Of a stretch of 64,000 nucleotides of DNA, positions 1-64,000 are shown one piece after another. The position numbers were made by a program, and so were the translations under genes. Positions within the stretch are counted from its first letter, which is position 1, and each line of letters opens with the position of its first letter. This DNA comes from an uncultured virus (IMG/VR IMGVR_UViG_3300020182_000024) (Duplodnaviria > Heunggongvirae > Uroviricota > Caudoviricetes). The stretch lies in IMG/VR virus record IMGVR_UViG_3300020182_000024; one strand, given 5' to 3'. The notes under the pieces were generated by a model. It worked only from the letters and a program-made list of their open reading frames with translations. It was not told the origin of the DNA and did not search any database.

Positions 1-56
1 AGCTTATATCTCCGTAACTTAGGTTACATAACTATGCCTGATAATTGAAATAACAT

Positions 57-85
57 TTGACCACTAAGTTATAAAGGTGTATCAT
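57..85 (+). promoter_or_regulatory. sigma70-type promoter
   Basis: TTGACC-17 nt-TATCAT upstream of cassette array A. Confidence 0.6.
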
Positions 86-219
86 AGCATACATAACAAT
101 AAGAGAGATTACTATGATGGAATAGTATTTTACTTATAATCTAATAGGTTATAAAGTTTACTACTGTATTCTATCACGGTAAGTCCTCTTGATTCTGAGT
201 GCCTGTAAGAAAAGTAAAT

Positions 220-378
220 ATGTGGAGTGGGGATGTGTTCTATTTAAAATTAAAGCAGCTTGTGCGTGATGCGGATAAATATACACCTCAAGAAATATCA
301 AACGCACTTAGCAGACTAAAAGAAGTGGCTGACCACCAGCAGTGGGAGCTAACAATGTCTAAAATGGGTGTCTCATGA
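220..378 (+). CDS. small hypothetical protein (52 aa, below ORF-track cutoff)
   Basis: Hand translation MWSGDVFYLKLKQLVRDADKYTPQE...KMGVS; TGA stop lies in the left core of attC-like site A1. Confidence 0.55.
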   Translation: MWSGDVFYLKLKQLVRDADKYTPQEISNALSRLKEVADHQQWELTMSKMGVS

Positions 379-444
379 CCTATATGTAAACTGAGAGGAA
401 CGAAGAATGAGTGACGAGTCAAGTTTGACACCGTTGTTATGTTT
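374..444 (-). mobile_element. attC-like site A1 (left core degenerate, GAC)
   Basis: CATGAC-5nt-TGTAAACT ... AGTTT[G]ACA-5nt-GTTATGTTT; imperfect inverted repeat with an extra G in the right arm. Confidence 0.7.
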
Positions 445-589
445 GCCAACTTTTCAGGCTGCTAGAAGGGCTTGCGGACTTTTTGAGAGGGAGTATATCG
501 GGCAGAACAAGAAAGAACTTTGGGAGTGGGCTGTAAAAACTTCACTGAAAGAGCGTGAGAAAATTGAGCGAGATTTACAGAAAACATAA
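407..589 (+). CDS. cassette-borne hypothetical protein
   Basis: ORF starts inside site A1; bounded by GTTATGTTT (436) and its reverse complement AAACATAAC (582). Confidence 0.7.
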   Translation: MSDESSLTPLLCLPTFQAARRACGLFEREYIGQNKKELWEWAVKTSLKEREKIERDLQKT

Positions 590-669
590 CCTTATTTTTA
601 GCTGCGGCGGTACGCAGCATGAAGTAAAGCAGTTTTATAACCGTCTGCTATAAAATGGTTGTTATGTGT
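582..669 (-). mobile_element. attC-like site A2
   Basis: AAACATAAC ... ATTTTTAGCTGCGG ... CCG[T]CTGCTA[T]AAAAT ... GTTATGTGT hairpin with two extra bases in the right arm. Confidence 0.8.
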
Positions 670-682
670 TTTTTAATTAAGG

Positions 683-880
683 GTGGTAAATATTATGGCG
701 GATAATTGGTTAAGTGTTGAGGATAGTTTACCAGATGACGGTAATTACGAAGTTAAAGTGGTAAATAACGGCAAGGAATTGGTAGCAAAAAGGAGATTGA
801 TTAAAGGGCATTGGTTTGGTGGTTGTAGACCATTTACGGATGGCGAGAAAGTAACGCACTACAAAGCTACTGACACATAA
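683..880 (+). CDS. cassette-borne DUF551-like small protein
   Basis: WLSVEDSLP...VTHY pattern; bounded by GTTATGTGT (661) / ACACATAAC (873). Confidence 0.7.
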   Translation: MVNIMADNWLSVEDSLPDDGNYEVKVVNNGKELVAKRRLIKGHWFGGCRPFTDGEKVTHYKATDT

Positions 881-953
881 CCTAATTGTATGCGGCTACC
901 GAAGCAGCGCGTAGGTAGTCCGAGCGAAGCGACATGACATAGTTGTTATGTGT
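873..953 (-). mobile_element. attC-like site A3
   Basis: ACACATAAC-5nt-TGTATG..GGCTACC..GGTAG[T]CC..GCGAAGC..CAT[G]ACA-5nt-GTTATGTGT. Confidence 0.85.
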
Positions 954-973
954 GAATTACGGGAGATAGAAAG

Positions 974-1204
974 ATGAGTGAAAGAGTTGGAACGCTAAAG
1001 AGCTATGTAGAAGCACCAAAGTGGGCAGCATTTCCAAAGTTTTTAAAAAATACCTGTTTTATGTATGACCTTAAAGTTATCTATATGGATATAGACAAAG
1101 GCTGGATACGTGAAACTGTAAGATTCAAAGTGGAAGGCGGCGAGTCTAATTTACGCAGACTGCAAAAAGCCATAGATATTGGCGTGGAAGAGTACAACAC
1201 ATAA
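974..1204 (+). CDS. cassette-borne hypothetical protein
   Basis: RBS GGAG; bounded by GTTATGTGT (945) / ACACATAAC (1197). Confidence 0.75.
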   Translation: MSERVGTLKSYVEAPKWAAFPKFLKNTCFMYDLKVIYMDIDKGWIRETVRFKVEGGESNLRRLQKAIDIGVEEYNT

Positions 1205-1317
1205 CACTGTAATTATACGTCGTTATTTTGTGTCAGCTTGACGTATAATTACAAAATCATCTTAACAAATACAGTAATAATCAATGGCTTACATAAACAG
1301 ACGTGTTTAATTGCGTC
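1201..1317 (-). mobile_element. attI-like array-terminal site, copy 1
   Basis: Near-identical inverted copy at 21173-21288; 13-bp inverted repeat GTAATTATACGTC/GACGTATAATTAC; IHF consensus AATCAAtggcTTA at 1279-1291; distal GACGTGTTTAATTGCGTC. Confidence 0.65.
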
Positions 1318-1350
1318 CATTATAATTTAACCTAAACGTAAGGAGTTTTT

Positions 1351-1626
1351 ATGAGTAATACTAAAGATCCAGTAGAAATAGCTCACAATGAATATCACAA
1401 CTCCTTAGTGGATATAACTCAAGAAATGATTGATAGTGAATATGAGAACTTTCTTTCTAAATTAGATAATAAAGATAATGATAGTGAAGTATTGGTGATA
1501 GATTCAGTTGTGCAGTATAATGAGCATATTAATAACATCCTCTTAGCACAAAGTGAACAAGAAATACTAGATTCTGTAAGAGAGTTTAGAGATATGATTA
1601 AGACTAATGTAGTGGGAGAGTTGTAA
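1351..1626 (+). CDS. hypothetical protein
   Basis: ORF with AGGAG RBS. Confidence 0.75.
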   Translation: MSNTKDPVEIAHNEYHNSLVDITQEMIDSEYENFLSKLDNKDNDSEVLVIDSVVQYNEHINNILLAQSEQEILDSVREFRDMIKTNVVGEL

Positions 1627-2198
1627 TGAAAAAGGCAGATTATATAGCACTTGCTGTTGATTTAGAAAAACATAAAGATTTAATAGAAGCAGATTATGAT
1701 ATAAACTGTTTAAGATCAGTTAAAGATAAGATATTCAAGTTTGAGCTTATTGAAGATTATGGCTGGGTAATACCTGAACATGTCAATGTAAATCCTTATT
1801 GGTTTAGTATTAACAATGAAGTAAGGGCTGGTACTTATGGAGGAGATACTAACAGGTCAATATCTTGGGAAGATGATGGTAAAGATCCTCTAGGAGAGTT
1901 TCTGTTGGTTGTTGGTTTCTCAACAGGTGCATACTTCTTTGGGGAGGCTTATGACACTGAGTTTTTTAAGAGATTCTTCTTAGAGTTAGAGAGATACAAA
2001 CCTAAATTTAAAGATAGTCACAATCATGTACTGTACTTCTCTAAAGATGAAGCCGGAGTTTTACTTCAAGACTATGACAATATAGTAAGTAAGTATAGAA
2101 AGCTTTACAGAGAAGAGGGGGATAAACGAAGAGCTAAGGTTTTACGAGAAGAGTTAAGAAAACTGGAGAGTAGTGATGTCTCAAGTAGTCACAGATGA
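1626..2198 (+). CDS. hypothetical phage protein
   Basis: 190-aa ORF coupled to the upstream gene. Confidence 0.8.
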   Translation: MKKADYIALAVDLEKHKDLIEADYDINCLRSVKDKIFKFELIEDYGWVIPEHVNVNPYWFSINNEVRAGTYGGDTNRSISWEDDGKDPLGEFLLVVGFSTGAYFFGEAYDTEFFKRFFLELERYKPKFKDSHNHVLYFSKDEAGVLLQDYDNIVSKYRKLYREEGDKRRAKVLREELRKLESSDVSSSHR

Positions 2199-2472
2199 AT
2201 ACTTAGCAACAGCTCTCCGGCAAGCCGCTAATAAGTTAGATAAGCAACGACTAGAGATAGAAGCTTTAAAGGGTAATACTAATCCTCTAAAGGAAGATAT
2301 AACGATATATGATTTTATCCCTCTTATACGTAAATCTAAAACTAATGAACAGTTGAAGTTAATAGTTGATCTGATAGATAATTTACATAGAACAGATAAC
2401 AGTTTAATAGTAGAAGAAGATTGGCTATTATTGACGAGGTTAGTGCAGGGTAATAAACATAAGGAGGATTAA
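2173..2472 (+). CDS. hypothetical protein
   Basis: ORF in operon. Confidence 0.7.
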   Translation: MMSQVVTDEYLATALRQAANKLDKQRLEIEALKGNTNPLKEDITIYDFIPLIRKSKTNEQLKLIVDLIDNLHRTDNSLIVEEDWLLLTRLVQGNKHKED

Positions 2473-2475
2473 TAA

Positions 2476-3003
2476 GTGATAGTAGAGAAAGCAAAAAGAT
2501 TTGCTAGGCAAAAACACTCAGAGATTAATCATCTAAGAAGGTATACTGATCTTCCATACATAACACACCCAGCGGTAGTTGTTAGTATATTAAAAACTAT
2601 CCATCACACAGATGATATGTTAGCAGCAGCGTGGTTACACGATACTGTAGAAGATACTGACACTACTCTAGACGAGATATATTTAAATTTTAATGATGAG
2701 ATAGGTGATCTGGTAGAAATGCTTACGGATGTTAGTAAGCCAAGTGCTGGTAATAGGGAGATTAGGAAGGCTTTAGACCGTGAACATATAACTAAGGCAT
2801 CCTCAGAAGCAAAGACTATAAAACTAGCAGATTTAATAGATAACTCTGAAAGTATCATCCAACATGATCCTAAATTTGCTAAAGTTTATATGAAAGAGAA
2901 AGCACTTTTATTAGAAGTGTTGAAAGAAGGAGATAAGCAGCTTTGGTTACTAGCTAAGGCTATAGTAGATAAATATTTTAATAATAAGGAATTAAAGTGG
3001 TAA
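2476..3003 (+). CDS. HD-domain hydrolase, SpoT/MESH1-like
   Basis: R-x-Y..PYITHP, AAWLHDTVEDT and IKLADLIDN motifs. Confidence 0.85.
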   Translation: MIVEKAKRFARQKHSEINHLRRYTDLPYITHPAVVVSILKTIHHTDDMLAAAWLHDTVEDTDTTLDEIYLNFNDEIGDLVEMLTDVSKPSAGNREIRKALDREHITKASSEAKTIKLADLIDNSESIIQHDPKFAKVYMKEKALLLEVLKEGDKQLWLLAKAIVDKYFNNKELKW

Positions 3004-4004
3004 ATAAAGTAAAATGTCAAACACCAAAATCTACACCAACGTATGATTATCCAGCAGCTATTGAGGCTGTAGAGGCACAACATGATATATTCTGGCTACC
3101 TACAGAACCCAAAGTAGAGAAGGATTTACATTGTATTAAAACAGAGTTAACACCAGCAGAGTACCATGGAGTAATAACTACATTAAAATTATTCACATTA
3201 TATGAGCAAATTGCAGGTGACGAGTACTGGGGAGGTAGATTCAAACGTATGTTCCCCCGTCCAGATTTCAAAAGGATGGCATCTGCATTCGCTAATGTAG
3301 AGTTGAATGTACACGCACCTTTTTATCAACGAGTGGATGAGATATTAGGTTTAAATTCGGATGAGTTTTATAATAGTTTTACAGACGATGGAGTATTGAA
3401 ATCTCGTATGAATTTCCTAGATAATTGTGTGAGTGATAAGGATGATTTATTCTCAGTAGGTACATTCAGTATGATAGAGGGGTGTATTCTATACTCTAGT
3501 TTCTCATTCTTAATGCACTTTCAAGCGGAAGGTAAAAATAAAATACCTAATATACATTCAGGACTAACCTTCTCCACTAAAGATGAAAACTTACATTCAG
3601 AAGGAGGAGCTTGGGCATTTAGAACGCTACTTCAAGAAAAGAGAGATGCTAATCTAATAACAGATAAAGAAATAGAAATACTCAATAGTAGATTATATGA
3701 AGCGGCTAAAGCCATCTATGAACATGAGTGCCATATAATTGATATGGTATTCTCTAAAGGTAATATAAAAGGAATAACAGAGACACAAATGAAGAATTTT
3801 ATGCAAAGTAGGTTAGATTTAGTATTAGAGACTTTAGGGCTTAATAAAATGTATTCTCCTACGTATAATCCCATATCAAAATGGTTTTATAAGATGATAG
3901 GGAGTGATTCTCAACATGATTTTTTTGCAAAATTAGGATCTTCCTATAATCGTAACTGGTCTGAGTCTGGATTCTCTTGGAAGGTAGGTGGTTTAAATGG
4001 ATAA
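2997..4004 (+). CDS. nrdB: ribonucleotide reductase class I beta subunit
   Basis: FWLPTE, ELNVHAPFY, EGCILYSSF, DENLH, DFF motifs. Confidence 0.93.
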   Translation: MVNKVKCQTPKSTPTYDYPAAIEAVEAQHDIFWLPTEPKVEKDLHCIKTELTPAEYHGVITTLKLFTLYEQIAGDEYWGGRFKRMFPRPDFKRMASAFANVELNVHAPFYQRVDEILGLNSDEFYNSFTDDGVLKSRMNFLDNCVSDKDDLFSVGTFSMIEGCILYSSFSFLMHFQAEGKNKIPNIHSGLTFSTKDENLHSEGGAWAFRTLLQEKRDANLITDKEIEILNSRLYEAAKAIYEHECHIIDMVFSKGNIKGITETQMKNFMQSRLDLVLETLGLNKMYSPTYNPISKWFYKMIGSDSQHDFFAKLGSSYNRNWSESGFSWKVGGLNG

Positions 4005-5700
4005 CGATTTAAGTATTTTCGAGGAATTATCAGTAGAACGTAAGAGATTACAAAAAGAAGGTAAACTTCCAGAGTTCTTTACTACTATGGGTTGGCAGGT
4101 GTTTAAGAGTAAGTATCTACATGATGCTACTACTTACGAAGAGCAAATTGATCGTATTGTGAATACAGTATCTAATTATTGCCCTACTAAAAAGGCGTAC
4201 TTTAAGAAACGCTGGAAAGATATGCTAATGAATAATCATGCTTATCTGGCAACACCTACTTTAGCTAATACGGGTACTAATAGAGGTTTAAGTGTAAGCT
4301 GCTCTGGTGGTGAAATTACAGATGATATATATGGTTTTGGAGATGCTAGGACAGAGTGTAGTGTACTATCTCAAGAAGGTTTTGGTACAAGTTCTAATCT
4401 AGGCTCTATCAGAGAAAGGGGTTCTCCTATTTCAAGAGGAGGTAAAGCTAACGGAGTGTTGCCTGTATTTGAAGATATGGTTAAGATGGCAGAAAATGTA
4501 AGTCAAGGTGGGACTAGACGGGGGGCTTGGGCTGGATACTTACCACTAGAGCATGGAGATTTCTGGGAGGTAGCTGATTTTGTTAAGAATAATCCAGAAG
4601 GTGCTAATGTAGGTTGGAATATATATGATAGTACAATCAAAAAATTAAATCAAGGTGATACAGACATACAGGCACGTTACCAACGATCATTACTGGTGAA
4701 GTGCATACATGGCAAGGGATATTATTACTTCCCAGATAAGGTGAATAGGGCTTCCCCTCAGATGTATAAAGATTTAGGGTTAAAAAGTTTAGCTTCGAAT
4801 TTATGTACGGAAATAACATTACATGCAGACAAAGATCATTCATATTCTTGTGTATTATCTGGAATGGTAGGTACAACGTGGGATGAATGGAAAGACACAG
4901 ATGCAGTTTATTGTATGACTGTATTCTTAGATTGTTTAATAAGCGAGTTCCTATCTCTAGCTAAAGATATTAGAGGATTGGAGAAGATAGTAAGAGGTAC
5001 GGAGAAAGGTAGAGCACTTGGCTTAGGTTTTAGTGGGCTGCATTCTTTATTCCAGAAAAAGAGTTTACCTTTCGGTTGCTTAGAGGCTCACTTTTTAAAT
5101 AATGAAATATTCAGTCATTTACAAGAAGAATCCCTAAAGGCATCTCAGTGGATGGCTAAAGAGTGGGGAGAACCTGAATGGTGTGAAGGCTATGGTGTCA
5201 GAAATACACACAGAACTGCATTAGCTCCTAACGTAAGCAGTTCTGTTATTTTTGGAAGCGAGTCTCAGGGGTGTACTCCTTGGTATGGAAATGTTTACTC
5301 AGAGGGTTCTGCATCTGGATCTTTATTCAGAGTTAACCCTTTATTCATAGAATTATTAAAGAAGTATAATAAGTATGATGAAGATACTTTACAATTAGTA
5401 TTAAATGATAATGGGAGTTGCCAAAAATTAGACTTCTTAACTGAGCATGAAAAAGATGTATTTAAAACTGCATTTGAGATCAACCAAAAGGATATACTGA
5501 GGCTTGTATCAACAAGACAACCTAAGATTTGTCAAGCACAGTCTACCAATTTGTTCATAGATGCAGATGAAGATGAAGCTTACATATCAGAAATACATCA
5601 AGAAGCTTTCGAAGATGAAAATATACATAGTCTGTACTACCTTAGAGGCAGGGCTGGTGTTACAGCATCTAAAGGTGGTTGTAGTGCTTGTGAAAGTTAG
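3997..5700 (+). CDS. nrdA: ribonucleotide reductase class I alpha subunit
   Basis: TPTLAN, VSC, QGGTRRGA, SNLCTEI, APNVSSS, SLYY and C-terminal CSACES. Confidence 0.95.
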   Translation: MDNDLSIFEELSVERKRLQKEGKLPEFFTTMGWQVFKSKYLHDATTYEEQIDRIVNTVSNYCPTKKAYFKKRWKDMLMNNHAYLATPTLANTGTNRGLSVSCSGGEITDDIYGFGDARTECSVLSQEGFGTSSNLGSIRERGSPISRGGKANGVLPVFEDMVKMAENVSQGGTRRGAWAGYLPLEHGDFWEVADFVKNNPEGANVGWNIYDSTIKKLNQGDTDIQARYQRSLLVKCIHGKGYYYFPDKVNRASPQMYKDLGLKSLASNLCTEITLHADKDHSYSCVLSGMVGTTWDEWKDTDAVYCMTVFLDCLISEFLSLAKDIRGLEKIVRGTEKGRALGLGFSGLHSLFQKKSLPFGCLEAHFLNNEIFSHLQEESLKASQWMAKEWGEPEWCEGYGVRNTHRTALAPNVSSSVIFGSESQGCTPWYGNVYSEGSASGSLFRVNPLFIELLKKYNKYDEDTLQLVLNDNGSCQKLDFLTEHEKDVFKTAFEINQKDILRLVSTRQPKICQAQSTNLFIDADEDEAYISEIHQEAFEDENIHSLYYLRGRAGVTASKGGCSACES

Positions 5701-5729
5701 TTGACTTCTAAATACAATCATGGTAACGT
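5701..5729 (+). promoter_or_regulatory. sigma70-type promoter
   Basis: TTGACT-17 nt-TAACGT. Confidence 0.5.
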
Positions 5730-5871
5730 ATAAACGTTAAAAGAATAAACATAATAGTTCCGTAAGGATAATAAATAAACATAGTAGATTCGCAGTAGAC
5801 TATTATGTTCTAACTAAGTAAAGTAAAGTGTTGCAACTAAACAATATATTAAGTATTAATGGGAGATAATT

Positions 5872-6219
5872 ATGAAGCAATTATTAATAAATATACTAAT
5901 CTATACAATTATTATAGCAGGAGTATATACGAAAGAGTTAGCAGGAGTAGATTATTTATCTAATCTAGGTATAGTACTAGCTTGGTTTTTAATAGTGGCT
6001 GGAATCACAGGATTATTCTTCCCCCTTGAGAAACTACATAAAACTGAAAACACATTAACTAATAGCATAATTACAAAGACATTATGTTACAGTTCTTGTA
6101 TATTTATGATAGTAATGGGTTGGATAATCACAGGAGTTTGTTTGCTGCTAGTTTCTGCACTATTACATACAAAACAGGTTGAATATAAGAAGGGATTAAA
6201 TAATGACACCACAACATAA
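5872..6219 (+). CDS. membrane protein
   Basis: Several hydrophobic segments. Confidence 0.75.
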   Translation: MKQLLINILIYTIIIAGVYTKELAGVDYLSNLGIVLAWFLIVAGITGLFFPLEKLHKTENTLTNSIITKTLCYSSCIFMIVMGWIITGVCLLLVSALLHTKQVEYKKGLNNDTTT

Positions 6220-6595
6220 AATCAAATGGGCTATACTTGAAATAGCTTATAAATGGGAGGATAAGACACTTCCTAGTAATCTCACAGAAGATTTAATAGA
6301 TGAGTTATATGAAGACAAGGAGTACAACGATTATATCAATGAGGCTGAAAATGAATTAAGATCTGGTCAATGGAAAACTGAGATACCTGAAAGTGAATAT
6401 TCTTGTCACTATGAATGTCAATCTGTAGCTGCACAAATGCCGGATAGTAGTTATGTAGGATGGTTATACTGGACAGGCGGAGGTAAGCATGGAGAACCAG
6501 AAAGTATAGATTGGATTTCAGATGCTTACGAAGTAGATTGTGTAGAAGAAGAGAAAATGGTAATTGTTAGGAAGTTTAGTATAGGTGGTAAATAA
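6203..6595 (+). CDS. hypothetical phage protein
   Basis: ORF with YVGWLYWTGGGKHGEPE motif. Confidence 0.8.
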   Translation: MTPQHKIKWAILEIAYKWEDKTLPSNLTEDLIDELYEDKEYNDYINEAENELRSGQWKTEIPESEYSCHYECQSVAAQMPDSSYVGWLYWTGGGKHGEPESIDWISDAYEVDCVEEEKMVIVRKFSIGGK

Positions 6596-6715
6596 TGTAT
6601 AATTACGATGAAAATAAAGTAAATAGTTTATTAGATGAATTAGAAGTTATTACTAATAGGATTAAAGAAACTTGCAAACATATTACAACTACTTTAGCAT
6701 ATAAGAGGTTAAATA

Positions 6716-7147
6716 ATGTATAAACTAAGTAAACGTTCTATATCAAACTTAGAGGGCGTACATCCTGATTTAATAGCTGTGATAGAACGCGCTATCCAGA
6801 TTACACCTATAGATTTTGGTGTTAGTGAAGGTGTACGTACAATAGAACGTCAGAGACAGTTAGTCGCAGAAGGTAAGTCTACTACTATGGATAGTAAGCA
6901 TATTCCTACACACTTTGAGATAACTAATCAAGACTTTACATATTTAAGTGGTAAGTATGGAGCTGCTGTAGATCTATTTGTATTGGTAGATGGCAAGGTA
7001 ACATGGGAGCATAAACACTTCCGTAAGGCTATACAGGCTGTGTTCACAGCAGCTATTGAGCTAGGTGTTCAAGTAGAAGCTGGGGCATTATGGCGTGACT
7101 TCTTAGACTCTCCACATATACAGTTGAATATGAAATATTATGAATAA
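6716..7147 (+). CDS. endolysin, peptidase M15 (L-Ala-D-Glu peptidase type)
   Basis: LSKRS..L.GVHPDL, EGVRT..RQ, SKH, AVD, DSPHIQL. Confidence 0.88.
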   Translation: MYKLSKRSISNLEGVHPDLIAVIERAIQITPIDFGVSEGVRTIERQRQLVAEGKSTTMDSKHIPTHFEITNQDFTYLSGKYGAAVDLFVLVDGKVTWEHKHFRKAIQAVFTAAIELGVQVEAGALWRDFLDSPHIQLNMKYYE

Positions 7148-7234
7148 ATATAAGATAGCTAAACCATCAGGTTGTCCTTCTATTTAAGAAAATACTAAAG
7201 GTAATTAAAAGATAAATAAATATATAAAATAGTG

Positions 7235-7263
7235 TTGATATAGAGCAGCAAGTGTGATACTAT
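7235..7263 (+). promoter_or_regulatory. sigma70-type promoter directly upstream of attC-like site B1
   Basis: TTGATA-17 nt-TACTAT with extended -10 TG. Confidence 0.65.
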
Positions 7264-7272
7264 GGTTTTAAG

Positions 7273-7341
7273 AAATAACGTTGGTAACACAGGCAACTAA
7301 AGCGAAGCGGAAGTTGTCCTTGTGTTTACCCTTGTTATAAA
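7273..7341 (-). mobile_element. attC-like site B1
   Basis: AAATAAC..GGTAACACAGGCAACT..GCGAAGC..AGTTG[T]CCT[T]GTGTT[T]ACC..GTTATAAA. Confidence 0.8.
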
Positions 7342-7372
7342 TTTTAAATTAAATTAATTAAATTAAAGGTGA

Positions 7373-7681
7373 ATGAATATGGATGATAAACAATTATGGT
7401 TTTGTCCACACACAGGATATACAATCTCTAATGCACAAACGCAACAATACTTAAATAGTGATGATCCTGTTTATATCGAAAGAGCGGAATCCTACTTACC
7501 ATTTTCAACAATAGAAATTCTTAACATTTACATGGACATCTTACGTCAATATAAAGAAGAGTTTGGACACACTATAAGGACTAAATTTATTACTGAGTCT
7601 TACACTGCTGCCAGTAAAGGTGAAATACATCAAGCGTTTCTGGAATCTGGACTTTCTTGTTTATTTCCTCTAAGACACTAA
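7373..7681 (+). CDS. cassette-borne hypothetical protein
   Basis: ORF with AAGGTG RBS between sites B1 and B2. Confidence 0.6.
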   Translation: MNMDDKQLWFCPHTGYTISNAQTQQYLNSDDPVYIERAESYLPFSTIEILNIYMDILRQYKEEFGHTIRTKFITESYTAASKGEIHQAFLESGLSCLFPLRH

Positions 7682-7859
7682 GACAATTTTTAAATTTACC
7701 TTCTACGTAGTTGTTATAATAAGGCTCATTATGACCAGCTGTTAGGAAATGACCATCTAACACATGATCTATACCCTCGACTAGTTTAGCAGCTGGAGTA
7801 TTAGATATTTCTTTTTCAAGTGTCCTTATAATAGTATCAGCGGCAGCTTTAGTAGTCAT
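7590..7859 (-). CDS. cassette-borne hypothetical protein (convergent)
   Basis: GGAGG RBS; overlaps the 3' end of 7373-7681. Confidence 0.6.
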   Translation of the reverse strand: MTTKAAADTIIRTLEKEISNTPAAKLVEGIDHVLDGHFLTAGHNEPYYNNYVEGKFKNCLSVLEEINKKVQIPETLDVFHLYWQQCKTQ

Positions 7860-7915
7860 ATTCCCTCCAAGGGATTATTAAAAGTAGTAAATAGTATCAC
7901 ATCTTACGATGTGGG

Positions 7916-7976
7916 TTTATAACGTTGTAATTAGCGGCTGCGCTTTTTGTAGTCCGCTTGATTTTAATTGTTATGT
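7916..7976 (-). mobile_element. attC-like site B2
   Basis: TTTATAAC..AATTAGCGGCTGC..GTAG[T]CCGCTT[G]ATT..GTTATGT; left core complements the B1 right core GTTATAAA. Confidence 0.8.
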
Positions 7977-8312
7977 AGGAGTATACAAATGAATATACTA
8001 TTCGTCTGTAGTATGGCAGAAGTGAGAAGTAAGACAGCATCTGAATGCCTAGGTTTTGTTTCTGATTATTGTGGAACAGATAAATTATCCGATAGATATA
8101 TTAACCCACTACAAGTAGAATGGGCTGATAGGATAATTTGTATGGAAAACTCACATAGTAATAAAGTTATAGAATTATTCCCTCATTCTAGGAATAAGAT
8201 ACAAGTATGGAATATTCAAGATAGATATGAGTATCTTGATAACACGCTTATCACCATATTAAGAGGTAAGTCAGAGAAATACTTAGATCCCTATGTAACT
8301 AATAAATGGTAA
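7968..8312 (+). CDS. low-molecular-weight protein-tyrosine-phosphatase-like protein (likely start at MNILF)
   Basis: ILFVC-x5-RS-x-TA P-loop; WADRIICME; I-x-D-x-Y. Confidence 0.8.
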   Translation: MLCRSIQMNILFVCSMAEVRSKTASECLGFVSDYCGTDKLSDRYINPLQVEWADRIICMENSHSNKVIELFPHSRNKIQVWNIQDRYEYLDNTLITILRGKSEKYLDPYVTNKW

Positions 8313-8320
8313 AATAAATA

Positions 8321-8527
8321 ATGATACTTAAAATCATAAAAGATATAATTTTCCTAATAGGAGGTATATTATTAATTATAGCATTATTCTCCATACCTAT
8401 ATCTTTGATAATAGGATTAGGAGAATCAGATATTAAATTTAATATATCTATACCCATCCAGAGTTTACTGTATGTATGCCTCCCAAGTAGTTTATTAGGT
8501 ATATCACTTTTATGGATAAGTAGATAA
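8321..8527 (+). CDS. small membrane protein
   Basis: Two hydrophobic helices. Confidence 0.7.
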   Translation: MILKIIKDIIFLIGGILLIIALFSIPISLIIGLGESDIKFNISIPIQSLLYVCLPSSLLGISLLWISR

Positions 8528-8723
8528 TATATAGGAGTATTCTTATTATACCACTAAGAAACAATTTATACTGGCAAATTAAGACTCAGAGGATGAAACC
8601 TGTGGGTCTTTTTGCTATGTACACACCACCTAGATTTAAAGCTGGGTATAAAATCACACCATTTGAAGCCTACCCTTGTAATAGGTGGTGTTCTGGGTAT
8701 ATTAAACGTAATGGATTAAGATT

Positions 8724-9086
8724 ATGACTTACAAAGTAATTATTGCAGGTAGTAGGGATTTTAATTACCCCATATCTGAATATAAAACGCAACTTTCCAG
8801 TATATTATAGGGTAAGCAAGATATAGAGGTGGTATCTGGTACAGCAAGAGGTGCTGATAAGTGGGGAGAAAGATATGCTAGAAGGTTTAATTACATTATA
8901 ACTAAGTTTCCAGCAGATTGGAATAAATATGGTAAAAGTGCTGGGTATATTAGAAATAAACAAATGGCAGAATATGCAGATCATCTTATAGCATTTTGGG
9001 ATGGAGAGAGTAAAGGTACAAAGCACATGATAAACTTAGCTACTAAACAAGGTATTATAGTAGATGTAATAGAATATAAACAATAA
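8724..9086 (+). pseudogene. DUF2493/YspA-like SLOG-fold gene with an in-frame TAG
   Basis: MTYKVIIAGSRDFN...SIL*GKQDIEVVSGTARGAD...ADWNKYGKSAGYIRN...FWDGESKGT; stop at 8808-8810. Confidence 0.75.
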
Positions 9087-9104
9087 TAATAAGAGATAAA
9101 TAAA

Positions 9105-9317
9105 ATGGCAACAACAAGACAGATTCATTTCCTAAAAGAATACTTAGAAATAGAATGCAAAGAAGATTACGAGGAAGTCATGCACAAGTATAAGGCATCC
9201 TTGCAATTTGATGAAAGAGATGGAAGATGGGAAGTATTTATACCATCTATTAACACACGAACACAAGCTGTGATATTTGATTTAAATGAGATGTGTGGAT
9301 ATGAAACAGAAACTTAA
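9105..9317 (+). CDS. hypothetical protein
   Basis: ORF in operon. Confidence 0.7.
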   Translation: MATTRQIHFLKEYLEIECKEDYEEVMHKYKASLQFDERDGRWEVFIPSINTRTQAVIFDLNEMCGYETET

Positions 9318-9617
9318 ATCTGGAGATGAAGTGGATGTTATTTACGGCAGAAAATGGTATCGCTGGCGTAGTGGTGTTTTAAAGAAAATTAAAAGAGCTT
9401 TAAATAAACGTATTAGAAAGGAGGGTAAGAAAATAGATGAACGGTAAAGGAGATACACCTAGAAGTGTACACAAAGACAAGTATGATGTGAAGTATGACT
9501 TAGCATTCTCTAAAACTAACCCTTACACCAATGAGGAGTTAGATAGGTTTATTGAGGAAGGATGGATTACAGAGAAGGAGAAGAGTATCTTTAAGGGTAA
9601 AATTTAAATAAATATAT

Positions 9618-9634
9618 GGGGCTGTGTTAGCCCC
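9618..9634. terminator. hairpin between convergent gene blocks
   Basis: GGGGCT-gtgtt-AGCCCC. Confidence 0.6.
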
Positions 9635-9640
9635 TTCCTA

Positions 9641-12629
9641 TTAATAACTAACACCTCTATTTAGATTACTAATAGTTTTCATAATAAAGGGAAATACATT
9701 CTCATTTATTTCCTCATTAACCTCGACTATAAATTCAAACTTCCATCTATCATCTTCTAGTCTGTGAAAGTAACCATAATATTCCTTGCCATCATCTGAG
9801 TATAGATAATATAGATCATATTCTATTTTACTAATTTTAAACATTATCTTTCTCCGAAAGATTATCAATAGCTTCTAATACCTTCTCTTCAAACTCTTCC
9901 CTACCTAATCCCTTCTCGATGTCTAAATAGAACTCTGCTTCACTTTGAAACCACTCTTGACTAAGAATAAAATCTAAATATGTATCCATAATATAAAACC
10001 TCTGAAGTTAATTGAATATTGTAATGTTAATTATATCAATTCTTAACAATTTTGTAAATACCTGATCGTAACATCTGCATAAAATCCTCTAGGTATAATT
10101 CTACATTCTGTAGTGTTGTATGATTCGTAAGTACAACTTTAGGATTAAACCATCCAGATGACATCTCATTTGCTTCATCCCATTTCAGTACACTACCTAC
10201 TACAACACCCTTTCTAGTAGCAATATCATCCCCTATTTCTAAATTTAAATCCTCTACGTGTTCTACACTCATTTATATGCCCTCTATAGTTAATTCATCG
10301 TGCATGATTGTAACTTTAAAATTACCTTCACAGTGTTGACACTTAATTAATGCCTCTATGACAAGTCCATTTAATCTAGTTATAACATCATCCTGACTCT
10401 TGTCACAATGTGGACATATAATTCCATATGTACTACTCATCTTCCCACTCCACACTTCCAGTTTCCAATAAATAAGCAATCTGATCGAATGTTAGTAGTA
10501 ATTCATCATTCCATTCTACAGGTGTAAAAATCCCGCCTGAGTATTCAGAATCAGAGTGTATAGCTTTTATATCTTCTGCATCTATACCACTAAAAGATAC
10601 AGGAGTATCTGTGATATCCGAAGGTACATGCTTATTTAATCCCTCTTCCCAACCTCTTCCTACTACTTCCATCTCTAAGACGTGTAAACAACAAGCACTA
10701 TTAGCAGTAGATAGGCTACACATTGCATCATGTACTTGCTTCCATTTACCACTTCGTAATCCCTTACACCACTTAGCTACGACTTCTGGATTATCTGCCA
10801 GTGCTTGTGCAGAGTTAGGTGTTAATACTAATTTATTCATAACATTTCCTCGTTTGTATCTTGTAATGGGCAATCAGTAGGGAAGGGGTTAATAAGTCCT
10901 CTTCTGTAATCAAAAAAATCCCACTCTGTACCTGTCTTAGTACATGCGCCTGTATCTATCTCATCATAGTGTGGACATATATCGCAACTACTAATAACTA
11001 CTTTCTTATTCATATCACCAACACTCCTCTATAAACTCACACATCTCTCTATATCCATAATCAATAGCAGCTACAATGAGTACAATAGGTGCTAGTAATA
11101 TCGTAGCTGATCTCCGTAACCAAGAGCGTTGCACCTTATCTAATGGTAATGAAAACTCTTGTATAAATGTATTTGTATATTTAGTCATTACATCCACCTT
11201 AAATACATATATTCATGTATCTTAAAACTGAGACCTTCTATAGTATCAGTTTTGTAAATATACTTACTCCCTCTTTTGCTCCAGTATTTATACACCACTA
11301 CATTACCATCAACTATGCTGCACACCTCCACTACTACAGGTTTGTGATAATGTTCTAATAACCACTCAGTTTGAGAACCTATTTTATCCTTAAAATCTAA
11401 TATTGGATAGTCCATAATTAATACCCTTTGAATACTCTAACTATTCTACCCCAGAAACTCAAAGACTGCAACTCTTCCAGTATCTTCTTATAAAATAAGC
11501 TGTCATTGTTTGCATTATTTAATTGACAGTTTAGTGTACTAATACGATTACGACAAATAGCTAACTCTCTTTCTATATTATCGAATGCTTCTACATGCCA
11601 TCCTAATGCTTCATGTACATCCTTAGACAATCCTACAATCTTAGTATCTACTTTCTCCTTATAAGGGGTATCTGTAAATGTATCATCTTTCTCTATAGGC
11701 ACTATACTCCTACGAATAAAACGCCTACCTTTAATATACTCTGAAACCACCTTATCTTCTATGTAGTTATCACCATCATTAGACCATATAGGTTTACTAC
11801 CTCCATATAGATGATCACAAACTATCCCTCTATTTAGAGCCTCTTCATCATCTACTGTATATACTTTTGCATCTACTAGTATTGTTGCCATAGTATTACT
11901 CCTCATTCTCTTCTGTGCTACAGTAGTCAACTCTCATAGCACAATCACCCCATCTTGAACCATTCATATATAAATCAGAATTATCACTGAATGTTATTAG
12001 TAAGCTATACTCAGAGGCAACTACCCTACTAATAGTCTTACCTATAATAGCCTCGACCTCTTCTGGCATCATATCTGACTCAAAATATACAGTACAATTC
12101 TCACTTTTATAATCTCTTGTTTCCATAATTATTCCTCGAATTTAAGGGTATTCTATAATCTCAGTATCTCCTGCTTTTAAATAATTATCAATTACTTGTT
12201 TAGCAACGTCTAAACTACTTGTATTATACCGTATACACAAACTATCTGTAGTATCTACTACCATCTTAAACCAAAATCCCCAACTACGAACCTCTGGGTA
12301 ATATAAACCATATTCCTTTCTAATTCTAGTTTTCATTTCTTATTCTCCAATCGCTTAATCTTACGTTGCCATTTACTACGTTCTGCTGTCAATACCTCTA
12401 ATGACTTCTTAGTAGGTTCTAGTGCTTGCTCTGCTTTAATGGCTCTACTCTCTAACTCCTTAACTTCGGCAATTCTCTTATTTGCACCTCTCAGGTGACA
12501 GGATTGAGCTTTTATCTTTTGTAGATAACTCTTGATCTCAGAATCTTGATTATCAATAACTACTTGTAAATCAAGATTCTGATTCTCCAATTCAGTAATG
12601 CCTAACTTGTTTTCTAACCATTTATACAT
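9641..12629 (-). other. block of about 10 small hypothetical CDS
   Basis: Tightly packed minus-strand ORFs 9641-9868, 10036-10272, 10273-10479, 10433-10873, 11015-11197, 11188-11415, 11418-11930, 11896-12126, 12142-12336, 12333-12629; no recognisable domains. Confidence 0.75.
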
Positions 12630-12637
12630 CTCTATAC

Positions 12638-12745
12638 GCTCCTATAAGCCATCCTAAGGCCACTTGATACTACCCCTACCTACCCTATTACTTCATCTTA
12701 AAACGCTCTGAAACAGCCCTTAAAACGCCATCTCAGGGGTCTATG
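12638..12745 (+). repeat. dispersed ~108-bp element, copy 1
   Basis: GCTCCTATAAGCC..ACCCCTACCTACCCTA..AAAACGCTCT..TCTCAGGGGT. Confidence 0.8.
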
Positions 12746-13002
12746 AATATACTCTAATATCCCTATATTTACCCTATAAATAAACAGGCTAAACTGGATA
12801 GGTATAGGAATGGATTATGTAATACTGAATGTTAGTCTATACTAACCATGTAAATATTATAATATATGTAATCTTTATTACCAATATTGGTAATATTATA
12901 CATAATCCACTATTAAAATCAAGCTATTTTAGCCTGTTTATTTTAATTTAATTGAATAAAACACTTGACTTTTGAGATTATAGTGTTTCACGTGTGACAT
13001 AT

Positions 13003-14902
13003 TTAGATAATTCCTACCACTTGGCAAGTCGCTGGGGTATCTTGAGTAATATAATTGCCTGTTTTATACCAATTACCCCAAGTATCTCTCTTGTATTCTA
13101 CATAAGTATAATCTTCTCCCTCATCAGTTAAATAATATCCATCTCCAATACACTCCAGATTAGATGGTTGAGTCTTTGCAGAGTTTATATTGTAAAACAA
13201 CCATTTAAATATACTATTCACTTTCGTATGCTCTCCGATTCTATTAATATTAGTAAATCTCCCTAGAAGCTCCATACAGCCATTCTAAGCGACTCTAGTT
13301 TATCCTTATCAGATACACCATCTGGGTGTTCCAGTATAGCTAATAGCTCGAATTGTACATCTTCTAAGTCTTCCATTAGTAAATCTATATACTCATCCAC
13401 TCCATAATCATCTACATTTTCTAGGAATACATCCCTATCTGTAGGCTGTGTAGGGAATTGAAGGATATTATCATCATCTTTCATGGTTATTCTCCTAGTG
13501 ACAGTGACATACTTAACCCATGCAATTCTCTTAATTGCCACTTATGTTCACACTTGAAGTGATTGTAGTACTCAGTAGCTGCTTCAATATTAGGCCATGT
13601 TTTTACACTCATGTATTGATTTGTCTCGTAAGGGTAGCCACTATCAGTATCTACTGCAATGTACTTCTCACCTTTAGTAAATATATACTTCTTAGTCATA
13701 TTACACCCCTAATCCTATCCCGCCAACGGCTTATACTGTTCCAGTAATTCTGCATTCTCACGTAACACTTGCTTAGCCAGTTCTTGTGATTTGAATGTAA
13801 GGAAATGTAAAAATTTAGTTGGATCCACAATCCATTCATCATTATAACCCCAATGTATATACCAACAAACTTCATTAATATCTTGCTCCCAATCTCCATT
13901 CACCCTCTTCATAATCTGAGATAGTTTAGCCTGTGCTAAATGAGCCTTACATTGGGCTTCTGTGGCATATATATTAGCGTTATTTATTGTAGGATCACAG
14001 TTGTCACTTGTTGGATTAACATAAGCCGCTGTATCAGTATACCATCCACTTACATTTCCTAACTCCTTCCAACGTGTACTAACCTCCTTACTCTTAAACA
14101 CCACTTTCTGTAGTGTGGATTTCTCCATATCCACCTCCATACCCTCTGGAGTGTTATCTGCTAATAATCCTGCTAGGTCTAATGTATTGTTATTCATGTT
14201 GATCTCCTGTTTGATTGTTAATTGAATGTGTATACTATCGTGCTTTATTGGGAAAGTCAAGAGGAGGTATAATAAGGTTTCATATCTACAAGCCCATGTT
14301 CTCTAATGTAATCTTGTATATGACCATAACATAAGTAGTTATAATCATCAAGTGATACAGTTATATCACACCAATTCCCAGAACATTCTGTGCCATACAT
14401 ACTCATAGGGAAGTATACCCCATCTCCGTCATCTTGCATATATCCGAATAAACCTATAGGATCACCGTGGATATCAAACAGATGAATATCATCTATTCCT
14501 TTATCTCTCACCCAATCACCTACTTCACTATCTAACCAAGAACAGCCACCTACATGACGTTCAGGGGGTTGAGATAGTACAAACTGGATGAAATCTTTAT
14601 AATTAGATTGGATATATGGTAAGTTGTATAACATAGTAAATTCCTAATAAAATTTAAATTGAATGTATAGGAGGGATACATCATTATTCAACTCCGCACC
14701 CTTTAATGCTAATATTCAGCACCTCACAATAAACACTATCAAACCAGTGTATATTAGAATGGTAGGCATCCTTGAAGGTCATCTCTCCTGTATCTATTTC
14801 ATCTTGGTGCATAAATTCAAATCCTGATACAGACTCAAATTGGATCATAAATTTACGCTGCTGTTGGTTGATTTTCTTTGCAAATACTGACATATATTCC
14901 AC
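13003..14902 (-). other. block of small hypothetical CDS
   Basis: ORFs 13003-13275, 13263-13541, 13487-13699, 13715-14260, 14257-14634, 14684-14902. Confidence 0.7.
14232..14260 (-). promoter_or_regulatory. sigma70-type promoter
   Basis: TTGACT-17 nt-TAGTAT; implies the 13715-14260 ORF really starts at MNNNT. Confidence 0.6.
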
Positions 14903-15203
14903 TAAAAATTAAAATTGAATGTATATATTAACCTATATTATTAGTAAAATCAACTGTAAAATACATATTAGGAGTATAAAACTCCAGAAAATTAAAATTT
15001 AGACTCTATTATATCACTGAGTTAGGATATTAGAGATGCTGAAAATACATAGGGAATGGCTTCTGATGTATTATTAGGATGTAGTATATAGGGAGTATAA
15101 TTATGTAAATAGTAGCTAAGCACCCCTCTACGCCCATGTCAAATAACTTGTAGGATTTTAAAATACGCTTATTATAACCAAATATTATATACTATCACTA
15201 CAA

Positions 15204-15311
15204 GCTCTTGTAAGCCTCTCTAAGCTATCCTAATATCACCCTATACTACCCTACAGGGTATACTCTAAAACGCTCTCAGAATGGCTAAAAAGGGGCTTCT
15301 CGAAGGTGTTT
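15204..15311 (+). repeat. dispersed ~108-bp element, copy 2
   Basis: GCTCTTGTAAGCCTCTCTAAG..ACCCTATACTACCCTAC..AAAACGCTCTCAGAATGG..GGCTTCTC. Confidence 0.85.
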
Positions 15312-15457
15312 ATATAGTGAGTGTGTATAATATGAATATATAACAGAATGTTATAAGAATAAGAGGGGAATATGTGGATATATTATATGATGATATTGGA
15401 TGATATGACTAGATAGTGTAGCCAAGTGGCTAGTGTGAAGTGTGTTACAGATAGGCA

Positions 15458-15484
15458 TAAAAAAGCCCACTACTGAGAGCGGGC
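15458..15484 (-). terminator. intrinsic terminator
   Basis: GCCC...GGGC stem followed by a T-run on the minus strand. Confidence 0.6.
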
Positions 15485-15737
15485 AAGGTAGGCGACAAAT
15501 GTATTAATTAATCATCACATGATGGATAAGGTAGATAACCTTTTAACTTATCCTCTTCTATAAAATTCAACAGTTCAATAACTGCATCTATATCCTCATC
15601 TAAGATATCTTCTTCTATTTGGCTTATAACCATACGTATTAACTGTTCTTTAGGCATTATGTAATCCTCTTGTTTGATAATGTAGGGGTATTATAATCAT
15701 ACTATATGAATATAGCAAGGGTTATTTGTAATAATAC

Positions 15738-15790
15738 TTATCCACAGATATTTAAAGTTATCCACAGGGTTATCCACATAGTTATACACA
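15738..15790 (+). promoter_or_regulatory. cluster of four DnaA boxes
   Basis: TTATCCACA at 15738, 15758 and 15770; TTATACACA at 15782. Confidence 0.85.
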
Positions 15791-15798
15791 TTCCCTTA

Positions 15799-16452
15799 TT
15801 ACACTCTTACCACTAACTGTTTAATCTTACTACATTTATTACATTTTAATAGTGTTATATGTTTCCTAGTAGAATCACACATTTGATGAGGGATTTTAAC
15901 ATTTACTACACCTGCTTTACTAGCTACTTGCATAGCGTGTTCAAACTGGCTAGGTATAATTTCCTTACTTAGTACATTATAGTTATGATTACATAGTAGT
16001 TGTGTAAACATATTTAGTCCTCGATTTAGTTAATGTACAGCCATCCTGTATAAGCTCATCGACCATATCATTTAACTCAATAACTTGCAATTGTGCTTGG
16101 ATGTACTTATTAGTTAACATAGTTAATGAGAATGATTCCCATTTACTATTAGGTGTAGTCTTATAATGTAGTATTCCGTCTATTACTTGTTCTTCGTAAT
16201 ACATAGTATTCATTCCTATAGTTTGTTATATTCATCAATAGCACGTTGTATATATACAGTTTCCATCACTATATCACCCTCTTTAGTCACTTTATACACC
16301 ACACCATATGGTGTGAATACAACATCTAATTGTATCAAATAAACATTATCACCATATCGACTAAACTTACTAGCTAGTTCGTGTGATATAGAGTATGGGA
16401 ATATATGCTCTAGTTCTATGTGATCATCTGTATTTCTAATAGTCATATCCAA
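15799..16452 (-). other. three small hypothetical CDS
   Basis: ORFs 15799-16011 (C-x-H..C-x2-C), 15989-16213, 16216-16452. Confidence 0.7.
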
Positions 16453-16476
16453 CTCTCTTTGTTAATATTTCTATAT

Positions 16477-16584
16477 GGCTCTGTAAGCCTCTGTACGGGC
16501 TTGTTAATCTACCCTATACTACCCTACAGGGTATAGTCTAAACGTTGCTTAGAATGCAATCTGAGGTCATATAGAGCTATGTTT
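16477..16584 (+). repeat. dispersed ~108-bp element, copy 3
   Basis: GCTCTGTAAGCCTCTGTACGGGC..ACCCTATACTACCCTACAGGGTA..TAAACG..TTAGAATG..TATGTTT. Confidence 0.85.
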
Positions 16585-17117
16585 ATATAAGAGTATAGTA
16601 ATATGTTATTAATAACACTATATAAACATATTATACACACTTATTGACCATTGTCTAATAATCATTAGATATAAACATTTAGTTTAATATATCCATATTG
16701 TATATACATTCAGGATATACATAATTACGTTATTTATAGAATAACATATAGTTAGCCATATTAATAGCATTCTGCTATAACAATTAGGCATAAAAACGGA
16801 TATATTAATAATATAAGAATATTAGGCATATTAAACCACAGATTATACATAAATACTCATTTATTCTAAGAATATAGCTTTTTATAACTAAAAAGTCTAA
16901 GAGATGTTGATTATTTAGTTGTTTTTAGTGGGAAAATGGTTTAAGCATTTTATTAACATTTTATGTATATTTTAACTATTATTAATAAAAGCATTTCAAT
17001 AGAATTTTATGCTTATTTACATATATATCAATACTTGTATAAATAAGCCTTTTACGTATATATGTTTAGTATATACATATCAAAATAAAGTATATTAATA
17101 ATACTATAATGCTTATA

Positions 17118-17435
17118 TCACTTATAATCTATCTGATTAGACTCATACTCTACCTTATTAGTTAGTATATTAAGATAGGCTTCATCTGAGATACAAGAAT
17201 CTTTCTCACATTCTACCTTAGTAGATAAGATATCTATAATATCATCTTTATTATTAATAAGATAATTCATAACACACAGTGCTACTTTAGAAGGTAGATG
17301 ATGGTTACCTGTCATATTATCAATATGTTTACCTAGTCTATTTGTCAAGTGTTCCTCTATTTTATTAACATCCTTGTATTCTTTACCATCTAGTACATAC
17401 ACTGTTTTAGTAGTTGCTATAGCCATAATATTCAC
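17118..17435 (-). CDS. hypothetical protein
   Basis: ORF track; probable start at MAIATT. Confidence 0.7.
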   Translation of the reverse strand: MNIMAIATTKTVYVLDGKEYKDVNKIEEHLTNRLGKHIDNMTGNHHLPSKVALCVMNYLINNKDDIIDILSTKVECEKDSCISDEAYLNILTNKVEYESNQIDYK

Positions 17436-18185
17436 CCTTGTCTATATTATGTTAGCTTACGCTAACGAAATTAAAGTTTAATACTGTATTCAGTCACTTC
17501 ATCTCTCTTATCTATAGATATAATAGAGCCATCTTTTAAAACAATAGTAGTTAATAATGATTATTAGACAATGATAGTAGTCACTCTCTATATTAACTAC
17601 TTTTATTGTATTAATTATATTGAACAACTCTTCTTCACTTATTTCTTTTATAGTCATAATATTCGCCCTATATTATGTTAGCGTAAGCTAACGAGATTAA
17701 ACTTATTAACATATATTCTATTAATATACATTATAAGAGCATTATTTCATGTATATAATACCTTGTCAATAGCTTATTAGTAATATATCTATATAAGTGT
17801 TATATACAACAATTACTACTATGCTGGTGTTTGAGCTAGCGTTAGCTAGTGAGTATAGCATAACAATATAGGGTATAACAATGTTAGTATATAAAAAGAT
17901 TAAGGGCGGGGGTTCTACCCCTGTCCCGCCTTGACTAAACTATTATTAATAAGCATTTGGTATAATAAACTATTATAGCGTTACTCTGTCACAGTATAAA
18001 TAGATAGCTTACGCTATCGAAACAATGTGACAATATATAAGTATATTATAAATTACTATATAATGATGATAGAATAGACTGTAGAAGTGCAACACTAACT
18101 ATTGGTTATTGAATTATGTATATGATTTAATAGGTAATGGTAATAGATTTTTTTCTATTATTATTATATAGGGAAAAACTTGCGA

Positions 18186-18334
18186 AAAATGTCCCAATCG
18201 TTAAAGTAAATTATTAACAAAGTGGTATAAGTTATTGATTTATAAGGGATTGTTAAAAACAGTGTTTTTCAAAATGTCCCAATATGTAAAGTAGTTTATT
18301 AAGACATTGACGTAAGTCATTGATATATAAGGGA
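18186..18334. repeat. two ~64-bp direct repeats, each containing an IHF consensus
   Basis: AAAATGTCCCAAT...TAAGT(T/C)ATTGAT(T/A)TATAAGGGA at 18186 and 18271. Confidence 0.75.
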
Positions 18335-18633
18335 AAATAGGGTATTAAGTTAGTGTATAAGTTAACATCCGTATTAACTTATGGTTATTGGATTATAGGT
18401 ATCCTTTTATTCTATAAAAACTCTACTGTAGCATACTTGTATCTATTACAAACTATAACCGCTTCATTATAGTTTTTAAACTTTATAGCGTCATAATGAA
18501 CGTAACTATCAAAACTACTACTATTACCTTTACTGCATAAAAACTTACCGCTTGATTCCATAATATAGTACATTTTATCACCTTTATAATTTATTAATTG
18601 ACACTACTTATAAACACTACGTAGATACGTGTA

Positions 18634-18742
18634 TTTAGACCCCTGAGAACGCCCATAGAGGCCTATATTAGAGCGTTTTAGCCTTACCTAATAGGGTAGT
18701 AAGGGTATGAACAACAAGCCCGTACAGGGGCTTATATTAGCT
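18634..18742 (-). repeat. dispersed ~108-bp element, copy 4
   Basis: Reverse complement: TAAGCCCCTGTACGGGC..ACCCTTACTACCCTA..AAAACGCTCT..GGGCGTTCTCAGGGGT. Confidence 0.85.
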
Positions 18743-18751
18743 CGTATATAG

Positions 18752-20128
18752 CTATCTATAATTAGATAACACTTGTCCAGTTTGATGTCTCTTGCATCGT
18801 AATAACCCACTAGGGACATCACTAGCCTTACCAATAACAACTCCACAGAATGTAGGTTCGTAGCCTTGGCGTGTGTATTTCAGTCCATAGCGTGTATTTA
18901 TAGAGCCATCTAACTCTTCAATGTGTAGCTTTTGTTGTTCTGTTGTAATAGACATATTAGTCACCTTATTGGTTGTGGCTATTGTTTACCAGCTTGTTAA
19001 CAAGTATAAGCATATTTCCTAGCAATGCAAGCTATTTATAATAAATCTATTTCAATATTGTCGAAATAACCTATTCTAAAATGTAGATTCCTATAGTTAT
19101 ACTCTTTTAACCCTTTTTCTAACATTAATCCGCGTAACATATTAACACTATTATGAGTTTGTATGTAATCTGAGTCTATATTACTATGTACCTTGTTCGC
19201 ATACTCTATCAAGTTGTTATCTGTTAACTCTTGATATTTATGGCAATCTTTTAGATCATTTGTGGGTTTATTGGGTGATATTGTTACAGGTTGGGTGCTT
19301 CCGAAAAAATTAAACATATTATATTCCCCTAGCATCTATTATCAAAAACATAGTATTCATCATTGCTACTCTCAAACTCATCTTGACTATGATCGTAACT
19401 ATTAAAATGATGACCATAACCATCTAAACTACTGTATTCTGCTTGCAACTCCTCTAATTTACCTAATGAAATAATAAGTTTACCTATAGCCTCGTAGGCC
19501 TCTGCCTCTTGCATGGCTTCTAAAACCTCGCAATCAATATCTAGGATATTGGATAAAAAGTTACTATTAAAGCAACCTAGGATATATAGATCATTTTCAA
19601 GCTCTTCTTGTTGGATACTATCAATACAATCTGATTTTATAAATCTTACATTATCCACTTCAAAATCGTTTACTTCTTCTATAATGTTTTGTAGTACTTC
19701 TCTATAATCCGGTTGGCTGTTTAATATCTCACAGTATTCTTTGATTGATTTAATTTCTGAATATTTCATGATGTTTATACCTTTTTAATTTGTTTGTATT
19801 TTCTTGAATCTCTCAAGATGTGGCTATTTTACATGGTGTTCTTAGTGTGTCAATGGTTTAATTCAGAAAAATGAATATTATTTTCCTTTAGTACTTTTAT
19901 TAAGTAATGGGTATTAACAGCGTTGTTATCCCAGATACCAAAACAATCTAACTCACATAATTCTGCTATTTCATCTGTCATACACTCGACTAAGTGATCA
20001 TAATTTTTTGCTACAACGTACCACTTTTGATCATAACCTGTCTTGATAGGTAAAGACCTTGTTATATGTGGATGATGAAAGTATATTTTCTCATTTTCTG
20101 AATCTAAGTTAACACTTAATAATGTCAT
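18752..20128 (-). other. four early-type hypothetical CDS
   Basis: ORFs 18752-18964, 19036-19335, 19329-19769 (acidic), 19850-20128, with nearby sigma70-like promoters. Confidence 0.7.
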
Positions 20129-20552
20129 TTTATTTATTCCTATTTCTGTTTAAGATGTGTTAAGTATAAAGCCTTTTAACATGGTGTCAATAGTTTATTT
20201 AACTTTCTTTCTGGCTTTATTCAGCATGATAAATAAGCGGCTAATATGTCTAGCTTTCGTTGCGCTAGGTTTTAGCTTGTTACATATAGAAATAGCTTTT
20301 AAAATGTTTGTAGTAGTCATTGTTATGTACTCGTTTCGTTGAATGTGTAGCTATTATTAATGACACTCTACACCCTGTCCAATAATAAATAGTTATATAA
20401 ATATGTATTTATATAACAAAATGTTATTTGACTAGATAGGATTAATAGATGACAATGATTACACATTAACAACAGAGAGAGTAAATGATTATGTTTGAAG
20501 GCGATATAATAGATTATGATGAGGAGTTTACAGGTGATGAGTGGGCTGAGAT

Positions 20553-20726
20553 ATGAACGAAAACTATAAGCTAATGATTGAGAGAATAAAAGCGGCGAAC
20601 ACTGTAGAGGTTTTGAGTAGGTTAGAAAAGTCTTGTGTTCGTCTATATGATGCTGGTATATTTAATGAAAAAGAGTTATCAAGGTTAGATGTTAAAATAA
20701 TGGAAAAAATAGCATTAATTGAATAA
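20553..20726 (+). CDS. small hypothetical protein (57 aa, not in track)
   Basis: Hand translation MNENYKLMIERIKAANTVEVLSRLEKS...IALIE. Confidence 0.6.
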   Translation: MNENYKLMIERIKAANTVEVLSRLEKSCVRLYDAGIFNEKELSRLDVKIMEKIALIE

Positions 20727-20734
20727 ATAAACTA

Positions 20735-20762
20735 TTGACAACTAGCAAGGATGCTGTATAAT
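20735..20762 (+). promoter_or_regulatory. strong sigma70-type promoter
   Basis: TTGACA-16 nt-TATAAT. Confidence 0.65.
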
Positions 20763-20922
20763 TTCTTATAAGCAATAGGGAAAACGCCGCTCATTTATTA
20801 TAAAATAATAAAGGGTTACAAATTCACCCAACACATCTATAAGTTTATATAACTAAAAGTTATAAGCGAATCATCTCTTATTCCAAAAAGGAATATAAAT
20901 TTTTATTATAAAATCTGTGTAA

Positions 20923-21157
20923 ATCCATTTTTCTGTTTTTATATGAAAATACCCATTTGACCAATAGCCTTTTTTCTATATAACCAAAAAGAATAAGTAT
21001 ACCACCCCTTATAACTAGAAGAGATATACATTTTCAATATCAAATCTATTTTATATCCATTTTTGTATAAAAATATGAAAAAGCCCATTTGACTAAATTT
21101 TACTATTAGATATAAATTGAATTTTACATTTTTATATGAAAATCACCGTTTGACTAA
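20923..21157 (+). repeat. three copies of an ATATGAAAA..CCRTTTGACYAA motif
   Basis: Copies at 20941, 21073 and 21134; a fourth at 25519. Confidence 0.75.
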
Positions 21158-21172
21158 ATTTTATAAAGAGTT

Positions 21173-21288
21173 GACGCAATAAAACACGTCAATCTAAATT
21201 TAACTTTTAATATCAACAACTTGTATATCCGCGCGCAAAGATATACGTCAAAGTGACTCAAAATAACGACGTATAATCACAGTGTTAT
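21173..21288 (+). mobile_element. attI-like array-terminal site, copy 2
   Basis: Inverted near-copy of 1201-1317; IHF consensus TATCAAcaacTTG at 21211-21223; ends ...ACAGT-GTT at 21284. Confidence 0.65.
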
Positions 21289-21617
21289 CAGTATAAGTTT
21301 TCACTGTAGAGCGTACCGCCATCCGCGGTGTCGCCTCCAACCCTTCGTATTATCTGCCCCGCAGCTTCGGCAACTTTCCATGCCTCCACTCTACTTAGAA
21401 ACTCTCCTTTCTGGTTAATAAACCCCTGTTCAGATGCAACCCAGCCGTACCTTTCGGCAGCCATCAATTCTTCTTTTTGGTTGTGCATAAATCCATCCCA
21501 GTGCCTAACGCCAATCAACAAATGTTTTGTTGCTAGGTGCTGATTGGCAGCACACACTATTCGCTCACTGATAACAACTTCATCAATTTGACTCATTCCG
21601 CTTCGCTCCATTCTCAA
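21288..21617 (-). CDS. cassette-borne hypothetical phage protein (likely start MSQIDE at 21596)
   Basis: IVCAAN..RHWD..QGF..F.SR.EA..LYSENLY; bounded by GTTATCAGT (21284) / ACTGATAAC (21567). Confidence 0.8.
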   Translation of the reverse strand: MRMERSGMSQIDEVVISERIVCAANQHLATKHLLIGVRHWDGFMHNQKEELMAAERYGWVASEQGFINQKGEFLSRVEAWKVAEAAGQIIRRVGGDTADGGTLYSENLY

Positions 21618-21637
21618 TTTATGTAAAGGTTAGCTGT
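21567..21637 (+). mobile_element. attC-like site C2
   Basis: ACTGATAAC-5nt-CAT[C]AATTTGA..GCTTCGC..TCAATTTATG-5nt-GTTAGCTGT; canonical attC layout on the + strand. Confidence 0.85.
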
Positions 21638-21846
21638 CAAAAGCATTCTTTAAGCCTTTCTTCTAACCCTTCTGCTTCGCTCTCACTTGGTATGCCATCA
21701 ACGACAATTATAGTTCTGTCATCTTGCCACTCATAATCTGAGTAGCCCTCATTTTCCAGCGTATCCTCAATTTGAACCTTTCCGCAAATATTTCCTTCAC
21801 CTACATTTAGCGTGATGTAATATTCTTCTACCTGATAAACTGGCAT
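21637..21846 (-). CDS. cassette-borne acidic hypothetical protein
   Basis: Bounded by GTTAGCTGT (21629) / ACAGCTAAC (21871); AGGAG RBS. Confidence 0.8.
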   Translation of the reverse strand: MPVYQVEEYYITLNVGEGNICGKVQIEDTLENEGYSDYEWQDDRTIIVVDGIPSESEAEGLEERLKECF

Positions 21847-21870
21847 ATCTCAATCTCCTGTTAAATTATT

Positions 21871-21923
21871 ACAGCTAACAACGTAATCGTGCCTGACGTT
21901 TCCCACCTCGCGCGATTAGTAGT
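21871..21923 (+). mobile_element. degenerate attC-like site C3
   Basis: ACAGCTAAC..TAATCG..CGATTA hairpin; distal GTT core missing. Confidence 0.55.
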
Positions 21924-22727
21924 CTAAATACTCAATTACACAACTACCAATCATATTTTCTTTAATCACGGCTTCTGGATTATTGTAACAACCAAAACCC
22001 TCATCACTTGCATCGTTATCATCTTCTACATATTTATCTAATACTTCCGTAAGTACATCGACACAATCAAAAAGCGCATCTAAGTTACCGCTAGTTTCTT
22101 CTAAAAATCTTTCTCTATTAAATCTCATTTTTTCTCCTAGTATTATAACACTCTTACAGCAGCACTCATAAAACTATCTATATTTATGTATATATCATAG
22201 TTCTTAATATAACATACATTATTATAAATGTAAATATCTCTATCCTTATATTTTCCAACTTGTTCCTTACATTTCTCTAATTGTACATCAACAAATTGGG
22301 GAGGTGTAAGTAAGATAGATAATATTAGTAATCTAGACAACAACATGATATAAGAATAATTGAATTGCATAAATACCAGCCAAACCCACTAATCCCCATC
22401 CTAACCAATATAATACTAAACTAGGCTTATGTAAGTCAACTCTTGTAATCATATATCTATCATTATTCCGAAGATAATTAATAAATAATAAAATAGCTAA
22501 TAGTAAGCTACCACCAAACTTAATCCAAATATCTAACATGATTCTTCTCCTAACTGGTTAATTTCAAATAACCCTACTTCCACATCTTCCATCCAGTAGT
22601 GATTTCTATTACGTGACATACTATCTACTATAGCATCTACAGTTAATACACTCTTACTAGCTGTATGGAAGTAGATTTCATCACTTTTAGTGTTGTATGC
22701 AATCCAATATTTGTTATCTTCGTTCAT
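21916..22727 (-). other. four small hypothetical CDS, two hydrophobic
   Basis: ORFs 21916-22128, 22143-22370, 22333-22539, 22533-22727. Confidence 0.7.
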
Positions 22728-23340
22728 CTCGCCACCTCGTTATGGTCTTTCTATCTTTATTAAGCATTTCTGCCACTTCAGAGATATTATACCCATCTTC
22801 TAATAAATGTAAAGCCTTTTCTTTAGAAGATTCAATAATATTATCCTTATTCTCTAGTATATCTAATCTAGTGTTAGTATCCATGGCATTTTTAATTAAT
22901 ACGCCTGCTATAGTTTCTAAATCTTCTACTCTTTTAGTGAGCTGCACTTGATGACTCAATGTGTTCAATAGTACATTCAAACTAGATGCTGTCTTTAAGC
23001 TACGTTTAGTGTGCTTATTCATAACACCTTTATCCACCATTTCAAGCGTTACAGGATGTTCTTTGTGAGAGTTAATTACATAATCTAACACACTTTTGTA
23101 TAGTGGGCTGTGTTTAATCTCATCTATCCATTGATCTGATTTATTAGTCTTATCTGCTACATATCTAAGAGCTATATCAGCATTATCTCCCGTATCTAAT
23201 ACATACCCATAGGCATCCTTAGTATCTTCCTTGGAGGCTCTTTTTCGAGGATGTATAGAGCCTTTATCAATAAGATCTTGTATTAACTCTAGTTTATCCT
23301 TAGCTTGGATAGCAATTAGTTGTTTTAAGTCTTTACTCAT
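22714..23340 (-). CDS. DNA-binding protein with C-terminal helix-turn-helix
   Basis: ALHLLEDGYNISEVAEMLNKDRKTITRW preceded by a coiled coil. Confidence 0.75.
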   Translation of the reverse strand: MSKDLKQLIAIQAKDKLELIQDLIDKGSIHPRKRASKEDTKDAYGYVLDTGDNADIALRYVADKTNKSDQWIDEIKHSPLYKSVLDYVINSHKEHPVTLEMVDKGVMNKHTKRSLKTASSLNVLLNTLSHQVQLTKRVEDLETIAGVLIKNAMDTNTRLDILENKDNIIESSKEKALHLLEDGYNISEVAEMLNKDRKTITRWRDERR

Positions 23341-23641
23341 ATATAAAAGTGATTCCCATGTAAGTGAAAAACTCCACAGCTTTTTGCCTTATTCAGAAAA
23401 TCCTGTATGGTAAAATACAGGTTTAATAATTAATTTAAATTATACTATGAGTTCTTCTTTAGTGCAAACATAAAAGATAACATTACCATACCCAAATAAG
23501 TAAACATTAATGGTATATCAGCCCAGTGTAGGACATCTGTCATAGGGGATACTACTACACCTATGTAGAATACTAAATATAACATACCTAATGGTAATAA
23601 CCACCATAATAACTTCATAATCTATCTCCTATAATATACTA

Positions 23642-23763
23642 AAAACATACCCCTAGAAGGCCATATAAGCCATTCTGAGAGCGTTTTACACTTTTTATGT
23701 ACTACCCTACCACCTATATTAAGTGAGCTAATAAGGGGCTTAATGGGGCTTCTCAGGGGTCTA
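23642..23763 (-). repeat. dispersed ~108-bp element, copy 5 (central box inverted)
   Basis: Reverse complement: TAAGCCCCTT..TAGGGTAG..AAAACGCTCTCAGAATGG..TTCTAGGGGTATGTTTT. Confidence 0.8.
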
Positions 23764-23768
23764 TATAA

Positions 23769-24597
23769 CTATTGAATATTACCTTTAAAATCCCACCAAG
23801 TGCTATTGCCATCATTATACAGTAAGTACACCTCATTTTCAATAGTTAATAACTTACTATTATTAGGGTCTAGTCTATTCATCATAACCTGCATTTGATC
23901 TAACTCTTTAAATATCAAATCTCGCTCTTGGCATTTTTCTCTGAGTTTAGATATTATAAGGTCATTGTAATGCTTCTTAAATTCATCTGGTGACATACTA
24001 TAACCCACTTATAATATTAAAATGTGTAGCCCAAAAATAGGTTTGATACCCCATCCCAAAGAAAGATACGTATGTGTTGGTGTAATTTATATCCCAGATA
24101 TGTAATATAGGCATAGGTGTATCTATACCATTACCCAGTATAGCACCTATCATTTTCACAATCCAGCTAATAACACATATAGTACTTATAATAAATAATA
24201 TAGTTTCCATCATTTAATCCTTTTTATAACTTTTAATTGTATCTATTAATACATTTTTAAACTCACTAGTAATTTCAGAGTTAATCGCTTCTTCACTTAG
24301 TTCACTTGCAATAATAAGGTGCATAGTTTCTTTAGAGGGGATTAAATTAACAAGTAATGTGGTAAATAATAATAAACAAGTGTAAAGGGGTAACTTATAT
24401 TTTTTTAGATTCTCTTGATATAACTCTCCAGAGAATCCAGAGGGGTTATGATAACTTACTACCTTATTCTCATCATCACTAATAAATATAGCTATACCTA
24501 TAAGTATCATAAGAAAGCACACCCATAGAAAAACTACTAAGCCTATTAAATTACTACCTAAATCTGCAACATATAATAAAATTGATACTGTATTCAT
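23769..24597 (-). other. three hypothetical CDS, two membrane proteins
   Basis: ORFs 23769-24008, 23998-24213, 24214-24597. Confidence 0.7.
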
Positions 24598-24609
24598 AAC
24601 TTTTTCCTT

Positions 24610-24999
24610 TTATATTAGTTTAATTGTTAACATTGTACCACACCCTTGAGCTAATGACAAGGCTGTTAATCGTGTAAGCCCATCTACTAACTCCATTTCA
24701 TCTTCCTTAATAAGGATAGGCTTCTCAGGCCATATATCAGACATACCATTATATTTAATATGTTTAGTTAGGTGTGGTAACTTCTTAATAGCTCTACTAG
24801 GAAGTGGTTTATATTTTAACACACTTAGTAAGTATTCTGCAAGCCTACAACTGATAGAGAATACTTCATTATCATGTTCATCTAATCCTACGTAGTATTG
24901 GTCTAATAATTCATATAAGTTAACCTGCATATTAATACTCCACCTGCTCACCACCATAATTTTCTCTATACCACACCATCTGTTCTTTGACAGCAGCAC
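24610..24999 (-). CDS. possible ParB/Srx-fold protein (likely start MQVN)
   Basis: PILI....ELVDGLTRLTA resembles the ParB N-terminal DG-x-x-R motif. Confidence 0.45.
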   Translation of the reverse strand: MLLSKNRWCGIEKIMVVSRWSINMQVNLYELLDQYYVGLDEHDNEVFSISCRLAEYLLSVLKYKPLPSRAIKKLPHLTKHIKYNGMSDIWPEKPILIKEDEMELVDGLTRLTALSLAQGCGTMLTIKLI

Positions 25000-25150
25000 T
25001 CCTAATCCTATTTATTAATCTAGAATCTAGATCATCTAACTCTCCTATATCAATCAACCACTCAAGGTACTGAGCATCTATTTTTAATACTTCTCCTATA
25101 GTTTTACCCTCATACTTACCAAAAGTTATTGCTTTATTTGATTTCTTCAT
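24932..25150 (-). CDS. DUF3820 / exonuclease X C-terminal-like small protein
   Basis: ITFGKYEGKTIGEV..IDAQYLEWL. Confidence 0.7.
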   Translation of the reverse strand: MKKSNKAITFGKYEGKTIGEVLKIDAQYLEWLIDIGELDDLDSRLINRIRSAAVKEQMVWYRENYGGEQVEY

Positions 25151-25162
25151 AATATTAACTCC

Positions 25163-25459
25163 TTAGTAATAAAACTGCAAATTGTTTTTAGTTTTATAAC
25201 CTTCTTGCCTAAGTGCGTTAATCATATTATCTCTACCTACAGGATTACTAGTCACTAGCTCCACTTTTCTTGGTAAGACTTCATTATTTATTGCCCACAT
25301 CATAATATCATAACCACTCTCACAATCTCCTAGATCATGGTCGAAGATTACACAAGTTATATACGCTTCTAGCTTCTGTAGGACTTGTTTAGCAGCATCA
25401 GGTGTTCTAGCTATAATATCCGCAGGTGTATTTCGTAGATCATCTATCAGTAAGTACAT
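25163..25459 (-). CDS. cyclic-phosphate-processing-type receiver-domain protein
   Basis: LLIDDLR..ART..FDHDLG..GYDI..W..VTSNPVG..NM. Confidence 0.75.
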   Translation of the reverse strand: MYLLIDDLRNTPADIIARTPDAAKQVLQKLEAYITCVIFDHDLGDCESGYDIMMWAINNEVLPRKVELVTSNPVGRDNMINALRQEGYKTKNNLQFYY

Positions 25460-25566
25460 AATTATTAACTCCTCTATTTAAGTTGCAACCATTATTACAT
25501 ATCCATTTTTGTATGTCAATATGAAAATCCCCGTTTGACTAAAATTAATATAATAGATAATAAGGG

Positions 25567-25595
25567 TTGACTTAGGATGTAGATGTGTGTATAGT
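25567..25595 (+). promoter_or_regulatory. sigma70-type promoter for the replication block
   Basis: TTGACT-17 nt-TATAGT. Confidence 0.65.
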
Positions 25596-25639
25596 AAGGT
25601 GAGATAGTTTATAAAACAAACCAAAGTGAGGGTAAGAAG

Positions 25640-25861
25640 ATGATTAAGACGTTTTTCATAGTAATAATATTCACAATAGGGGGAGAGCAGAAGTTCCTAG
25701 ATGGTTGGCATCCCAGACAATCCAAAGGTTATGAAGTTTGCCAGCAAGGTGCAAGTAATATAAGAGAATATTTCATTAAAAATAAGAATGAAATCAAGAA
25801 AGAGATACAGCAAATAGAAGTATCATGTAGAGCTGTATTAGTTCCAGCGTTGGAATCTTAG
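25640..25861 (+). CDS. hypothetical protein
   Basis: ORF with hydrophobic N-terminus. Confidence 0.7.
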   Translation: MIKTFFIVIIFTIGGEQKFLDGWHPRQSKGYEVCQQGASNIREYFIKNKNEIKKEIQQIEVSCRAVLVPALES

Positions 25862-25869
25862 GAGTTAAT

Positions 25870-26286
25870 ATGAAATTAACACAAGAAGAAGTAGATTATT
25901 TCCTAGAGTTTGTATATAATGCTATTCAAACACCAGATGGGACTATCTTACACTCTGCATATAGACATGATTATAAACAATATGTAGATAAGAATGGCGA
26001 AACTTACATACTGGATGGAGGACAATATTACCAACGTGGTAGTGTCAATAAGGAGAAAGCTAAAGATATCTCTGTCAGAATGAGTGATGATATATCTCTT
26101 ATTAGAGAACACTACACTTGGGGAACTTATGGAAAAGATGGCAGCGATACATTAACTCCTATATTATTAAAGGATATGAGCAATTCACACATTCAAGCTG
26201 TTATAAAAGATGGTTATGTGGCTTCCCCTATTATGAAATTGGAGTTGCAATATCGTGAAGCTAATAGTATAGTAGTGGAAGATTAG
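25870..26286 (+). CDS. hypothetical phage protein
   Basis: NAIQTPDGTIL.S..RHDY..DGG..Y.R..WGTYGKDG. Confidence 0.8.
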   Translation: MKLTQEEVDYFLEFVYNAIQTPDGTILHSAYRHDYKQYVDKNGETYILDGGQYYQRGSVNKEKAKDISVRMSDDISLIREHYTWGTYGKDGSDTLTPILLKDMSNSHIQAVIKDGYVASPIMKLELQYREANSIVVED

Positions 26287-26387
26287 AAGCCCCTGTACGG
26301 ACAAGTAGCTCAAGGGTATGCTACCCTACAGGGTCACACCTAAACGTGCCGTGGTGGGGCTTATATGGCGTTCTCAGTGGTATGTTT
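26281..26387 (+). repeat. dispersed ~108-bp element, copy 6
   Basis: AAGCCCCTGTACGG..CTACCCTACAGGGT..TAAACG..TATGGCGTTCTCAGTGGTATGTTT. Confidence 0.75.
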
Positions 26388-26403
26388 ACTATAGGAATAT
26401 TAA

Positions 26404-26605
26404 TATGAAATGGTATGAGATTAGCACCTATGATTATGATGGGTTAAGGTCGGAAGTTCCTATACATTTAGGCAACTACATGGCCAGTAATAAAGGGGAG
26501 GCTAAGGCAAAATGTAAGAAAAGATTTCAAGGGTACTGCCACCCCATAAATCAACTAGGTTTTAGCGATATGGTAGCTAAAAAGTTAGATAGGGGTAAGG
26601 TATGA
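26404..26605 (+). CDS. hypothetical protein (start approximate, MKWYE)
   Basis: Upstream extension in the track runs through repeat copy 6. Confidence 0.55.
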
Positions 26606-26720
26606 ACGAAAATAGATTAGAAGAGACACACTTGCTTGAAGCGATATCTATTATTTTAATTATAGGTATTGTGATTTTTAATATAATTACAAGATAAATG
26701 TTGTTTATAAGGAGTAGCAA

Positions 26721-26978
26721 TTGCACACACAAGAAGAACTAGACCGTTGGCTGATAGGTAGACCTAAAACTATCCTAACCTTATCGCAGGAGTTAAAACC
26801 TTGGAACACCTACAGGGTAAAACCCACAGGACAACACTGTAAATTACTTTCCTATTTCGAGGATGGTACAGTAAGTGTAGAAGTAATGGGGCATGATTCC
26901 AGAGTATTAGATATGTCTTATAACTGCGTTCCCTTTGGTGTATTCGGTATTTTACCAGATGATTTAGAAGAGATTTGA
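26721..26978 (+). CDS. hypothetical protein
   Basis: AGGAG RBS and TTG start. Confidence 0.7.
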   Translation: MHTQEELDRWLIGRPKTILTLSQELKPWNTYRVKPTGQHCKLLSYFEDGTVSVEVMGHDSRVLDMSYNCVPFGVFGILPDDLEEI

Positions 26979-26979
26979 T

Positions 26980-29217
26980 ATGTCTACACAAGAAGAAGCT
27001 ATAAAGGCTATTAACTCAGGAGAGAATGTTGTAATAACAGGAAAGGCAGGTTGTGTTGATAAAGATACAGAGTTCTTAACGCCAACGGGTTGGAAATTTA
27101 TCTCAGACTATAAAGAAGGAGATAAAGTAGGCCAGATCTCTGAGAAAGGGTTGGAGATGAGCTTCTGTACACCTTCACAGTATATAAAAGATACCTGTAG
27201 TGAGTTTAATGTTATTAAATCTGATAGGGGTGTAGAGCAATGGTTGTGCGATAACCATAATGTTGCTTATACAGTTAAGAATAAAAACAAGCTCAATAAG
27301 AAACCACTAAGAGATATTAAGACACTCCATATAAAAAACCCAACAGGGTTTACAGGATATGTACCTCACGTTTTTAATTTCCAAGGTATTAATGATTATG
27401 GCTTATCAGAAGAGTATTTACGACTAGGTGTGGCTCTCAAAGCTGATGGTTCTTTGGCAGGAGCGTCTACAGGGAGATATGTAATCAGATTAAAAAGAAA
27501 AGACAAGATAAAAAGATTCAGAACTATCTTAGATAATATGGCTTATGAGTATAAAGTTAAGTACGAGGAGAGTACAGGTTATGATATATTCACACTCTAT
27601 GCTAAATGGTGCACTAAGACACTAGGACAGTGGATGTTTTGTACTAAGAAGGAGGCTGAGATAATCTTAGATGAGATGCAGTACTGGGATGCTTCAACTT
27701 CGGGTAATAGAGAACCTTCTTTTTACACAGCTAAGAAAGAAGAAGCAGATGTAATACAATACTGTGCAACTATTTGTGGGTATAAGGCAAATATATATAC
27801 ATATGACAGGAGAGGGCAACCTTATAACGATAAATATATCCGTAAAAGTATAGAGTACATTGTTAGTGTTTCAAAACAAACACATACTAACTTTCTTTAC
27901 AAGGACACCAGAGATGGGCGTAAAAAACAAGAATTAACCAGAGTTAGTAGTAAAGATGGGTTTAAATACTGTTTCACAGTACCTACTGGGTTCTTAGTCA
28001 TGAGAAGAGGGGGTAAGATATTCATAACTGGTAATTGTGGTAAGTCTTACATCATAAAACAAGTGACAGATAATAAGACTGTTCTTACAGCCCCTTATGG
28101 AATTGCAGCATTAAACATTGATGGGGAAACTGCGGCATCTACGTTTGGTGTACCTAGTGGTATTCCTACAGATGAAGACCTAGGTAAGATAACACCGTCT
28201 TTTAGAGCATTATTTGAATCGGATTATGTAAAGCGTATCATCATTGACGAGGTGGGGACATTACGTGCAGATCATTTAGACTTTATTAATCATAAACTAC
28301 AAAAGATTAAGAAGAATACACTCCCTTTTGGTGGTATTCAAATGATATTAGTGGGAGACTTTTATCAATTACCTCCTATTATACCATCCGAGGAGAAGAG
28401 TGTATATCGTAGATTGCGTTATAGAAGTGGCTGGGTATTCCATTCTAAAGTGTGGAAGGATGCCGACTTCAAAGTAGTCAATCTAAGTAAGAATTATAGA
28501 CAAGAGAATCAAGAACATTCAGAAGTGTTAGAAGCTATACGCACAAAGAATGATGATGTTGATTGGGCTATAGACAAGATCAATTCTTGGTGTTACAATA
28601 AGGAAAGCACTGATAAAGGATTATACCTATGTTCTTATAATAAGGACGTAGATAGGATTAATGGTGAGTATTATAAAGCATCTAAAGAGAAAGCTAAGAT
28701 ATATAAAGCTACTATTAAAGATAGATTTAATATGTCAGATGCCAACGTTAAGAAAGAAGTTAAGTTAAAGATAGGGTTAGCTGTTGTTATATGTGCTAAT
28801 TGTAAAGAGAAGACGTACAGGAATGGTGAGTTAGGTACTATCTTGAAGATGCACAAAGATTACGTTGTTGTTAAGAAACAGGATGGTGAGATTGTATCTG
28901 TAGTTAATCATACATGGAAAACACATAAGACTAAGTTAGGTGTAGGTGGTGTCACTCGACAAGAGATTGGTAGTATGTCACAAATACCCCTTAGATTAGG
29001 GTATGCTCTCACTATCCACAAAGCACAAGGTATGACATTAGATAGTTTGTATATTGATTTTGGAAAGTTAGTAAGAAGCAGCGGATTAGCTTATGTATCT
29101 TTATCAAGAGGCAGGGATATGACTAAAGTGGGATTAAAACGTAAGCTAACTATTGATGATATTCTTATTGATAAGCATGTAGAGAACTTTTATAGAGGAT
29201 TGGAATATGAAGGATAG
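26980..29217 (+). CDS. Pif1/RecD-like SF1B helicase with intein
   Basis: Walker A GKAG|CGKS split by the intein; IIIDE, PFGGIQ..GDFYQLPP, ALTIHKAQGMTL, AYVSLSR. Confidence 0.92.
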   Translation: MSTQEEAIKAINSGENVVITGKAGCVDKDTEFLTPTGWKFISDYKEGDKVGQISEKGLEMSFCTPSQYIKDTCSEFNVIKSDRGVEQWLCDNHNVAYTVKNKNKLNKKPLRDIKTLHIKNPTGFTGYVPHVFNFQGINDYGLSEEYLRLGVALKADGSLAGASTGRYVIRLKRKDKIKRFRTILDNMAYEYKVKYEESTGYDIFTLYAKWCTKTLGQWMFCTKKEAEIILDEMQYWDASTSGNREPSFYTAKKEEADVIQYCATICGYKANIYTYDRRGQPYNDKYIRKSIEYIVSVSKQTHTNFLYKDTRDGRKKQELTRVSSKDGFKYCFTVPTGFLVMRRGGKIFITGNCGKSYIIKQVTDNKTVLTAPYGIAALNIDGETAASTFGVPSGIPTDEDLGKITPSFRALFESDYVKRIIIDEVGTLRADHLDFINHKLQKIKKNTLPFGGIQMILVGDFYQLPPIIPSEEKSVYRRLRYRSGWVFHSKVWKDADFKVVNLSKNYRQENQEHSEVLEAIRTKNDDVDWAIDKINSWCYNKESTDKGLYLCSYNKDVDRINGEYYKASKEKAKIYKATIKDRFNMSDANVKKEVKLKIGLAVVICANCKEKTYRNGELGTILKMHKDYVVVKKQDGEIVSVVNHTWKTHKTKLGVGGVTRQEIGSMSQIPLRLGYALTIHKAQGMTLDSLYIDFGKLVRSSGLAYVSLSRGRDMTKVGLKRKLTIDDILIDKHVENFYRGLEYEG
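27052..28035 (+). mobile_element. intein (328 aa), probable LAGLIDADG-type endonuclease region
   Basis: CVDKDTEFLTPTGW ... ADGS ... YCFTVPTG..FITGN followed by Cys+1. Confidence 0.92.
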
Positions 29218-29371
29218 ATATAGATATAACTGGAAAACTAATAGGTGGGATAGATTATACATATTTATAAACCCTACTTATGAAAACACGATTTCCCCAG
29301 TATTACTAAATAAGGGATATAAATTACTAACTCCTTGTATTATATAAGTCAAACAACTAGGGTATGTAAAA

Positions 29372-29581
29372 ATGAAATTAAGTGAATGTAGTAGAGGTAG
29401 ATTAGTTAGACTAGCATCGTTAACTTATGATGAAGCTATAAAACAACATAAATTTGGACATATCAATAATGTAATTGGAGGTATGGATGGAAGTGTATGG
29501 GTGGTATTAACACGTGTAGGTGGAAGATCAGATGAGTATCCTGAATATAAACCAGAAGACCTTACTCCTATGGAGGATTAA
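29372..29581 (+). CDS. hypothetical protein
   Basis: ORF track. Confidence 0.7.
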   Translation: MKLSECSRGRLVRLASLTYDEAIKQHKFGHINNVIGGMDGSVWVVLTRVGGRSDEYPEYKPEDLTPMED

Positions 29582-29583
29582 TA

Positions 29584-29811
29584 ATGAGTATCACATTACA
29601 TATAATTGGAATGTTATTCTTCTTTCTATTATCATATAGTTTAGGATTCTATATCAGTTATAAAACTAGATTAGAAGAAACACTCAAACTTATAGAAGAA
29701 TATAGAGAATACCATACACTACAGGGTATTGAAGAGGGTAGATTACGTGAAAGACAAGAATCAGAGTCAGGGGATTTGGATTACAAACGTACCTTGCATA
29801 GATTGCAGTAG
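29584..29811 (+). CDS. small membrane-anchored protein
   Basis: N-terminal hydrophobic helix. Confidence 0.6.
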   Translation: MSITLHIIGMLFFFLLSYSLGFYISYKTRLEETLKLIEEYREYHTLQGIEEGRLRERQESESGDLDYKRTLHRLQ

Positions 29812-31582
29812 TCAAGATAACCTATCCTTATATGAAAAAGAGGATGGCACTATTGATGGCTATTGTAGATCAATTAAATGTGATGCAGGTGCATATAAAT
29901 CTCCTAAGAAGCTATCTGAGTCTTTCTTATCAGGAGAGTACGGTATTCCTGCACCATCTACTAATAAGACAACTAAAAGGCGAGAGACAGTGGTTAGGAA
30001 AGTTACAGCACATAAGAAACCAAAGCAGCCTATTACAGCAGAGCAGGGTAAAGCTATTTGGAGTAAAACATCTGCTAAAGGTAATGGCTTTAGAGGGCAG
30101 GATGATAGCATATTGAAAGAGTATGGTGTACGTACAGAGTATGATGAGAATACAGGGGGGGTTAAGAATAGATATTATCCAGTATTCAAAGATTTAAAAG
30201 GTGATGGTAAACGTAGTATTGTTTTATATAAACAACGTATTGTTATCCCAAAGAAAGATTTTAGAGCTATTGGTCTAAATGATGAGACAGTAGACTTATT
30301 TGGCGAGAGCCAGTGTAAGCCTAAGAAAGACAGTAAAATCCTCTTAGAAGCAGGGGAGGAAAATGTCTTAGCTGCTAAAAGGATGATACAGTTACATAAG
30401 AAACCTAATCATAAAGATATTGATGTGGTATGCTCTTCCCACTCTGAGAGTGCTCAGATGAAACAGATTCAAGCTAAGTATGATTTCTTTGATACTTATG
30501 ATGAAATTATTATATCTATGGATGAAGATGCTACTGGGTTATTGGCAGTAGAGAAACTTATTAGTATACTTCCAGAGGGTAAGGTTAAGATACTAAATAA
30601 GCAACATGGAGATGCAAATGATTATCTTACTAAAGGATTAACACGTGAATGGGTAGCAGACTTCTATAAAGCACAAAAACCTAAACTTGCAGGTATTACA
30701 GGGAGTTCTGAGTTATTAGAAGACATGTACAATAATATCTCTTTTGAGAAATGCCCACTTCCAGATTATATGTCAGAACTTAATGATATGTTAGAAGGAG
30801 GTTATGATTTTGGAACATTTAATATTATTGCTGGAGATACAAGTGTAGGTAAGACAACACATGTTAATGAGATATCCACTTACATAGTAGAAAAAGCTGT
30901 TTATAAACCTCTCATACTTAGTCTAGAAGCTAAGAAAAGTGTACTAGCAAAACAATACCTATCCTTATCACTAGGGACTAGATTAGGCAACTTTAAGTCT
31001 AAGGATGAATTAAAAGAATATATTGAAAAGCATAAACAAGAAGTAGATACCTTCCTTTACAGAGATGGAGAGAATACTTTTGAAGTTATTGATGATAGAG
31101 CTAGACTTACATCAATAGATGATACATTTAATATGATTGAAAGAGCTATTAGATCACTAGGATGTAGAGTTATTATTATTGACCCTGCATCTGATTTAAC
31201 AGACAGCCTTAGTAATGAACAGCAAGCTACCTTCAATAGTAGAATTAAAGCATTGATGGCTTCCCATAATGTGTGTATAATTGGAATTTATCATACTAGG
31301 AAACTAGATGGTACAAATAAGGATGGTAAGCGCAGAATAGAACCCAACCGTTATGATATTTATGGATCTAAAACTACAATTAATTCTGCTACTACTATTA
31401 CTCTAATATGGCGAGATGCAGGAGCAGAGGATGACGAAGAACGTAATACTACTTATGCCAGTTTAGATAAGAATAGAGATCATGCCGTTACAGGGAGAGC
31501 CGGAGAATGGATTTATGTGAAAGATAAGCATAGAGTTTATAATAAGAGAAAGTGGCTAGAAGATAAAGTAGAGGAATTTTAA
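29729..31582 (+). CDS. T7 gp4-like DNA primase-helicase
   Basis: Zn finger CIDC..C..C; TOPRIM EAGE..MDED..G; Walker A GDTSVGKT; IIIDP; H-T-R-K; KNR. Confidence 0.92.
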   Translation: MKRVDYVKDKNQSQGIWITNVPCIDCSSQDNLSLYEKEDGTIDGYCRSIKCDAGAYKSPKKLSESFLSGEYGIPAPSTNKTTKRRETVVRKVTAHKKPKQPITAEQGKAIWSKTSAKGNGFRGQDDSILKEYGVRTEYDENTGGVKNRYYPVFKDLKGDGKRSIVLYKQRIVIPKKDFRAIGLNDETVDLFGESQCKPKKDSKILLEAGEENVLAAKRMIQLHKKPNHKDIDVVCSSHSESAQMKQIQAKYDFFDTYDEIIISMDEDATGLLAVEKLISILPEGKVKILNKQHGDANDYLTKGLTREWVADFYKAQKPKLAGITGSSELLEDMYNNISFEKCPLPDYMSELNDMLEGGYDFGTFNIIAGDTSVGKTTHVNEISTYIVEKAVYKPLILSLEAKKSVLAKQYLSLSLGTRLGNFKSKDELKEYIEKHKQEVDTFLYRDGENTFEVIDDRARLTSIDDTFNMIERAIRSLGCRVIIIDPASDLTDSLSNEQQATFNSRIKALMASHNVCIIGIYHTRKLDGTNKDGKRRIEPNRYDIYGSKTTINSATTITLIWRDAGAEDDEERNTTYASLDKNRDHAVTGRAGEWIYVKDKHRVYNKRKWLEDKVEEF

Positions 31583-31583
31583 T

Positions 31584-31793
31584 ATGGCAGAGGATTATGG
31601 AATAACTTATTACCTAACAGCAGAAGATAAGAGATATCCAACATTAGTATTACAAGGTGATTTTGGAAGTGTTGGATATACCTTAAATAAAAAGACAGGC
31701 GAGCTTAGACGTATTTGTTTATGTGCAGCTTATAGTGAACACGAGTGTTGTTGTGGTGCTTGGGATTTAGATGATGAGAAATTATTAACTTAA
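31584..31793 (+). CDS. small Cys-rich protein
   Basis: CLCAA..ECCCGAW. Confidence 0.7.
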   Translation: MAEDYGITYYLTAEDKRYPTLVLQGDFGSVGYTLNKKTGELRRICLCAAYSEHECCCGAWDLDDEKLLT

Positions 31794-31802
31794 AGGTGTG
31801 GT

Positions 31803-34800
31803 ATGACTAACATTACAGGAGACATAGAGACTAATAATCTACTCAATAATGAGTCTATTAATTACAATGCTAGCCCATATTGTCTTAAAGATACTTATAA
31901 GACCCACTGTATTGTATTAGAGATACATGAGACTAATGAGATTATAGCCTTCTACGATGGCGATAAGTATATACTAGATGGTCGCGAGTTTATTGAGAAA
32001 GATGATAAATATACTTATGAGCTAAAAGATTATGAACCTATTAAATATACACATTATCAATTAGGTGAGTTCCCTAATTATATTAAAGGTATTAAGGATT
32101 TAAATAAGGTTATATTTCACAATGGGATTAACTTCGATTTTCTCTCTTGTAAACTTTATTTTGATATGGATTATACTATTGGTGGTTTAGATGGAGAGTC
32201 TGATACATGGTGTGGTAGAGAAGTAGATATTGTAGATACAATGATCTTATCTAAAACATTAAATAGTGATCGTTTCTGTGGGCATAGCTTAGATAAGTTA
32301 TCTAAAGTGGCTGGAGGTGCTGAAAAGATAGATTTTAGACCCCATGTACCTAAAAAAGATATGTACAATACATTTGCAGCGGATATGTTATACTATAACA
32401 TTTTTGATGTGAAGTCTAACACAGATGTATATAATTACTTAGAACATGAACGTACACAGGATGGTTGGGATTGGGATGCAGCTATTAGATTAGAGAAGAA
32501 AACGGCTGAAATAGTAACTCGCTCATCGCATCGTGGGTTCAAGTTTGATGTGAAGTTGGCTGAAAAGTGTATACATGAGTTAGACGAACTTATGTCAGAA
32601 CGTAGACAACGTGTAGAACCATTACTCCCACCTCGTGCAGCTACTAAGAAGTTCCTTAAAGAACATACACCTCCAGCATCACAAGTATTGACTAAGGATA
32701 TTACACTACCTAAGAAATTCTTTAATAAGGATTTAAGTTTATCTAAGACAGCTACATCTTGGTTAGAGAAGTGGGATGGTGAATATGATGATGATAAGAA
32801 GATTATTAAAGTGCAGGGTAACGTATTAAAGCGTGATACAACTACAGGCTTTCCAGAGGTAGCATTCACACAACAAACTGTAGCAGCACACATGGTTAAT
32901 TTTGTTAATAAACATAATGGTGTTATTAATGAAGATGATATGACAGTGGAGTTATTTGGAGAGGTTTATAAGCTGCCTGTTGCTGTTGAGCCGTTGAAGA
33001 CGACTATGGTTGCTGAAATAAAAAATACAACTCATATTAAAGAGTGGCTGGTATCTTTAGGATGGCAACCATCTGAATATAAGATGAAGGATATTACTCT
33101 AAAGTCTGGTACTAAGATTAAACGTGACTCAGAAGATTTAGAAAAAGCTGTAGATAGATATATTGCTGAAACACTAGAGTCAGAGTTTTGTAAAGATAGA
33201 TGCGCCCAGTTAAAAGCTAGACCTACTGAACATAGCCTGAAACGTATTATTATGGAAAAAGCTAATAAGTATGGATGTAAAGTATTGACCAGCCCCTCCT
33301 TCACAATCGGACAGGAAAAAGAACTATGTAAGGATTTAGAGCGTATCGCTGAGAGATTTCCTTATGTACAAGATATTGTAGAATACCTTACATATAAACA
33401 TAGACGTTCAAGTATTTTAGGCGGAGATGTAGATTGGGATAGTGATGAAGAGCCTGAAAAAGGGTATATGGCTCATGTAAGGGATGATGGCAGGATAGCT
33501 GCACCAGCAGATACTCTAGGTGCTGCAACAGGAAGAATGCGCCATAAGAATATTGTTAATGTCCCAAGAGTTTCTTCTCTATATGGCAAGGAAATGAGAT
33601 CCTTGTTTAAAGTAGAAGACGATTGCTTAAAAATTGGAAGCGATATGGCTAGTTTAGAAGCACGTCTTGAGGGACATTATTGTCATAAATATGATGTTGA
33701 AGGTAAACCTTATTGTAAATCCTTAACCTTATCTCAACCTAATGATGTACACTCATTGACTGCTAATTATATATCAAGTATTATAGGTAAAGATTTCTCA
33801 AGATCTAATGCTAAATCTGTTAAATACTCGTGCCTACCTGTAGAAAATACAGAGGTTCTGACAACTTCTGGTTGGAAGTATTATCATGAGTTATGTGAAG
33901 GAGATGAGATACTTAATTATAATGTTGACACGAATATGATCGAGAGGGATTTTATTTCTAAACTCCATTATTATAAAGATGCAGAAATAATGAAAGTAAG
34001 TAATAAGTTTTATGGTTTTGAAGCAACACCTGATCATAGATGGTATGGTTGGAATAGGAGAATGAAGGGTAGTGGAAAGACTGCAACTCGCTTCAATGAG
34101 TATAAATTCTTTACAACGGAAGAGATGAACTCCGAATATAATATTTTATGTGCAGCTCCCTATAAGGGTGGATCGTCTATTATTACCAAAGATGAGAGTG
34201 CATTAGTAGCTTGGCTATTATCAGATGGTTACTATTTCTGGTCAGATAGGAGTGAGACTACCTCTGCGAGTAATGGCAGACTTAAAGGGATAGTTGCCAG
34301 TATATCTCAATCTAAGAATAAGTTTTATAAAGAAGTTGAACAAATATTGGGAATTAATAATATAGAGTATACTAAAGATTTCTATAAGAAAGATAATGGA
34401 AATGATGTTTATACTTATAGATTAAAAAGTAATGATATAAGAGATTTTATGGGTAGAGTTGTAAAATCTAGGAATCAGAAACATGAAGTAGATTGGGCAT
34501 CTTGGGTACTCGATTTAAGTAAGGATGCTTTAGATTCTTTTATCTATAATTTCTGGTTAGCAGATGGTGCATCTAAAGGGATGGAATTTAATAAATGCAC
34601 TAAAATATATCAAAATGAAGGGAAAATAGCGGATGCAGTTGCCTTGGCACTTTACTTACAAGGCAATCGGATATCTATTACTGATCATACACAAGAAAAG
34701 AAATGTAAGAATATTACTCAATTAAGGTTGTCCCATTTTGGCATGGGAAATACTAAAAAAGAGATGATAGAGAATAAGGATGTATTTTGTTTAACTGCAC

Positions 34801-35603
34801 CTAATAGTACTTTTATATTTAGACAAAACGGATTTATAAGTATTACAGGTAATTGCACATTTGGAGGAGGTGCGTCTAAGATTGCTAATATTATTGGAGA
34901 ATCTAGTTCTGTGGGTGAGATAGTTTTTGATTCATTTTGGAAATCAGCGGCACCCCTTACTAAGTTAAAGGTTGCTGTAGAGAAATGGTGGGAAGCTAAA
35001 GGCAATAGGAAGTTTATAAAGGGCTTAGATGGGAGGCAAGTTAGAACTAGATTTAAACATGCACTATTAAATTCTTTGTTACAGTCAGGTGGTGCTATTG
35101 CTACTAAAACTATGGCTGTATTTCACGATCAGTTATTAACAGAAGAAGGATTACAAATTGACTTCTTTAAAGATGATTGGAAGAATACAGAGTTTAATCA
35201 ACTTATGATTATTATGCATGATGAGATAGCATTAGAGGAGTCTAAAAGTAGGTTCAAATTTAAAAAGTTTAACAGTGAAGAAGATGCCTTGACATTCTCT
35301 AAAGAAGATGATAGAATATGGAGTGAGGTAATAGAAGGTAAAAATAATACTTACTTTCTTAATATTGACGGTATAAACGATTCTCAATTATATAAGACTA
35401 AAGGAGAGGCTAAGTCTGCATTTAAAAGGATAGAAGGTAAGTGTAAGGTGTTACCATCTATAGGAAATTTGTATTATTTAGCACATACTAAAGCTGGAGA
35501 GTTAATATCTAAAGCTGTGGAGATGACTAATAATCATTATAAACTAAAAGTACCCTTGGAGATGGGGTATGCTGTGGGAGTGTCGTGGGCTGATACACAT
35601 TAA
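31803..35603 (+). CDS. family A DNA polymerase with 3'-5' exonuclease and intein
   Basis: DIET, HNGINFD, TGRMRH, DMASLEAR, RSNAKSVKYS|CTFG, LNSLLQS, MHDE, SWADTH. Confidence 0.95.
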   Translation: MTNITGDIETNNLLNNESINYNASPYCLKDTYKTHCIVLEIHETNEIIAFYDGDKYILDGREFIEKDDKYTYELKDYEPIKYTHYQLGEFPNYIKGIKDLNKVIFHNGINFDFLSCKLYFDMDYTIGGLDGESDTWCGREVDIVDTMILSKTLNSDRFCGHSLDKLSKVAGGAEKIDFRPHVPKKDMYNTFAADMLYYNIFDVKSNTDVYNYLEHERTQDGWDWDAAIRLEKKTAEIVTRSSHRGFKFDVKLAEKCIHELDELMSERRQRVEPLLPPRAATKKFLKEHTPPASQVLTKDITLPKKFFNKDLSLSKTATSWLEKWDGEYDDDKKIIKVQGNVLKRDTTTGFPEVAFTQQTVAAHMVNFVNKHNGVINEDDMTVELFGEVYKLPVAVEPLKTTMVAEIKNTTHIKEWLVSLGWQPSEYKMKDITLKSGTKIKRDSEDLEKAVDRYIAETLESEFCKDRCAQLKARPTEHSLKRIIMEKANKYGCKVLTSPSFTIGQEKELCKDLERIAERFPYVQDIVEYLTYKHRRSSILGGDVDWDSDEEPEKGYMAHVRDDGRIAAPADTLGAATGRMRHKNIVNVPRVSSLYGKEMRSLFKVEDDCLKIGSDMASLEARLEGHYCHKYDVEGKPYCKSLTLSQPNDVHSLTANYISSIIGKDFSRSNAKSVKYSCLPVENTEVLTTSGWKYYHELCEGDEILNYNVDTNMIERDFISKLHYYKDAEIMKVSNKFYGFEATPDHRWYGWNRRMKGSGKTATRFNEYKFFTTEEMNSEYNILCAAPYKGGSSIITKDESALVAWLLSDGYYFWSDRSETTSASNGRLKGIVASISQSKNKFYKEVEQILGINNIEYTKDFYKKDNGNDVYTYRLKSNDIRDFMGRVVKSRNQKHEVDWASWVLDLSKDALDSFIYNFWLADGASKGMEFNKCTKIYQNEGKIADAVALALYLQGNRISITDHTQEKKCKNITQLRLSHFGMGNTKKEMIENKDVFCLTAPNSTFIFRQNGFISITGNCTFGGGASKIANIIGESSSVGEIVFDSFWKSAAPLTKLKVAVEKWWEAKGNRKFIKGLDGRQVRTRFKHALLNSLLQSGGAIATKTMAVFHDQLLTEEGLQIDFFKDDWKNTEFNQLMIIMHDEIALEESKSRFKFKKFNSEEDALTFSKEDDRIWSEVIEGKNNTYFLNIDGINDSQLYKTKGEAKSAFKRIEGKCKVLPSIGNLYYLAHTKAGELISKAVEMTNNHYKLKVPLEMGYAVGVSWADTH
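33831..34853 (+). mobile_element. intein (341 aa) with LAGLIDADG-type motifs
   Basis: CLPVENTEVLTTSGW..TPDH..WLLSDG..FWLADG..VFCLT..ITGN followed by Cys+1. Confidence 0.93.
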
Positions 35604-35641
35604 TGGTGAATACACCTACCTTAACAAAATAGAGGACTAAC

Positions 35642-36838
35642 ATGAAAATTAAAGCCAAGTACGATAACGCAACTGAGAATGCTATTAGGAAGTTTGATGA
35701 GTTACATGAAGCATTAGTAAGTATAAAGACTGAAAACTCTTTATCTCATAGTAAACTCACATATAATATAGAAGCACTGGATGAGAAACTAAAACATATA
35801 GTTTATAATGCAATTCCCATCTCATTAGAAATAGAATGGGAAGAAGGGGATGATGAAATTAAATCTTTATACGAGGATAAATTATGACTAAGAAATATAT
35901 GACAGTTGTATTCGAATATGAAGAAGGGGCTAACCTCCCTATGAATCTAACCACAGCTTTTAGTAGTTATGATAAGAAATATGAAGATACAACTATAAAG
36001 GCTATTAGCTTAGAAGATGAGATTAGTAGAGTTGAACAATTAGAAATGGAGTACGGGTATGAGTGATAAATATAAAGTAGGGGATAAGTTACAAGGTGTA
36101 TTCGTAGTAGAGGATTATTATGATGGTTATTTTTCTCTAGTTATCACAGGATTGAAAGATGAAGATGATGAGGATTGGTCAATAACGGGTTTAACATCTG
36201 AACAATTAGATGGAATGTTTGATCCTAATTATAAAGAGCGTAAACTAATGAAAATTATTAAAGAAGCAGAGGTACAACTTAAACAGATTAGAGGAGAGAA
36301 GAGTGAGTAATGAATTTCTATCACAAACCCCTATTAATGGTTTTCCATTAGAAAAGGGATCACAACATGCTTTGAAATTAGATTTTAAATGGCTATCAAG
36401 GCAGTTAAAGAACGGGGGCGTTATGAAGCATAATGAGATTATGAGTCAGATTAACATTACAGAAGATTGTATCATGCTGTATGTTAAAGATAAGGGGAGT
36501 AAGTTATGAATAGTGTTACCCAGTTAATAAATAGTTATATAGGATCGGAAGATACTATCATATTGTTACATCCAGATGACTTTGAGGATAAATTTAAAGA
36601 GGTAGTCCAATCAAAAAATATGTATGATTTACCTATCCATGATATTAACCACCTAGAGTTAGATAAGCATACTAACTTAGCATTACTCACTTTTAGGCAT
36701 ATGTTAAGTAATAAAGGTAATAGATGTGTTAGGATAGCGCATAACATGGGTGGAGAAGATAATATGATTAGAGGTATAGCCGTAGAGATAAATAAATTTG
36801 GAATTAGATTAATTAACTTAAATAAAGAGGAAGTGTAA
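35642..36838 (+). other. five small hypothetical CDS
   Basis: Coupled ORFs 35642-35887, 35884-36066, 36059-36310, 36303-36509, 36506-36838. Confidence 0.75.
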
Positions 36839-36839
36839 A

Positions 36840-37994
36840 ATGGGTTTTAAAGTAGCGGGTAAGAAAAAGAGTACAGAATCTCCTATTGATTGGGAATATG
36901 TCAATTCACAGATTGAAGAAGGATCTTATGATGCACGTATTGCAGCAGTGGTGGATCTAGGTGAACACCATCAAGGTATGAAGGTTACAGATAAAGGAAT
37001 CACTGTCTTAGACAATGAAGAGGATGCTTTTAACCTTATTAATAAAGTAGCCGGTTTTGTACGTGAAGAAGAACTAGAGAAGAAAGGGTGGAATGCGTTT
37101 GAAGAACTAGATACACCTATGTATAAACTTGACTTTAAAGTTGTACAAGATAAGTGGGTGTTCCCTACAACAGATGAAAAGGATAACTCTACATTTGTTA
37201 AGACAGAGGAAGAAGCAGAAGAGTTACTAGCTAAAGCTAAACAACTGGACAAGTATGGTAATCTAGCCAAAGCAGGTGTTAGTGGTTATACAACTATTGA
37301 AACTCCTTTTGTCCTACCATTTAATATATTTGATGGCGGTGTCGAGAATGAGTTTACATTAGTATCAGATTTAGTAGACTTGGATGTAGAGTATATTAAA
37401 GGAGAAGGCGCACACAACTATCGTGTTCACTTCTGTAAACCATTCAAGGATGTATATAAAGGTTTTCCTGTATTAGAGAAATATGATACTAAATCAACAG
37501 TATCTAAAATCTGTAAGGCTACAGGGAATAAACATATCTTAGAAGATACGTCTAAGTTAGGTGAACTGGTTAATGGTACATATTTCCAAGTATTAGAAAA
37601 GAATGATGAAGGTTATATTAAGGCTACTAAGGACTTCGGTACACCTCGCCCTAAAGATGAAATTGCACCATTAAATATTGAAGGATTCCCAGAGGGTGTA
37701 GTAATTACATTTGAGGATGCTACAGTTGAAAAGTTAGAGGCTATTAAATTAAACTACTCTACACTAGAGAAGATTAAATCAGCTATTAACTACCCCAACT
37801 CTCAAATGCAGAAAGCTATTGAAGAATGGGAAGCAACACGAGGTCAAGATACATCTAAATCTAAGGATGCCGTAGAAGATGAAGAAGAATCAAAGGTTGA
37901 TGATACGCCTAAGAAAGCTACAAAGGTTGCAAAGAAGAAGGCGAGCAAGCCTGAACCTGAAGTAGATGAAGATGATGACTGCCCATTTGATTAA
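36840..37994 (+). CDS. putative ssDNA-binding / recombination protein
   Basis: G.Y.ARIAAVVDLG N-terminus; acidic tail ending DDDCPFD; lies between polymerase and exonuclease. Confidence 0.6.
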   Translation: MGFKVAGKKKSTESPIDWEYVNSQIEEGSYDARIAAVVDLGEHHQGMKVTDKGITVLDNEEDAFNLINKVAGFVREEELEKKGWNAFEELDTPMYKLDFKVVQDKWVFPTTDEKDNSTFVKTEEEAEELLAKAKQLDKYGNLAKAGVSGYTTIETPFVLPFNIFDGGVENEFTLVSDLVDLDVEYIKGEGAHNYRVHFCKPFKDVYKGFPVLEKYDTKSTVSKICKATGNKHILEDTSKLGELVNGTYFQVLEKNDEGYIKATKDFGTPRPKDEIAPLNIEGFPEGVVITFEDATVEKLEAIKLNYSTLEKIKSAINYPNSQMQKAIEEWEATRGQDTSKSKDAVEDEEESKVDDTPKKATKVAKKKASKPEPEVDEDDDCPFD

Positions 37995-37999
37995 TGGGG

Positions 38000-38018
38000 A
38001 AGGGGTGAAAGCCCCTTT
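38000..38018 (+). terminator. intrinsic terminator
   Basis: AAGGGG-tgaaag-CCCCTT followed by T-rich sequence. Confidence 0.55.
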
Positions 38019-38040
38019 GTATTTATAAATAGGAGGATGT

Positions 38041-39159
38041 ATGGGATTAGTAGCTAAGAATAGGACTAGTAAAAAAGATAAGATAGGTGAGGCACTAAAT
38101 AAAGATAATAATCTAACTGCTATCATAGACGGGGATTATATTATATTCAAGTCCTCTGCCGTTGCAGATGAACATTTTATAACAGCTACACATATTAAAT
38201 CTAATACTAGTAAAGAATTTAAGAATGTAACAGAATTTAAAGGTAGGGGTAAAGTATTAGGAGGTTGGCTAGCTGAGAAGAATGAGGAACGTATTAAGAA
38301 AAATAAACCACCATTAGCACTTGAAGATTTCACTATAGTTAAAGGCGTTAGACGTGAGAAGAAAGAAGATGTAGATGGTAACACACTTACAGATGAAGAG
38401 ACATTAGCCCATTATTTTTATAGTGCTAGAACAATGCTCACATCTGTATTAAAAGAATTAGGTGCTAGTGATTATATAATGTACGTTGGGGGTAATGAAG
38501 AGTTTAGATTAAATAAGTCTAAATTGATGAAGTATAAAGGTAATCGAGATGATGTGCAGAAACCTATTATCTTTAAAGAGATGAGACAGTATGCTATAGA
38601 CCACTTAGGAGCTAAAGTAGTTGAAGGTATCGAGGTGGATGACCAAGTGATTATAGATGCTTACGGTAAAGATAATCATGTTGTAGTGGCTATTGATAAA
38701 GATGCTATGGCACAACCTGTGAAAGTGTTTAATCCAGATAAGAGTGACTTAGGTATTCTTAATTGTGCATCACTGGGAGAGTTAGAGTTAGATACTAAGA
38801 GAAAGATACGAGGGTATGGTTATAAGTTTATGTTAACTCAATTAGTATTAGGTGATAAAGCTGATAATTACTCTCCAACATATAAATCGGATATTAAGTT
38901 TGGAGATGTTAAGGCTTATGAATTATTACATGATATCTCCAGTGAGAAAGAAGGGTTAGAACGTGTAATTGAGCAGTATAAATTATTCTATCCTGAACCT
39001 ATTGTAACAGAAGATTGGCAAGGGAATCCTATGCAGATAAATTGGTTGAGTGTACTGGAGGAGGTATTTCAGATGGTTAATATGCAGAGAGTAGAGAATG
39101 ATACTAGGAGTATATTTACAGAGTTTACCAAGTATAACGTGGAATACACTTATGAATAA
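38041..39159 (+). CDS. 5'-3' exonuclease / RNase H (T7 gp6-like)
   Basis: IIDGD, YKGNR, EVDD, IDKD, GDKADNY. Confidence 0.9.
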   Translation: MGLVAKNRTSKKDKIGEALNKDNNLTAIIDGDYIIFKSSAVADEHFITATHIKSNTSKEFKNVTEFKGRGKVLGGWLAEKNEERIKKNKPPLALEDFTIVKGVRREKKEDVDGNTLTDEETLAHYFYSARTMLTSVLKELGASDYIMYVGGNEEFRLNKSKLMKYKGNRDDVQKPIIFKEMRQYAIDHLGAKVVEGIEVDDQVIIDAYGKDNHVVVAIDKDAMAQPVKVFNPDKSDLGILNCASLGELELDTKRKIRGYGYKFMLTQLVLGDKADNYSPTYKSDIKFGDVKAYELLHDISSEKEGLERVIEQYKLFYPEPIVTEDWQGNPMQINWLSVLEEVFQMVNMQRVENDTRSIFTEFTKYNVEYTYE

Positions 39160-39430
39160 ACAACAAGCAATAGATAATATAATGGATAACTTCGACTTCT
39201 ATAAAGTATGGAAAATGATGCAACATAATAAGGATTTCTGGATACACCATGCAGTAGATAATAGTGAGAGTGTATTAAGAGTTTGGGTTAGAGGAGAATT
39301 ACAAAGTTTAGATTTAGTAAGAAATAATTATGAGACAGGAGGTTTTGCTTTTAAATATGAAGTAGAGGGTGATAAACACTATATGAGTTTACAATTCATA
39401 GGTGAAAGTTGGGATAATTATTGGGATTAA
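39152..39430 (+). CDS. hypothetical protein
   Basis: Probable start MNKQQ overlapping the exonuclease stop. Confidence 0.7.
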   Translation: MNKQQAIDNIMDNFDFYKVWKMMQHNKDFWIHHAVDNSESVLRVWVRGELQSLDLVRNNYETGGFAFKYEVEGDKHYMSLQFIGESWDNYWD

Positions 39431-39433
39431 ATT

Positions 39434-39796
39434 ATGAGTAAATTAGAGCAAGAATTTAATAATATGGTATCTATCCTAGTTAAATCTGGAGAGGATATCT
39501 TACAAGAATTAACTCCAAAGCAGTCACATTTATTACATATGGCTGTAGGTGTATCTGGGGAGTCTGGTGAATTATTAGATGCTATTAAGAAGCACACTAT
39601 CTATCAGAAAGAATTAGACTTAGTAAATGTAATTGAAGAAATAGGAGATATTTACTTCTACCTACAAGGTATCGAAGCTGCGTTAGGGTTAACAAGAGAA
39701 GAAATACTACGAAGGAATATTAATAAACTTAGTGAGAGATATAGTGAAGGTAGTTATAGTAATGAGCAAGCTAAGAGGAGGGCTGATAAGGTATGA
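39434..39796 (+). CDS. MazG-like nucleotide pyrophosphohydrolase
   Basis: GESGELLDAIKK..EEIGDI..Y..N..KL..RY. Confidence 0.88.
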   Translation: MSKLEQEFNNMVSILVKSGEDILQELTPKQSHLLHMAVGVSGESGELLDAIKKHTIYQKELDLVNVIEEIGDIYFYLQGIEAALGLTREEILRRNINKLSERYSEGSYSNEQAKRRADKV

Positions 39797-40323
39797 GTAA
39801 GAAACTTTGGGAATTATACCCAGACATTTGGCCTACTAAATCTTCCTTCTTTACATTCTTACGTGGATCATTAAGACGTGCTGTATGGGAGAAGTACCCA
39901 GTTAAATTACAGTTTAAAAATGAGCAATGTGATACACCGCCTGTAGGATATACAGGGAGGGCTAAATCTGGGACTAATTGTGCATTAACAGGAGAATGGG
40001 AGGGAAAGAGTAAACTAGAAGTAGATCACATCAAGGGCAATGTAAGCCTACAGGATTGGGAGGATGTATTACCATTTGTTCAACATTTGTGTGCATCCAA
40101 GGATAATCTACAATTAGTAACTAAAGCAGCCCATAAGATTAAGAGTTATGCAGATAGGATGGGTATTACATTTGAGGATGCTAGTGTTATTAAGGAAGCT
40201 ATATCTATTTGTAAGATTAAAGGTAATGATAAGGTGTGGTTAGAAGCTAATGATATTGTTCCAGATACTAATGCAACTAAACGCAGAAAGCAGATTGAAG
40301 ATAAATTGAGGAGTGATATATGA
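39793..40323 (+). CDS. HNH-family endonuclease
   Basis: EVDHI..NLQLV...H..K. Confidence 0.8.
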   Translation: MSKKLWELYPDIWPTKSSFFTFLRGSLRRAVWEKYPVKLQFKNEQCDTPPVGYTGRAKSGTNCALTGEWEGKSKLEVDHIKGNVSLQDWEDVLPFVQHLCASKDNLQLVTKAAHKIKSYADRMGITFEDASVIKEAISICKIKGNDKVWLEANDIVPDTNATKRRKQIEDKLRSDI

Positions 40324-40773
40324 GTGAACTAGATTTAGTAAATGGAATATGGCTACGTGTACTAAATTGTAAAGTAGTAGGAGACAGTATAATAATATTT
40401 CATAATGAGGGTATATTATACAAACTAGAACATGTTGATGTCACATACTATAAAGATGCAGCTATTAAGTTTCTTAAAGATAGAGGCACTACATTTGAAG
40501 AATTGGTAGGGGAGAGTTGATATGGGTTTATGGGATGGGATATTTAAGTCTGATATATTAGGTGTAGAGCGTATGCGTTTTACAGTGCATGATATTGAAG
40601 AGGGTAGGACTAAAAATGTATTTATAGGAGCGTACGATAAAGGTAGTAGTCTACATTCAGGTTTACCACCAAGTGATGCTGTTACATTCGGTATGTGTGA
40701 AATGATAGGAGAATTACAACAAGAAGTATCTGATCTAAGATCACAATTAAATACAATTAGGAAGAATATATGA
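40320..40773 (+). other. two small hypothetical CDS
   Basis: ORFs 40320-40520 and 40522-40773. Confidence 0.7.
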
Positions 40774-42365
40774 GTTTAAAAGATGATGAAACTAAGTTAG
40801 AGGTATATAGATTATATGTAAATGAAGAACGCTCTATAGCAGACATTGTAAGAATTACAGGTATCCCTAAAACAACTATATCTGAGTTTGTTAATAGGAA
40901 ATCACATACAACATGGTGGGATACCTATAGAGATAAGCCTATTGCTGGAGGAACTAAGATATCTCCAGAGTATAAACGAGAGAAGTTTACTAATAAAAGG
41001 ATGGTATTTACATCTGCACAGAATAATACATTTGTATTTGAGGAGTTTCTACGATCCTTGGAAGGATATTGTGAACATAATAATGCAGAGTTAGTAATAG
41101 GTACATTCACTTACAATAAGTCTGGCTTTCAAAACTTAGAGAAAGATGAAGGAGATTGGTATGATCCTAAGATTAAAGATTATATAAACTCAACATCTGC
41201 ATCTATGCAAGACAAAGTAGTGTGGTGTGGAGAGCTTAATATATTACCAACAGCGGTCAATCCCCTGAGTGGTCTAGGGACGTATACTAAGACACTGAGT
41301 GGTGTTGTTCCTCACCCTAAAGTACGCATGGATTCTTGTGCTAGGCCTAAGAACCAATCGCCTAAGTTTATGTATTCTACAGGGGCTGTTACTAAGGCAA
41401 ACTATATACAAAGGAAGGAAGGGCAGAAGGCAGAATTTCATCATACATTTGGTGCATTAGTAGTGGAGTTTGATGAAGAAGGGGATTGGTTTGCTAGGCA
41501 ATTATTAGCTGACTCAGATGGATCATTCTATGACTTAGATAAGAAGTACACACCAGAAGGTGTAGAGTTAGATGTAGGGCATGGATTTGCAGAGGCAATA
41601 CAGTGGGGAGATTTACATTCAGAGAAACCCAGCGAAGATGTGTATGAAGGTTCATTTGGAAATGAGAATAGTATATTAAATACATTAAAACCTAATTATC
41701 AATTCTGCCATGATACTTTAGACTTTACTACACGTAACCATCACAATATTAAAGATATACATTTTAGAATGAAAAGTCAAATGAAATCTAGAGATAGAGT
41801 AGAAGATGACTTAAAGAAAGCTGCTGATGTATTCAGGAAGATGAATAGAGATTTCTGTAAGACGGTAGTAGTAGAATCTAACCATGATCTAGCATTACTC
41901 AAGTGGCTTAACACTGCTGATATTAGATATGATAACATTTATAATGTACACTTCTATCATAAATGTCAAGTTAAGATAATTGAAGCTATAATGGAGCACG
42001 ATGAATCTTTCAGTATATTCAAGAGTTGTGTAGATGATATATACCCAGATTTGAACCTAACATTCCTTAAAGAAGATGACTCTTTTGTAATATGTGGGGA
42101 TATTGAGTGTGCTAATCACGGACACTTAGGTGTTAATGGGGCAAGAGGTTCAGGGGTTAGTTTTGCTAAGATGGGCAATAAGCAGAATTTAGGTCATGCA
42201 CACAGCGCACAGATAATCGAAGGGATTTATGTGGCAGGTATAGCAGGTAATTTAGATCAGGGTTACAACAAAGGTGCATCTAGTTGGTCTAATAGTCATA
42301 TTCTTACTTACAAAAATGGTAAAAGAACTATGATAACAATGGTAGGCTCTAAGTGGAGAGCCTAA
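40770..42365 (+). CDS. calcineurin-like metallophosphoesterase with N-terminal HTH
   Basis: SIADIVRITGIPKTTIS HTH; GDLH, HD..D, SNHD, HGH, GHAHS. Confidence 0.85.
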   Translation: MSLKDDETKLEVYRLYVNEERSIADIVRITGIPKTTISEFVNRKSHTTWWDTYRDKPIAGGTKISPEYKREKFTNKRMVFTSAQNNTFVFEEFLRSLEGYCEHNNAELVIGTFTYNKSGFQNLEKDEGDWYDPKIKDYINSTSASMQDKVVWCGELNILPTAVNPLSGLGTYTKTLSGVVPHPKVRMDSCARPKNQSPKFMYSTGAVTKANYIQRKEGQKAEFHHTFGALVVEFDEEGDWFARQLLADSDGSFYDLDKKYTPEGVELDVGHGFAEAIQWGDLHSEKPSEDVYEGSFGNENSILNTLKPNYQFCHDTLDFTTRNHHNIKDIHFRMKSQMKSRDRVEDDLKKAADVFRKMNRDFCKTVVVESNHDLALLKWLNTADIRYDNIYNVHFYHKCQVKIIEAIMEHDESFSIFKSCVDDIYPDLNLTFLKEDDSFVICGDIECANHGHLGVNGARGSGVSFAKMGNKQNLGHAHSAQIIEGIYVAGIAGNLDQGYNKGASSWSNSHILTYKNGKRTMITMVGSKWRA

Positions 42366-42378
42366 TAGAGAGGTAATT

Positions 42379-42630
42379 ATGCAACAATTAGAATTAGATT
42401 TTAATACAGAAGAAGATACAGATAAAACTATACTAACGTTTTCAGATGGGAACGTAGTTAAATTATCTATACTGGAAGATACTCATACTTGGCCTGAAAT
42501 TATGATTGAGTTTGCTAAACTACTAAATAAAGCAGAGTTTATTATACCTATTGATATTATTGAGAAAAATGTATATAATAGTGTACGAGAACACAGACTT
42601 AGACTTTCAGGAGAAGGTGGCTACAAATGA
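42379..42630 (+). CDS. hypothetical protein
   Basis: GAGG RBS. Confidence 0.7.
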   Translation: MQQLELDFNTEEDTDKTILTFSDGNVVKLSILEDTHTWPEIMIEFAKLLNKAEFIIPIDIIEKNVYNSVREHRLRLSGEGGYK

Positions 42631-43265
42631 AGGGTAAGATAATTATATTAAACTCTCCTCCTGATACAGGGAAGACGACTATAGCAGAGGTATACTCCCA
42701 ATGTGTAGGTAGTACACACAGAGAATTTAAATCTTACCTATATAAATGTACGGCTACATTATTTAATATTGATTTAGATATATTCATTAACATGGCTACT
42801 GATAGAGTCAGTAAGGAAGCACCTGATGATAGACTCTATATCAATGTAGATAGCTGTAGGATGCTCAAAGGATATATGAGAGATGATTTTGATTGGAATA
42901 GGGAATCAGAGATAGGGACATATTTATCCCCTAGAGAAGCACTTATATTCACATCTGAGTTAGTTATAAAACCTATGTTTGGATGTGAATACTTTGGAGA
43001 TAAAGCTGCTGAGGGTGTAGATATAGATAATGGCACTATATTCTCAGATGGAGGTTTTAACGAAGAGTTAATACCTGTAGTAGAAACATGGGGAAGTGAT
43101 TGTGTTTATGTCATACAATTCACTAGAGGAGATAAAGTGGACTTCACTGGGGATAGTAGAGGGTGGTTAAGTCCCCCTAAAGGTGTTAAACTATTACGTA
43201 CAACTAATGATCATACTATTGATGATATGGTAGATAAGATTATTGAATTTGTAGGGTATAATTAA
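42627..43265 (+). CDS. deoxynucleoside monophosphate kinase-like protein
   Basis: P-loop NSPPDTGKTT; SPREALI..SE..KP.FG..YFG; SDGGF..E; GDSR. Confidence 0.8.
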   Translation: MKGKIIILNSPPDTGKTTIAEVYSQCVGSTHREFKSYLYKCTATLFNIDLDIFINMATDRVSKEAPDDRLYINVDSCRMLKGYMRDDFDWNRESEIGTYLSPREALIFTSELVIKPMFGCEYFGDKAAEGVDIDNGTIFSDGGFNEELIPVVETWGSDCVYVIQFTRGDKVDFTGDSRGWLSPPKGVKLLRTTNDHTIDDMVDKIIEFVGYN

Positions 43266-43828
43266 TGGCTAGGATATTAGTGGATTGTGATTTAGTATTA
43301 GCTGCTAGTGATATAGCTTGGATAGTATGGTTGTCCTCTATTGCGAAAAGCAATGATAAAATACATAATTTAGATTATAATGATCTACTTGACTATGATA
43401 TAACATCTTATTATAAGGAAAGTTTACAAGAATCGGGAAGAGATGGTTATGACTTTTGGAGAAGTACTACATTATATGATTATGTGACTCCTGTGTCTGG
43501 TGCTGTAGGTGCTGTAAATAAACTAGCATCACTAGGGCATGAAGTAGTGGTAGTATCATCTATCAAAGGTAATCATGCTAAATCTAAATATCAATTCATA
43601 GCTAGACATTTCCCTTCAGTTAATGGTATAATATTTACTAAAGAGAAGCATTACATAGATGGAGATTATATAATAGATGATAGAGTGAGTAATCTTGTCT
43701 GTCATCCAGCTAAACATAAGATACAGTTTAAGTCTTACTACAGACAAGATGTTGATAAAGATAGTAGTATAATTACTTGCAATGATTGGGAAGATGTATT
43801 AGAGTATATTAAATTAAATGGGGATTAG
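43265..43828 (+). CDS. 5'(3')-deoxyribonucleotidase (HAD)
   Basis: ILVDCDLVL; K..F...FP; K....D.IIDDR..N. Confidence 0.85.
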   Translation: MARILVDCDLVLAASDIAWIVWLSSIAKSNDKIHNLDYNDLLDYDITSYYKESLQESGRDGYDFWRSTTLYDYVTPVSGAVGAVNKLASLGHEVVVVSSIKGNHAKSKYQFIARHFPSVNGIIFTKEKHYIDGDYIIDDRVSNLVCHPAKHKIQFKSYYRQDVDKDSSIITCNDWEDVLEYIKLNGD

Positions 43829-43922
43829 ATTATGCAGTTGTAGTAACTTGTATTATCTTTCTTGTTTATTGCTTAAACTTAATATTCTATAAATATTTAA
43901 CATTACTAGGAGAGATTTAATA

Positions 43923-44129
43923 ATGAGTGTAGTAGAAGAACGTGAAGAGGAACTTACATTAAGATACCTGAAAAGAAACTTCTTAGGTATTAAAACTAGG
44001 AGGGTGTTAAAAGGTACAGAGGAGGTTGTTAATGATTTTCTGAAAGATAATCCTAATTTAGAGTGGATAGGTATTAGTAAGGATAATGAAAATGGTACAG
44101 ATATCCTAGCATTTAATTCCAACCTATGA
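43923..44129 (+). CDS. hypothetical protein
   Basis: AGGAG RBS. Confidence 0.65.
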   Translation: MSVVEEREEELTLRYLKRNFLGIKTRRVLKGTEEVVNDFLKDNPNLEWIGISKDNENGTDILAFNSNL

Positions 44130-44323
44130 ACAATAATCCATACCATAAGAAAATAACTAGTGGGGTAAATTAATACTTGGCAAATAGGGGGAGGATGTGA
44201 AAGTACCTGTAGATGGTATGTTATGGGTAATCCTGCTAGGTGGCTCTGTGATATACCCCTTGGGATTATTAAGTACATAGATACATTACACAGGTGTATA
44301 CCTAGAGAATAAAAGTGCTACCT

Positions 44324-44431
44324 AAAACATACCCCTAGAACGCCCCTGATTGCGTTCTAAGAGCGTTTTGGCTCGAAGTAGTAGGGTAGGTAGGGGTGGT
44401 GGGACAAGCCCGCATAGAGGCTTACAAGAGC
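44324..44431 (-). repeat. dispersed ~108-bp element, copy 7
   Basis: Reverse complement: GCTCTTGTAAGCCTCTATGCGGGC..ACCCCTACCTACCCTAC..AAAACGCTCTTAGAA..GGGCGTTCTAGGGGTATGTTTT. Confidence 0.88.
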
Positions 44432-44459
44432 ATATAACATTAATTAAGAGGAATAGATT

Positions 44460-46130
44460 ATGAGTATAATTGAGATTGTATTACTGTTTTTATTAACACT
44501 TGTAGGTGTTATGATTCTAGCTATATGCCTAATTTTCAAAGAAATTGGAACAATCAAAAGGCAAAATAAAGTAGATATTTATAAAGTCAAAAAAGATATT
44601 AGTGAGCATTTAGAAGTATTAGCTAGAAACTTAGGGTATCCTGTTACACTCTATGCATATGGAGATGGGGATAGTTATTTATCATTAGGTCATATAAATA
44701 ATAGATCCATAAAAGAAACTCTAAATCTTCTAATGGATCATCTAAACCTAGAGATTAAGGAAGGCGAGCCTAGTAAAACTACATTAGTTAAGAAGAAACC
44801 AATTAAGAAGAGTACGTAGATATCTATATAGTTTTACAGATATAGTGATGTACTTAGATAACATTAAACAAATAGGAATATAGTAAAATGATTAAGATTG
44901 AAGATATTGAAGTTGGAGGAATTAGATGTTGAATAAGCCTATATGTAAAGATATGTTAGGGACACCTTTAAAGAAAGGGGATACTGTTACCTATACAAAT
45001 AAAGGAGCTAAGGGATTATACACAGGAGAGATTCTATCTATTATAGAGGATACTCGTTTCACATGGTTATTAGAATTACCAGATGCCCAATATAGAACAC
45101 CTAGACAAGTGTGTTATATAACCACAATGTAAACATATAATAACAATCAACAAGAAGAGACCCTATGGAGTTAATAGTGGACAATACACCAGAATTTATG
45201 CAAGAGTTTTATACACAAATTATTGAATATGGATACACAGAAGCAGAAGCCTTGCAAATGGTTAGAGAGAGGGTTGCCATACATAGTGAAATAATCAGAA
45301 TGAAGCGTATTATTAAAGTACCTATTATTCTACCATATAGGTATCTAAATGGAGTTATCTTAGGAAGTGATGACTGTAATGATACATTACATAAACTAGG
45401 CTTTGATATAGAGAATTGTGGATATACTATTGATATATGTTGTTACACTTGGCAAGAGAGGCAGGAATGCGGGAAGGTATTACTAGGGAGTGAGAGATTA
45501 GATAAGGGTTGGCTTAATTCTGAGAGATCATCTGAGGATGCTTTTTACTATATGAATAGAGAAATATTACAGGAGATTAATAAGAAGTGAAATTGAGTAT
45601 TATTAATAAGGCAGTAGGTTTACTATTAATATTGTCTACAATGGGAATTTTATATTTAACTTACTTCCTAATGTTATTAGAAAGGGACTCTATACTGGTT
45701 CTATCAATTTACGGCTTAACTGGTTGTATTATATCATTAGTTATGTTATTATTAGGTATGTTATTCCTAACTACTAAAAAGAATTTATTTAATGAAATAA
45801 GAGGATTAGAAGATGGAAAATAATTGTACATTTGAACAAGGGGAAGTAGTAGAGGTCAGCGATTATTCAGATTTCCCAAGAGATGACACATACGAAGCTA
45901 AATTTATTGCTAACATTAATGATGAGTTATGGGAAAAGCTATTAAACCATAATCATCCTATATTGGTATTAGAGAATTACATTGTGGAGTCTTATAAGTA
46001 TATACGTAAGTTACAACCAAAACCAGATATTATAACTTACAAAGGAGAGGAGTATGAAGTTGATATAGTAGAAGTAACTTCAGGTCATCATCAAGAAGCT
46101 ACTTTCCATTGTTATAAGATTAGTAAATAA
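44460..46130 (+). other. five hypothetical CDS, two membrane-associated
   Basis: ORFs 44460-44819, 44926-45132, 45165-45590, 45587-45823, 45813-46130. Confidence 0.75.
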
Positions 46131-46135
46131 TTTGT

Positions 46136-46169
46136 AAAACCCACTAGACTAACAATCCAGTGGGTTTTT
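46136..46169. terminator. bidirectional terminator
   Basis: AAAACCCACT...AGTGGGTTTT between convergent blocks. Confidence 0.75.
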
Positions 46170-46174
46170 ATTGC

Positions 46175-46711
46175 CTATAGGTTTCTCTTTCTTGTTATTT
46201 TAATATACCAACCCCTCACTTTAACCGTACAATCTTCATCTGAACTTAAAGAAAAATGACCTCCTCCATTTAATGTTCCCTCATTCCCTATATAAAAGCT
46301 GTTATACTCTGTAATAGAGTGAGGCGCAGCACTCTTATAATTAAACTGTGTTATAAATGGTAGATTATAAGTGTTACTGCCTAAATTCAATTTAACATCT
46401 ATTGCAGTGTTAGGTGTAGTTGTAGTAACTTCTATGTCTAATCTTATATCGACAACATCTCCTAATGATAACATGCTCCAATCAAACTGACCTGTACTAG
46501 CATTCCATACATCCTCAATACCTCTAGGTGCATACTGTCTTGTAGAATAAGCCCCTAATCCATCATTAGTCAATGCCACTTCTCCTGCCGACTCTAGCAC
46601 TGTAATAGGGGTTACTAGAGTAGCTGTATCATTATAATCCAGAAACCCTGTCTCCCAATAGCCATATAAATTATTGTGATGAGGAGTGTTAGTATTAGCT
46701 ATAATAATCAT
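46175..46711 (-). CDS. hypothetical protein, possibly virion-associated
   Basis: Beta-rich ORF at the end of the late block. Confidence 0.6.
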   Translation of the reverse strand: MIIIANTNTPHHNNLYGYWETGFLDYNDTATLVTPITVLESAGEVALTNDGLGAYSTRQYAPRGIEDVWNASTGQFDWSMLSLGDVVDIRLDIEVTTTTPNTAIDVKLNLGSNTYNLPFITQFNYKSAAPHSITEYNSFYIGNEGTLNGGGHFSLSSDEDCTVKVRGWYIKITRKRNL

Positions 46712-46995
46712 ACAATCACCTCTGGGGTTAGCTCAGCACCTAGTGTAGAGATAGCTTTAGCCCATATTCTTAAACTTCCTGTTGGTATTATGGCAAGAGA
46801 ATTAGGAAACCTATGAGGGTCTAGTATCTTACCTTTTGTATCATTATGAGATGGCTCAGAAGATTGTTCTATTAGTTTTATAGATCCAGTACCTTCATTA
46901 TATAAAGAGAAAGCTGTGCCTACACTAATACCTGATTCTGTATTTACATCTACCCAAGATTGCCCTATAGATATATTCGGCAATGTCTCTGCCAT
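46708..46995 (-). CDS. hypothetical protein, possibly virion-associated
   Basis: Small beta-rich ORF coupled to the next gene. Confidence 0.6.
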   Translation of the reverse strand: MAETLPNISIGQSWVDVNTESGISVGTAFSLYNEGTGSIKLIEQSSEPSHNDTKGKILDPHRFPNSLAIIPTGSLRIWAKAISTLGAELTPEVIV

Positions 46996-47019
46996 ATTAT
47001 TTTCCTTTATTTATATATG

Positions 47020-47069
47020 AAAAAATCCCCTAGCTGATCTACGAGGAGGAGGACGTAGGGCTAGGGGAT
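47020..47069 (-). terminator. long hairpin / terminator with a (CCT)-repeat loop
   Basis: ATCCCCTAGC..CTACG-TCCTCCTCCT-CGTAG..GCTAGGGGAT followed by a T-run. Confidence 0.7.
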
Positions 47070-47083
47070 GGCCAGCGATGTTA

Positions 47084-47410
47084 TTAAACATCATTATTTT
47101 TTATTATTATTTTATCTAAGAACTTAGAGAAATTATCTTTAGGTATTACTTCAAATTCACATTGCAAGTCATAAGATGTATAGATATATATCTGAGACTC
47201 TGGGTGTGTATCCTGTATTTCCCTTGCTAATTCTAAACCATCTTTAACACCTAATAGGTAGTCTACCAGAAAGATATCATAATCTACTAATTCTTTTACA
47301 TCTATATCTTCATCTACTACTTTATATTTAATCACTTTCCTAGTTTCAAGTACAGCAGATATGAGATACCTGTGAGCTTCATTATCATCTATGTAGACTA
47401 TTTTAATCAT
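47084..47410 (-). CDS. stand-alone CheY-like response-regulator receiver domain
   Basis: IVYIDD, DIFLVD (phosphoacceptor), DGLELA, IYTS, IPK. Confidence 0.88.
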   Translation of the reverse strand: MIKIVYIDDNEAHRYLISAVLETRKVIKYKVVDEDIDVKELVDYDIFLVDYLLGVKDGLELAREIQDTHPESQIYIYTSYDLQCEFEVIPKDNFSKFLDKIIIKNNDV

Positions 47411-47810
47411 TCTTATTGCTCATCAAGTAATCCATTGTTTTACTAAACATTTCTGTCATCTGAGTATTAGCTGCTCTAGCTTCTAGTATTACCCTTTGAG
47501 ATTCTTTATTTAGTTCATTAAGTTCAGCATTAATCTTTTTAGTGTCAACTAACTCTTTAGTTAGTTTAGCTTTATCTCCTAAACAAGTAGCTCTTTCTTG
47601 CTTAGCCAGTTCTAATTCTTCCTTAATGTATTCATCACTTACTTTCTGATCTTGTCTTGATTGTGTATTATGTTTCGCATTTTGTCTCACAATGACAAGT
47701 ACACATATAGAGACAATAAGTAGTGCTAATATAACGATGGTATTACCTCCCCCTACTTCCGCTCCTAAATTTGTTATTTTTTCTATTAGGATTCCTATTT
47801 TGTCTATCAT
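47403..47810 (-). CDS. single-pass membrane protein with coiled coil
   Basis: One hydrophobic helix followed by a heptad-rich region. Confidence 0.75.
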   Translation of the reverse strand: MIDKIGILIEKITNLGAEVGGGNTIVILALLIVSICVLVIVRQNAKHNTQSRQDQKVSDEYIKEELELAKQERATCLGDKAKLTKELVDTKKINAELNELNKESQRVILEARAANTQMTEMFSKTMDYLMSNKND

Positions 47811-48352
47811 TTAACCACACCTTTAAAACTGAGATAATAAGACAACACATAATCCCCAATAAACTGAGATATTCCGTTTCCGACATTTTTAGCCCTACCT
47901 TTTCTATCGTACAAGTAGTAAGCAGCTATTAAGTAGTAGGTTATTATCATGCAACTATATATCCACATCTCTCCTAGTAGTATAGCAGGTGCATATCCAG
48001 TAGTGTCATATATAAGGTTACTTGCGTGTATGCCTAAATTATGATACCATTGAATAATACCTAATACATTTATCACAAGTTCAACACCTAACAGTGTCAT
48101 CACTGTACACCGTAGCCTTGATGGAGACAGAAGTGATAATAGTGTAACACCTATTGTAACACTGATAGCATTTATAACATAACCATATCCATCCCGTATT
48201 TCATACTCTAATAGGAAAGATAAACCCTTAGTTATTTCTGGTAGTAAAGTTGCTAACACAAATACACCACAAACTAATACCCCTTGTTTAGTAGGATGGG
48301 TTAGTGTATAGTATATACAAAGGCATACTAAGGATAACCAAAGTATTAACAT
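47807..48352 (-). CDS. multi-pass membrane protein
   Basis: About five hydrophobic segments. Confidence 0.8.
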   Translation of the reverse strand: MLILWLSLVCLCIYYTLTHPTKQGVLVCGVFVLATLLPEITKGLSFLLEYEIRDGYGYVINAISVTIGVTLLSLLSPSRLRCTVMTLLGVELVINVLGIIQWYHNLGIHASNLIYDTTGYAPAILLGEMWIYSCMIITYYLIAAYYLYDRKGRAKNVGNGISQFIGDYVLSYYLSFKGVVK

Positions 48353-48353
48353 A

Positions 48354-48416
48354 TTAACTACCCCTTATTTTAGGCTTATCTGAGCTATCTCTTGAGGTTC
48401 TAGTTGGACTTGACAT
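48354..48416 (-). CDS. putative 20-aa peptide MSSPTRTSRDSSDKPKIRGS
   Basis: AAGGTG RBS; stop 1 nt before the next ATG. Confidence 0.45.
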   Translation of the reverse strand: MSSPTRTSRDSSDKPKIRGS

Positions 48417-48473
48417 TTGACACCTTTAACTTAATTAATTATTGATTTATAGTGTAACCCTATCCATACCCTT

Positions 48474-48582
48474 AAAACATAGCCCTAGACGGGCTTAGAT
48501 TCCATTCTGAGAGCATTTCTCTATTTATGTGTAGGGTAGGATAGGGTCTAAACTACGTGAGCTTAGAGAGGCTTATAGGAGC
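48474..48582 (-). repeat. dispersed ~108-bp element, copy 8
   Basis: Reverse complement: GCTCCTATAAGCCTCTCTAAG..ACCCTATCCTACCCTAC..AAATGCTCTCAGAATGG..TCTAGGGCTATGTTTT. Confidence 0.88.
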
Positions 48583-48590
48583 TTCTAAGA

Positions 48591-49031
48591 TTAACCTATA
48601 CTATCTGTCTGTGTTCTATTCTTCTTATCATAAGATCGCATCATTCCTATACCTAACATGCCTGTAACCACAGAAAATAAAGCACCCGTCTCCAGAACAG
48701 GAGGTGCTGCTACATCTGGATATGCAAAAGCAATAACCCATAACAACAAAGGATATAATATAAACTGGTAGGCCATAGCCACACCTCCTATCCACCCTAT
48801 AAAAGGTCTCCACCCTGCTACAAATATACTCTTATGACCAGCCTCTACTGCATTTACTTTGAGCTGTCCAAGCATTAGTTGTACATGCGTATTCAGCTTG
48901 TGCATATCTCCAGACTGCCTAAGCTCTTCTAGTTTTCTTACTTCCTCTGCCCTTTTAATAGGATCAGGCCATATACGCTCTATGGCACTCTTACCCAAAT
49001 CAAATATAGCACTTAATGGATCAAAACTCAT
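48591..49031 (-). CDS. holin, 3TM / DUF3154 type
   Basis: Q..VN..EA.H.S.FVAGWRPFIGW..GMLGIG.MRSYDK. Confidence 0.85.
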   Translation of the reverse strand: MSFDPLSAIFDLGKSAIERIWPDPIKRAEEVRKLEELRQSGDMHKLNTHVQLMLGQLKVNAVEAGHKSIFVAGWRPFIGWIGGVAMAYQFILYPLLLWVIAFAYPDVAAPPVLETGALFSVVTGMLGIGMMRSYDKKNRTQTDSIG

Positions 49032-49378
49032 ACCACCTCCTCACACTTATATTCTTTAACATAAGCCTTATAGCAATGTTTAGGATCATTAAATAACCAA
49101 TCAATAAACCTCTCAAATGGATAAATATATGAACTCTCTAACCCTTTTGCTCTCTCTTCTGTTGCTTTCTTACCTGTCACTCCACTAACAGTTTTATATG
49201 TAGTAGAGTACAAAACAGATGCTCCCATTACATCTATTCCATGAGCTACCGCAAATATATAAAAGTTAAACTCTTCAAAGTCTGTTATTTTATATATAAT
49301 GTTTCTTATAATAGCTAATGGAATTAGCAGAAGAGATGCAAATATAGCTAAGATGAGTAATCCTAAGTTTCTTATCAT
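49028..49378 (-). CDS. hypothetical membrane-associated protein
   Basis: A..ID......TVS..TG..FIDWLF.DP.HC. Confidence 0.7.
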   Translation of the reverse strand: MIRNLGLLILAIFASLLLIPLAIIRNIIYKITDFEEFNFYIFAVAHGIDVMGASVLYSTTYKTVSGVTGKKATEERAKGLESSYIYPFERFIDWLFNDPKHCYKAYVKEYKCEEVV

Positions 49379-49393
49379 GGTGTTACCTGTATA

Positions 49394-49807
49394 CTAAGAG
49401 TTGACTGCATTATACCAGATATCATAGTTTTCTGATGTTTGTCTAACTCCATCTAGTAGAGCTGCTTGTAGTTCAGTTTCATTTAATGTTTGCTTAATAC
49501 CATTAACATCCGTTACTTGTACAGTTGTAGTTAACCCACTCTGTATTTTTAGTAGTAAACCGCGTAGTACAGGGTCATCGTATTTACCTACTTGTAATGG
49601 ACGTACAGTGATTATGACATTAGGGCGCACTTCATAAGTTTGAGCCAGCCAAGCGTCATTCCTAACTTGCTCTGCACTAAGAGCTGTTATGGCTAGATAT
49701 TCAGGATTATTTATATCTACAGGATGTACATCAACATTACTATTATTAGGCTGAGGGGAGTTATAAAACCCAATAGCTTTCCCATTATCTCTAAACAAAT
49801 ATGGCAT
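49394..49807 (-). CDS. putative tail fibre assembly protein
   Basis: Position after the fibre gene. Confidence 0.5.
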   Translation of the reverse strand: MPYLFRDNGKAIGFYNSPQPNNSNVDVHPVDINNPEYLAITALSAEQVRNDAWLAQTYEVRPNVIITVRPLQVGKYDDPVLRGLLLKIQSGLTTTVQVTDVNGIKQTLNETELQAALLDGVRQTSENYDIWYNAVNS

Positions 49808-50847
49808 TATAATTGTCCTCTTTTCATCTTAAATCCTAAAGTTACATATCGTAATGTGACAGATAATGCAGAATGTCTAGCTATCTCGGAAGAACTATTG
49901 GTTAATATCCCTGTTATTTTACTACCACCTTGATCATTTGTTGCTCCAGACATACCCCACGTCATAAAAGGGTTCACTGTAAGAGAACCTCCCAGATCGA
50001 CCGCATCAGGGCTACTAAAATAGTGTGCCCCGTTTACGAGCGTATGTATATTAAAATCTACCTCGACTGGAAATCCAGAAGGAACAGAAATAGCATCTAC
50101 AACTCTATCAACCGTAGATGCTCCGTTAAATTCTAGTATAGGCGTTTTCCAATCACATCGGTCGTAGTGTTGTATGAAATTTATAATATTAGAGCTAGAG
50201 TCTGTTACTACTGACCACAAATGTTGTACATCTACTGCACCACTAATCCCTAACAGAGAAGCACCTGTTAAGTCTGTCGTATATGCCCAATCAACTACTC
50301 CATCATCAAACAATATTGCAAGGCAATGGTAAGTCGTATTTACAGTTAAACTGTCATTAGAATCTAATCCACCAGCAGAGCTTTTAACATAAGAGCTGTC
50401 TATGGCTTTTGTTATAACACCTGATGATTGTATAAGTCTAGCATTTTTACCTATAGTAGTAAAAACCGTAATATCCAAATCGTGGTCTGAATCTGTACCA
50501 TTACTTACTGCACCACCTGATATTACACCTCTTGTGGCAAGACTGATAGTATTGCCTTTATTATCCCAGTATGTATTGGCTATATCTAATTCTGGGTCTT
50601 GGTTACTATGAGATTGTTTTGCCCTATACAATACCCCATTCCTGTCACAATACCCTCCACTTAAAAATGGAAAGTCTGTTGTCCAAGGGATAATCCCACC
50701 GTGCCCTTGTTTACTTACTGCTCCAGACATTTGCTTGGTAGATCCACCCTGATCTGTGATAAACAAATCCGTATCTTGTAAGGCTGTATTAACTGCCCTT
50801 TCTGGTATTGTACTTGTCTCTATAGGGAAACTTGTTAATGTTGTCAT
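49807..50847 (-). CDS. tail fibre / receptor-binding protein
   Basis: Position; Ser/Thr/Gly-rich; W...GVLYRAKQSH..P....W segment resembling a small carbohydrate-binding module. Confidence 0.7.
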   Translation of the reverse strand: MTTLTSFPIETSTIPERAVNTALQDTDLFITDQGGSTKQMSGAVSKQGHGGIIPWTTDFPFLSGGYCDRNGVLYRAKQSHSNQDPELDIANTYWDNKGNTISLATRGVISGGAVSNGTDSDHDLDITVFTTIGKNARLIQSSGVITKAIDSSYVKSSAGGLDSNDSLTVNTTYHCLAILFDDGVVDWAYTTDLTGASLLGISGAVDVQHLWSVVTDSSSNIINFIQHYDRCDWKTPILEFNGASTVDRVVDAISVPSGFPVEVDFNIHTLVNGAHYFSSPDAVDLGGSLTVNPFMTWGMSGATNDQGGSKITGILTNSSSEIARHSALSVTLRYVTLGFKMKRGQL

Positions 50848-50865
50848 ATCTTATCTCTTATCTCT

Positions 50866-51228
50866 TTAAGCTGTTTTCTTAAATACATTTACACTTTCAG
50901 TGCCTATAGTATCTGTACCTGAAAGAGTCCATGTACCTCCTAATCTTGTACTGATAGTTGTAGCATTCTCTGCTGTAGTAGTTATGTGTATATCTCCTAC
51001 AATATATCTTTCGTCTAGGTGATCTATCCAAGAGAATATGTTATTAAATTTATAATTTAGGAAAGGTCTAGGCCACTTCCCCCTCACAGAGATACCACTA
51101 CTTTGTAATTGAGTAGGGGGTAAATATTTATTAGGATAAGCTTGCAAGCCATCTCCTTTTTCTAAATCATACTGCTCTACAATATCTGTAGCAGCCCATT
51201 GTAATTTCTCACTTGGTCTTTCAGCCAT
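50866..51228 (-). CDS. tail fibre-associated protein
   Basis: RP...WA..K..P....G....P..LNY fibre N-terminal pattern. Confidence 0.6.
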   Translation of the reverse strand: MAERPSEKLQWAATDIVEQYDLEKGDGLQAYPNKYLPPTQLQSSGISVRGKWPRPFLNYKFNNIFSWIDHLDERYIVGDIHITTTAENATTISTRLGGTWTLSGTDTIGTESVNVFKKTA

Positions 51229-51231
51229 TTA

Positions 51232-52002
51232 CTATAATCCTGTTGTTAGTTTCCAAGCTAGAATAGAACCATCACTTAATTCTATAGCTTCATTATTGTT
51301 AGTAGTTAAGATACCTGCCTCTGCAATAAACTCAGCAGTATCAAATATCTCTGCCATTGGATTAATTATTTCTTCATCCATTTCTGGTAAAAAAGAATGC
51401 TCATTACTCCATGATTCTATATAGGAAGGTGTAGCTAATAATGAACCATCCTCTAATTCTATAGCTTCATTATTGTTAGTGAGTATTAAATCCTGAGAAG
51501 ATAATATCTCTGAGCCTACAAAAGAGTCACCTTCATCATCGAATACTAAAAGTGTACCAACACCAGCGGCAGCTATTTTATCTAATGTTATTGCTAAGTT
51601 TCTAGTAGCACGTCTATCTACATATCCCATAAAGAAAGCTGGGTAGTATTCAAATAATTGAGGAGATGGACAACCTGTTATAGATGCTAGGATATCTAGT
51701 ATCACTGGCTCTGTACCATCTGAATTATTAATTGCTATTCTTCTCAGAATAGCTAATCTATACTCATCATCTTCCATCCCAGCGCGAGGTACATTATATA
51801 ACCTGCCATAGTTATTTAACTGCTCACCTACAGCAACTAAAATACCCCTATCTTCTAACAGTTGAAATATAGTATCTTCTACTTGTTGTAACTCTCTTAA
51901 TGGAGTTTCTAGTAATCCTTGTGCTTTAGGTTTATCTTTCCAGAAATCTATTAGGAAGTCTAGGCCTTCAGCAACTACATCTTGTTTAATAGGTGTAGCC
52001 AT
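51232..52002 (-). CDS. baseplate wedge protein (DUF2612-like)
   Basis: AVGEQL...G....R....D..YR; follows baseplate J. Confidence 0.8.
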   Translation of the reverse strand: MATPIKQDVVAEGLDFLIDFWKDKPKAQGLLETPLRELQQVEDTIFQLLEDRGILVAVGEQLNNYGRLYNVPRAGMEDDEYRLAILRRIAINNSDGTEPVILDILASITGCPSPQLFEYYPAFFMGYVDRRATRNLAITLDKIAAAGVGTLLVFDDEGDSFVGSEILSSQDLILTNNNEAIELEDGSLLATPSYIESWSNEHSFLPEMDEEIINPMAEIFDTAEFIAEAGILTTNNNEAIELSDGSILAWKLTTGL

Positions 52003-53450
52003 TAGATCACCTCGACAGTTATATCTGAGAGTATAGTCCTAGCGTATTCTGAATCTGAAATAGATAACTTAGTTGTTTGCCAATTAACAGGATTAGGCGT
52101 ATCACCTTGATTAGTTATTTGTTGTACACTTACTATAAGAGCCTCTAAAGAACCTACTGCTGTAATAATTCCACCAAAGTAGTTAATAGGTATTACATCC
52201 TGTCCCAGTGATAGCTGATCTGTACTCTCTACAATAGATGCTTTAATTAAGTCAACACCATCTGTAGGAAAACTAGTCTCTGTGTGTTCTGTATATTCAA
52301 TCTTAAATGCTAAGTTAATAGTAGGTGGCCTAGTAATATATATAGTCTTTTGAGTACCATATTTATTAGTCGTTACTACACCTGTATTACCATAGGATTG
52401 GATACCAGCAGGTTTAGCTACTCTTACTGCTATAGCTATATCTAAATCAACACCGCCCTGTACAACAGTCTCAAAACTATTAGCAGGTCTTCCTTCTCCA
52501 TCAACAACACTTGTATCATTCTCTGTAACCTTAGCTACTGTAACACCTTCTGTTACTGTTACATCATCTTGTATAGCTTCTACTGTAGCCTTACCACCTG
52601 TGCCTTGAGTAGTGAGCATCCTTGTACGGTATATCTCATCTGACTCTTTATCACGTCCTGTGACATAAGCAGTGGGATTAGTAGTAACTACATTAGAAGA
52701 CGTAACCATCTTTGTAACACTGTTAGATGGTGCATCAATAGATCCAAACTCTTGTGCTTCTACGTAACCTAGAGATGTAACATCGTGTGTTGATATATAA
52801 GCCAATGTAGATACTTTTAATACTTGATTATTAACACCTTCAATAACTAAGTAAGTATTATCTGTATCTAACGTGGCTGTAAATAACGTAGGACTTGTTG
52901 CATCAATAGATGCTTTTAATCCTGTAATTATCTCTAATGCTGTAGCACTACCATCACTTGTAAATGTGTAGGCTATATCATTGATATTAATTCTATACAA
53001 TGTAGAATCTAATACTGTGTTGATAGAATACTCTACTCGTGTACAAGCATTAGTTGTAATAGTAAGAGAGGATGTAGTGACAAACCTATCTAATGTATTA
53101 GGGTTTTCTAATACAGCACCAGCATTTAGTACGAAGCCATTTTGCTGTGTAAACCTTTGTGTAGATGTAAATGACTTAGCAGCTGCTTGCCTAGGAACAT
53201 TCAGCAATACACCTATATCATCTAAACTTGTACCCTCTGCTTTAAGAGGGTTTTGAGAGTTAACTACTACTTCTAACGCCTCCTCTACTTCAGATATCTT
53301 TGTTGCTAAGATATTAGCATCCTGTCCAAACTTTTCATCATCTCTAATAGTTAAGTCTGGATGTACTAATTCTTGATAAGAAGACAACATACTATCTAGT
53401 ACTTCTGGTTGTCGCCTTATTGTTAAACCTTCGGCTGTTAACTCTGCCAT
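52002..53450 (-). CDS. baseplate J-like wedge protein
   Basis: AEGTSLD..G..R; G.D.ESD..YR.R; KPAGI..YG. Confidence 0.9.
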   Translation of the reverse strand: MAELTAEGLTIRRQPEVLDSMLSSYQELVHPDLTIRDDEKFGQDANILATKISEVEEALEVVVNSQNPLKAEGTSLDDIGVLLNVPRQAAAKSFTSTQRFTQQNGFVLNAGAVLENPNTLDRFVTTSSLTITTNACTRVEYSINTVLDSTLYRININDIAYTFTSDGSATALEIITGLKASIDATSPTLFTATLDTDNTYLVIEGVNNQVLKVSTLAYISTHDVTSLGYVEAQEFGSIDAPSNSVTKMVTSSNVVTTNPTAYVTGRDKESDEIYRTRMLTTQGTGGKATVEAIQDDVTVTEGVTVAKVTENDTSVVDGEGRPANSFETVVQGGVDLDIAIAVRVAKPAGIQSYGNTGVVTTNKYGTQKTIYITRPPTINLAFKIEYTEHTETSFPTDGVDLIKASIVESTDQLSLGQDVIPINYFGGIITAVGSLEALIVSVQQITNQGDTPNPVNWQTTKLSISDSEYARTILSDITVEVI

Positions 53451-53465
53451 TCCCCCTCCTAATTA

Positions 53466-53858
53466 TTAAGAAACAGTAAGAGATAAAATATTATCTACTG
53501 TTAGTGTACTACCTGAACTTGTTACTGCTGTAAATGAGATACTTAATTGTCTAGTGGGTTTATCTAGTGTAGACTCATAAGTTGTAATACTTTGTATATT
53601 CTCTCTATCTAAAATATCTTGATATATATAAGAATCTAGTAATTGCTTAGTTGTCTTACCAAGTAATTGTATGTTATTATTATCATTCTTCAGATAAGGG
53701 ATACCAGTAAGTATATTGAAATCCCATTCACCTCTATAAGTAGATAGACTTATCAACACTTGTTGTTTACTTGATTGTTCTATTGTACTTGTATATTGTG
53801 GAGAGCCATTTACTATAGCTATATCTCCACTCTCATCTAGGAGGTAATCTATACTCAT
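53466..53858 (-). CDS. baseplate wedge / sheath initiator (gp25-like)
   Basis: GDI....L..Y.GEW.F....GIPY. Confidence 0.75.
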   Translation of the reverse strand: MSIDYLLDESGDIAIVNGSPQYTSTIEQSSKQQVLISLSTYRGEWDFNILTGIPYLKNDNNNIQLLGKTTKQLLDSYIYQDILDRENIQSITTYESTLDKPTRQLSISFTAVTSSGSTLTVDNILSLTVS

Positions 53859-53860
53859 AT

Positions 53861-54130
53861 CTAATCTCCTATAAATATATTATCTGAACCTGCTGATAAT
53901 GTGTGTCCACACGAAGCCGCATCGCCTGTCCTGCAAACAGCTATACCATTCACAAAGACTGTGGAACTCCCTTCCACCATTGTAGGGGATGCGTGTACTC
54001 CATCCCCATGTCCTGTTACTGCCGCCCCTACTAAAACTATAGGACTTCCATTCACTATAACATCAGGAGCTATAACGCCTATAATGATGTCACCTGCACT
54101 GTCAACACCTACTCTTCCAACACCCTTCAT
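53861..54130 (-). CDS. PAAR-domain spike-tip protein
   Basis: V.VNG.P..VG..H..H..GSSTVFVNG..V.R.GD...CGH. Confidence 0.9.
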   Translation of the reverse strand: MKGVGRVGVDSAGDIIIGVIAPDVIVNGSPIVLVGAAVTGHGDGVHASPTMVEGSSTVFVNGIAVCRTGDAASCGHTLSAGSDNIFIGD

Positions 54131-54138
54131 AAGTAATC

Positions 54139-54711
54139 CTAAGTGTTCATATTTATATTAGCTGCTGTGAGTGTTAAATCACCTGTTGTAGTTATAGTAG
54201 AATTACCACCTACTACTACATCATAATCTGTAGCTACGTTTAAACTGACACTCCCACTTGGTTTCATCCTCCAACTACTACCAGCAAACTTTATTTCTAC
54301 GTCAGTGGGGTTAGGTTTTAAGTTAGATGTTGTTGTATACAACCCAGCTATGGCTATTGCATCTGTTACAGAATGATGTCTAGTGGATGGGGTTGGTAAT
54401 ACTTCTTGTCCATTACTAGCTTCCCAGTTATCTAAGTTTCTCATTGAGAATAACAAGCAAACTCCATCTCCCTCTTTAATAGGGAAAGATATAACTGCAC
54501 CTCCAGCAGAAGGCATAATAACAGGGACATTATCTATTTGTTGTGGAAGTAAGTTAACACCATCTTGGTATAATCTTCCAATAAGAGGTTGTACAGATAT
54601 GGTTTGTAATGTACTATAATCATCTACATTAACTACTTTAGCAGGTAACATAGTGTAGACATCCGACCTTATCTTATCCTCTATTAAGGAATTTATTAAA
54701 TCTATATCCAC
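54139..54711 (-). CDS. baseplate central spike (Gp138/gpV-like)
   Basis: VQPLI..VPV..P...FPI..GD...L.F..R.LD.W..R.H...DAI. Confidence 0.85.
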   Translation of the reverse strand: MDIDLINSLIEDKIRSDVYTMLPAKVVNVDDYSTLQTISVQPLIGRLYQDGVNLLPQQIDNVPVIMPSAGGAVISFPIKEGDGVCLLFSMRNLDNWEASNGQEVLPTPSTRHHSVTDAIAIAGLYTTTSNLKPNPTDVEIKFAGSSWRMKPSGSVSLNVATDYDVVVGGNSTITTTGDLTLTAANINMNT

Positions 54712-54714
54712 TTA

Positions 54715-55767
54715 CTACTCCAACCTTTTTAATGTTAATTCTGTATCCCAAGCTGCACCTTCGAAGTCCAAGGTGTACTTAATAGTCTCAACCTCATAAC
54801 TACCTTTTAAACTAGAACTTGTATCTAACTTAACAATATTAGGTAATCGAATCCTACCATCTAAGAATGTAACTGCTTTAATACCAGACTTGCTACCTTG
54901 TGTTATTGATATACCAGCAGTATTCTTCAAAGGTTTAACTGGATGTTTCAATAAAGAGTCTGTTAATGTGAAACTTTCTTTCTTCTTTACATGTCCGTAT
55001 AGCGAGCCATCTGGCTGTATGTATAGTTTACCTAAGTAAATATAGTATATATAATTAATCTCCTTGAGTACTTTAGAGAGTTCCTGTAGGACATTTCCTT
55101 CATACACTCTTCCATTAGGGAGTGTTTTTAATAGAGGTTCTAAGTACTCAAAATCAGACTCTTGTGATCTTCTCGATGCTAGTAATGTCCTGCTAATGGT
55201 ATAAGGTCTATATATAACAGGGCGAGGATCTGGTAATCCTTCGTAGAACTCTCCTAGTGGGAGTCCATTTTCACCTAACGTGTTTACTAAGCTCTTAATA
55301 AGTGTCTTATAAGTTGTTTTAGGAGCTACTGAACCGCTAACTCTAAGATTACTTATTATATTCTGAGAGTCTTTACAGACAATAGTTGTTACACTGTCCT
55401 TACCTCTATTCTCAAAGGCTGTAAATACTGTTGTAATATCCCCTGTAAATATGACAGGTAAATCAGAAGATGAGTTATATCCTGCTTTTAATATAACCCT
55501 ATCATTCTGCCTTATACTCTCTTGGGATTTTTCTGAGATATTGTATATCTTAATAATAACAGCGCCGTTAGTTCCAGATTTTGTGTAAGTTATAGTAGTA
55601 GTAAAATGATGCTCTGTTAATACTATTGCACCTGCTGTTTGCTTAGTGAAGTTATTTATAAGACCTGTACTACTAATTTCGTTTTGATTTATTGATACAT
55701 CTTCTGGTATAAATCTGGCAACTGATAACTCATACTTTCTTATCCAGTTAGTCACTAAACACCTCAT
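54715..55767 (-). CDS. baseplate hub protein
   Basis: IYNIS..LKAGY..IF.GDI; Y.V....Y..D. Confidence 0.8.
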   Translation of the reverse strand: MRCLVTNWIRKYELSVARFIPEDVSINQNEISSTGLINNFTKQTAGAIVLTEHHFTTTITYTKSGTNGAVIIKIYNISEKSQESIRQNDRVILKAGYNSSSDLPVIFTGDITTVFTAFENRGKDSVTTIVCKDSQNIISNLRVSGSVAPKTTYKTLIKSLVNTLGENGLPLGEFYEGLPDPRPVIYRPYTISRTLLASRRSQESDFEYLEPLLKTLPNGRVYEGNVLQELSKVLKEINYIYYIYLGKLYIQPDGSLYGHVKKKESFTLTDSLLKHPVKPLKNTAGISITQGSKSGIKAVTFLDGRIRLPNIVKLDTSSSLKGSYEVETIKYTLDFEGAAWDTELTLKRLE

Positions 55768-56089
55768 CTATCTCTGAAGGTGTAAAATATATAAGCTCAT
55801 AGTCTAAGTCTACACCTAAGTTATCAAAACCTACTGGCGTTGTAGTATTACTCTTTCTAAAACAGATAATATCGCCTTCAAAATTATCTAATCTATATCT
55901 GGACAATAGACTTTGATTTTCCATAACCTTTACACCTAACTTCAATGCTGTGCTATCTGAATTGTATATATCGAAATACCACCTACTGTCCCTACTATTA
56001 AATCTAAACTTAAAGTCATAAGTATTTAATCCTAACGATACATTAAATAAATCAGTGGTTGTGGATGGCACTGGTATGATACTTGGCAT
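55748..56089 (-). CDS. baseplate plug-like protein
   Basis: Y.F.FRFN.R..RWY.DI; synteny. Confidence 0.7.
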   Translation of the reverse strand: MPSIIPVPSTTTDLFNVSLGLNTYDFKFRFNSRDSRWYFDIYNSDSTALKLGVKVMENQSLLSRYRLDNFEGDIICFRKSNTTTPVGFDNLGVDLDYELIYFTPSEIDEVFSD

Positions 56090-56103
56090 ATAAAACCTAT
56101 TTA

Positions 56104-56721
56104 TTACTTAGAAAGTAAATCTGAAAGAATTGAATTTCTACCTAGAGATCTTCTCCTAGCTTCTAATGCTGGATCAGTTTTAGAAGATGTATCTTTGGTA
56201 ATAGGTGCTTCTTTTGGTGTCTCAGGAGGTATGATTGTAAGACTCTTTACTTTCACAGATGACTCTACAAAACTTCTAGTAGCTGGTGCTATAATTCTTA
56301 TTTTCTTAAAAGATAAAGATACCTTATAAGAGGAAAGTGTACCACCTGCTATACCATTTTCAGGATCTTGTTTAAAACTTGCATTCAATAATACACAACT
56401 GTTTATTACCCTTATAGGATTTCCTGCACCTTCTGTTAACCCTACACTGACAGAAACTATCTGTTTAGAGTTACGTATTTTTTCAATCTTAGATATAAAC
56501 TCTACCGATGAGATATCCTCTCCTGTTGAAGAGTTTATATCTGTGATAACACCTGAGAAGGATATTTCATCCCCTGTGTTAACTATATTATCAGAAGCAA
56601 AACCCCCATCCTCTACTGGAAATTCAGTTACCCTAGAGTTTAATACCCTTGATACTTGTAATGTAGCATCCATAGAAAATGCTTCTTCATTTGTAATTAT
56701 AGAAAAATACCTTATAGCCAT
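56104..56721 (-). CDS. tail tube initiator / baseplate protein
   Basis: DA......VTEFPVEDG...SDN; follows the tape measure gene. Confidence 0.75.
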   Translation of the reverse strand: MAIRYFSIITNEEAFSMDATLQVSRVLNSRVTEFPVEDGGFASDNIVNTGDEISFSGVITDINSSTGEDISSVEFISKIEKIRNSKQIVSVSVGLTEGAGNPIRVINSCVLLNASFKQDPENGIAGGTLSSYKVSLSFKKIRIIAPATRSFVESSVKVKSLTIIPPETPKEAPITKDTSSKTDPALEARRRSLGRNSILSDLLSK

Positions 56722-56730
56722 ATTAACTCC

Positions 56731-58761
56731 TTAAAATAAAACAGCTTGACTACTAGAATATAAATCCATCTCTCCTACTAATCTCCTACCGAACTCTTCT
56801 GGAGACTCCCCAGATGTTTGAGTTAATGTTATTTTATCTATATTAACTTGAGTATTAGATGTCTTGTTTGATGAACCATTACTTATTACATTTCTACCTA
56901 GTGAGTCTAATTTACTAGGTGTAGATAGTTTATCATATACCCAATTTAATCCCTCCATTAGCAAAAATAAAGGTAACGCTGTTCTTAGTAAGGATCTTAA
57001 AGCAAACCTCATTGCTAATAATCCTTTAGTAGCCACAGAAGTCCCTGTGGACATTGCAAAGAAACCTTTAGTCATTGCCATGGCATTTATAGCACCTGCT
57101 GCTAATTGTGCTGTCATACCACTAAGAGCTATTACTAGTTTAGGTATTAATAAAATACCTAGTATTCTAAAAGCCCATACTAAACCTTGACCTTCATCCA
57201 TTCCTAATATTTGAGCTATGTTGTCTAACAACCTTAATGGAGCTGTAAGTACTTTTGCTAAAATAGAGAAACCAAATGTTAAACCTTTTAATGCAGGCGT
57301 TATAGCTTCAATCAATATAGCTGCACCTGAGAATATACTTTTTAGTAAATCTCCTAATCCCGCATTAGCAATACCCTCAACAGCCTTATCCTTGGCATTA
57401 ATCATCCTAGTTTCTTCTGCGGATATAGAACCCATTGCAGCTAATAATGAACCAGATTGTTTACCCATATCACTAAGGTTTCTAGCTACTATCTCTGTGA
57501 ATTTCTTAGCATCAACACCTGCTGTCTTAATAGTATCTTTAAAACTCTTACCATTCTCAGATAAGTGATCTTTAGCTGTAATACCCATCTCATTTAATGC
57601 TGCTGTTGCTGCACCCATAAAGGCGGGTACTTGGTCAACCACTTGGTTGATCTCTTGTGCTTGAACTACAGAACCAGAGATCATCTGTCTAAAACCTAGT
57701 AAAGCTAGTTTAGCTGACTCTGCGCTTGTAGCTGATGATGCTAAACCTTCTGTGAGGTTGGTGAATACTTGTTTAGCCTTTTCAGGATCAACGCCACCTG
57801 ATATAGCAGCTACATTAAACGTAGCAAATGCCTTAGCTGTATCTTTATATCTAAGACCTAACCTCTCCGTTAATGCGTCAACATATTTTAAATCTTCTGC
57901 TGATTTAACTGCATTGCCAGATGCTAATAGAGATGCAACACCAATGTTCTCCATCTCTGCTGCTGTATTTTTAAGATGAGATACACCTGCCATAATAGCA
58001 AATACAGATACCCAACTTCTGGCCATATTCTTCAACGAATCAGTCATACCATTAGCGGCAAACTTATTAGCATTAAATCGTTTAGTTAGCTGGGCTGACT
58101 CTCTACCAACCTTAGTTAACTGATCTTTACTTCCTTGCAATGTCTTATTATAATTTAAGAAGGTGGCATCTGTTTTCTTAGTGGATTTAGCTAAATTATC
58201 TTGTGCATGTTTTAAACTTTTTAAGGTGTTCTCAACTCTAGCTATAGTGCCTTGAGTTTCTTTTCCACCTATTTTACGAAGTGTTTGTAACTTCTCTTCT
58301 GCTCTTACTTGAAGGCGTTGTAACTCAATGTTTCTATTCTGTCTTTCATTAACATTGATATTACCTGCACCAGCTTTTCTCCCATCTCTTTTTCTATTCT
58401 CTATAAGAGCTAGAGAGTGTGTCTTTTCTAAGGCTATCTCTCTTTTTTTCATAGCAGCCATCTCTGCTGCTAAATTATACTCTTTCTTCTTACTACTTAA
58501 ACTATCCCTATTTATTCTTTTCTGATTTTCTTCTATTGCCTGCTGATGAGTCTTCTCTGCCTTCCTTTGTCTTTTTCTTTCATTATTCATCTCATTGGCT
58601 AAGGCAAGCTCATCTTTGTTAATACCTTGAGATTTCATCTTAGGTTTAACTTTCATATCCTTGTCGAAAGATGCAAACCTCTTTTCTAAATCTTTAAAAC
58701 TCTTATTAAAATCCCTAAGGTCGAGTCCTAGCTTTACAGCATAATCATTATCACCTACCAT
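56731..58761 (-). CDS. tape measure protein
   Basis: Long helical Ala-rich ORF; QM.SG.VQAQE..Q motif; synteny. Confidence 0.9.
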   Translation of the reverse strand: MVGDNDYAVKLGLDLRDFNKSFKDLEKRFASFDKDMKVKPKMKSQGINKDELALANEMNNERKRQRKAEKTHQQAIEENQKRINRDSLSSKKKEYNLAAEMAAMKKREIALEKTHSLALIENRKRDGRKAGAGNINVNERQNRNIELQRLQVRAEEKLQTLRKIGGKETQGTIARVENTLKSLKHAQDNLAKSTKKTDATFLNYNKTLQGSKDQLTKVGRESAQLTKRFNANKFAANGMTDSLKNMARSWVSVFAIMAGVSHLKNTAAEMENIGVASLLASGNAVKSAEDLKYVDALTERLGLRYKDTAKAFATFNVAAISGGVDPEKAKQVFTNLTEGLASSATSAESAKLALLGFRQMISGSVVQAQEINQVVDQVPAFMGAATAALNEMGITAKDHLSENGKSFKDTIKTAGVDAKKFTEIVARNLSDMGKQSGSLLAAMGSISAEETRMINAKDKAVEGIANAGLGDLLKSIFSGAAILIEAITPALKGLTFGFSILAKVLTAPLRLLDNIAQILGMDEGQGLVWAFRILGILLIPKLVIALSGMTAQLAAGAINAMAMTKGFFAMSTGTSVATKGLLAMRFALRSLLRTALPLFLLMEGLNWVYDKLSTPSKLDSLGRNVISNGSSNKTSNTQVNIDKITLTQTSGESPEEFGRRLVGEMDLYSSSQAVLF

Positions 58762-58779
58762 ATTAATCGCTAGCCTCTA

Positions 58780-59142
58780 TCATTTATTAGGATTCTTTTC
58801 TTCTTGATCTTTTTCATGTGCTTGTACATAAGCACTTCTAGTTTCAATATATTCCATTAGGTCATATATCTCTGGGAGTGTTCTATCATATAGTAATGTT
58901 CTAACACACCTATCACCCTCTGGAGTGTGTTCACTAGATGCTAACCCATAAGCAATTCTTTTTGTAAGAGAGAGGGAAGACTTCTCTTCCACTAACTTCT
59001 CTATTCTTTTGACGTGTCTTCCGTAGTTGTCATTTTGTTCTTTAAAAGGATTTCTGAAAAAATGTCTGTTGTCCCCATCTCCAGAAATCCTTGTGTAAAA
59101 GTCTCTGGGGTTAAGCCATTCTCCTGTACACTCCAAATACAT
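58780..59142 (-). CDS. tail assembly chaperone, -1 frameshift extension
   Basis: Overlaps the upstream chaperone in the -1 frame; slippery T TTA AAG at 59046-59040. Confidence 0.7.
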   Translation of the reverse strand: MYLECTGEWLNPRDFYTRISGDGDNRHFFRNPFKEQNDNYGRHVKRIEKLVEEKSSLSLTKRIAYGLASSEHTPEGDRCVRTLLYDRTLPEIYDLMEYIETRSAYVQAHEKDQEEKNPNK

Positions 59143-59486
59143 AAAGGGATAATCTTTCCTTTCTCTTTACCTTTGAAATCTTCTTCTAGGTTAACTGGTG
59201 CGCCATCTACATATAAACCAGTTAGTAACTTCTTAACTAAGTCTAATACATTTGCTTTACCCATAGACATATTTAATGCCTGTGCTAAATGTTTACCTAT
59301 ATCTAAATCTTTGAAATCTTCTCCTGTGAAAAGACCTCCATCATAAGCTGCACCTATAGGCAGAGCTAATAATTCCATTAGTTGTTGACCAACAGTAATG
59401 GAATCTGTTAAATTCATTAATTTGAGGGCATATTCTTTACCATCAAACTCTTTCTGTACTACACCTGCTTTACTTAAAGCATTCAT
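59001..59486 (-). CDS. tail assembly chaperone
   Basis: Between tube and tape measure genes. Confidence 0.8.
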   Translation of the reverse strand: MNALSKAGVVQKEFDGKEYALKLMNLTDSITVGQQLMELLALPIGAAYDGGLFTGEDFKDLDIGKHLAQALNMSMGKANVLDLVKKLLTGLYVDGAPVNLEEDFKGKEKGKIIPLCIWSVQENGLTPETFTQGFLEMGTTDIFSEILLKNKMTTTEDTSKE

Positions 59487-59508
59487 TATAATCTCCTCCT
59501 ACATACTA

Positions 59509-59524
59509 AGGGGCAAAAGCCCCT
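59509..59524 (-). terminator. hairpin after the tail tube gene
   Basis: AGGGGC-AAAA-GCCCCT. Confidence 0.55.
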
Positions 59525-59529
59525 CCTAT

Positions 59530-60030
59530 TTACCCAACAAATGAGCCTAAGTTATCAATACCTGCCTTAATCTCAGCAAGGATACCTACTTCATCTACGA
59601 TACCTTCTGGTGTAACTAAGAACTGCATACCCTCTGCAAATATCTTCCAAGTTCTTTCACCATACTCTGCACTATAATCTAATGTAGGTGTAGCTTGGAT
59701 ATGACAATCAGATAAAAGAGCAATAGCACCACCTGATGAATCTTTAAATGTAAAAGACCCTCTAGTTTTAGTATTGTTAAGTTCTTCATAGTTAACCACA
59801 CTTGATAATGCGATATCTGCTGGAGAACCAGCAAACACTGTTAACTCAAACATGCCTGTTCTATTAGGATTAACTGCAATAGCAGATTCCCCAAAAGCAC
59901 CCACTGCTACGGTTGTTAGATCTTCATTACGAGAGATACTTGCAAAGTTACTTGCGACACCTGTAATATTAAATCCAAGGAAAGCAATCTCTACTTTCCT
60001 ACTTGAATAAATTGGTAATGCACCTGCCAT
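59530..60030 (-). CDS. tail tube protein
   Basis: YS...V....G..VGA.GE..N..G..T...SP; follows the sheath gene. Confidence 0.8.
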   Translation of the reverse strand: MAGALPIYSSRKVEIAFLGFNITGVASNFASISRNEDLTTVAVGAFGESAIAVNPNRTGMFELTVFAGSPADIALSSVVNYEELNNTKTRGSFTFKDSSGGAIALLSDCHIQATPTLDYSAEYGERTWKIFAEGMQFLVTPEGIVDEVGILAEIKAGIDNLGSFVG

Positions 60031-60045
60031 TATATCTATCTCCTA

Positions 60046-61401
60046 TTAAGATTGGGCTTCATAAGTTAAGCTACCATTAATGTTTGCTATAATTTGAATA
60101 GCCCCTGCTAGATACATAGTTACCGAACCATTAAATGTACGTGCTGCCACTTCACCAAATGCAATGCTTGCACGTTTAGGGAAGTCAATAATATAAGCAT
60201 TATCTTCTTGTAAGATATGTGGAATAACACCTCTAGATTTATATCTATCGAGTGTAGAAGTAATAACATTCTCAATAAGAGAAATACCTGCATCTGTGTA
60301 GATAATCTTCTTCTTATTAATAATAAGATTCTGTAGATTTTCAGTTAATCTGGCATCCAAGAAGTCTCTATCCCTAATAATATCTACGAAGAATGTAGCA
60401 CCACCTGATACTGTACCTCTACGTGTAATACCTAATCCACCTACATTCTCAGTGAAAGAAGCATTCTTATTAGTTAGATTGGTTTTATCTGTAACAGATA
60501 AGTAGTTACCTGTTAGTGGATTTTTAGCTGCACCTAAGCTTTTAGATAAGTTACCTGCAATTACATACTTACCTGCATCTTGCGGAGCAAACATAGCTAG
60601 GTAAACCATCTCTGGGAACGTAGTATCTGCTGTGTGATGAAACCAATATGATGTACGGAATCTTGCATTCTGTTTTAACACAGAAGGAATATCTGTAGCA
60701 CTCTCTGAATATACACCTAGATCAGCTTGATTCTGAGTAGACACCCAGTATTGCTTTTCAGTTGATTCAATGTATAGTGATAATGCTTCTACGAAAGCTA
60801 CTGAGTGGTCACTAGAGGCTACAAAGTAGAAGTCATCATCTTCATCTCTAATAGCATCCATCATATCTGCTGCATCTTCTGTAGTAACAACAGTATATGT
60901 AAGACGACCTACGTCTGTGACTGCATAAGCTGCTGTACCAGTTTTAGACAATGTAATACTACCTGTGTCATCTACAACCGTAACACCTGTTGGTGAACCT
61001 AATGCTGTAACCAATGCTGTAGCAATAGTTGTAGCTGTTTCAGAACCAGTGGTAGTTGTAAACGTTGCTGTAGTAGTTACGTCTGCTGTATCAAATACTT
61101 CTAGTGTATAAGTTTGACCTGCTGATGTAGCTGCCTCTGGTGTGAATGTAATACTATCTACTTCCCTACGACCTACTTTAACTGTACTGGGGTTAATATC
61201 CTGTGAGAATGCTGCTGTCATTGCTGCATAAACATTAGAATCAGATGGGAAGTCATCTGTAGTAGGTTTAATTACATAAGAACGTGAACGCTCTTTAAAC
61301 CATACGTGTGCATCTGTAAACATTGGTGTACCAAAGGATGCCCTTGATACTGCTGCAACATCGAGACTGATATTGACTGTTACTATCTGTTGATAAGACA
61401 A
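60046..61401 (-). CDS. tail sheath protein (DUF3383-like)
   Basis: IV.V.I....FG.P; AFSQ..P..VG; VDIIRD.DFL; K.IYTDAGI; LAGAI. Confidence 0.9.
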   Translation of the reverse strand: MSYQQIVTVNISLDVAAVSRASFGTPMFTDAHVWFKERSRSYVIKPTTDDFPSDSNVYAAMTAAFSQDINPSTVKVGRREVDSITFTPEAATSAGQTYTLEVFDTADVTTTATFTTTTGSETATTIATALVTALGSPTGVTVVDDTGSITLSKTGTAAYAVTDVGRLTYTVVTTEDAADMMDAIRDEDDDFYFVASSDHSVAFVEALSLYIESTEKQYWVSTQNQADLGVYSESATDIPSVLKQNARFRTSYWFHHTADTTFPEMVYLAMFAPQDAGKYVIAGNLSKSLGAAKNPLTGNYLSVTDKTNLTNKNASFTENVGGLGITRRGTVSGGATFFVDIIRDRDFLDARLTENLQNLIINKKKIIYTDAGISLIENVITSTLDRYKSRGVIPHILQEDNAYIIDFPKRASIAFGEVAARTFNGSVTMYLAGAIQIIANINGSLTYEAQS

Positions 61402-61430
61402 GTTGTTTCTCCTGTTCGAGATTTATTTAA

Positions 61431-62021
61431 TTATGGGGTGGGGCATGTAACACTAATATCTATCTGTAAAGCGTTATCCTCTTCATCTGGATCTTCATCA
61501 ACTTCACCAGTTAAAACTATTGTTTCTATAATTCCTGTTTCTATATCTGTCACTACATCTGCAATACCTACAGATAGATTAAAAGATGCCACTTCTAGGT
61601 AATCTGTTGCTAACTTCTGAGGGAGCGAATTAACATTGAATACATCTTTTAATCCTGCACCTGTATTAGTAGTTATAGCATCTAGTACACGACCTATTCT
61701 GAATCTACCTTTAAGATCTTGAGCTATAGATAATGAGTTATCTCCATATACTGTATATTGCAAAAGTAAGTTAAAATAGGATGCAAAGAATGGATTATCA
61801 TTCTCATCTACACCTGTATTATTTAACCAACTGCCTGAGTCATCTATAGTAAGAATATCTACAGTGATGTAAGGTGTCTCAGGGATTAAATCTTTAGGTC
61901 TTTCTGTGATAACTGTGGGAACATTTTGACCTGATTTTCTATATGTACTTAAATGTTCTCCAACTTCCTCGCTTGCTATTCTTTTAAATTCTGTTAGAAT
62001 AGCTTTAGTATTTATTGCCAT
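61431..62021 (-). CDS. tail terminator / neck protein
   Basis: Synteny; PYIT motif. Confidence 0.7.
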   Translation of the reverse strand: MAINTKAILTEFKRIASEEVGEHLSTYRKSGQNVPTVITERPKDLIPETPYITVDILTIDDSGSWLNNTGVDENDNPFFASYFNLLLQYTVYGDNSLSIAQDLKGRFRIGRVLDAITTNTGAGLKDVFNVNSLPQKLATDYLEVASFNLSVGIADVVTDIETGIIETIVLTGEVDEDPDEEDNALQIDISVTCPTP

Positions 62022-62401
62022 TAGTTAGACCTCTGAGATGATCGTTTATCCTCTCTCACAAATAATGTTTTATAGTGATCAGCTCTAGACCCATGTCTTG
62101 CCCAATTAGCTACTTTAAATGCAATATAACTATTACCATCTATGGTTGTTTTATCTGCCTTGAGATTATTAAAAGGATCAGCTTCTTTAATAGGTGTCTT
62201 ACCCAGCACGACTTGTACATCATTAGATGTAATACCATCTGGGAAGATAATCTGTTCAGATCCTTGTCTATAAGGTTGAATACTATATAATCCATCACCT
62301 ATAATTTCAGGAGGGAAATCTTCAAACTCATCATTATCATTAAACTCCCCTCCTGTATGACGTTCAATGGTTAAAGGTGTTACAAATATTCTTGAACGCA
62401 T
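62021..62401 (-). CDS. head closure / head-tail joining protein
   Basis: SIQP..P.G..AD..IDG..Y..W..HYK. Confidence 0.7.
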   Translation of the reverse strand: MRSRIFVTPLTIERHTGGEFNDNDEFEDFPPEIIGDGLYSIQPYRQGSEQIIFPDGITSNDVQVVLGKTPIKEADPFNNLKADKTTIDGNSYIAFKVANWARHGSRADHYKTLFVREDKRSSQRSN

Positions 62402-62896
62402 CTATCCACCTACCTCGTTTACTTTATTATTATAAGAAGTCTTGTAAGCTGATTTAGATTTAAGTTCACCAGTATCTAATAGTGGAGTTGTGTTATCTCC
62501 AACGATAGGCATAAACAATCCAGCTTTACCAAATAGTTCAGAATACTCTTCCCTGAGAACAAGCCCTATCTCCATTAGGAAGGTTTCACTTGCTGAACCC
62601 TGTAGTAAATTCTTAGAGAACTTCTTAAACACTTTCTGAATCTTAGGGTTCTTTAAAAACTTCTTATTTTGTAATTGAGTGAAAGCGAATGCAGCTAGTG
62701 GGTTTTTGATGACACCACTATTTGTTAATCCTACAGACCACAACTTTAACAACTCTGTATGTGTTAAGTCTGAGCCTGTGTGAATACCGCTATCTTCAAA
62801 ATGACCCACTTGTACATTATTCTTAGAAAGACTATTAAGATTTTTTAGTATTTTTTCTAAGTTTCCCTTTTTCTTTACTATCTTCGCTGTTATCAC
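62402..62896 (-). CDS. tail completion / neck protein
   Basis: VQVG.F..PLLDTGEL. Confidence 0.75.
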   Translation of the reverse strand: MITAKIVKKKGNLEKILKNLNSLSKNNVQVGHFEDSGIHTGSDLTHTELLKLWSVGLTNSGVIKNPLAAFAFTQLQNKKFLKNPKIQKVFKKFSKNLLQGSASETFLMEIGLVLREEYSELFGKAGLFMPIVGDNTTPLLDTGELKSKSAYKTSYNNKVNEVGG

Positions 62897-62975
62897 TTAC
62901 ATCTCCTTTTTCAACAAAGACTTCCTTATCTTCTAAGATGTTTCCATCCTTATCCTTAACTGTTCTTTTTATCAT
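62835..62975 (-). CDS. small charged protein (46 aa, not in track)
   Basis: MIKRTVKDKDGNILEDKE...KKS; ATGA overlap with the upstream stop. Confidence 0.5.
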   Translation of the reverse strand: MIKRTVKDKDGNILEDKEVFVEKGDVSDNSEDSKEKGKLRKNTKKS

Positions 62976-63415
62976 AAAATTAACCTATCTGAGTTAGAAG
63001 TGATTGTGGATTTATAACAGGATATTGTATCTTCCTGATTATGGAAATATATTCTAGTGTTACTCTTCATCTTGTAACCACCTTTAGGAAGGTAGGGGCA
63101 AAGATTAGGTAAATCATCTATAAACTCTCTCCATATATTCTTATTATCTGTAGAGAAATAATATTCAACACCATCAACCCTCTCTCTTGTGATGTTATCC
63201 CCATCTACAATATATAAAGAGTTATTCCTTATAGCTGCAACCTTTAATGACTTACATAATGCTTCAGAGTAATACTGCTCATCATCTTCTAGAATGTTAT
63301 TACTAATAACATTCTCTGCTAGTGTTTTTAATTGACTCTCTTTTAATACATTAACATCTGGAGGTAGATATTCCACCAAGTCAGAAACTAACTCATCTAT
63401 ATTTATAATGGGCAT
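62972..63415 (-). CDS. head-tail adaptor
   Basis: Follows the capsid gene; RERVDGVE.Y. Confidence 0.65.
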   Translation of the reverse strand: MPIINIDELVSDLVEYLPPDVNVLKESQLKTLAENVISNNILEDDEQYYSEALCKSLKVAAIRNNSLYIVDGDNITRERVDGVEYYFSTDNKNIWREFIDDLPNLCPYLPKGGYKMKSNTRIYFHNQEDTISCYKSTITSNSDRLIL

Positions 63416-63475
63416 TTACCCCTCCTTGCAAATAATATATTATTAATAACTCTACATAAGAACTATTAATAATAT

Positions 63476-63495
63476 AGCCTCCAAAAAGGAGGCTA
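63476..63495 (-). terminator. terminator after the major capsid gene
   Basis: TAGCCTCC-AAAAA-GGAGGCTA. Confidence 0.7.
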
Positions 63496-63510
63496 AGGCT
63501 TCTCTAACTA

Positions 63511-64000
63511 TTAATCAGAAGAAGTGAAGTGCTGGATAAGCTCTGGGTACTTATTCATGTAAAGAACGTTTTGCTCTTCATACAAAGTAACACCTTCGCG
63601 GTCATGCTCTTTCATAAAGCCATACTTAGGCATTGCTACCATATCGTAGTAATCTTTATGTAAAATGGTAGAGTAGATACGTGCAAACATGTTAGTTGCG
63701 CCTACAGGAATCATAATACCATTATCTGTTGGAAGGAAAGGAGTTCCAGTTACACTATCTGGGACACGTACATAAGTAACACCAGTTAATGCAGATGTGA
63801 AGTGTCTACGCATAAATGATAAACTTTGCCCTTCGAAGTTAGAACGTGATACACCATAAGCTGTTAGATCTAATGGAGTTGCAGGGTTAAGTGCAAATAC
63901 ACCAGCAGCTACAGTTTGTTCTAAATCAAATAATTTATCGAACAATGTACCACCACATACCATGAAGACTGCTTGATATGAAATACCAGCTTTAGAAGCA
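63511..64000 (-). CDS. major capsid protein, C-terminal part (gene runs off the window)
   Basis: Open frame to the edge; ..E.N.L.M...PEL end typical of gpE-like capsids; upstream of neck genes. Confidence 0.8.
   Translation of the reverse strand, partial: ASKAGISYQAVFMVCGGTLFDKLFDLEQTVAAGVFALNPATPLDLTAYGVSRSNFEGQSLSFMRRHFTSALTGVTYVRVPDSVTGTPFLPTDNGIMIPVGATNMFARIYSTILHKDYYDMVAMPKYGFMKEHDREGVTLYEEQNVLYMNKYPELIQHFTSSD

Follow-up and report, generated by a model that had tools for sequence, protein, structure and literature searches.

Putative integrase-less attC clusters of a marine phage in which sites appear to precede their genes and occasionally contain the gene start

Clusters of recombination-site-like elements in the phage DNA analysed here (a stretch of 64,000 nucleotides, hereafter the window) are judged from their sequence to be integron-type attC sites without an integrase (CALIN), and it is probable that their coding strand is the recombinogenic bottom strand, so that each site would belong to the gene behind it. 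In the textbook integron cassette, a gene lacking a promoter has its own attC behind it and is read from a promoter in the platform. The mobile unit proposed for the window would instead extend from the C of a 5′ box (xxxTAA|C) through the site body, the 3′ box (GTTAxxx) and a short leader into the ORF, and would end with the ORF's own stop codon, supplied by the TAA of the following 5′ box. With the site thus assigned to the gene behind it, the start of that gene could drift into the site. In two genes, ORF407 and a gene of array C, the SD sequence and ATG would thus occupy the apical part of a site (A1 and C2, respectively), and the first 7–10 codons would be made up of its 3′ arm, spacer, and GTT box. 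The basis for this reading is the layout of the sites, the complementarity of their boxes, the homology of N-terminal codons, and the positions of a breakpoint and of the array ends.

The window derives from a lytic marine myovirus. A PHROG scan of 99 of the 117 ORFs of at least 55 aa names ribonucleotide reductase, DNA polymerase, and primase-helicase as well as tail sheath, baseplate, tape measure, holin, and endolysin, and no scanned ORF matched an integron integrase family. A search with TIGR02249 likewise gave no integrase match in four phage fragments, a result that says little given that the fragments are 24–56% complete. The closest named phage is distant (sheath 33% identical to that of an Alteromonas phage), the nearest relative record (G001) has neither array region, and no viral relatives were found for the protein flanking array C. 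Rfam gave no match in the window at gathering score. Overall GC content is about 33%, from which positions 401–1200 (40–42%) and 21201–22000 (39–44%) stand out.

The sites share a layout of a 7-nt box ending in AAC, a 5-nt spacer, an imperfect stem, a loop, a second 5-nt spacer, and a box starting with GTT, and they are grouped in clusters of three to four in 346–1255, two in 7273–7976, and two to three in 21210–21925. At least two attC-like sites therefore lie close together with no integrase among the 99 of 117 ORFs scanned, as in the definition of CALIN. Complete sites are A2 (584–667), A3 (875–951), B1 (7273–7340), and B2 (7917–7976) on the plus strand and C2 (21636–21569) on the minus strand. 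A1 (346–442, plus strand) is degenerate, C1 (21873–21925, minus strand) at the left end of array C keeps its 3′ half only, and A4 and C3 represent a different, shared element. Inverted boxes of the form xxxTAAC and GTTAxxx are present in A1, A2, A3, B1, B2, and C2, with the R/Y pattern of the attC consensus kept only roughly (ACATAAC/GTTATGT), and spacers of about 5 nt were read as CTTAT/TGGTT in A2, CTAAT/TAGTT in A3, CTTTA/AAGTT in C2, and GTTGG/CCCTT in B1. The 3′ box of C1 is GTTAGCT with its G at 21879; in place of a 5′ box it has ..TTAGA|C, which falls within the last part of a phage ORF.

A2, which belongs to a repeated family in metagenome contigs, is followed by a cassette ORF with weak DUF551 likeness (695–880, plus strand) that starts 28 nt past the A2 box and has its stop TAA in the 5′ box of A3; A3 is followed by a 76-aa cassette ORF (974–1204, plus strand) whose stop TAA (1202–1204) lies at AA|C. 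B1 lies upstream of ORF 7380–7681, B2 lies directly upstream of an SD and an ATG at 7990, and a 69-aa cassette ORF with its own SD (21637–21846, minus strand) begins 26 nt past the C1 box.

ORF407 (407–589, plus strand; 60 aa, beginning MSDESSLTPLLC, with 10 relatives detected by HMMER) departs from this arrangement. As the preliminary description had noted, its ribosome-binding site and start codon lie inside A1, with GAGG at 395–398, 8 nt before the ATG at 407–409, and both between the 5′ box GAGCTAAC (346–353, cleavage point AA|C at 352|353) and the 3′ box GTTATGT (436–442). An in-frame TGA at 392–394 makes this ATG the first possible start, and beyond 407 the frame offers only TTG codons, none of them with an SD. 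The reading through the GTT core that had been described also holds: ORF407 crosses GTTGTTATGT (433–442) as CCG TTG TTA TGT TTG, that is P-L-L-C-L, and it ends at 587–589 on the TAA contained in the 5′ box that follows, ACATAA|C. This 10-mer occurs exactly at 433–442, 658–667, and 942–951, and with up to one mismatch it has 14 matches in the window against 6.6 expected. The database entry for the ORF407 product (P0121) has the identical start, which reflects a gene caller's choice only. More informative is homology within the codons in question. BLASTP aligned ORF407 with database protein P0122 from residue 3 (ESSLTPLLCLP against ESSFTGLLTLP, covering residues 3–13) and with P0123 from residue 7 (covering residues 7–13); the N-terminal domain of P0122 is a zinc ribbon that recurs in locus L007, so the shared stretch would be translated in P0122. 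When P0122 served as the query, L007 and two weak loci were recovered. Because of these alignments and the apparently translated zinc-ribbon protein, the codons of ORF407 before G|TT (residues 3–13, from the 3′ arm and box) are predicted to be part of the gene. Two short relatives, P0126 and P0127, begin only where ORF407 has residue 14, just past the box.

The second gene of this kind, the array C gene (21288–21609, minus strand; 102 aa, PF26092/phrog_839), had equally been placed with its start inside C2, and this was borne out. C2 is bounded by the 5′ box CAGCTAAC (21636–21629) and the 3′ box GTTATCA (21575–21569) and was read by eye as a 5′ arm (21623–21614), a loop (21613–21592), a 3′ arm (21591–21581) with an extra G at 21584 (position 16), and a spacer (21580–21576). 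GGAG (21609–21606) precedes the ATG (21596–21594) with a spacing of 9 nt, and the ATG lies in the 22-nt apical loop, 2 nt before the 3′ arm; from there the gene reads GTT GTT ATC across the box at 21575. The database entry (P0001) again has the identical start, and again this records the choice of a gene caller. Of 543 relatives, 33 sequences were aligned; the common core starts at a nearly invariant R12, N-terminal extensions of 0–20 residues are common, and most relatives start one to three residues ahead of R12. No ATG, GTG, or TTG codon lies between the C2 box and R12, and a start at the GTG of V14 would drop R12. One relative, P0003, has VVISE in common with the array C gene.

Starts of this type are infrequent. 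Among 16 units read, three start before the 3′ box, one has its ATG in the box, and 12 start 15–35 nt past it with an SD of their own, so a start inside the site is an exception that a site-first layout allows and not the rule. Other examples come from metagenome loci: contig L054 contains a unit encoding a 105-aa signal-peptide protein whose ATG precedes the unit's box by 50 nt, this box (GTTAGCTGC) being read as L-L-A in that gene, and the fourth unit and last cassette of L006 (1270–1290) has its ATG inside the 3′ box (GTT ATG AGT AAG ATG). A second ATG follows three codons past the one in the L006 box. A3 also carries an ATG at the corresponding position, where a stop closes the frame after two codons. 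In the literature we found no account of genes starting in phage attC sites or of coding on the bottom strand, which is no proof of absence.

The two sites that contain gene starts are also the weakest folders. Single-stranded DNA folds compared with shuffles gave paired z values of -1.8/-2.35 for A2, -1.15/-0.59 for A3, -0.22/+0.01 for A1, and +0.78/+1.17 for C2 (box-delimited, -0.22 for A1 and +0.78 for C2), and as RNA neither A1 (z -0.22) nor C2 (z +0.39) folded better than chance. Minimum free energy folds did not recover the AT-rich C2 stem drawn by eye, and A1 is off the attC pattern in its spacers (2 nt vs 5 nt) and atypical in having its unpaired bases on the 5′ arm. The label of hairpin is thus weakly founded for A1 and C2. 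Better than shuffles were A2, A4 (z -3.3), and B1 (RNA z -2.39). Translation is predicted to start at 407 and 21596, and the weakened hairpins may be the price of carrying a start site.

The strand on which the sites would recombine can be read from their asymmetry. In the accessible part of Nivina (2016), the integrase is described as cleaving at AAC of the R′ box on the bottom strand of attC, a strand of the form 5′-RYYYAA|C ... L″ with extra-helical bases ... GTTRRRY-3′, purine-rich with GAA loops, whose extra-helical bases (G16, then 20–24) lie near L″ on the other arm. The coding strand of the phage sites has its extra bases in the 3′ arm, with G16 in A3 and C2, a further extra T on the 3′ arm of A3, and T16, T21, and T24 in B1, and its loops are purine-rich and contain GCGAAGC. 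A single-base bulge of the 3′ arm at position 16 or 17 was seen in 13 of 15 well-folding sites selected by hand among the matches listed, after regular-expression hits within genes, alternative starts that overlapped one another, and folds with multiloops (A2 and some others) had been dropped. By the published rule, the extra-helical bases and purine-rich loops would make the coding strand the attC bottom strand, with crossover at AA|C of the 5′ box.

A tested precedent provides a control. Five of six virulent-phage attC sites were recombined by IntI1, the recombined sites being those of H101 and two other phages, with bottom strands better than top strands, and the forward primers of Table S3, which carry bottom strands, include an aadA7 control with G16 and T23 (Qi 2023, PMC9892861, accessible parts). 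Two of the PH101 primer sequences match the minus strand of Pseudoalteromonas phage H101 (NC_029094) at 75921–75974 and 76531–76583, and all 12 annotated genes in 74500–79500 of that genome are on the minus strand, which argues that the genes of H101 also lie on the attC bottom strand.

Comparative evidence on the unit boundary comes chiefly from L054, a 6.5-kb metagenome contig that is 100% identical to window 1–884 and, past the A3 5′ box CACATAAC (875–881) and CTA, continues with a different unit. The homology break (881–884) thus lies at the 5′ box and not at G|TT 945. As the same upstream cassette is joined to two site bodies, one in the window and one in L054, the body appears to belong to, and to travel with, the downstream gene. 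This clean breakpoint is one event, and its junction also occurs as a loose end in run X2, possibly from the same population. A duplicated module in the related phage L002 begins with a site body and ends in GTGTTTATAA|C. In metagenome contigs, the sites belong to a repeated family found with numerous flanks to either side, for which reason counts of site–gene linkage are weak evidence, and left array ends are irregular. No joints, and so no excised or deleted forms, were seen in metagenome contigs, and no bacterial donor was found, a scan with the 3′ half of A2 having given two matches that by reading are due to chance.

The boxes of each unit are complementary over 9 nt in five of five window units (436/590, the A1 3′ box with the next 5′ box, 661/881, 945/1205, 21879/21629, and 21575/21284) and over at least 9 nt in 13 box pairs of L003, L005, L006, and L054, although such pairs are not rare in this AT-rich window (22 found vs about 14 in shuffles). 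Complementary unit ends are expected if both once formed one site in a circle, which fits either boundary model.

It had been argued that a crossover at the near G|TT would cut both genes off from their SD and ATG, that an exchange at the far AA|C keeps start and gene together, and that the recombination hairpin doubles as a translation leader. The geometry of the sites bears out the first point, and the boundary at AA|C is favoured by the side of the extra bases, H101, the L054 breakpoint, and the array ends. It would, however, be no unusual crossover but ordinary bottom-strand cleavage at AA|C; what seems reversed is the orientation of the genes, which would lie on the bottom strand, each with its site ahead of it. 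As an argument for the boundary, the gene starts hold geometrically and rest on a minority of units, and the role of the hairpin as leader is at most a possibility, with A1 and C2 the weakest folders and 12 of 16 units starting past the box with their own SD.

The right-hand ends of the arrays are marked by a shared element of about 110–130 nt that closes arrays in unrelated phages and consists of a perfect 14-bp hairpin followed by the terminator-like GACGTGTTTWATYGCGTC. Six different last cassettes (window A, window C, L003, L005, L006, and L054) end in xxTAA|C and continue into this element in the order CACTGTRATTATACGTC...GACGTATA...GACGTGTTTWATYGCGTC, and the genes that follow it differ in each phage. 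The A type (1205–1317, plus strand; z -3.3) has the hairpin TGTAATTATACGTC/GACGTATAATTACA and then the terminator-like GACGTGTTTAATTGCGTC, and the C type (21173–21284, minus strand) ends in the terminator-like hairpin TTGACGTGTTTTATTGCGTCAA. L005, which has about 110 nt in common with window 1205–1317, is a lambdoid-type phage with an SSB gene. The element scores as terminator-like. A conserved GTT box is missing from it, and the array ends therefore cannot be accounted for by a boundary at G|TT. Of 43 loci from a metagenome scan with the element, 38 matched by chance; the other five carried the hairpin and the second motif, and of these only L054 was new. A pattern scan of genome contigs gave 0 matches, and the element is absent from H101 and from the records of L001 and L002. 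We would only tentatively extend these observations to marine phages with inverted integrase-less cassettes as a type, in which the bottom strand would be the mRNA strand, the site would form the 5′ leader and sometimes the start site, units would end at TAA|C, and the conserved end element of 110–130 nt, common to unrelated myovirus-like and lambdoid-like phages, might be both insertion point (the counterpart of attI) and terminator.

Regulatory hairpins offer another way to account for these sites. Lytic phages of the T4 type carry promoter-early stem-loop cassettes, in which small accessory genes in plastic genome regions are flanked by conserved hairpin-bearing leaders and for which shuffling by homologous or micro-homology recombination has been proposed. 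The window resembles these in its small accessory genes with conserved hairpin-bearing leaders, and its sites could likewise be regulatory or structural 5′-leader hairpins whose units are shuffled at the boxes by such recombination with no integrase involved. B1 forms a strong RNA hairpin; it and sites X, Y, and Z are syntenic in three related phages, where they follow promoter-like sequences (ahead of B1 by eye, and ahead of the sites in L001 and L002), and the irregular left ends, the terminator-like score of the end element, and the lack of an integrase among the 99 scanned ORFs and in the four phage fragments suit this explanation as well. No promoter-like sequence was found before A1–A3 or C1–C2. 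To our knowledge, neither AAC/GTT boxes nor position-16 bulges occur in T4-type stem-loop cassettes, and the match to attC is detailed (7-nt AAC/GTT boxes, 5-nt spacers, bulges at 16 and 20–24, GAA loops). Each unit's boxes are complementary over 9 nt, as expected from one circle site, and IntI1 was able to recombine closely similar sites of H101 (Qi 2023, PMC9892861), so that we regard leader hairpins as an unlikely explanation.

The units could also be ordinary cassettes with their own attC behind them and a crossover near G|TT, the true starts lying past the box and the upstream ATGs being chance run-ins chosen by gene callers. P0126 and P0127, which begin at the residue-14 position of ORF407, and the PF26092 relatives, most of which begin one to three residues ahead of R12, speak for such starts, and the ATG of A3 with its early stop suggests that an ATG at this place is partly a feature of the site. 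A stop in xxxTAAC is typical of ordinary cassettes too, so the layout of the primary sequence alone cannot separate the two models. Against ordinary cassettes it counts that the array C gene would have no usable start past the box unless R12 were lost, that ORF407 would be left with TTG codons lacking an SD, that protein alignments with relatives include its codons ahead of G|TT, and that the L054 breakpoint at the 5′ box, the extra-base side, and the H101 control all point the other way; we consider ordinary cassettes a poor fit and improbable. Ordinary cassettes without start signals might otherwise rely on an SD and ATG supplied by the attC of the preceding cassette; a translation initiation region is missing from about 20% of cassettes, and ORF-11 in attI1 and short ORFs in attC help the following cassette to be translated (PMC8876359, accessible part). 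Borrowed codons would be unrelated to the gene, yet residues 3–13 of ORF407 match relatives and the array C gene has VVISE in common with P0003, and the L054 breakpoint and strand evidence are also against borrowing, which makes this explanation very improbable. The preferred reading, with site and downstream gene as one unit, would in addition have a host integron integrase make the exchanges.

Integrase-less attC clusters in virulent phages have been reported before, for example in H101/PH101 (Qi 2023, PMC9892861). Like H101, the window represents a lytic myovirus with no integrase and a coding strand that would be the bottom strand, and its short sites (xATAAC...GCGTAGCG...TTGTTAT) lie between small genes near ribonucleotide reductase and endolysin; the H101 sites lie between these two genes, as array B does in the window. 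Sites ahead of genes, starts inside sites, and an array-terminal element are not discussed in the accessible parts of that paper (Qi 2023, PMC9892861). With ordinary integron cassettes, the window arrays have in common the AAC/GTT boxes, the stop often in xxxTAAC, the complementary unit ends, and the occurrence in arrays. They differ in the absence of attI, intI, and Pc, in ORFs that appear to lie on the bottom strand, and in site bodies that appear to go with the gene behind them; ordinary cassettes have the ORF on the top strand and their own attC downstream, and neither the strand features nor the L054 breakpoint agree with this. Start signals inside a recombination site recall ORF-11 of attI1 and the short ORFs of attC, but there a separate short ORF couples translation, whereas in the window the cassette gene itself would start in the site and its first codons would be the 3′ arm and box (PMC8876359, accessible part).

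If phage sites do precede genes on the recombined strand, such units would stay silent, or be antisense, once a bacterial integron had captured them, and cassettes facing the promoter were not observed in integrons according to the accessible part of Nivina (2016). Unit boundaries given by standard software would then be off by one site, and coding and translation could constrain the recombination sites. The shared array-end element offers a handle for finding such arrays in viromes.

Several minor observations concern the surroundings of the arrays. Window 1–215 is non-coding and conserved in related phages (L001 4540–4770 and the upstream part of L054, which also has a tRNA gene and more structured-looking sequence). 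Directly after this stretch, an HNH/AP2-type endonuclease gene of L001 takes the place of ORF 220–378 of the window. That ORF has no box upstream; homology to L001 ends near 216–220, and one metagenome contig diverges at 216. ORF 220–378 reaches into the A1 body, ending 25 nt beyond AA|C (352|353), and its last 8–9 codons and stop would therefore belong to the next unit. The duplicated module of L002 (5052–5725 and 10513–11170) consists of a site, a small hydrophobic peptide gene, and a minus-strand 140-aa gene, and the end of the latter (...GGGATTATTAAA..GTTTATAAC) is also found at window 7860–7923. The DNA polymerase ORF (31803–35603, 1266 aa) has its polymerase matches in two separate stretches, which could reflect an insertion, for instance of an intein. 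Three kinds of repeats were noted: a 54-nt repeat (ATATGAAAA...CCCATTTGAC, family D1) with four copies in window 20915–21161 and 25493–25546, in AT-rich intergenic DNA adjoining array C; a box-like and probably unrelated repeat with the 16-nt palindrome GTTAGCTTACGCTAAC in two copies (17442–17478 and 17668–17704); and a 61-nt repeat (family D3) with the palindrome TACCCTACAGGGTA in three copies (15212–15272, 16485–16545, and 26287–26347).

What the first reader, a model, noticed from the sequence alone, without database searches (positions are those of the whole stretch)
1201..1317. Conserved ~115-bp attI-like terminal site with IHF box, shared by two arrays 20 kb apart
Seen: after the last AAC of array A the sequence is ATAACACTGTaATTATACGTCGTTATTTTGtGTCAgcTTGACGTATA, about 50 unrelated bases, then GACGTGTTTaATTGCGTC. 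The same two blocks occur inverted at 21173-21288 with spacing conserved to within 1 bp. The unconserved middles each hold a WATCAANNNNTTR IHF consensus (1279-1291; 21211-21223), in opposite orientation relative to the site. GACGY half-sites form two inverted pairs. Established: core + IHF bend + arm sites is typical of tyrosine-recombinase attachment sites; IHF dependence is not a standard attI feature. Inference: this is the entry point for new cassettes, and two inverted copies could also invert the intervening 20 kb.
Basis: partly seen in the sequence, partly recalled or inferred. Interest (0 to 1): 0.88.

Follow-up and report, generated by a model that had tools for sequence, protein, structure and literature searches.

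The report
End cap of phage gene-cassette arrays
A conserved 117-base DNA module caps both arrays of small swappable genes in this marine phage and recurs in unrelated phages exactly where cassettes join, so it is probably the docking site of a virus-borne, integron-like gene-exchange system whose enzyme is still unknown.

Summary
The window is part of a lytic-type marine myovirus. It has two inverted copies of a 116-117-bp module (1201-1317 +; 21173-21288 -). Each follows the stop codon of the last ORF of an array of small ORFs separated by attC-like hairpins.

The same module, with sharp ends, occurs in unrelated siphovirus-like contigs. One of these again has two inverted copies. There are two subtypes (alpha, beta), each conserved over its whole length. 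In marine metagenomes its contig depth is 5-10 times that of its flanks, and at least 7 different cassettes sit upstream of it.

Hairpin polarity predicts cleavage at AA|C just after each ORF, which is where the module starts. It therefore sits at the attI position of arrays whose genes are inverted relative to classical integrons.

Removing beta cap plus three cassettes (972 bp) rebuilds a phage promoter. A relative has at least 13 cassettes at that locus. Other arrays of this attC family end in different caps after the same AAC|ACT joint.

No integrase was found (0 of 9 array-bearing contigs). The module was not found in bacterial species genomes. There is no evidence that the 20 kb inverts.

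Best reading (about 0.4): an attI-like, itself mobile docking site served in trans. Phage CALINs are published; I found no description of this cap.

The parts
1201..1317 (+). Alpha-type end cap of array A: junction ATAAC (1201-1205), block 1 (1206-1247), middle, block 2
   Evidence: It is 95% identical over 117 bp to the alpha cap of the unrelated contig G002.
1208..1253 (+). Block 1 inverted repeat: 14-bp arms 1208-1221 / 1240-1253 with an 18-nt loop. The half-sites TATACGTC / GACGTATA are invariant in all 6 copies
   Evidence: DNA fold -10.8 kcal/mol, z -3.4. Invariant columns in alignment A2. Only 8 bp of the stem are kept in the beta type, so what is conserved is sequence, not pairing.
1279..1291 (+). 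IHF-consensus match in the alpha middle
   Evidence: 1 hit, shuffle P about 0.01. The same motif is present in G002-alpha.
1300..1317 (+). Block 2: GACG-N10-CGTC inverted repeat, outer end of the cap
   Evidence: 0.13 expected by shuffle. Flagged as terminator-like.
21173..21288 (-). Beta-type end cap of array B: block 2 at 21173-21190, IHF-like motif at 21211-21223, block 1 at 21242-21283, junction at 21284-21288
   Evidence: It is 85% identical to G002-beta and 83% to L059-beta.
199..1204 (+). Array A as far as visible: four small ORFs (199-378, 407-589, 683-880, 974-1204). GC is 0.40, against 0.34 downstream
   Evidence: No Pfam or PHROG hit. Bases 1-884 are 100% identical to part of the G002-like contig L059.
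582..669 (+). attC-like imperfect palindrome (ACATAAC...GTTATGT)
   Evidence: Its right half is shared (89% over 44 nt) with the first attC-like site of G002's beta array.
873..953 (+). attC-like imperfect palindrome. The identity with L059 breaks at its AAC box (881-884)
   Evidence: A loose end at 884 appears in run X2.
21288..22142 (-). Array B: three ORFs (21288-21617, 21637-21846, 21916-22128) with attC-like sites at 21569-21636 and 21873-21920 (degenerate)
   Evidence: ORF 21288-21617 matches phrog_839. GC is 0.47, 0.40 and 0.32.
21150..21171 (+). -35 box and 16-nt spacer of a D1-type phage promoter copy, cut off by the outer end of the beta cap
   Evidence: Deleting 21172-22143 (972 bp) brings a TATAAC hexamer (22144-22149) to the -10 position, as in D1 copy 1.
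22143..22370 (-). Backbone gene whose stop lies in the palindrome GTTATAA(C), where array B begins
   Evidence: In the relative G407 the homologous gene ends TGATAA|C and is followed by a full attC and at least 13 cassettes.

Best explanation
The 117-bp element is the conserved end cap of integron-type gene-cassette arrays carried by marine phages, and it most likely works as their docking site, that is, attI-like. SHOWN: it starts exactly at the AAC that follows the last cassette ORF. It has sharp ends on both sides. It comes in two subtypes, alpha and beta, that are shared by phages with no protein in common. Different cassettes lie against it in different genomes. INFERRED: a recombinase supplied in trans cleaves the folded ORF-sense strand of an attC-like hairpin at AA|C and joins it to the cap, so new cassettes enter next to the cap. 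That recombinase would be a host integron integrase or another tyrosine recombinase, and it is not encoded in any contig seen. The four or five GACGYRW half-sites and the central IHF-type bend site would build the nucleoprotein complex. The cap itself has cassette-like boundaries: on the antisense strand it begins TT (in 3 of 5 distinct flanks) and ends G. It was probably delivered into phage backbones the same way, at GTT/AAC targets, which would explain how an identical module reached unrelated phages.
For: 1. Junction and polarity. In 2 of 2 attC sites next to a bona fide intI (G182), the single-base bulges lie on the 5' arm of the top strand. In 6 of 6 phage elements that fold as one hairpin, they lie on the 3' arm of the ORF-sense strand. 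The ORF-sense strand is therefore bottom-strand-like, and cleavage is predicted at the AA|C right after each ORF, which is exactly where the cap begins.

2. Recurrence. There are six distinct copies: W-alpha, W-beta, G002-alpha, G002-beta, L059-beta and G003. All follow a cassette ORF, and their invariant blocks and length (116-117 bp) are kept. W shares no protein with G002 or G003, even at E < 0.5.

3. Community data. Contig depth over 1201-1300 is 95 against roughly 10-15 on the flanks in X1, and 47 against 1-4 in X3. Loose ends at 1200/1201 lead into at least 4 different upstream sequences.

4. Turnover next to the cap. W and L059 share three distal cassettes at 100% identity but differ from the AAC of the attC at 873-953 onward. 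The L059-type joint is also seen in run X2. G002 and L059 share beta cap and flank (96%) but no cassette.

5. The array locus is a hot spot. G407, a relative of W, has at least 13 cassettes where W has 3. L100 and L098 have flanks 93% alike but unrelated arrays.

6. Other arrays of the same attC family end ACACATAAC|ACT..., followed by other structured caps.

7. An IHF-type motif is present in 4 of 6 copies, P about 0.01 each.

8. Published precedent. Phage attC sites are IntI1 substrates (PMC9892861, section 3.4 and passages read). IntI inserts cassettes at GWT genome sites (bioRxiv 10.1101/2022.09.11.507474, passages read).
Against: No recombinase was found. None appeared among 99 window ORFs scanned with PHROGs or 71 ORFs of G002 and G003. 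PF00589 was found in 0 of 9 array-bearing viral contigs, all fragments except G405, which is 92% complete.

The cap was not found in 185,579 species genomes by an exact 17-mer: 15 hits, 0 true. It is therefore not known to sit beside any intI.

The attC subtype was not enriched in any of 401 sampled Gammaproteobacteria, so no donor or host is known.

G405 keeps an array at the syntenic locus with no cap, so a cap is not needed for an array to exist.

The GACG half-sites do not look like IntI-binding GTTA repeats (recalled from memory).

The polarity test rests on 2 control sites from one integron.

The W/L059 difference could equally come from a single attC x attC crossover between two phage genomes.
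Confidence: 0.4

Rival explanations
1. Passive boundary module, PeSL-like. The cap is a conserved terminator or regulatory motif at the end of a moron block. It spreads and swaps neighbouring genes only by homologous recombination between phages, with no dedicated site-specific reaction.
For: Block 2 is flagged as terminator-like in both window copies. In G002-beta, L059 and L116 a clear intrinsic terminator and a new promoter follow the cap position. In T4-like phages, conserved terminator/promoter motifs act as exchange points between unrelated sequences (PMC4122927, abstract read; PMC2839356, listing only). A 117-bp patch at 95% identity in unrelated phages would support homologous exchange.
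Against: No sigma-70-type promoter was found in the cap on the ORF strand. The T-rich tail is missing in G002-alpha and G003, where a ribosome-binding site follows at once. Homologous recombination does not explain why the left edge always coincides with the AAC of a cassette, nor how the patch first arrived with base-sharp ends in different backbones.
Confidence: 0.2
2. ORF-less terminal cassette or collapsed attC. The cap is just the last unit of the array, a non-coding cassette or a degenerate attC, carried along without any docking role.
For: In W-B the cap has the boundaries of a unit: it starts with C after AA and ends in AA before the backbone. It holds ATAAC-N16-GTTAT, a minimal pair of core boxes, in 5 of 6 copies. 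Other caps also hold a GTTAT 5-22 nt after the ATAAC. attC hairpins are prone to deletion by slippage (10.1101/2022.09.11.507474, passage read).
Against: If it were an ordinary cassette it should also be found inside arrays. In all 6 copies and all loose ends seen it is terminal. The 90 bases beyond the mini-palindrome are as conserved as the junction.
Confidence: 0.15
3. Miniature non-autonomous transposable element (MITE or PATE, for example of the IS200/IS605 type) that inserts 3' of TAAC.
For: It has sharp ends on both sides, conserved ends with a variable middle (alpha versus beta), a hairpin near each end, several copies per genome and high copy number in metagenomes.
Against: Every context seen (6 assembled, at least 1 more in loose ends) is the end of a cassette ORF. 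None of the 5 distinct downstream flanks shows the rest of an interrupted attC. No other copy occurs in 64 kb of this AT-rich phage despite many TAAC sites. No transposase was seen.
Confidence: 0.1
4. Operator or regulatory site for a DNA-binding protein that controls the downstream genes.
For: Palindromic half-sites (GACG-N10-CGTC and TATACGTC-N18-GACGTATA) lie just upstream of a ribosome-binding site in G002-alpha and G003 and of a TATAAT in W-alpha.
Against: The downstream genes differ in every context. The half-site is not enriched elsewhere in W: 20 GACGYRW matches against 32 expected. G405 expresses the same downstream gene without the cap.
Confidence: 0.07
5. Inversion switch: the two inverted copies are crossover sites for flipping the 20-kb segment 1318-21172.
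For: Two inverted copies share 47 nt at 91% identity. A second phage, G002, also has an inverted alpha/beta pair.
Against: No invertase was seen. Alpha and beta differ in the middle and no alpha/beta hybrid was observed. In G002 the pair brackets the arrays, not a comparable segment. Contig data cannot show inversion.
Confidence: 0.03

Closest known systems
attI site of integrons (for example attI1; the attI region seen here next to intI in G182)
   Same: It lies at the G|TT (= AA|C) junction with the first cassette on the strand defined by attC polarity. It is about 100 bp long. In G182 the distance from the intI start codon to the crossover is about 103 bp, and that region holds a 14-bp palindrome. 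Variable cassettes lie beside a constant site.
   Different: No intI is adjacent or anywhere in view. Cassette ORFs face the site instead of away from it. The site carries GACG-type half-sites and an IHF-type motif. It is present in two subtypes and two copies per genome. It has a sharp outer end and seems mobile itself.
CALINs in virulent and temperate phages (Qi et al. 2023, PMC9892861)
   Same: attC-type cassette arrays without an integrase in marine phage genomes. That paper showed phage attC sites to be substrates of IntI1.
   Different: In the parts I read (section 3.4 and passages) no conserved array-terminal module shared between phages is described. Pseudoalteromonas phage H101, which they studied, has no copy of this cap. 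I did not see their supplementary table of CALIN boundaries.
attG genome insertion sites of integron integrases (Loot et al., bioRxiv 10.1101/2022.09.11.507474)
   Same: Cassettes enter non-integron DNA at a minimal GWT. The reconstructed target of array B is G|TT inside the palindrome GTTATAAC. The authors suggest that attI sites derive from such hot spots.
   Different: attG sites are ordinary genome sequences with no conserved 117-bp module. Here the module is conserved and travels between phages.
PeSL promoter-terminator motifs of T4-like phages (PMC4122927, PMC2839356)
   Same: Short conserved non-coding motifs that bound small variable genes in phage plastic regions and act as exchange points.
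   Different: PeSLs flank each gene and work by homologous recombination. This cap occurs once per array at its end, abuts an attC-type AAC, and shows no clear promoter.
Lambda-type attP sites and transposon ends (core plus accessory sites plus IHF bend)
   Same: Several recombinase-type half-sites are arranged around an IHF-consensus site within about 120 bp.
   Different: There is no cognate integrase or transposase. The conserved module stays whole at one end of the inserted block instead of being split into attL and attR.

Membership tests
Integron (IntI + attI + attC cassettes) | Cassette ORFs separated by imperfect palindromes with AAC...GTT core boxes, an unpaired spacer and extrahelical bases | tested here: met
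   elements of 60-88 nt with ACATAAC/GTTATGT ends, a 3-4 nt internal loop and a single-base bulge 4-5 pairs further in. Two in array A, two in array B (one degenerate), and more in G002, G003, L059 and L086.
Integron (IntI + attI + attC cassettes) | Integron integrase gene (tyrosine recombinase with the IntI-specific insertion) next to the array | tested here: not met
   No integrase among 99 window ORFs or 71 ORFs of G002 and G003. PF00589 in 0 of 9 array-bearing contigs. The window is only part of the phage genome.
Integron (IntI + attI + attC cassettes) | attI: a constant site at the G|TT junction with the first cassette on the attC top strand | tested here: met
   The cap abuts the AA|C predicted by hairpin polarity. 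It is constant across 6 copies with different cassettes.
Integron (IntI + attI + attC cassettes) | attI lies beside intI and is recombined with attC by that integrase | not testable with these tools
   No integrase is known. The exact 17-mer of the cap is absent from species genomes. A recombination assay is needed.
Integron (IntI + attI + attC cassettes) | Cassette ORFs point away from attI (read from Pc) | tested here: not met
   ORFs run towards the cap in all arrays. The control integron G182 has ORFs on the top strand.
CALIN (cluster of attC sites lacking an integrase) | At least 2 attC sites, as called by IntegronFinder's covariance model, with no intI nearby | tested here: inconclusive
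   At least 2 attC-like sites per array and no integrase. IntegronFinder and its attC model are not available here, and Rfam holds no match.
PeSL (promoter-early stem-loop) | A stem-loop terminator directly joined to an early promoter, repeated between variable genes | tested here: not met
   A terminator-like hairpin (block 2) is present, but there is no promoter on the ORF strand. There is one cap per array rather than one per gene.
MITE / PATE of the IS200-IS605 type | Copies scattered in varied sequence contexts 3' of a target tetranucleotide, with a matching transposase in some genomes | tested here: not met
   All contexts are cassette ORF ends. No transposase was seen. No specific search for an HUH transposase family was run.
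Site-specific inversion system | Inverted crossover sites plus an invertase, with both orientations present in the population | tested here: inconclusive
   Inverted sites are present. No invertase was seen. Orientation variants cannot be read from contigs.

The most novel reading that the evidence does not exclude
Marine phages run their own integron-like gene-exchange network. They then recruit a recombinase in trans to load, swap and pass on small genes between unrelated lytic and temperate phages. Cassette polarity is inverted so that the genes are read with the phage operon.
Probability: 0.3. Interest if true: 0.85.

Novelty: new variant of a known kind. Interest (0 to 1): 0.68.

Why it matters
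Integrons are thought of as bacterial devices. Phage CALINs have so far been read as stray fragments or one-off insertions.

A conserved, mobile docking module that ends cassette arrays in unrelated phages would change that reading. So would 100% identical cassette blocks shared between a myovirus and a siphovirus-like phage. Together they would mean that phages maintain cassette arrays as a working system for acquiring accessory genes.

It also gives a concrete, short DNA substrate, the 117-bp cap plus an attC-like hairpin, with which to fish for the unknown recombinase and to test cassette capture in vitro.

Tried and rejected
1. Whole genome of the window: not held.
2. Megablast and blastn of the region or the cap against GenBank phages: only a weak ribonucleotide-reductase hit to Alteromonas phage V22, and no hit for the cap.
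3. Species-genome scan with the 17-mer: 15 loci, all chance matches.
4. Metagenome scan: 23 loci, 5 true. Three of those are the G002 and G003 contigs under other names.
5. IMG/VR scan for the left end of the window: nothing.
6. Host or donor search: IntI was found in 147 of 401 sampled Gammaproteobacteria. That tally includes the unpublished genomes G043, G145, G300 and G312. The phage attC 12-mer was not enriched in any of the 401, and 7 inspected loci were not attC. I could not reach Bacteroidota genomes because I had no handle for them.
7. Rfam: no family for cap or hairpins.
8. tRNA scan of the window: none.
9. Pfam on 42 cassette and flank ORFs: only an HTH and a cREC_REC domain, both in backbone genes.
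10. The gene downstream of the cap in G002 and G003 (ORF140) is not tied to the cap: G405 has the gene but no cap.
11. The attC pattern scan of IMG/VR gave 44 loci. Many are chance matches in AT-rich coding DNA, as seen in 6 of 7 printed. Only 9 loci have at least 3 same-strand sites.
12. LexA box, CRP/FNR or Fur readings of the half-sites: considered by eye only and dropped, because there was no match.
13. Lay of Logan contigs: no joints were reported. A missing inversion or insertion joint in contigs is no evidence either way.

Full report
**What the window is.** PHROG scans of 99 ORFs show a lytic-type myovirus. It carries ribonucleotide reductase (2997-5700), endolysin, PhoH/Dda helicase, primase-helicase, DNA polymerase I, and sheath, baseplate, tape-measure and head genes at 46-64 kb. 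No integrase, recombinase or transposase appeared. GC is about 0.34. There are no tRNA genes. No whole genome is held. The IMG/VR record G001 is 100% identical to 45857-64000.

**The observation.** The quoted sequence is at 1201-1317 and its inverted partner at 21173-21288.
- The repeat finder gives 47-nt arms at 91% complementarity.
- Each block pattern matches twice in the window, against 0.01 expected.
- The four GACG/CGTC half-sites are in place in both copies, and block spacing is 60 versus 59 bases.
- The IHF consensus is at 1279-1291 and 21211-21223. Only 9 such motifs occur in 64 kb, and shuffle P is about 0.01 per middle.

**Surroundings.** Copy A follows the stop codon of ORF 974-1204. 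This is the last of four small + strand ORFs separated by GC-rich imperfect palindromes (582-669 and 873-953) that end ACATAAC...GTTATGT. Copy B, read on the - strand, follows the stop of ORF 21288-21617. This is the last of three small ORFs, with attC-like sites at 21569-21636 and 21873-21920; the latter is degenerate. The cassette blocks have higher GC (0.40) than their flanks (0.27-0.34). Arrays of this kind in virulent phages are published as CALINs, and phage attC sites recombine with attI1 under IntI1 (PMC9892861; I read section 3.4 and passages). Phage H101 from that paper has no copy of the cap.

**The cap outside the window.** Exact and gapped pattern scans gave the following.
- IMG/VR: contigs G002, G003 and one more G002-like contig (4 true loci of 13 in the gapped scan).
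- Metagenomes: 5 true loci of 23, of which L044 and L059 are new.
- Species genomes: none (15 chance hits).
- GenBank phages: none.

G002 again has two inverted copies, one at the end of each of two divergent early operons. G002 and G003 are lambdoid-like siphovirus contigs with cro-like, RecET, SSB, NinG and terminase genes. They share no protein with the window phage even at E < 0.5.

The alignment of six distinct copies shows these invariant parts: TAAC-ACTGT.ATTATACGTCG, TGACGTATA and GACGTGTTT.AT.GCGTC. Length is 116-117 bp. There are two subtypes whose middles are also conserved. W-alpha and G002-alpha are 95% identical over 117 bp; W-beta, G002-beta and L059-beta are 83-96% identical. 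Similarity stops sharply at both ends.

**Community data.** Logan contigs of four marine runs were laid on 1-3000.
- Depth over 1201-1300 is 95 against roughly 10-15 on the flanks in X1, and 47 against 1-4 in X3.
- Loose ends exactly at 1200/1201 lead into at least four different upstream sequences.
- Loose ends at 1247 lead into beta-type middles.
- Loose ends at 1317 lead into the G002-alpha flank.

The cap is therefore a multi-copy unit joined to many cassettes. These are contigs, so they show presence but not absence.

**Polarity test.** I took two attC sites next to a bona fide intI in genome G182. There the array orientation is fixed by intI, and the cassette ORFs lie on the top strand. 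Their single-base bulges lie on the 5' arm of the top strand (2 of 2). In the phage elements that fold as a single hairpin, the first bulge lies on the 3' arm of the ORF-sense strand (6 of 6; the other 6 of the 12 phage elements folded otherwise, and a 13th anchor pair, WB1, found no element in that call).

By the established rule for attC (recalled: the strand that recombines carries the extrahelical bases in its 3' arm and is cut at its 5' AA|C), the ORF-sense strand is the one that recombines. The cut then falls right after each ORF, which is exactly where the cap starts. On the antisense strand the layout is cap - G|TT - cassette - attC - cassette, that is, the layout of an integron with attI, but with the genes inverted. 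This rests on only two control sites from one integron.

**Evidence for turnover.**
- L059 is G002-like: its 592-aa ORF is 28-31% identical to a G002 ORF, and it has two tRNA genes. Yet it holds window bases 1-884 at 100% identity. It then diverges at the AAC box of the attC at 873-953 into two other cassettes, a beta cap and a G002-like flank. The same joint appears in run X2.
- G002 and L059 share beta cap and flank (96%) but no cassette.
- G407, a relative of the window phage (66-74% nucleotide identity to 22141-23241), has at least 13 cassettes beginning at the end of the homologue of gene 22143-22370, where the window phage has three.
- L100 and L098 have flanks 93% alike and unrelated arrays.

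**The cap as part of an insertion.** Deleting 21172-22143 (972 bp: beta cap plus three cassettes) joins the -35 box and 16-nt spacer of a repeated phage promoter (D1 copy 3) to a TATAAC hexamer. This matches D1 copy 1. Both joints share two bases (TT/AA), and the target is the palindrome GTTATAAC at the stop of gene 22143-22370. This fits insertion at a G|TT target, as reported for integron integrases at attG sites (10.1101/2022.09.11.507474, passages read). Microhomology-mediated insertion would fit as well.

On the antisense strand the cap begins TT in 3 of the 5 distinct downstream flanks (W-beta, G002-alpha, G003; L059-beta shares G002-beta's flank) and ends G, like a cassette. G405 is a 92%-complete relative of G003. 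At the syntenic locus it has an array ending in a complete attC and no cap. A cap is therefore optional.

**Other caps.** An attC-pattern scan of IMG/VR gave 44 loci, many of them chance matches. Nine loci have at least three same-strand sites. Their arrays end ACACATAAC|ACT..., followed by other structured modules:
- gamma in L116, with the G002-beta-type flank;
- gamma' in L100, L129 and L106, upstream of the homologue of the G003 downstream gene;
- delta in L115;
- epsilon in L133, a 7-5-7 palindrome.

So alpha and beta are one family among several end caps that share the same joint. Earlier notes of this scan describe an 'end-cap unit' and inverted gene polarity in other marine phages. I treat these as leads only.

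**What is missing.**
- No recombinase: PF00589 was found in 0 of 9 array-bearing viral contigs.
- No host: IntI is common in sampled Gammaproteobacteria (147 of 401; the tally includes four unpublished genomes), but the phage attC 12-mer is enriched in none of them.
- No Rfam family.
- The half-site motif is not used elsewhere in the phage.
- Block 2 is scored as terminator-like in both window copies, but the T-tail is absent in G002-alpha and G003.
- No ORF-strand promoter was found in the cap.
- Nothing bears on inversion of the 20-kb segment.

**Verdict.** The element is real, discrete, conserved across unrelated phages, and tied base-for-base to the cassette junction.

The best-supported mechanism is an attI-like docking site served in trans (0.4). 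The rivals are:
- a passive PeSL-like boundary module (0.2);
- an ORF-less terminal cassette or collapsed attC (0.15);
- a MITE (0.1);
- an operator (0.07);
- an inversion switch (0.03).

It cannot be filed as an integron, because the integrase test was not met and gene polarity is inverted. It works like one in layout.

I found no description of such a cap in four literature searches or in the parts of the papers I read. I did not see the supplementary CALIN-boundary table of Qi et al., which may bear on this claim.

Noticed in passing
window 20915-21161 and 25493-25546: Four copies of a roughly 54-nt promoter-like repeat (D1: an upstream ATATGAAAA..CCC.TTTGAC box, then a 16-17 nt spacer and a -10 hexamer). 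Three tandem copies face array B head-on, and the third lacks its -10.
   Followed up: partly
window 12674-12743, 15212-15272, 16485-16545, 18636-18734, 23728-23767, 26287-26347: A second family of 40-70-nt repeats (direct D2 and D8; inverted I1, I2, I4) with a CCCTACAGGGTA core is scattered through the small-ORF region. Function unknown.
   Followed up: no
window 31803-35603: The DNA polymerase I ORF is 1266 aa. Its PHROG matches cover residues 2-678 and about 1000-1266, so roughly 320 residues in between are unexplained (possible intein or inserted domain).
   Followed up: no
window 1-884 = L059 1496-2379: A block of three cassettes plus upstream DNA is 100% identical between this myovirus and a G002-like siphovirus-type metagenome contig. 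This points to very recent transfer between unrelated phages.
   Followed up: partly
L122/L123 (G407), L122 2238 onward: A relative of the window phage carries at least 13 cassettes at the array B locus. They run to the contig end, so its cap is not visible.
   Followed up: partly
L008 9626-9955 (-), L086 2066-2345 (+), L100: The gene just downstream of the cap position in G003-type phages encodes a protein of about 109 aa with a Q/P-rich linker and an SSB-like acidic tail (DDDIPF / DNDIPF). It may be a small ssDNA-binding protein.
   Followed up: no
window 25163-25459 (-): A 98-aa protein matches Pfam cREC_REC (cyclic-phosphate processing receiver domain, E 2e-18) at the head of the leftward operon that ends in array B.
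   Followed up: no
L116 about 4525-4600, L100/L106, L115, L133 (oriented coordinates): Other end-cap families follow the same ACACATAAC|ACT joint. Gamma caps hold two GGAATCC boxes and an inner GTTAT...ATAAC pair. The epsilon cap is a 7-5-7 palindrome.
   Followed up: partly
L059 3174-3248 and 3443-3518: tRNA-Arg(TCT) and tRNA-Asn(GTT) genes lie just upstream of the cassette array in the G002-like contig.
   Followed up: no

Follow-up and report, generated by a model that had tools for sequence, protein, structure and literature searches.

The window, a 64-kb stretch of DNA from a virulent-type marine myovirus, holds, in the gaps between its ORFs, eight full-length copies of a short non-coding element. 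The first-pass annotation had listed these eight copies as intergenic and of constant ~108-bp length. An nhmmer search with a profile of the eight confirmed their places within a few bases and their strands, and found no other full-length copy (E 1.4e-28 to 5.7e-21), and a 15-copy profile returned the same eight. The matches to the eight-copy profile span 12633-12749, 15199-15318, 16472-16589 and 26282-26392 on the plus strand and 18630-18746, 23638-23753, 44319-44436 and 48470-48587 on the minus strand. The elements proved slightly longer than claimed, at 109-120 bp by profile envelope and typically ~115 bp, and a truncated ninth copy had been overlooked (13262-13305, E about 0.008). ORF gaps house every copy, with the one exception that the 5' end of the copy at 26281 touches a stop codon. 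Pairwise identity among the eight is just 48-63%, the conserved words being AAGCC, TACCCTA and AAAACGCTCT, and the core pattern matches five times in the window versus 0 in 100 shuffles. The copies are as follows, with E-values from the 15-copy nhmmer profile and scores and predicted gyrase staggers from the E. coli gyrase matrix described below.

Copy 1, 12631-12748, plus strand: E 2e-24, score 9.0, predicted stagger TACC 12681-12684; flanked on one side by sigma70-like promoters (12922-12856, minus strand) and on the other by the start of ORF 12629-12333.
Remnant, 13262-13305, plus strand: left ~45 nt only (profile positions 2-45), E 0.0077; a related phage has a full copy at the same place (L127, 10955-11033), whose left portion it matches at 91% identity.
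Copy 2, 15198-15317, plus strand: E 4e-26, score 9.5, predicted stagger 15247-15250; the relative's syntenic copy is inverted.
Copy 3, 16470-16588, plus strand: E 5e-25, score 7.9, predicted stagger 16520-16523; flanked on one side by a promoter-like site (16657-16630, minus strand) and on the other by ORF 16452-16216.
Copy 4, 18630-18746, minus strand: E 6e-26, score 10.5, predicted stagger 18695-18698; begins 6 nt past the stop of ORF 18964-18752; the relative's syntenic copy is oppositely oriented.
Copy 5, 23638-23756, minus strand: E 2e-20, score 12.0 (the highest), predicted stagger 23703-23706; the most symmetric copy, its left side an inverted right-arm module and its central box inverted; its reverse orientation also matches the profile (E 3.6e-12 with eight copies, 1.4e-13 with 15).
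Copy 6, 26275-26392, plus strand: E 2e-22 (26283-26391, extended by alignment), score 9.9, predicted stagger 26322-26325; shares bases with the stop codon of ORF 25870-26286.
Copy 7, 44321-44437, minus strand: E 6e-29, score 7.6, predicted stagger 44385-44388; takes up most of the 181 bp between two divergent genes.
Copy 8, 48471-48589, minus strand: E 7e-25, score 8.8, predicted stagger 48535-48538; begins directly past the stop of holin-like ORF 49031-48591 (PHROG holin).

Helical phasing and fit to the gyrase motif

Given that the elements had been proposed as strong DNA-gyrase sites, we scored the window with the published E. coli Topo-Seq gyrase matrix (supplementary table DS10), which may not suit the phage's host. 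Its source describes a symmetric 130-bp motif in which a cleavage core is flanked by two arms whose GC content has a 10.75-bp period (PMC6379681). Run on Mu and pSC101 as a check, our implementation placed its highest scores at the annotated Mu cut site (12.5) and at par (14.2), respectively. With this E. coli matrix the eight best non-overlapping peaks of the window are the eight elements (7.6-12.0), against a window background of mean -7.9 (sd 3.4) and a next-best peak of 6.5. The predicted 4-bp stagger is the TACC of the central CTACCCTA box in 8/8 copies, where the annotation had expected the cut. The words it had named for pSC101 are present at 4698-4740, beneath that plasmid's best matrix site; likeness to Mu SGS or pSC101 par by sequence was not significant (best nhmmer E 0.14).

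Both arms contribute to this match. The left and the right arm both give positive z for W/S phase (0.7-4.6) and, in all eight copies, for polarity of G against C and of A against T (1.0-3.0); polarity is therefore mirrored as in the gyrase motif. The central 36 bp reach z 0.8-3.1, and an arms-only matrix accounts for most of the score. The family AT/GC profile has a period of 11.0 bp, reached by 0 of 5000 column permutations, as compared with 10.75 bp in the E. coli motif; the best AT period of individual copies is 11.0-11.25 bp in 10/15, with in-band power of 0.67-2.45 versus at most 1.23 in 23 control intergenic 115-mers. The proposal that conserved words recur at each helical turn holds for base content and fails for conservation itself, whose profile shows no 10-10.5-bp periodicity (power p about 0.9; best period 18).

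The ranking of the elements as 1-8 in the window withstood composition controls. Mono- and dinucleotide shuffles in place gave z 2.6-8.1, 200 column-permuted matrices gave 1.9 ± 0.66 (maximum 4.03) versus 9.41 for the real matrix, and with GC regressed out seven of the elements still rank 1-7 and the eighth ranks 14. AT-rich loci of other phages (n=13, about 250 kb) contain only 4 peaks of at least 7.6 and phage loci of 45-60% GC contain many; because the raw score climbs with GC, absolute scores are no proof of unusual strength. Composition-matched random sequence scores at least 9 about once per thousand, and since the copies are homologous, their eight matches amount to roughly one independent observation. 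A score of at least 7.6 is kept in 14/15 copies, as compared with 3.6% after random substitution at the same divergence. The 43 conserved columns supply most of the score, 5.4-7.4 units in each copy, and the 36 variable columns lie slightly above chance (-7.4 versus -23.0 ± 6.3, summed over 15 related copies; p 0.04 to 0.78 for single copies), so that the evidence for selection acting on phase, and not on the sequence for another reason, is weak.

What the matrix arms chiefly pick up is any phasing near 11 bp, which intrinsically curved DNA or a site for some other wrapping protein would equally show. The elements could be sites for a different bending or wrapping protein, early phage or host nucleoid, or intrinsically curved DNA serving as domain boundary or architectural element, with no part for gyrase. 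Their strongest signal, 11.0-bp phasing over about ten turns, would be favoured by any wrapped complex, and most of the matrix score comes from the arms. AAGCC, TACCCTA and AAAACGCTCT have the look of sequence-specific contacts, unlike the degenerate gyrase motif; TACCCTA also occurs outside the copies in 10 of its 19 occurrences, some of them in other intergenic gaps, and an early helix-turn-helix ORF (22714-23340; HTH_23, E 6e-6) lies near copy 5. We nonetheless consider this explanation unlikely, given that the core also fits the gyrase cleavage consensus in the same register in 8/8 copies, the mirrored polarity of both arms is that of the gyrase motif, and the element length matches the 130-bp footprint given in PMC6379681; that generic helix-turn-helix protein is the sole candidate identified.

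Transcription context and RNA folding

Orientation relative to transcription is mixed (5:3 in the window). Four of the eight copies start on the upstream stop codon or at most 16 nt after it, 3/8 have a sigma70-like promoter on one side and the gene that follows it on the other, and none was found at a convergent junction, where positive supercoils would pile up; this last point counts against gyrase sites. Three of the gaps already have a separate terminator and promoter upstream of the element, and the element itself contains no conserved -35/-10 pair. At the RNA level, Rfam gave no match, either at gathering score or at E<=1, and RNAalifold found no consensus structure on either strand, which upholds for the family the annotation's statement that no hairpin is shared; in 7-8/15 copies, however, the 3' half forms a long hairpin of A-tract and U-tract. 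Two copies were flagged terminator-like, the U tail is missing in four, and some copies fold better than shuffles (z down to -2.5), with neither strand consistently more stable.

One could read these features as PeSL-like cassettes, that is, as bidirectional terminators or attenuators, perhaps with promoter parts, copied by recombination between early units. The elements resemble the PeSLs of T4-type phages as short repeated intergenic cassettes in plastic early/ORFan regions of a myovirus, and their copies mark recombination junctions there, much as PeSLs are presented in two reports as points of recombination and modular shuffling (PMC2839356, PMC4122927). The A-tract, long stem and U-rich tail of 7-8/15 copies and the placement of copies just past stops or downstream of promoters agree with this. 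A PeSL, however, combines a sigma70 promoter with a terminator stem-loop facing its gene, whereas the elements occur in both orientations with neither a conserved promoter nor a shared stem, the U tail is inconstant, three gaps are already furnished with a terminator and promoter, and the best-conserved half (AAGCC, CTACCCTA) would have no role. A cassette function is in our estimation quite improbable, and PeSL membership was rejected for want of a conserved promoter. A family of ~110-nt small RNA genes, all carrying a promoter and a terminator of their own, would suit the AT-rich, TATA-like flanks, the U-rich 3' tails of some copies and the better-than-shuffled folds, yet the Rfam and RNAalifold results, an orientation to neighbouring genes that is mixed and inverts at syntenic sites, and the lack of a conserved promoter make such genes scarcely credible. 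RNA readings were rejected on the absent Rfam match and consensus fold and on the mixed, flipping orientation. The 5:3 orientation, the two inverted syntenic sites and the absence of an RNA fold or Rfam match fit a function at the DNA level.

Distribution, recombination and mobility

The family is also present in a related marine myovirus; it was not found in the loci of 27 more distant relatives, and two pattern scans of 185,579 bacterial species genomes returned no copy. On these comparisons it is a lineage-specific, homologous family. Between the window and its relatives copies are chimeric, truncated or inverted, with orientation flipped at two syntenic sites, and they therefore recombine. 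Within copies, the left arm approximates the reverse complement of the right at p<=0.01 in 4/15, at p 0.05-0.075 in three, and without signal in eight, and a reverse-arm profile matches at E 0.002-0.2; the earlier statement that there is no terminal repeat is somewhat too strong. Neither the recombination and flipping of copies nor this weak inversion of the arms was part of the first-pass annotation.

Bacterial MITEs include Correia elements and RUP, and the present copies are like them in being about 100-150 bp, non-coding, multi-copy and intergenic, with weakly inverted ends. A selfish mobile repeat of the MITE or REPIN kind that does nothing for the phage, its phasing and matrix match an ancestral accident, would also account for copies in either orientation, for their chimeric, truncated and inverted forms, and for restriction to one lineage. 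MITEs are known in viral genomes, but occur in only 0.01% of viral sequences according to PMC11602168. The elements differ from bacterial MITEs in that inverted ends are significant in only 4/15 copies and that target-site duplication is absent, the longest word common to a copy's own flanks averaging 3.9 versus 4.2 ± 1.1 for cross pairs. Of the 136 window ORFs scanned (43 compared with PHROGs, 93 with Pfam), none came up as a transposase, RAYT or recombinase; no precise presence/absence joint occurs among those listed for related contigs over the region, and the two pattern scans of species genomes gave no copy. Block-wise conservation at 48-63% identity and the kept matrix score argue for selection, and a chance match of this size has a probability of ~1e-3. 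We regard a selfish repeat as rather improbable; membership among MITEs was rejected on the missing target-site duplication and window transposase.

A candidate family of phage-borne gyrase sites

The reading we favour, at a probability of roughly 0.45, is that the elements are BIME-2-like dispersed double-stranded DNA sites of ~115-130 bp for strong binding and cleavage by host gyrase. Of all sequence in the region, their base pattern fits the gyrase motif best. This suggests, short of proof, that the phage sets out docking sites for the host supercoiling enzyme. The earlier proposal that host gyrase is recruited at many points is partly supported by the 11.0-bp phasing, the matrix ranks of 1-8 and the CTACCCTA register, with the reservation that another DNA-wrapping protein fits most of this evidence. 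From the sequence we infer that gyrase would bind with the central CTACCCTA box as G-segment and cut at TACC with a 4-bp stagger, and that each arm would wrap one GyrA C-terminal domain along A/T-rich steps every 11 bp, the G/C polarity of the arms mirrored about the centre. Because gyrase is two-fold symmetric, such a site would work in either orientation, and this freedom would explain the mixed and flipped orientations. Situated in gaps that separate transcription units, for the most part within the promoter-dense early region, the copies may benefit the phage as fixed gyrase entry points that keep its DNA negatively supercoiled or bound supercoil domains, or alternatively by sequestering gyrase, and the family would spread and reshuffle via homologous recombination among copies.

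The elements are like Mu SGS, pSC101 par, the pBR322 site and the Topo-Seq motif in having a core and two arms over about 115-130 bp, with arm GC phased at about 11 bp and mirrored polarity, and their scores (7.6-12.0) are in the range of Mu SGS (12.5) and pSC101 par (14.2) under the same implementation. Known strong gyrase sites are single, mutually non-homologous and found in a transposable phage and plasmids, whereas here at least eight homologous putative sites are dispersed in a virulent-type myovirus. The BIME-2/REP repeats of E. coli share with them the character of dispersed intergenic mosaics of partly palindromic modules in either orientation. BIMEs, however, are chromosomal and built of ~35-bp REP stem-loops, whereas the present family is phage-borne with no consistent stem-loop; BIMEs are linked to RAYT transposases, of which none was found in the window, and none of the bacterial genomes scanned yielded a copy. 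In E. coli, BIME-2 repeats are preferentially cleaved by gyrase as transcription-independent strong sites, and only 5/13 top-scoring sites are cut in vivo (PMC6379681); phased GC is likewise described around gyrase cut sites of S. pneumoniae (PMC12630141). If our reading is correct, the elements would be to the phage what the gyrase-binding BIME-2 repeats are to E. coli. Among the relatives, one copy scores only 4.5 with the matrix, the L130 copy scores 9.1, and four of the five copies in L127 are the top four matrix peaks of 20 kb.

Distribution of a dispersed intergenic repeat family

The window covers a portion of a myovirus genome in which a PHROG scan found a ribonucleotide reductase, a PolA-type polymerase and a primase-helicase, and it also encodes a PhoH/Dda-type helicase, a tail sheath and baseplate proteins. 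The sheath is 30-33% identical to those of Alteromonas phage PT11-V22 and Felix O1-type phages, a distant likeness, and the DNA runs in which this phage occurs are labelled marine metagenome. PHROG matches to the 1266-aa PolA-type DNA polymerase ORF (31803-35603) cover residues 2-678 and about 1000-1266; the roughly 320 central residues without a PHROG match may represent an inserted domain or an intein. The 745-aa product of a single ORF (26980-29217) combines a PhoH-like N-terminal part with a Dda-like helicase part.

A profile search confirmed the eight repeat copies reported in the first-pass annotation, returning exactly eight full-length matches (E 1.4e-28 to 5.7e-21) at places that repeat finding interlinks on both strands of the 64-kb window. 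The best match of this eight-copy profile beyond the full copies reached only E 2.9, and the core pattern occurred five times in the window compared to none in 100 shuffles. The elements measure 109-120 bp by profile envelope, share just 48-63% pairwise identity and are all situated in gaps between ORFs, with the following arrangement in the window:

9.6-25.6 kb, minus-strand small-ORF block: five full copies; the block has large gaps and several sigma70-like promoter matches of 11-12/12
26.3, 44.3 and 48.5 kb: the remaining three full copies
13262-13305: one truncated remnant (E 0.008), added by a profile of 15 copies from the window and related phage loci
13263-13541 (-): ORF whose 3' end passes through the truncated remnant

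Only 48 residues of this last ORF align with the relative's orthologue, and its coding sequence may have been derived partly from the repeat.

Outside the window, a fragment of the same phage with 100% identity is present as IMG/VR record G001, while a related phage (IMG/VR record G002; metagenome loci L127, L128 and L132), patchwise 70-90% identical to the window, carries five copies in its early region, and the short metagenome contig L130 carries one. A loose three-word pattern found 120 loci in viral contigs, mostly by chance, from which nhmmer kept the same phage and one relative; with a stricter pattern, three of seven metagenome loci (L129, L131 and L133) had no profile match. No copy was present in the 27 loci examined near relatives of the holin or helicase (30-70% amino acid identity), and a near-identity search of INPHARED phages returned a single 54-bp polymerase match and nothing else. 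Two specific patterns gave 0 matches in 185,579 bacterial and archaeal species (one genome each), unlike BIME/REP repeats, of which a bacterial chromosome characteristically carries many copies. The element family looks lineage-specific, without tracing to a host.

Helical phasing and the gyrase motif

The first-pass annotation had described conserved words recurring about every helical turn. This does not hold for the conservation profile, which shows no periodicity at 10-11 bp, but it does hold for the AT/GC profile, whose peak at 11.0 bp was reached by none of 5000 column permutations. Ten of the 15 copies have their individual peak at 11.0-11.25 bp, and AT/GC periodicity was weaker in 23 control intergenic 115-mers than in the elements. 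The phasing of 11.0 bp differs slightly from that of the E. coli gyrase motif, which is described in passages of Sutormin et al. (PMC6379681) as a symmetric 130-bp motif comprising a central cleavage core and two arms with a GC periodicity of 10.75 bp. According to the same passages, the strong sites of Mu, pSC101 and pBR322 score highest with the motif matrix, BIME-2 repeats are preferred gyrase targets in E. coli, and only 5 of 13 top-scoring sites were cleaved in vivo in that species (PMC6379681).

We implemented the matrix ourselves from supplementary table DS10 of Sutormin et al., and the annotated Mu cut site (12.5) and pSC101 par (14.2) emerged as the top matches of their records. When the window was scored, the elements were its eight best non-overlapping peaks (7.6-12.0, with a matrix that is E. 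coli's and may not fit the host), compared to a best peak of 6.5 outside the elements and a background of -7.9 (sd 3.4), and the comparison with the Topo-Seq motif proposed at first pass thus came out in favor of a match. The predicted 4-bp stagger would fall on the TACC of the central CTACCCTA box in all eight copies, in agreement with the cut site that had been anticipated there. Secondary matrix peaks of 6.5-7.9 lie approximately 80 bp to one side of some copies (centered at 12762 in the window and at 16574, 10117 and 11107 in L127); since additional TACCCTA-like words occur in the flanks with these peaks, the phased pattern seems to extend past the element.

The words that the first-pass annotation attributed to pSC101 par are indeed present in that plasmid, at 4698-4740, beneath its best matrix site. 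Sequence likeness of the elements to the Mu strong gyrase site and pSC101 par was not significant, with best nhmmer E values of 0.14 (pSC101) and 6.4 (Mu) and common words of 9-13 nt only. Given that known strong gyrase sites are mutually non-homologous, homology to these two is not required.

The matrix match withstood several controls. In-place shuffling of each element yielded z values of 2.6-8.1 for the matrix score, and 200 column-permuted matrices gave a mean best score of 1.9 +- 0.66 (maximum 4.03) compared to 9.41 for the real matrix. With GC regressed out, seven elements occupied ranks 1-7 and the eighth rank 14, and among 8043 130-mers with a GC fraction of at least 0.40, none outside the elements scored above 6.3. 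Thirteen AT-rich loci from other phages (~250 kb) contained four peaks of at least 7.6, and absolute scores are to be read against composition because GC-rich phage loci are rich in such peaks. Each score component (phase of the left and right arms, polarity of the left and right arms, and the central core) was positive in 8/8 copies, and the mirrored polarity of the arms disfavors an origin from a simple tandem 11-mer. In the related phage, the four highest peaks over 20 kb are four of the five copies, with the fifth scoring 4.5. A score of at least 7.6 was kept by 14 of the 15 copies as opposed to 3.6% expected under random substitution at the observed divergence, and substitutions preserving the W/S class were only modestly enriched (39.6% versus 33.5% expected) in a test that ignores the kinship of the copies.

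Because the copies are homologous, the eight matches amount to approximately one observation, and composition-matched sequence would produce such a match by chance about once in 1000. The score derives mainly from conserved columns, with variable columns little above chance, and the arms of the matrix would match any ~11-bp phasing. An alternative in which the elements are sites for another wrapping protein, or simply curved DNA, is in our estimation unlikely. Collectively, the sequence comparisons suggest that the elements may be dispersed strong gyrase sites forming a family that resembles BIME-2 but is carried by a phage, the best-supported reading, to which we assign a probability of roughly 45%. 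Such elements would act on double-stranded DNA in either orientation, and recombination would reshuffle them.

Recombination, inversion and competing element classes

The copies recombine. The truncated remnant (13262-13305) matches one of the relative's full copies along its left part at 91% identity and diverges thereafter, and the copy at L127 16445 is a chimera whose left half is nearest to the window copy 44319 (84%) and whose right half, together with nine flanking bases, is nearest to the window copy 15199 (94%). One indel between L132 and the window terminates at the left boundary of copy 12633. Copy 23638 matches the profile in both orientations because its central box is inverted and an inverted right-arm module sits on its left side. 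At two syntenic places whole copies are inverted between the phages: L127 15144(-) corresponds to window 15199(+), and L127 18226(+) to window 18630(-), with both members of the latter pair lying directly 3' of the stop of the orthologous ORF. Likeness between the left arm and the reverse-complemented right arm reached p<=0.01 in four of the 15 copies and p 0.05-0.075 in three, with the signal absent from the remaining eight, and the palindromic modules AAGCC..GGCTT and AGAA..TTCT are present in some copies.

This mixture of orientations bears on whether the elements are small RNA genes, which we find barely credible. In the window, five copies lie forward and three reverse relative to local transcription, and the two syntenic copies of the related phage are flipped. 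Rfam returned 0 matches at gathering score across the whole window and 0 at E<=1 across 12.4-26.6 kb; the RNAalifold consensus of the 15 copies was empty whichever strand was folded, and likewise when the 3' half was taken by itself; and single-copy folds (z +1.1 to -2.5) revealed neither a consistently better strand nor a common structure. A strand-specific RNA role therefore fits poorly. ARAGORN detected no tRNA. Readings as attC-like sites, iterons or an origin, and CRISPR-repeat mimics were dropped, as the elements have no whole-length hairpin, occur in mixed orientation and show mirrored rather than tandem arm polarity.

Dispersal could also reflect a selfish MITE- or REPIN-like repeat, which we judge improbable. 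Target-site duplications are absent, with the longest word shared between a copy's own flanks averaging 3.9 compared to 4.2 +- 1.1 between different copies, and no transposase, RAYT or recombinase was found in the window ORFs scanned (43 with PHROGs, 93 with Pfam); the RAYT feature of BIME/REP systems, a Y1 transposase, is likewise missing among the 93 Pfam-scanned ORFs. Contigs of four marine DNA runs were compared with window 9000-28500, and exact excision of an element was not found among the contig joints listed. Several loose ends and joints did coincide with element boundaries or lie close to them (15198, 16582, 18646 and 23643; 25112>26390 and 26381>26704), but we did not take them as junction evidence because contigs with other copies would end there anyway.

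A PeSL-like terminator cassette, PeSLs being defined in PMC2839356 as a sigma70 promoter plus a terminator stem-loop directed at a gene, appears quite improbable. In 7-8 of the 15 copies, but not in the others, the 3' side forms a long hairpin followed by a U-rich tail, and the truncated, chimeric, inverted and boundary-indel copies place recombination junctions in a plastic region, as in PeSLs. Inspection of the alignment by eye, however, revealed no conserved -35/-10 pair inside the element in either orientation, and the elements occur 5:3 in both orientations relative to genes. Membership of both the MITE and PeSL classes fails on defining features. A promoter reading was rejected, as internal -35/-10 pairs were sought in both orientations and none was conserved.

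Possible role and the plastic early region

In Mu, a transposable phage, and in a few plasmids, strong gyrase sites are known to occur singly. To our knowledge, dispersed gyrase-binding repeats occur only in bacterial chromosomes, as BIME-2, and our literature search retrieved no report of a homologous multi-copy gyrase-site family for a lytic-type phage. We speculate, as a doubtful extension of the gyrase-site reading, that a virulent marine myovirus evolved dyad-symmetric 'gyrase landing pads' and spread them by recombination within its own genome, which would make them the viral counterpart of BIME-2. One role for such pads would be to split the early region, with its heavy transcription, into supercoiling domains; alternatively, they would trap host gyrase on phage DNA for host take-over. 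Their two-fold symmetry would permit free flipping and exchange, which could also drive modular shuffling of early genes. If gyrase binding is real, phages could manage or even hijack the supercoiling of their hosts by means of cis-acting DNA and not through proteins alone, and the modular exchange of early genes would be tied to DNA mechanics. Topology studies and plasmid engineering would, on the same condition, gain natural gyrase sites that are compact and portable.

Close relatives of the phage differ by cassettes in early-region gene content, and several further features accompany the elements in the window:

9618-9634: GC-rich hairpin, terminator-like on both strands, exactly at the junction of the convergent plus- and minus-strand gene blocks
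11189-12632: five small ORFs missing from the related phage (L127, L132)
18186-18249 and 18271-18334: 64-nt tandem-like direct repeat (80% identity) inside a 754-bp gene-free gap
1201-1247 and 21242-21288: 47-nt inverted repeat (91% complementarity) whose arms are separated by 20 kb
25163-25459 (-) and 47084-47410 (-): stand-alone receiver-domain proteins (cREC_REC, E 2e-18; Response_reg, E 8e-8)
20915-20968, 21047-21100, 21108-21161 and 25493-25546: four copies of a second repeat family of ~54 nt

The region of the direct repeat is kept in the related phage (L127 17745-17889), and the arms of the inverted repeat flank the entire small-ORF region. The ~54-nt repeats terminate in TTGAC, a -35-like word, and probably mark a family of early promoters with a common upstream part.

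What the first reader, a model, noticed from the sequence alone, without database searches (positions are those of the whole stretch)
21173..21923. Second cassette array (C), inverted, with cassette-specific covarying cores
Seen: gene 21288-21596 is bounded by GTTATCAGT/ACTGATAAC and gene 21637-21846 by GTTAGCTGT/ACAGCTAAC. The cores differ between cassettes but are perfectly complementary within each one. Site 21567-21637 reads as a textbook attC on the + strand (TGATAAC, 5 nt, CAT[C]AAT, GCTTCGC loop, ATTTATG, 5 nt, GTTAGCT), while both genes are on the - strand. Inference: the covariation implies each unit once existed as a circle in which the two cores paired, and it independently supports the reversed polarity of array A.
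Basis: partly seen in the sequence, partly recalled or inferred. Interest (0 to 1): 0.9.

Follow-up and report, generated by a model that had tools for sequence, protein, structure and literature searches.

The report
Integron-like gene cassettes in a phage
Two small genes of a lytic marine phage each sit between the two halves of a hairpin-forming recombination site, like bacterial integron cassettes, which suggests that phages swap accessory genes as plug-in units.

Summary
Gene 21288-21596(-) is flanked by a 10-nt perfect inverted repeat and gene 21637-21846(-) by a 9-nt one. Alone, each is near chance in this AT-rich phage. The same architecture recurs in a sister array at 345-1260(+) and in 11 other viral or metagenome contigs.

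In gene orientation a unit reads GTTGTTA + 5 variable nt, ORF, 5 complementary nt + TAAC(C). With sites defined without using complementarity, 18 of 25 distinct units pair 5/5, against 11 of 576 non-cognate pairs.

When each unit's two ends are joined, the site folds like an integron attC: a 9-bp R stem, a symmetric unpaired spacer, and an L stem with a bulged G and then T.

The bulges lie on the coding strand, opposite the AAC arm, so the genes are antisense to canonical cassette polarity.

Near-identical relatives differ by whole units, with breakpoints at the cores.

Against this: no integrase in the window or in six related viral records. Array C's internal site is the weakest folder of 34. 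Homologues of both genes elsewhere lack cores. Circles were not tested.

attC clusters without an integrase are already published for virulent phages (Qi et al. 2023), so this is a new variant of a known kind.

The parts
21171..21192 (-). Terminator-like hairpin with a T-rich tail directly downstream of the array. It is conserved after the sister array (1300-1317, +) and in L076/L096.
21236..21283 (-). Conserved terminal element that follows the last unit. It is a hairpin with arms at 21242-21249 and 21268-21275. It is homologous to window 1202-1250 (+) and to the array ends in L076/L081 and L096. It could be the original insertion site of the array, or attI-like if the polarity is read canonically.
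   Evidence: In runs X1, X3 and X4, contigs match only 21173-21288 and then diverge.
21284..21292 (-). 3' core of unit c2 (ACTGATAAC on the coding strand). It contains the TGA stop followed by TAA.
21288..21596 (-). Unit c2 gene, 102 aa, of the T4 Y16D family (PF26092, function unknown; phrog_839). About 50% GC in a 23-33% GC neighbourhood.
21567..21575 (-). 5' core of unit c2 (GTTATCAGT on the coding strand, preceded by GTT). It lies inside the c2 ORF.
21576..21628 (-). Interior of the c1-c2 site (53 nt). It carries the RBS and ATG of c2 and a GCGAAGC mini-hairpin motif on the coding strand. It is homologous to the a1-a2 site at 379-432. The same interior occurs between other units in runs X1, X3 and X4.
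21629..21637 (-). 3' core of unit c1 (ACAGCTAAC on the coding strand), directly after the TGA stop.
21637..21846 (-). Unit c1 gene, 69 aa, an orphan with no family. Its only phage relative is gp13 of Pseudoalteromonas phage BS5 (48.5% identity).
21871..21879 (-). 5' core of unit c1 (GTTAGCTGT on the coding strand, preceded by GTT), 25 nt upstream of the ATG.
21880..21923 (-). Degenerate upstream site between the stop of gene 21916-22128 and the c1 core. It is a short hairpin with TAAT in place of TAAC and marks the upstream edge of the array.
433..1250 (+). Sister array with three units (cores at 436/582, 661/873 and 945/1197), two attC-like sites (580-671 and 872-953) and the same terminal element (1202-1250).

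Best explanation
Array C is a two-unit gene-cassette array of the integron (attC) type that lacks an integrase, the arrangement called a CALIN. It lies at the 3' end of a leftward early-type operon of a lytic marine myovirus.

Each unit carries the two halves of one hairpin site: GTTA+5 nt at its 5' end and the complementary 5 nt+TAAC at its 3' end. If the unit is excised as a circle the halves meet. Together with the 45-75-nt interior they form a folded single-stranded site with a 9-bp R stem, a 4-5-nt unpaired spacer, an L stem with bulged G/T and a variable tip. A structure-specific tyrosine recombinase of the integron-integrase kind would cut in the conserved AAC/GTT and move or swap units. 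No such enzyme is encoded in the 64 kb, so it is presumably the host's or lies elsewhere in the phage.

The strand that carries the bottom-strand features is the coding strand, so the genes are antisense to canonical cassette polarity and are read from phage promoters. The units carry accessory genes: here a T4 Y16D-like protein and an orphan, and in sibling arrays Dam and Mom DNA-modification genes.

Shown: the architecture, the covariation, the folding, the strand asymmetry, and whole-unit differences between relatives. Inferred: circles, the recombinase, and any activity of array C itself.
For: (1) Cores at the stated places, 9/9 and 10/10 complementary.

(2) The same GTTGTTA+5 / 5+TAAC frame in the sister array 433-1250 and in 11 other contigs. 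In the unbiased test 18 of 25 units pair 5/5, against 11 of 576 non-cognate pairs and 3 of 44 within-site pairs. There are 16 different pentamers.

(3) Sites rebuilt with their own 5' core fold at a mean of -12.4 kcal/mol (z -3.8, n=19), against -9.5 as they lie in the array. For c1 the values are -7.7 (z -2.2) against -2.7.

(4) attC anatomy in 18 distinct sites. A symmetric 2-5-nt spacer follows the R stem in 12 of 18. The first bulge lies on the 3' arm in 9 of 18 (G in 6, A in 2, T in 1) and on the 5' arm in 0; the other 9 are uninformative. This matches the bottom-strand description in Nivina 2016.

(5) Strand asymmetry. The coding strand folds better in 30 of 34 sites. GCGNAGC, a motif of very stable DNA mini-hairpins (PMC13037366, abstract in listing), occurs 15 times on the coding strand and 0 times on the complement.

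(6) Modular turnover. Window 1-884 is 100% identical to L096 2363-3246. After that the window holds one unit and L096 holds two others, and homology resumes at the TAAC of the last unit. Body B5 lies in two arrays with different neighbours, and the homology block runs only from core to core. L080 and L097 differ by one unit against two units between shared units.

(7) In runs X1, X3 and X4, contigs match only 21571-21632 (58-62 nt, 3-4 differences) or only 21173-21288, and run on unlike beyond the cores.

(8) 37 of 44 distinct bodies have their longest ORF on the strand that reads TAACC...GTTGTTA.

(9) attC clusters without an integrase in virulent phages, recombined by IntI1 in 5 of 6 tested sites, are published (Qi 2023, PMC9892861).
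Against: No tyrosine recombinase or other recombinase was found. PHROGs was run on all 124 window ORFs and Pfam on 95 of them. PF00589 was found in 0 of 6 related viral records, but all are fragments, 21-47% complete.

Array C's internal site is the weakest of 34 (-1.4 kcal/mol, z +0.7). It does not fold as it lies in the array and has a mismatch instead of an extrahelical base.

No second copy of c1 or c2 was found in any other array.

Homologues lack cores. For c2, 43 distinct loci were measured of 72. Their longest end repeats were 5-9 nt, like the null, and none was GTTA-type. For c1, BS5 gp13 sits in a tight operon without cores.

Body B5 has different site interiors on both sides. Strict one-sided integron crossover does not predict this.

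The accepted attC detectors (IntegronFinder, HattCI) could not be run.

The site 20-mer is absent from 185,579 bacterial species genomes, and the terminal 17-mer gave only 24 chance hits there. No link to a host integron is therefore shown.

Circles were not tested, because the sequencing runs are held as contigs only.
Confidence: 0.6

Rival explanations
1. PeSL-like modular shuffling. The conserved intergenic hairpins would be regulatory elements (terminators or RBS carriers) that serve only as portable homology for the phage's general recombination. No structure-specific recombinase would be involved.
For: Site interiors recur at 91-100% identity between arrays while all bodies differ. Some interiors look terminator-like (S7/S9 in L079). 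Two site types carry the RBS and ATG of the next gene. Body B5 is unlinked from the interiors on both sides. L076's record encodes a protein that I judged RecT-like by eye from its translation; no family search was run on it. PeSL-mediated shuffling and mini-circles are documented in T4-type phages (Arbiol 2010, PMC2839356, abstract read).
Against: Homology-driven exchange gives no reason for the unit-specific complementary pentamers (18 of 25 at 5/5 against 11 of 576). It also gives no reason for the attC-like spacer plus G/T bulges on one strand or for the strand-specific GCGNAGC motifs. The sites lack sigma70-like promoters. None lies in the array C or array A' sites, and in L079's array 8 were found against 10.4 expected. 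PeSLs are direct repeats, whereas here the ends of each unit are inverted repeats.
Confidence: 0.2
2. RNA-level function. The 9-nt ends would pair in the polycistronic mRNA and bracket each cistron next to a local hairpin, for processing, stability or translational control. The covariation would then reflect RNA structure, not mobility.
For: Pairing across the gene is what such stems would show. All units are co-transcribed on one strand. The stop codon and the RBS sit in or next to the paired elements.
Against: A 9-bp AU-rich stem would have to close loops of 150-760 nt. No G.T (G.U) pair occurs among the imperfect units in the unbiased set; the five 4/5 units listed have A.A or G.A at the outermost position. 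The motif enriched on the coding strand is one known for DNA mini-hairpins. Whole-unit replacement between 100%-identical flanks needs a DNA-level process anyway. Rfam found nothing in the window.
Confidence: 0.1
3. Chance inverted repeats in AT-rich DNA around two ordinary early genes.
For: Inverted repeats of 9 nt or more bracket 16 of 124 window ORFs. There are 263 9-mer inverted pairs at 150-500 nt spacing in the window. Homologues of both genes lack cores.
Against: Both pairs share the frame GTTGTTA+5 / 5+TAAC with 3 units of the sister array and with dozens of units elsewhere. The flanks of array C are homologous to the ends of other arrays.
Confidence: 0.02

Closest known systems
[quoted passage not shown]
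   Same: Units of one small ORF plus a 60-90-nt imperfect hairpin site. Conserved AAC/GTT in the R boxes. The 5' end of each unit is complementary to its own inverse core. There is an unpaired central spacer, bulged G and T on one strand, and a variable tip. The stop codon often lies in the inverse core. Site families are homogeneous around unrelated genes, as in chromosomal arrays.
   Different: Genes lie on the strand with bottom-strand features, so polarity is reversed. The R stems are 9 nt and mostly perfect. No intI and no recognisable attI. Some sites carry the RBS and start codon of the next gene. The sites were not found in bacterial genomes by exact-pattern scans. Recognition by an integrase is untested.
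CALINs in virulent phages: Qi, Rajabal, Ghaly, Tetu and Gillings 2023, Front Microbiol (PMC9892861), for example Pseudoalteromonas phage PH101/H101 (NC_029094)
   Same: A lytic marine myovirus with a cluster of attC-type sites, small unknown genes and no integrase. DNA-modification genes occur among phage cassettes (Dam and Mom in the sibling arrays here). H101 has the same order of neck, sheath and baseplate genes.
   Different: There is no DNA similarity: blastn of both arrays against 50,697 phage records gave no match. H101 shows no GTTA-type units above chance, 14 against about 8 expected. The section I read (3.4) and the passages found by term search say that PH101 cassettes are co-oriented as is typical, and I saw no mention there of reversed polarity, unit-specific cores or turnover between relatives. 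I could not read its supplement, which lists the 17 phages, so this lineage may or may not be on that list.
PeSL mobile regulatory cassettes of T4-type phages: Arbiol et al. 2010 (PMC2839356, abstract read) and Comeau et al. 2014 (PMC4122927, listing only)
   Same: Small non-essential ORFs in plastic regions of lytic myoviruses, separated by conserved hairpin-containing elements. Relatives differ by whole units, and circles are proposed as vectors.
   Different: PeSLs are a promoter plus a terminator acting as direct repeats for homologous exchange. The sites here lack promoters. They have unit-specific inverted cores and attC-like single-strand anatomy.
pdif (Xer) modules of Acinetobacter plasmids (recalled, no call)
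   Same: Gene modules bracketed by inversely oriented recombination sites used by a host tyrosine recombinase.
   Different: pdif sites are 28-bp duplex sites with a 6-nt spacer. The sites here are 60-90-nt hairpins with variable pentamers. Not tested.

Membership tests
Integron cassette array / CALIN (attC sites) | Two or more attC sites close together with no integron integrase nearby | tested here: met
   Three sites lie within 21236-21923 (one internal, one degenerate upstream, one terminal). No recombinase was found among the window ORFs. The sites were called by my own criteria, not by IntegronFinder.
Integron cassette array / CALIN (attC sites) | R'' / R' boxes with conserved AAC ... 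GTT, and the 5' end of each cassette complementary to its own inverse core | tested here: met
   c1 is 9/9 and c2 is 10/10. In the wider family 18 of 25 units pair 5/5 against 11 of 576 non-cognate pairs. The RRRY/RYYY purine-pyrimidine pattern beyond GTTA is not kept.
Integron cassette array / CALIN (attC sites) | The single strand folds into R stem, unpaired central spacer, L stem and variable terminal structure; length 57-141 nt | tested here: met
   19 rebuilt sites of 62-92 nt fold at a mean of -12.4 kcal/mol, z -3.8. A spacer of 2-5 nt on each arm is seen in 12 of 18. Array C's own internal site meets this only weakly (-7.7, z -2.2 when rebuilt; -1.4, z +0.7 without the pentamers).
Integron cassette array / CALIN (attC sites) | Extrahelical bases (G in L'', then T) on the arm opposite AAC of the recombined strand | tested here: inconclusive
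   Met in 9 of 18 sibling sites, and 9 are uninformative. Not met in array C's internal site, which has a 1x1 mismatch instead.
Integron cassette array / CALIN (attC sites) | ORF on the top strand, which is the canonical orientation for expression from Pc | tested here: not met
   The bulges and the GCGNAGC motifs mark the coding strand as bottom-like (with Nivina 2016). 37 of 44 bodies are coded on that strand.
Integron cassette array / CALIN (attC sites) | Score above threshold with the attC covariance model (IntegronFinder, HattCI+Infernal) | not testable with these tools
   No attC model is held. Rfam has none, and a scan of the window gave 0 matches.
Integron cassette array / CALIN (attC sites) | Recombination by an integron integrase; circular cassette intermediates | not testable with these tools
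   The runs are held as contigs only, and no circle-type joint was listed.
PeSL regulatory cassettes (T4-type phages) | Strong sigma70-like early promoter plus terminator stem-loop in each intergenic element, acting as direct repeats | tested here: not met
   No promoter-like hit lies in the sites of array C or array A'. In L079's array 8 were found against 10.4 expected. The ends of each unit are inverted repeats, not direct repeats.
T4 Y16D family (PF26092), for gene 21288-21596 | Sequence and fold likeness to family members | tested here: met
   ESM Atlas feature score 0.93, with all 30 hits in this family, and TM 0.82 over 91 residues. phrog_839 at E 3.8e-22. 72 viral loci at 32-62% identity. 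The Pfam copy held here gave no hit.

The most novel reading that the evidence does not exclude
These arrays would be a phage-borne cassette system in its own right rather than debris captured from host integrons. Its hairpin sites were not found in 185,579 bacterial species genomes. It is shared by unrelated marine phages, carries genes on the recombinogenic strand, ends in a conserved terminal (attI-like) element, and includes sites that supply start codons. Phages would use it to plug counter-defence and other accessory genes in and out. The enzyme would be either the host's integron integrase, hijacked during infection, or an unrecognised phage recombinase.
Probability: 0.3. Interest if true: 0.85.

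Novelty: new variant of a known kind. Interest (0 to 1): 0.65.

Why it matters
Integrons are regarded as bacterial devices. attC clusters in phages were reported only in 2023, from detector hits plus an IntI1 assay.

Here the sequence itself shows the signature that first revealed cassettes as circular units: the ends of each unit are complementary to each other. It appears in many units, in several phage lineages, and together with whole-unit differences between otherwise identical phages.

If the sites are active, lytic phages have a plug-in mechanism for small accessory genes. Dam and Mom anti-restriction genes are among the cargo in sibling arrays. The mechanism would depend on a recombinase they do not carry next to the array.

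The reversed gene polarity and the near-perfect 9-bp R stems also give a natural test case for two questions: how strand choice and R-box pairing control attC recombination, and where cassettes come from.

Tried and rejected
(1) Chance. This was my first reading, from the high background of inverted repeats. I dropped it after finding the sister array and the sibling arrays.

(2) The linear site 21560-21645 as a self-folding attC. It is no better than shuffles on either strand.

(3) Cores around homologues of c2 and c1. None were found.

(4) The window's own genome is not held. The nearest record, G001, matches only 15199-15284.

(5) Megablast and blastn of both arrays against 50,697 phage records gave no match.

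(6) Bacterial genomes. The site 20-mer gave 0 hits. The terminal 17-mer gave 24 hits with no flanking likeness, about the number expected by chance.

(7) Pseudoalteromonas phage H101, a published phage CALIN, has no GTTA-type units above chance, and its spacers at 53-60 kb do not resemble these sites.

(8) A recombinase search in the window and in 6 viral records found none. Four metagenome loci could not be searched because they are not held.

(9) PADLOC on the 7 array proteins gave nothing. PDB sequence search with c2 gave nothing. The ESM Atlas gave no usable family for c1.

(10) Rfam gave nothing on the window, and no tRNA was found.

(11) The first unbiased site definition, a lazy regular expression, picked TAAC words inside genes and was replaced.

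(12) Sequencing runs are kept as contigs only. No circle-type or deletion joint at the cores was listed. The one joint listed (20397/20468, run X3) lies outside the array. Parts of the stretch without cover in X3 and X4 carry no meaning.

(13) Transposon or MITE reading rejected: the terminal repeats vary between units, there are no direct target duplications, and the units tile with conserved spacers.

(14) The supplement of Qi 2023 could not be read.

(15) Earlier notes of this scan held nothing on this genome.
Full report
WHAT THE WINDOW IS. The 64 kb are 34% GC and hold no tRNA. They encode a contractile-tail phage. PHROGs names a sheath, baseplate, tape measure and holin at 46-64 kb. Replication and nucleotide-metabolism genes lie at 1.3-9.6 kb and 27-44 kb. 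A long run of small unknown minus-strand ORFs lies at 9.6-25.6 kb. The closest named phages are only about 30-33% identical in the sheath protein. The window's genome is not held. The best holders of the stretch are marine metagenome runs.

THE OBSERVATION. The first pair is in fact 10 nt long. The two ORFs exist.

Taken alone the repeats are not impressive. Inverted 9-mers at 150-500 nt spacing occur 263 times in the window. 16 of 124 ORFs have an end-zone inverted repeat of 9 nt or more, and shuffled end zones reach 9 nt in 3-4% of trials. The right arm of the first pair lies inside the ORF. The left arm contains the stop codon after a C-terminal ...NLY that recurs among the family members printed.

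The claimed 'textbook attC' at 21567-21637 does not fold as it lies in the array. The + strand gives -2.0 kcal/mol and 190 of 200 shuffles fold at least as well. The - strand gives -3.9 kcal/mol and 165 of 200. My first reading was therefore chance.

WHY THAT READING WAS WRONG. Scoring all window ORFs for end repeats turned up three adjacent + strand genes at 407-1204 with nearly the same cores. Read in gene orientation, both arrays share one frame. Each ORF is preceded by GTTGTTA plus five variable bases. It is followed by the five complementary bases plus TAAC, usually TAACC.

The sequence after the last gene of each array is homologous between the two arrays: 1202-1250 on + and 21236-21292 on -.

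A 19-mer of that terminal element found one other viral contig. It holds four units of the same kind with four new cores. A 20-mer of site 580-671 found four more viral records and seven further metagenome contigs.

These sources hold 44 distinct unit bodies in all.

THE TEST OF COVARIATION. To avoid circularity I defined sites without using complementarity: the nearest TAACC lying 34-110 nt upstream of NT[T/C]GTTA. I then compared the pentamer after one site with the pentamer before the next.

Of 25 distinct bodies bracketed in this way, 18 pair 5/5, five pair 4/5, one pairs 3/5 and one pairs 0/5. The last spans a site that the definition missed. Pentamers on the two sides of the same site pair 5/5 in 3 of 44 cases. 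Non-cognate pairs with different cores pair 5/5 in 11 of 576. Sixteen different pentamers are in use.

The pairing therefore runs across the gene and not across the intergenic element, and it is far beyond chance. Array C's own units fall outside this sample because their outer sites lack TAACC. They were verified directly.

ANATOMY OF THE SITES. I joined each unit's 3' core and downstream interior to that unit's own 5' core, which is the form a circle would have. This gives hairpins of 62-92 nt with a mean DNA energy of -12.4 kcal/mol (mean z -3.8, n=19), against -9.5 for the sites as they lie in the arrays. For c1 the figures are -7.7 (z -2.2) against -2.7.

The folds show a 9-bp stem, then a symmetric internal loop of 2-5 nt per arm in 12 of 18 distinct sites. 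A second stem follows, whose first irregularity is a single bulged base on the 3' arm in 9 of 18: G six times, A twice, T once. A second bulged T often follows. None has that first bulge on the 5' arm, and nine are uninformative multiloops or staggered loops.

This is the description of the attC bottom strand: the AAC triplet on one arm and the extrahelical G and T on the other (Nivina et al. 2016, passages read).

Two further asymmetries point the same way. Without the pentamers, the coding strand folds better than its complement in 30 of 34 distinct sites. GCGNAGC, the motif of very stable DNA mini-hairpins (abstract in the listing), occurs 15 times in 13 of 34 interiors on the coding strand and never on the complement.

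POLARITY. 37 of 44 bodies have their longest ORF on that same strand. The genes therefore lie on the bottom-like strand, antisense to the canonical arrangement. Array C's own internal site has a C.T mismatch rather than an extra base. It is also the weakest of the 34 sites (-1.4 kcal/mol, z +0.7).

EVIDENCE THAT UNITS ARE EXCHANGED. No two bodies from different positions were alike in the first six arrays, while site interiors recurred at 91-100% identity. With more arrays, repeated bodies appeared in different company.
- Body B5 lies in L079 and in L095 between different neighbours. The homology block runs only from the GTTGTTA core to TAACC.
- L080 and L097 share the flanking units. Between them L080 holds one unit and L097 holds two others.
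- Window 1-884 is 100% identical to L096 2363-3246, ending 3 nt after the TAAC of the second unit. After that the window holds one unit and L096 holds two different ones. Homology resumes at the TAAC of the last unit, 1202-1247, at 95.7%.

For array C itself, contigs of three metagenome runs match only 21571-21632, which is the site from TAAC-complement to GTTA, with 3-4 differences. Others match only 21173-21288. All of them run on unlike sequence beyond the cores. So the sites of array C occur around other units elsewhere.

L096 and L076 also share array C's downstream flank, 21161-21291, at 83-85% identity. That flank ends in a terminator-like hairpin at 21192-21171.

WHAT SPEAKS AGAINST, OR IS MISSING. 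No recombinase was found. PHROGs was run on all 124 window ORFs and Pfam on 95 of them. PF00589 was found in 0 of 6 related viral records, all of them fragments.

Neither c1 nor c2 was found as a unit anywhere else. For c2, 43 distinct homologue loci were measured of 72; the other 29 were duplicates or lay too near a contig end. Their end repeats were 5-9 nt, like the null, and never GTTA-type. The only phage homologue of c1, gp13 of Pseudoalteromonas phage BS5, sits in a tight operon followed by a terminator and has no cores.

B5's unlinking from the interiors on both sides does not fit a strictly one-sided crossover. It needs crossovers at both R boxes or later exchange.

The site words are absent from one genome each of 185,579 bacterial species, so no tie to a host integron is shown. 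Exact-word scans would, however, miss diverged sites.

Circles could not be looked for, because the runs are kept as contigs. The standard attC detectors are not available here.

THE GENES. c2 is a T4 Y16D-family protein of unknown function. Its roughly 50% GC in a 23-33% GC neighbourhood marks it as a recent arrival. c1 is an orphan.

In sibling arrays, 6 of 32 proteins scanned have a Pfam family: Dam methyltransferase, Mom, ASCH, DUF7352, DUF7167 and DUF1523. Dam and Mom fit a counter-restriction cargo. PADLOC found nothing in the seven window array proteins.

The c1-c2 site and the homologous a1-a2 site contain the RBS and ATG of the downstream gene. That is why c2's 5' core lies inside its ORF.

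COMPARISON WITH WHAT IS KNOWN. The architecture is that of integron cassettes. Clusters of attC sites without an integrase in phages, including virulent ones such as Pseudoalteromonas phage PH101/H101, were reported by Qi et al. 2023. They showed IntI1-mediated recombination for 5 of 6 phage sites (abstract, section 3.4 and passages read).

The window is not H101 and shares no DNA with it or with any of 50,697 phage records. H101 has no GTTA-type units above chance. In the section and passages of that paper that I read I saw no mention of reversed polarity, unit-specific cores or turnover between relatives. Its supplement could not be read.

PeSL cassettes of T4-type phages (Arbiol 2010, abstract read) work alike at the level of outcome. 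They are promoter-terminator direct repeats, and the sites here lack promoters.

VERDICT. Array C is a small, rather degenerate member of a real family of integron-like cassette arrays in marine phages, with genes in reversed polarity. The claim of a textbook attC at 21567-21637 is overstated. Activity, circles and the recombinase remain inferred. I rate it a new variant of a known kind, interest 0.65.

Noticed in passing
window 345-1260 (+): Sister array with three units (ORFs 407-589, 683-880, 974-1204) sharing the architecture and terminal element of array C. Its first 884 bases are 100% identical to a metagenome contig (L096) that carries two different units in place of the third.
   Followed up: yes
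window 17451-17466, 17677-17692, about 18003-18016: Near-palindromes of the form GTTAGC, 4 nt, GCTAAC, each about 22 nt upstream of the start of a small minus-strand ORF (17435, 17657). They look like promoters with an operator or 5' stem-loops. They share GTTAGC with the c1 core, which may be coincidence.
   Followed up: no
window 20735-21200 (+): A 12/12 consensus sigma70 promoter at 20735-20762, and three direct repeats of about 50 nt (20920-20970, 21052-21102, 21113-21163) that carry promoter-like hexamers. All point into the 3' end of array C, antisense to its genes.
   Followed up: no
window 21200-21700 and 18600-19000: GC-rich islands (44-50% and about 40%) in a 23-33% GC neighbourhood. 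The first is the Y16D-like gene and looks recently acquired.
   Followed up: partly
window 21576-21628 and 379-432: Two homologous site interiors carry the ribosome-binding site and ATG of the downstream gene. The site therefore supplies the first 7-10 codons, and the 5' core lies inside the ORF.
   Followed up: partly
window 31803-35603 (+): The DNA polymerase ORF of 1266 aa matches polymerase profiles in two separated stretches (residues 2-678 and 1000-1266). This suggests an insert of about 320 residues, possibly an intein or a nuclease.
   Followed up: no
window 25166-25459 (-) and 47087-47410 (-): Small stand-alone receiver-type proteins in a phage: cREC_REC (E 2.4e-18) and Response_reg (E 7.8e-08).
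   Followed up: no
L079 497-733 (its - strand; unit 9, core GTTATAAAT): A 237-nt unit with perfect cores but no ORF longer than 9 aa on either strand, and several hairpins. It may be a non-coding cassette.
   Followed up: no
L122 2501-2701 (Pseudoalteromonas phage BS5 gp13): The only named-phage homologue of c1 (48.5% identity). It is an ordinary operon gene without cores, which hints at Pseudoalteromonas as the host group.
   Followed up: partly
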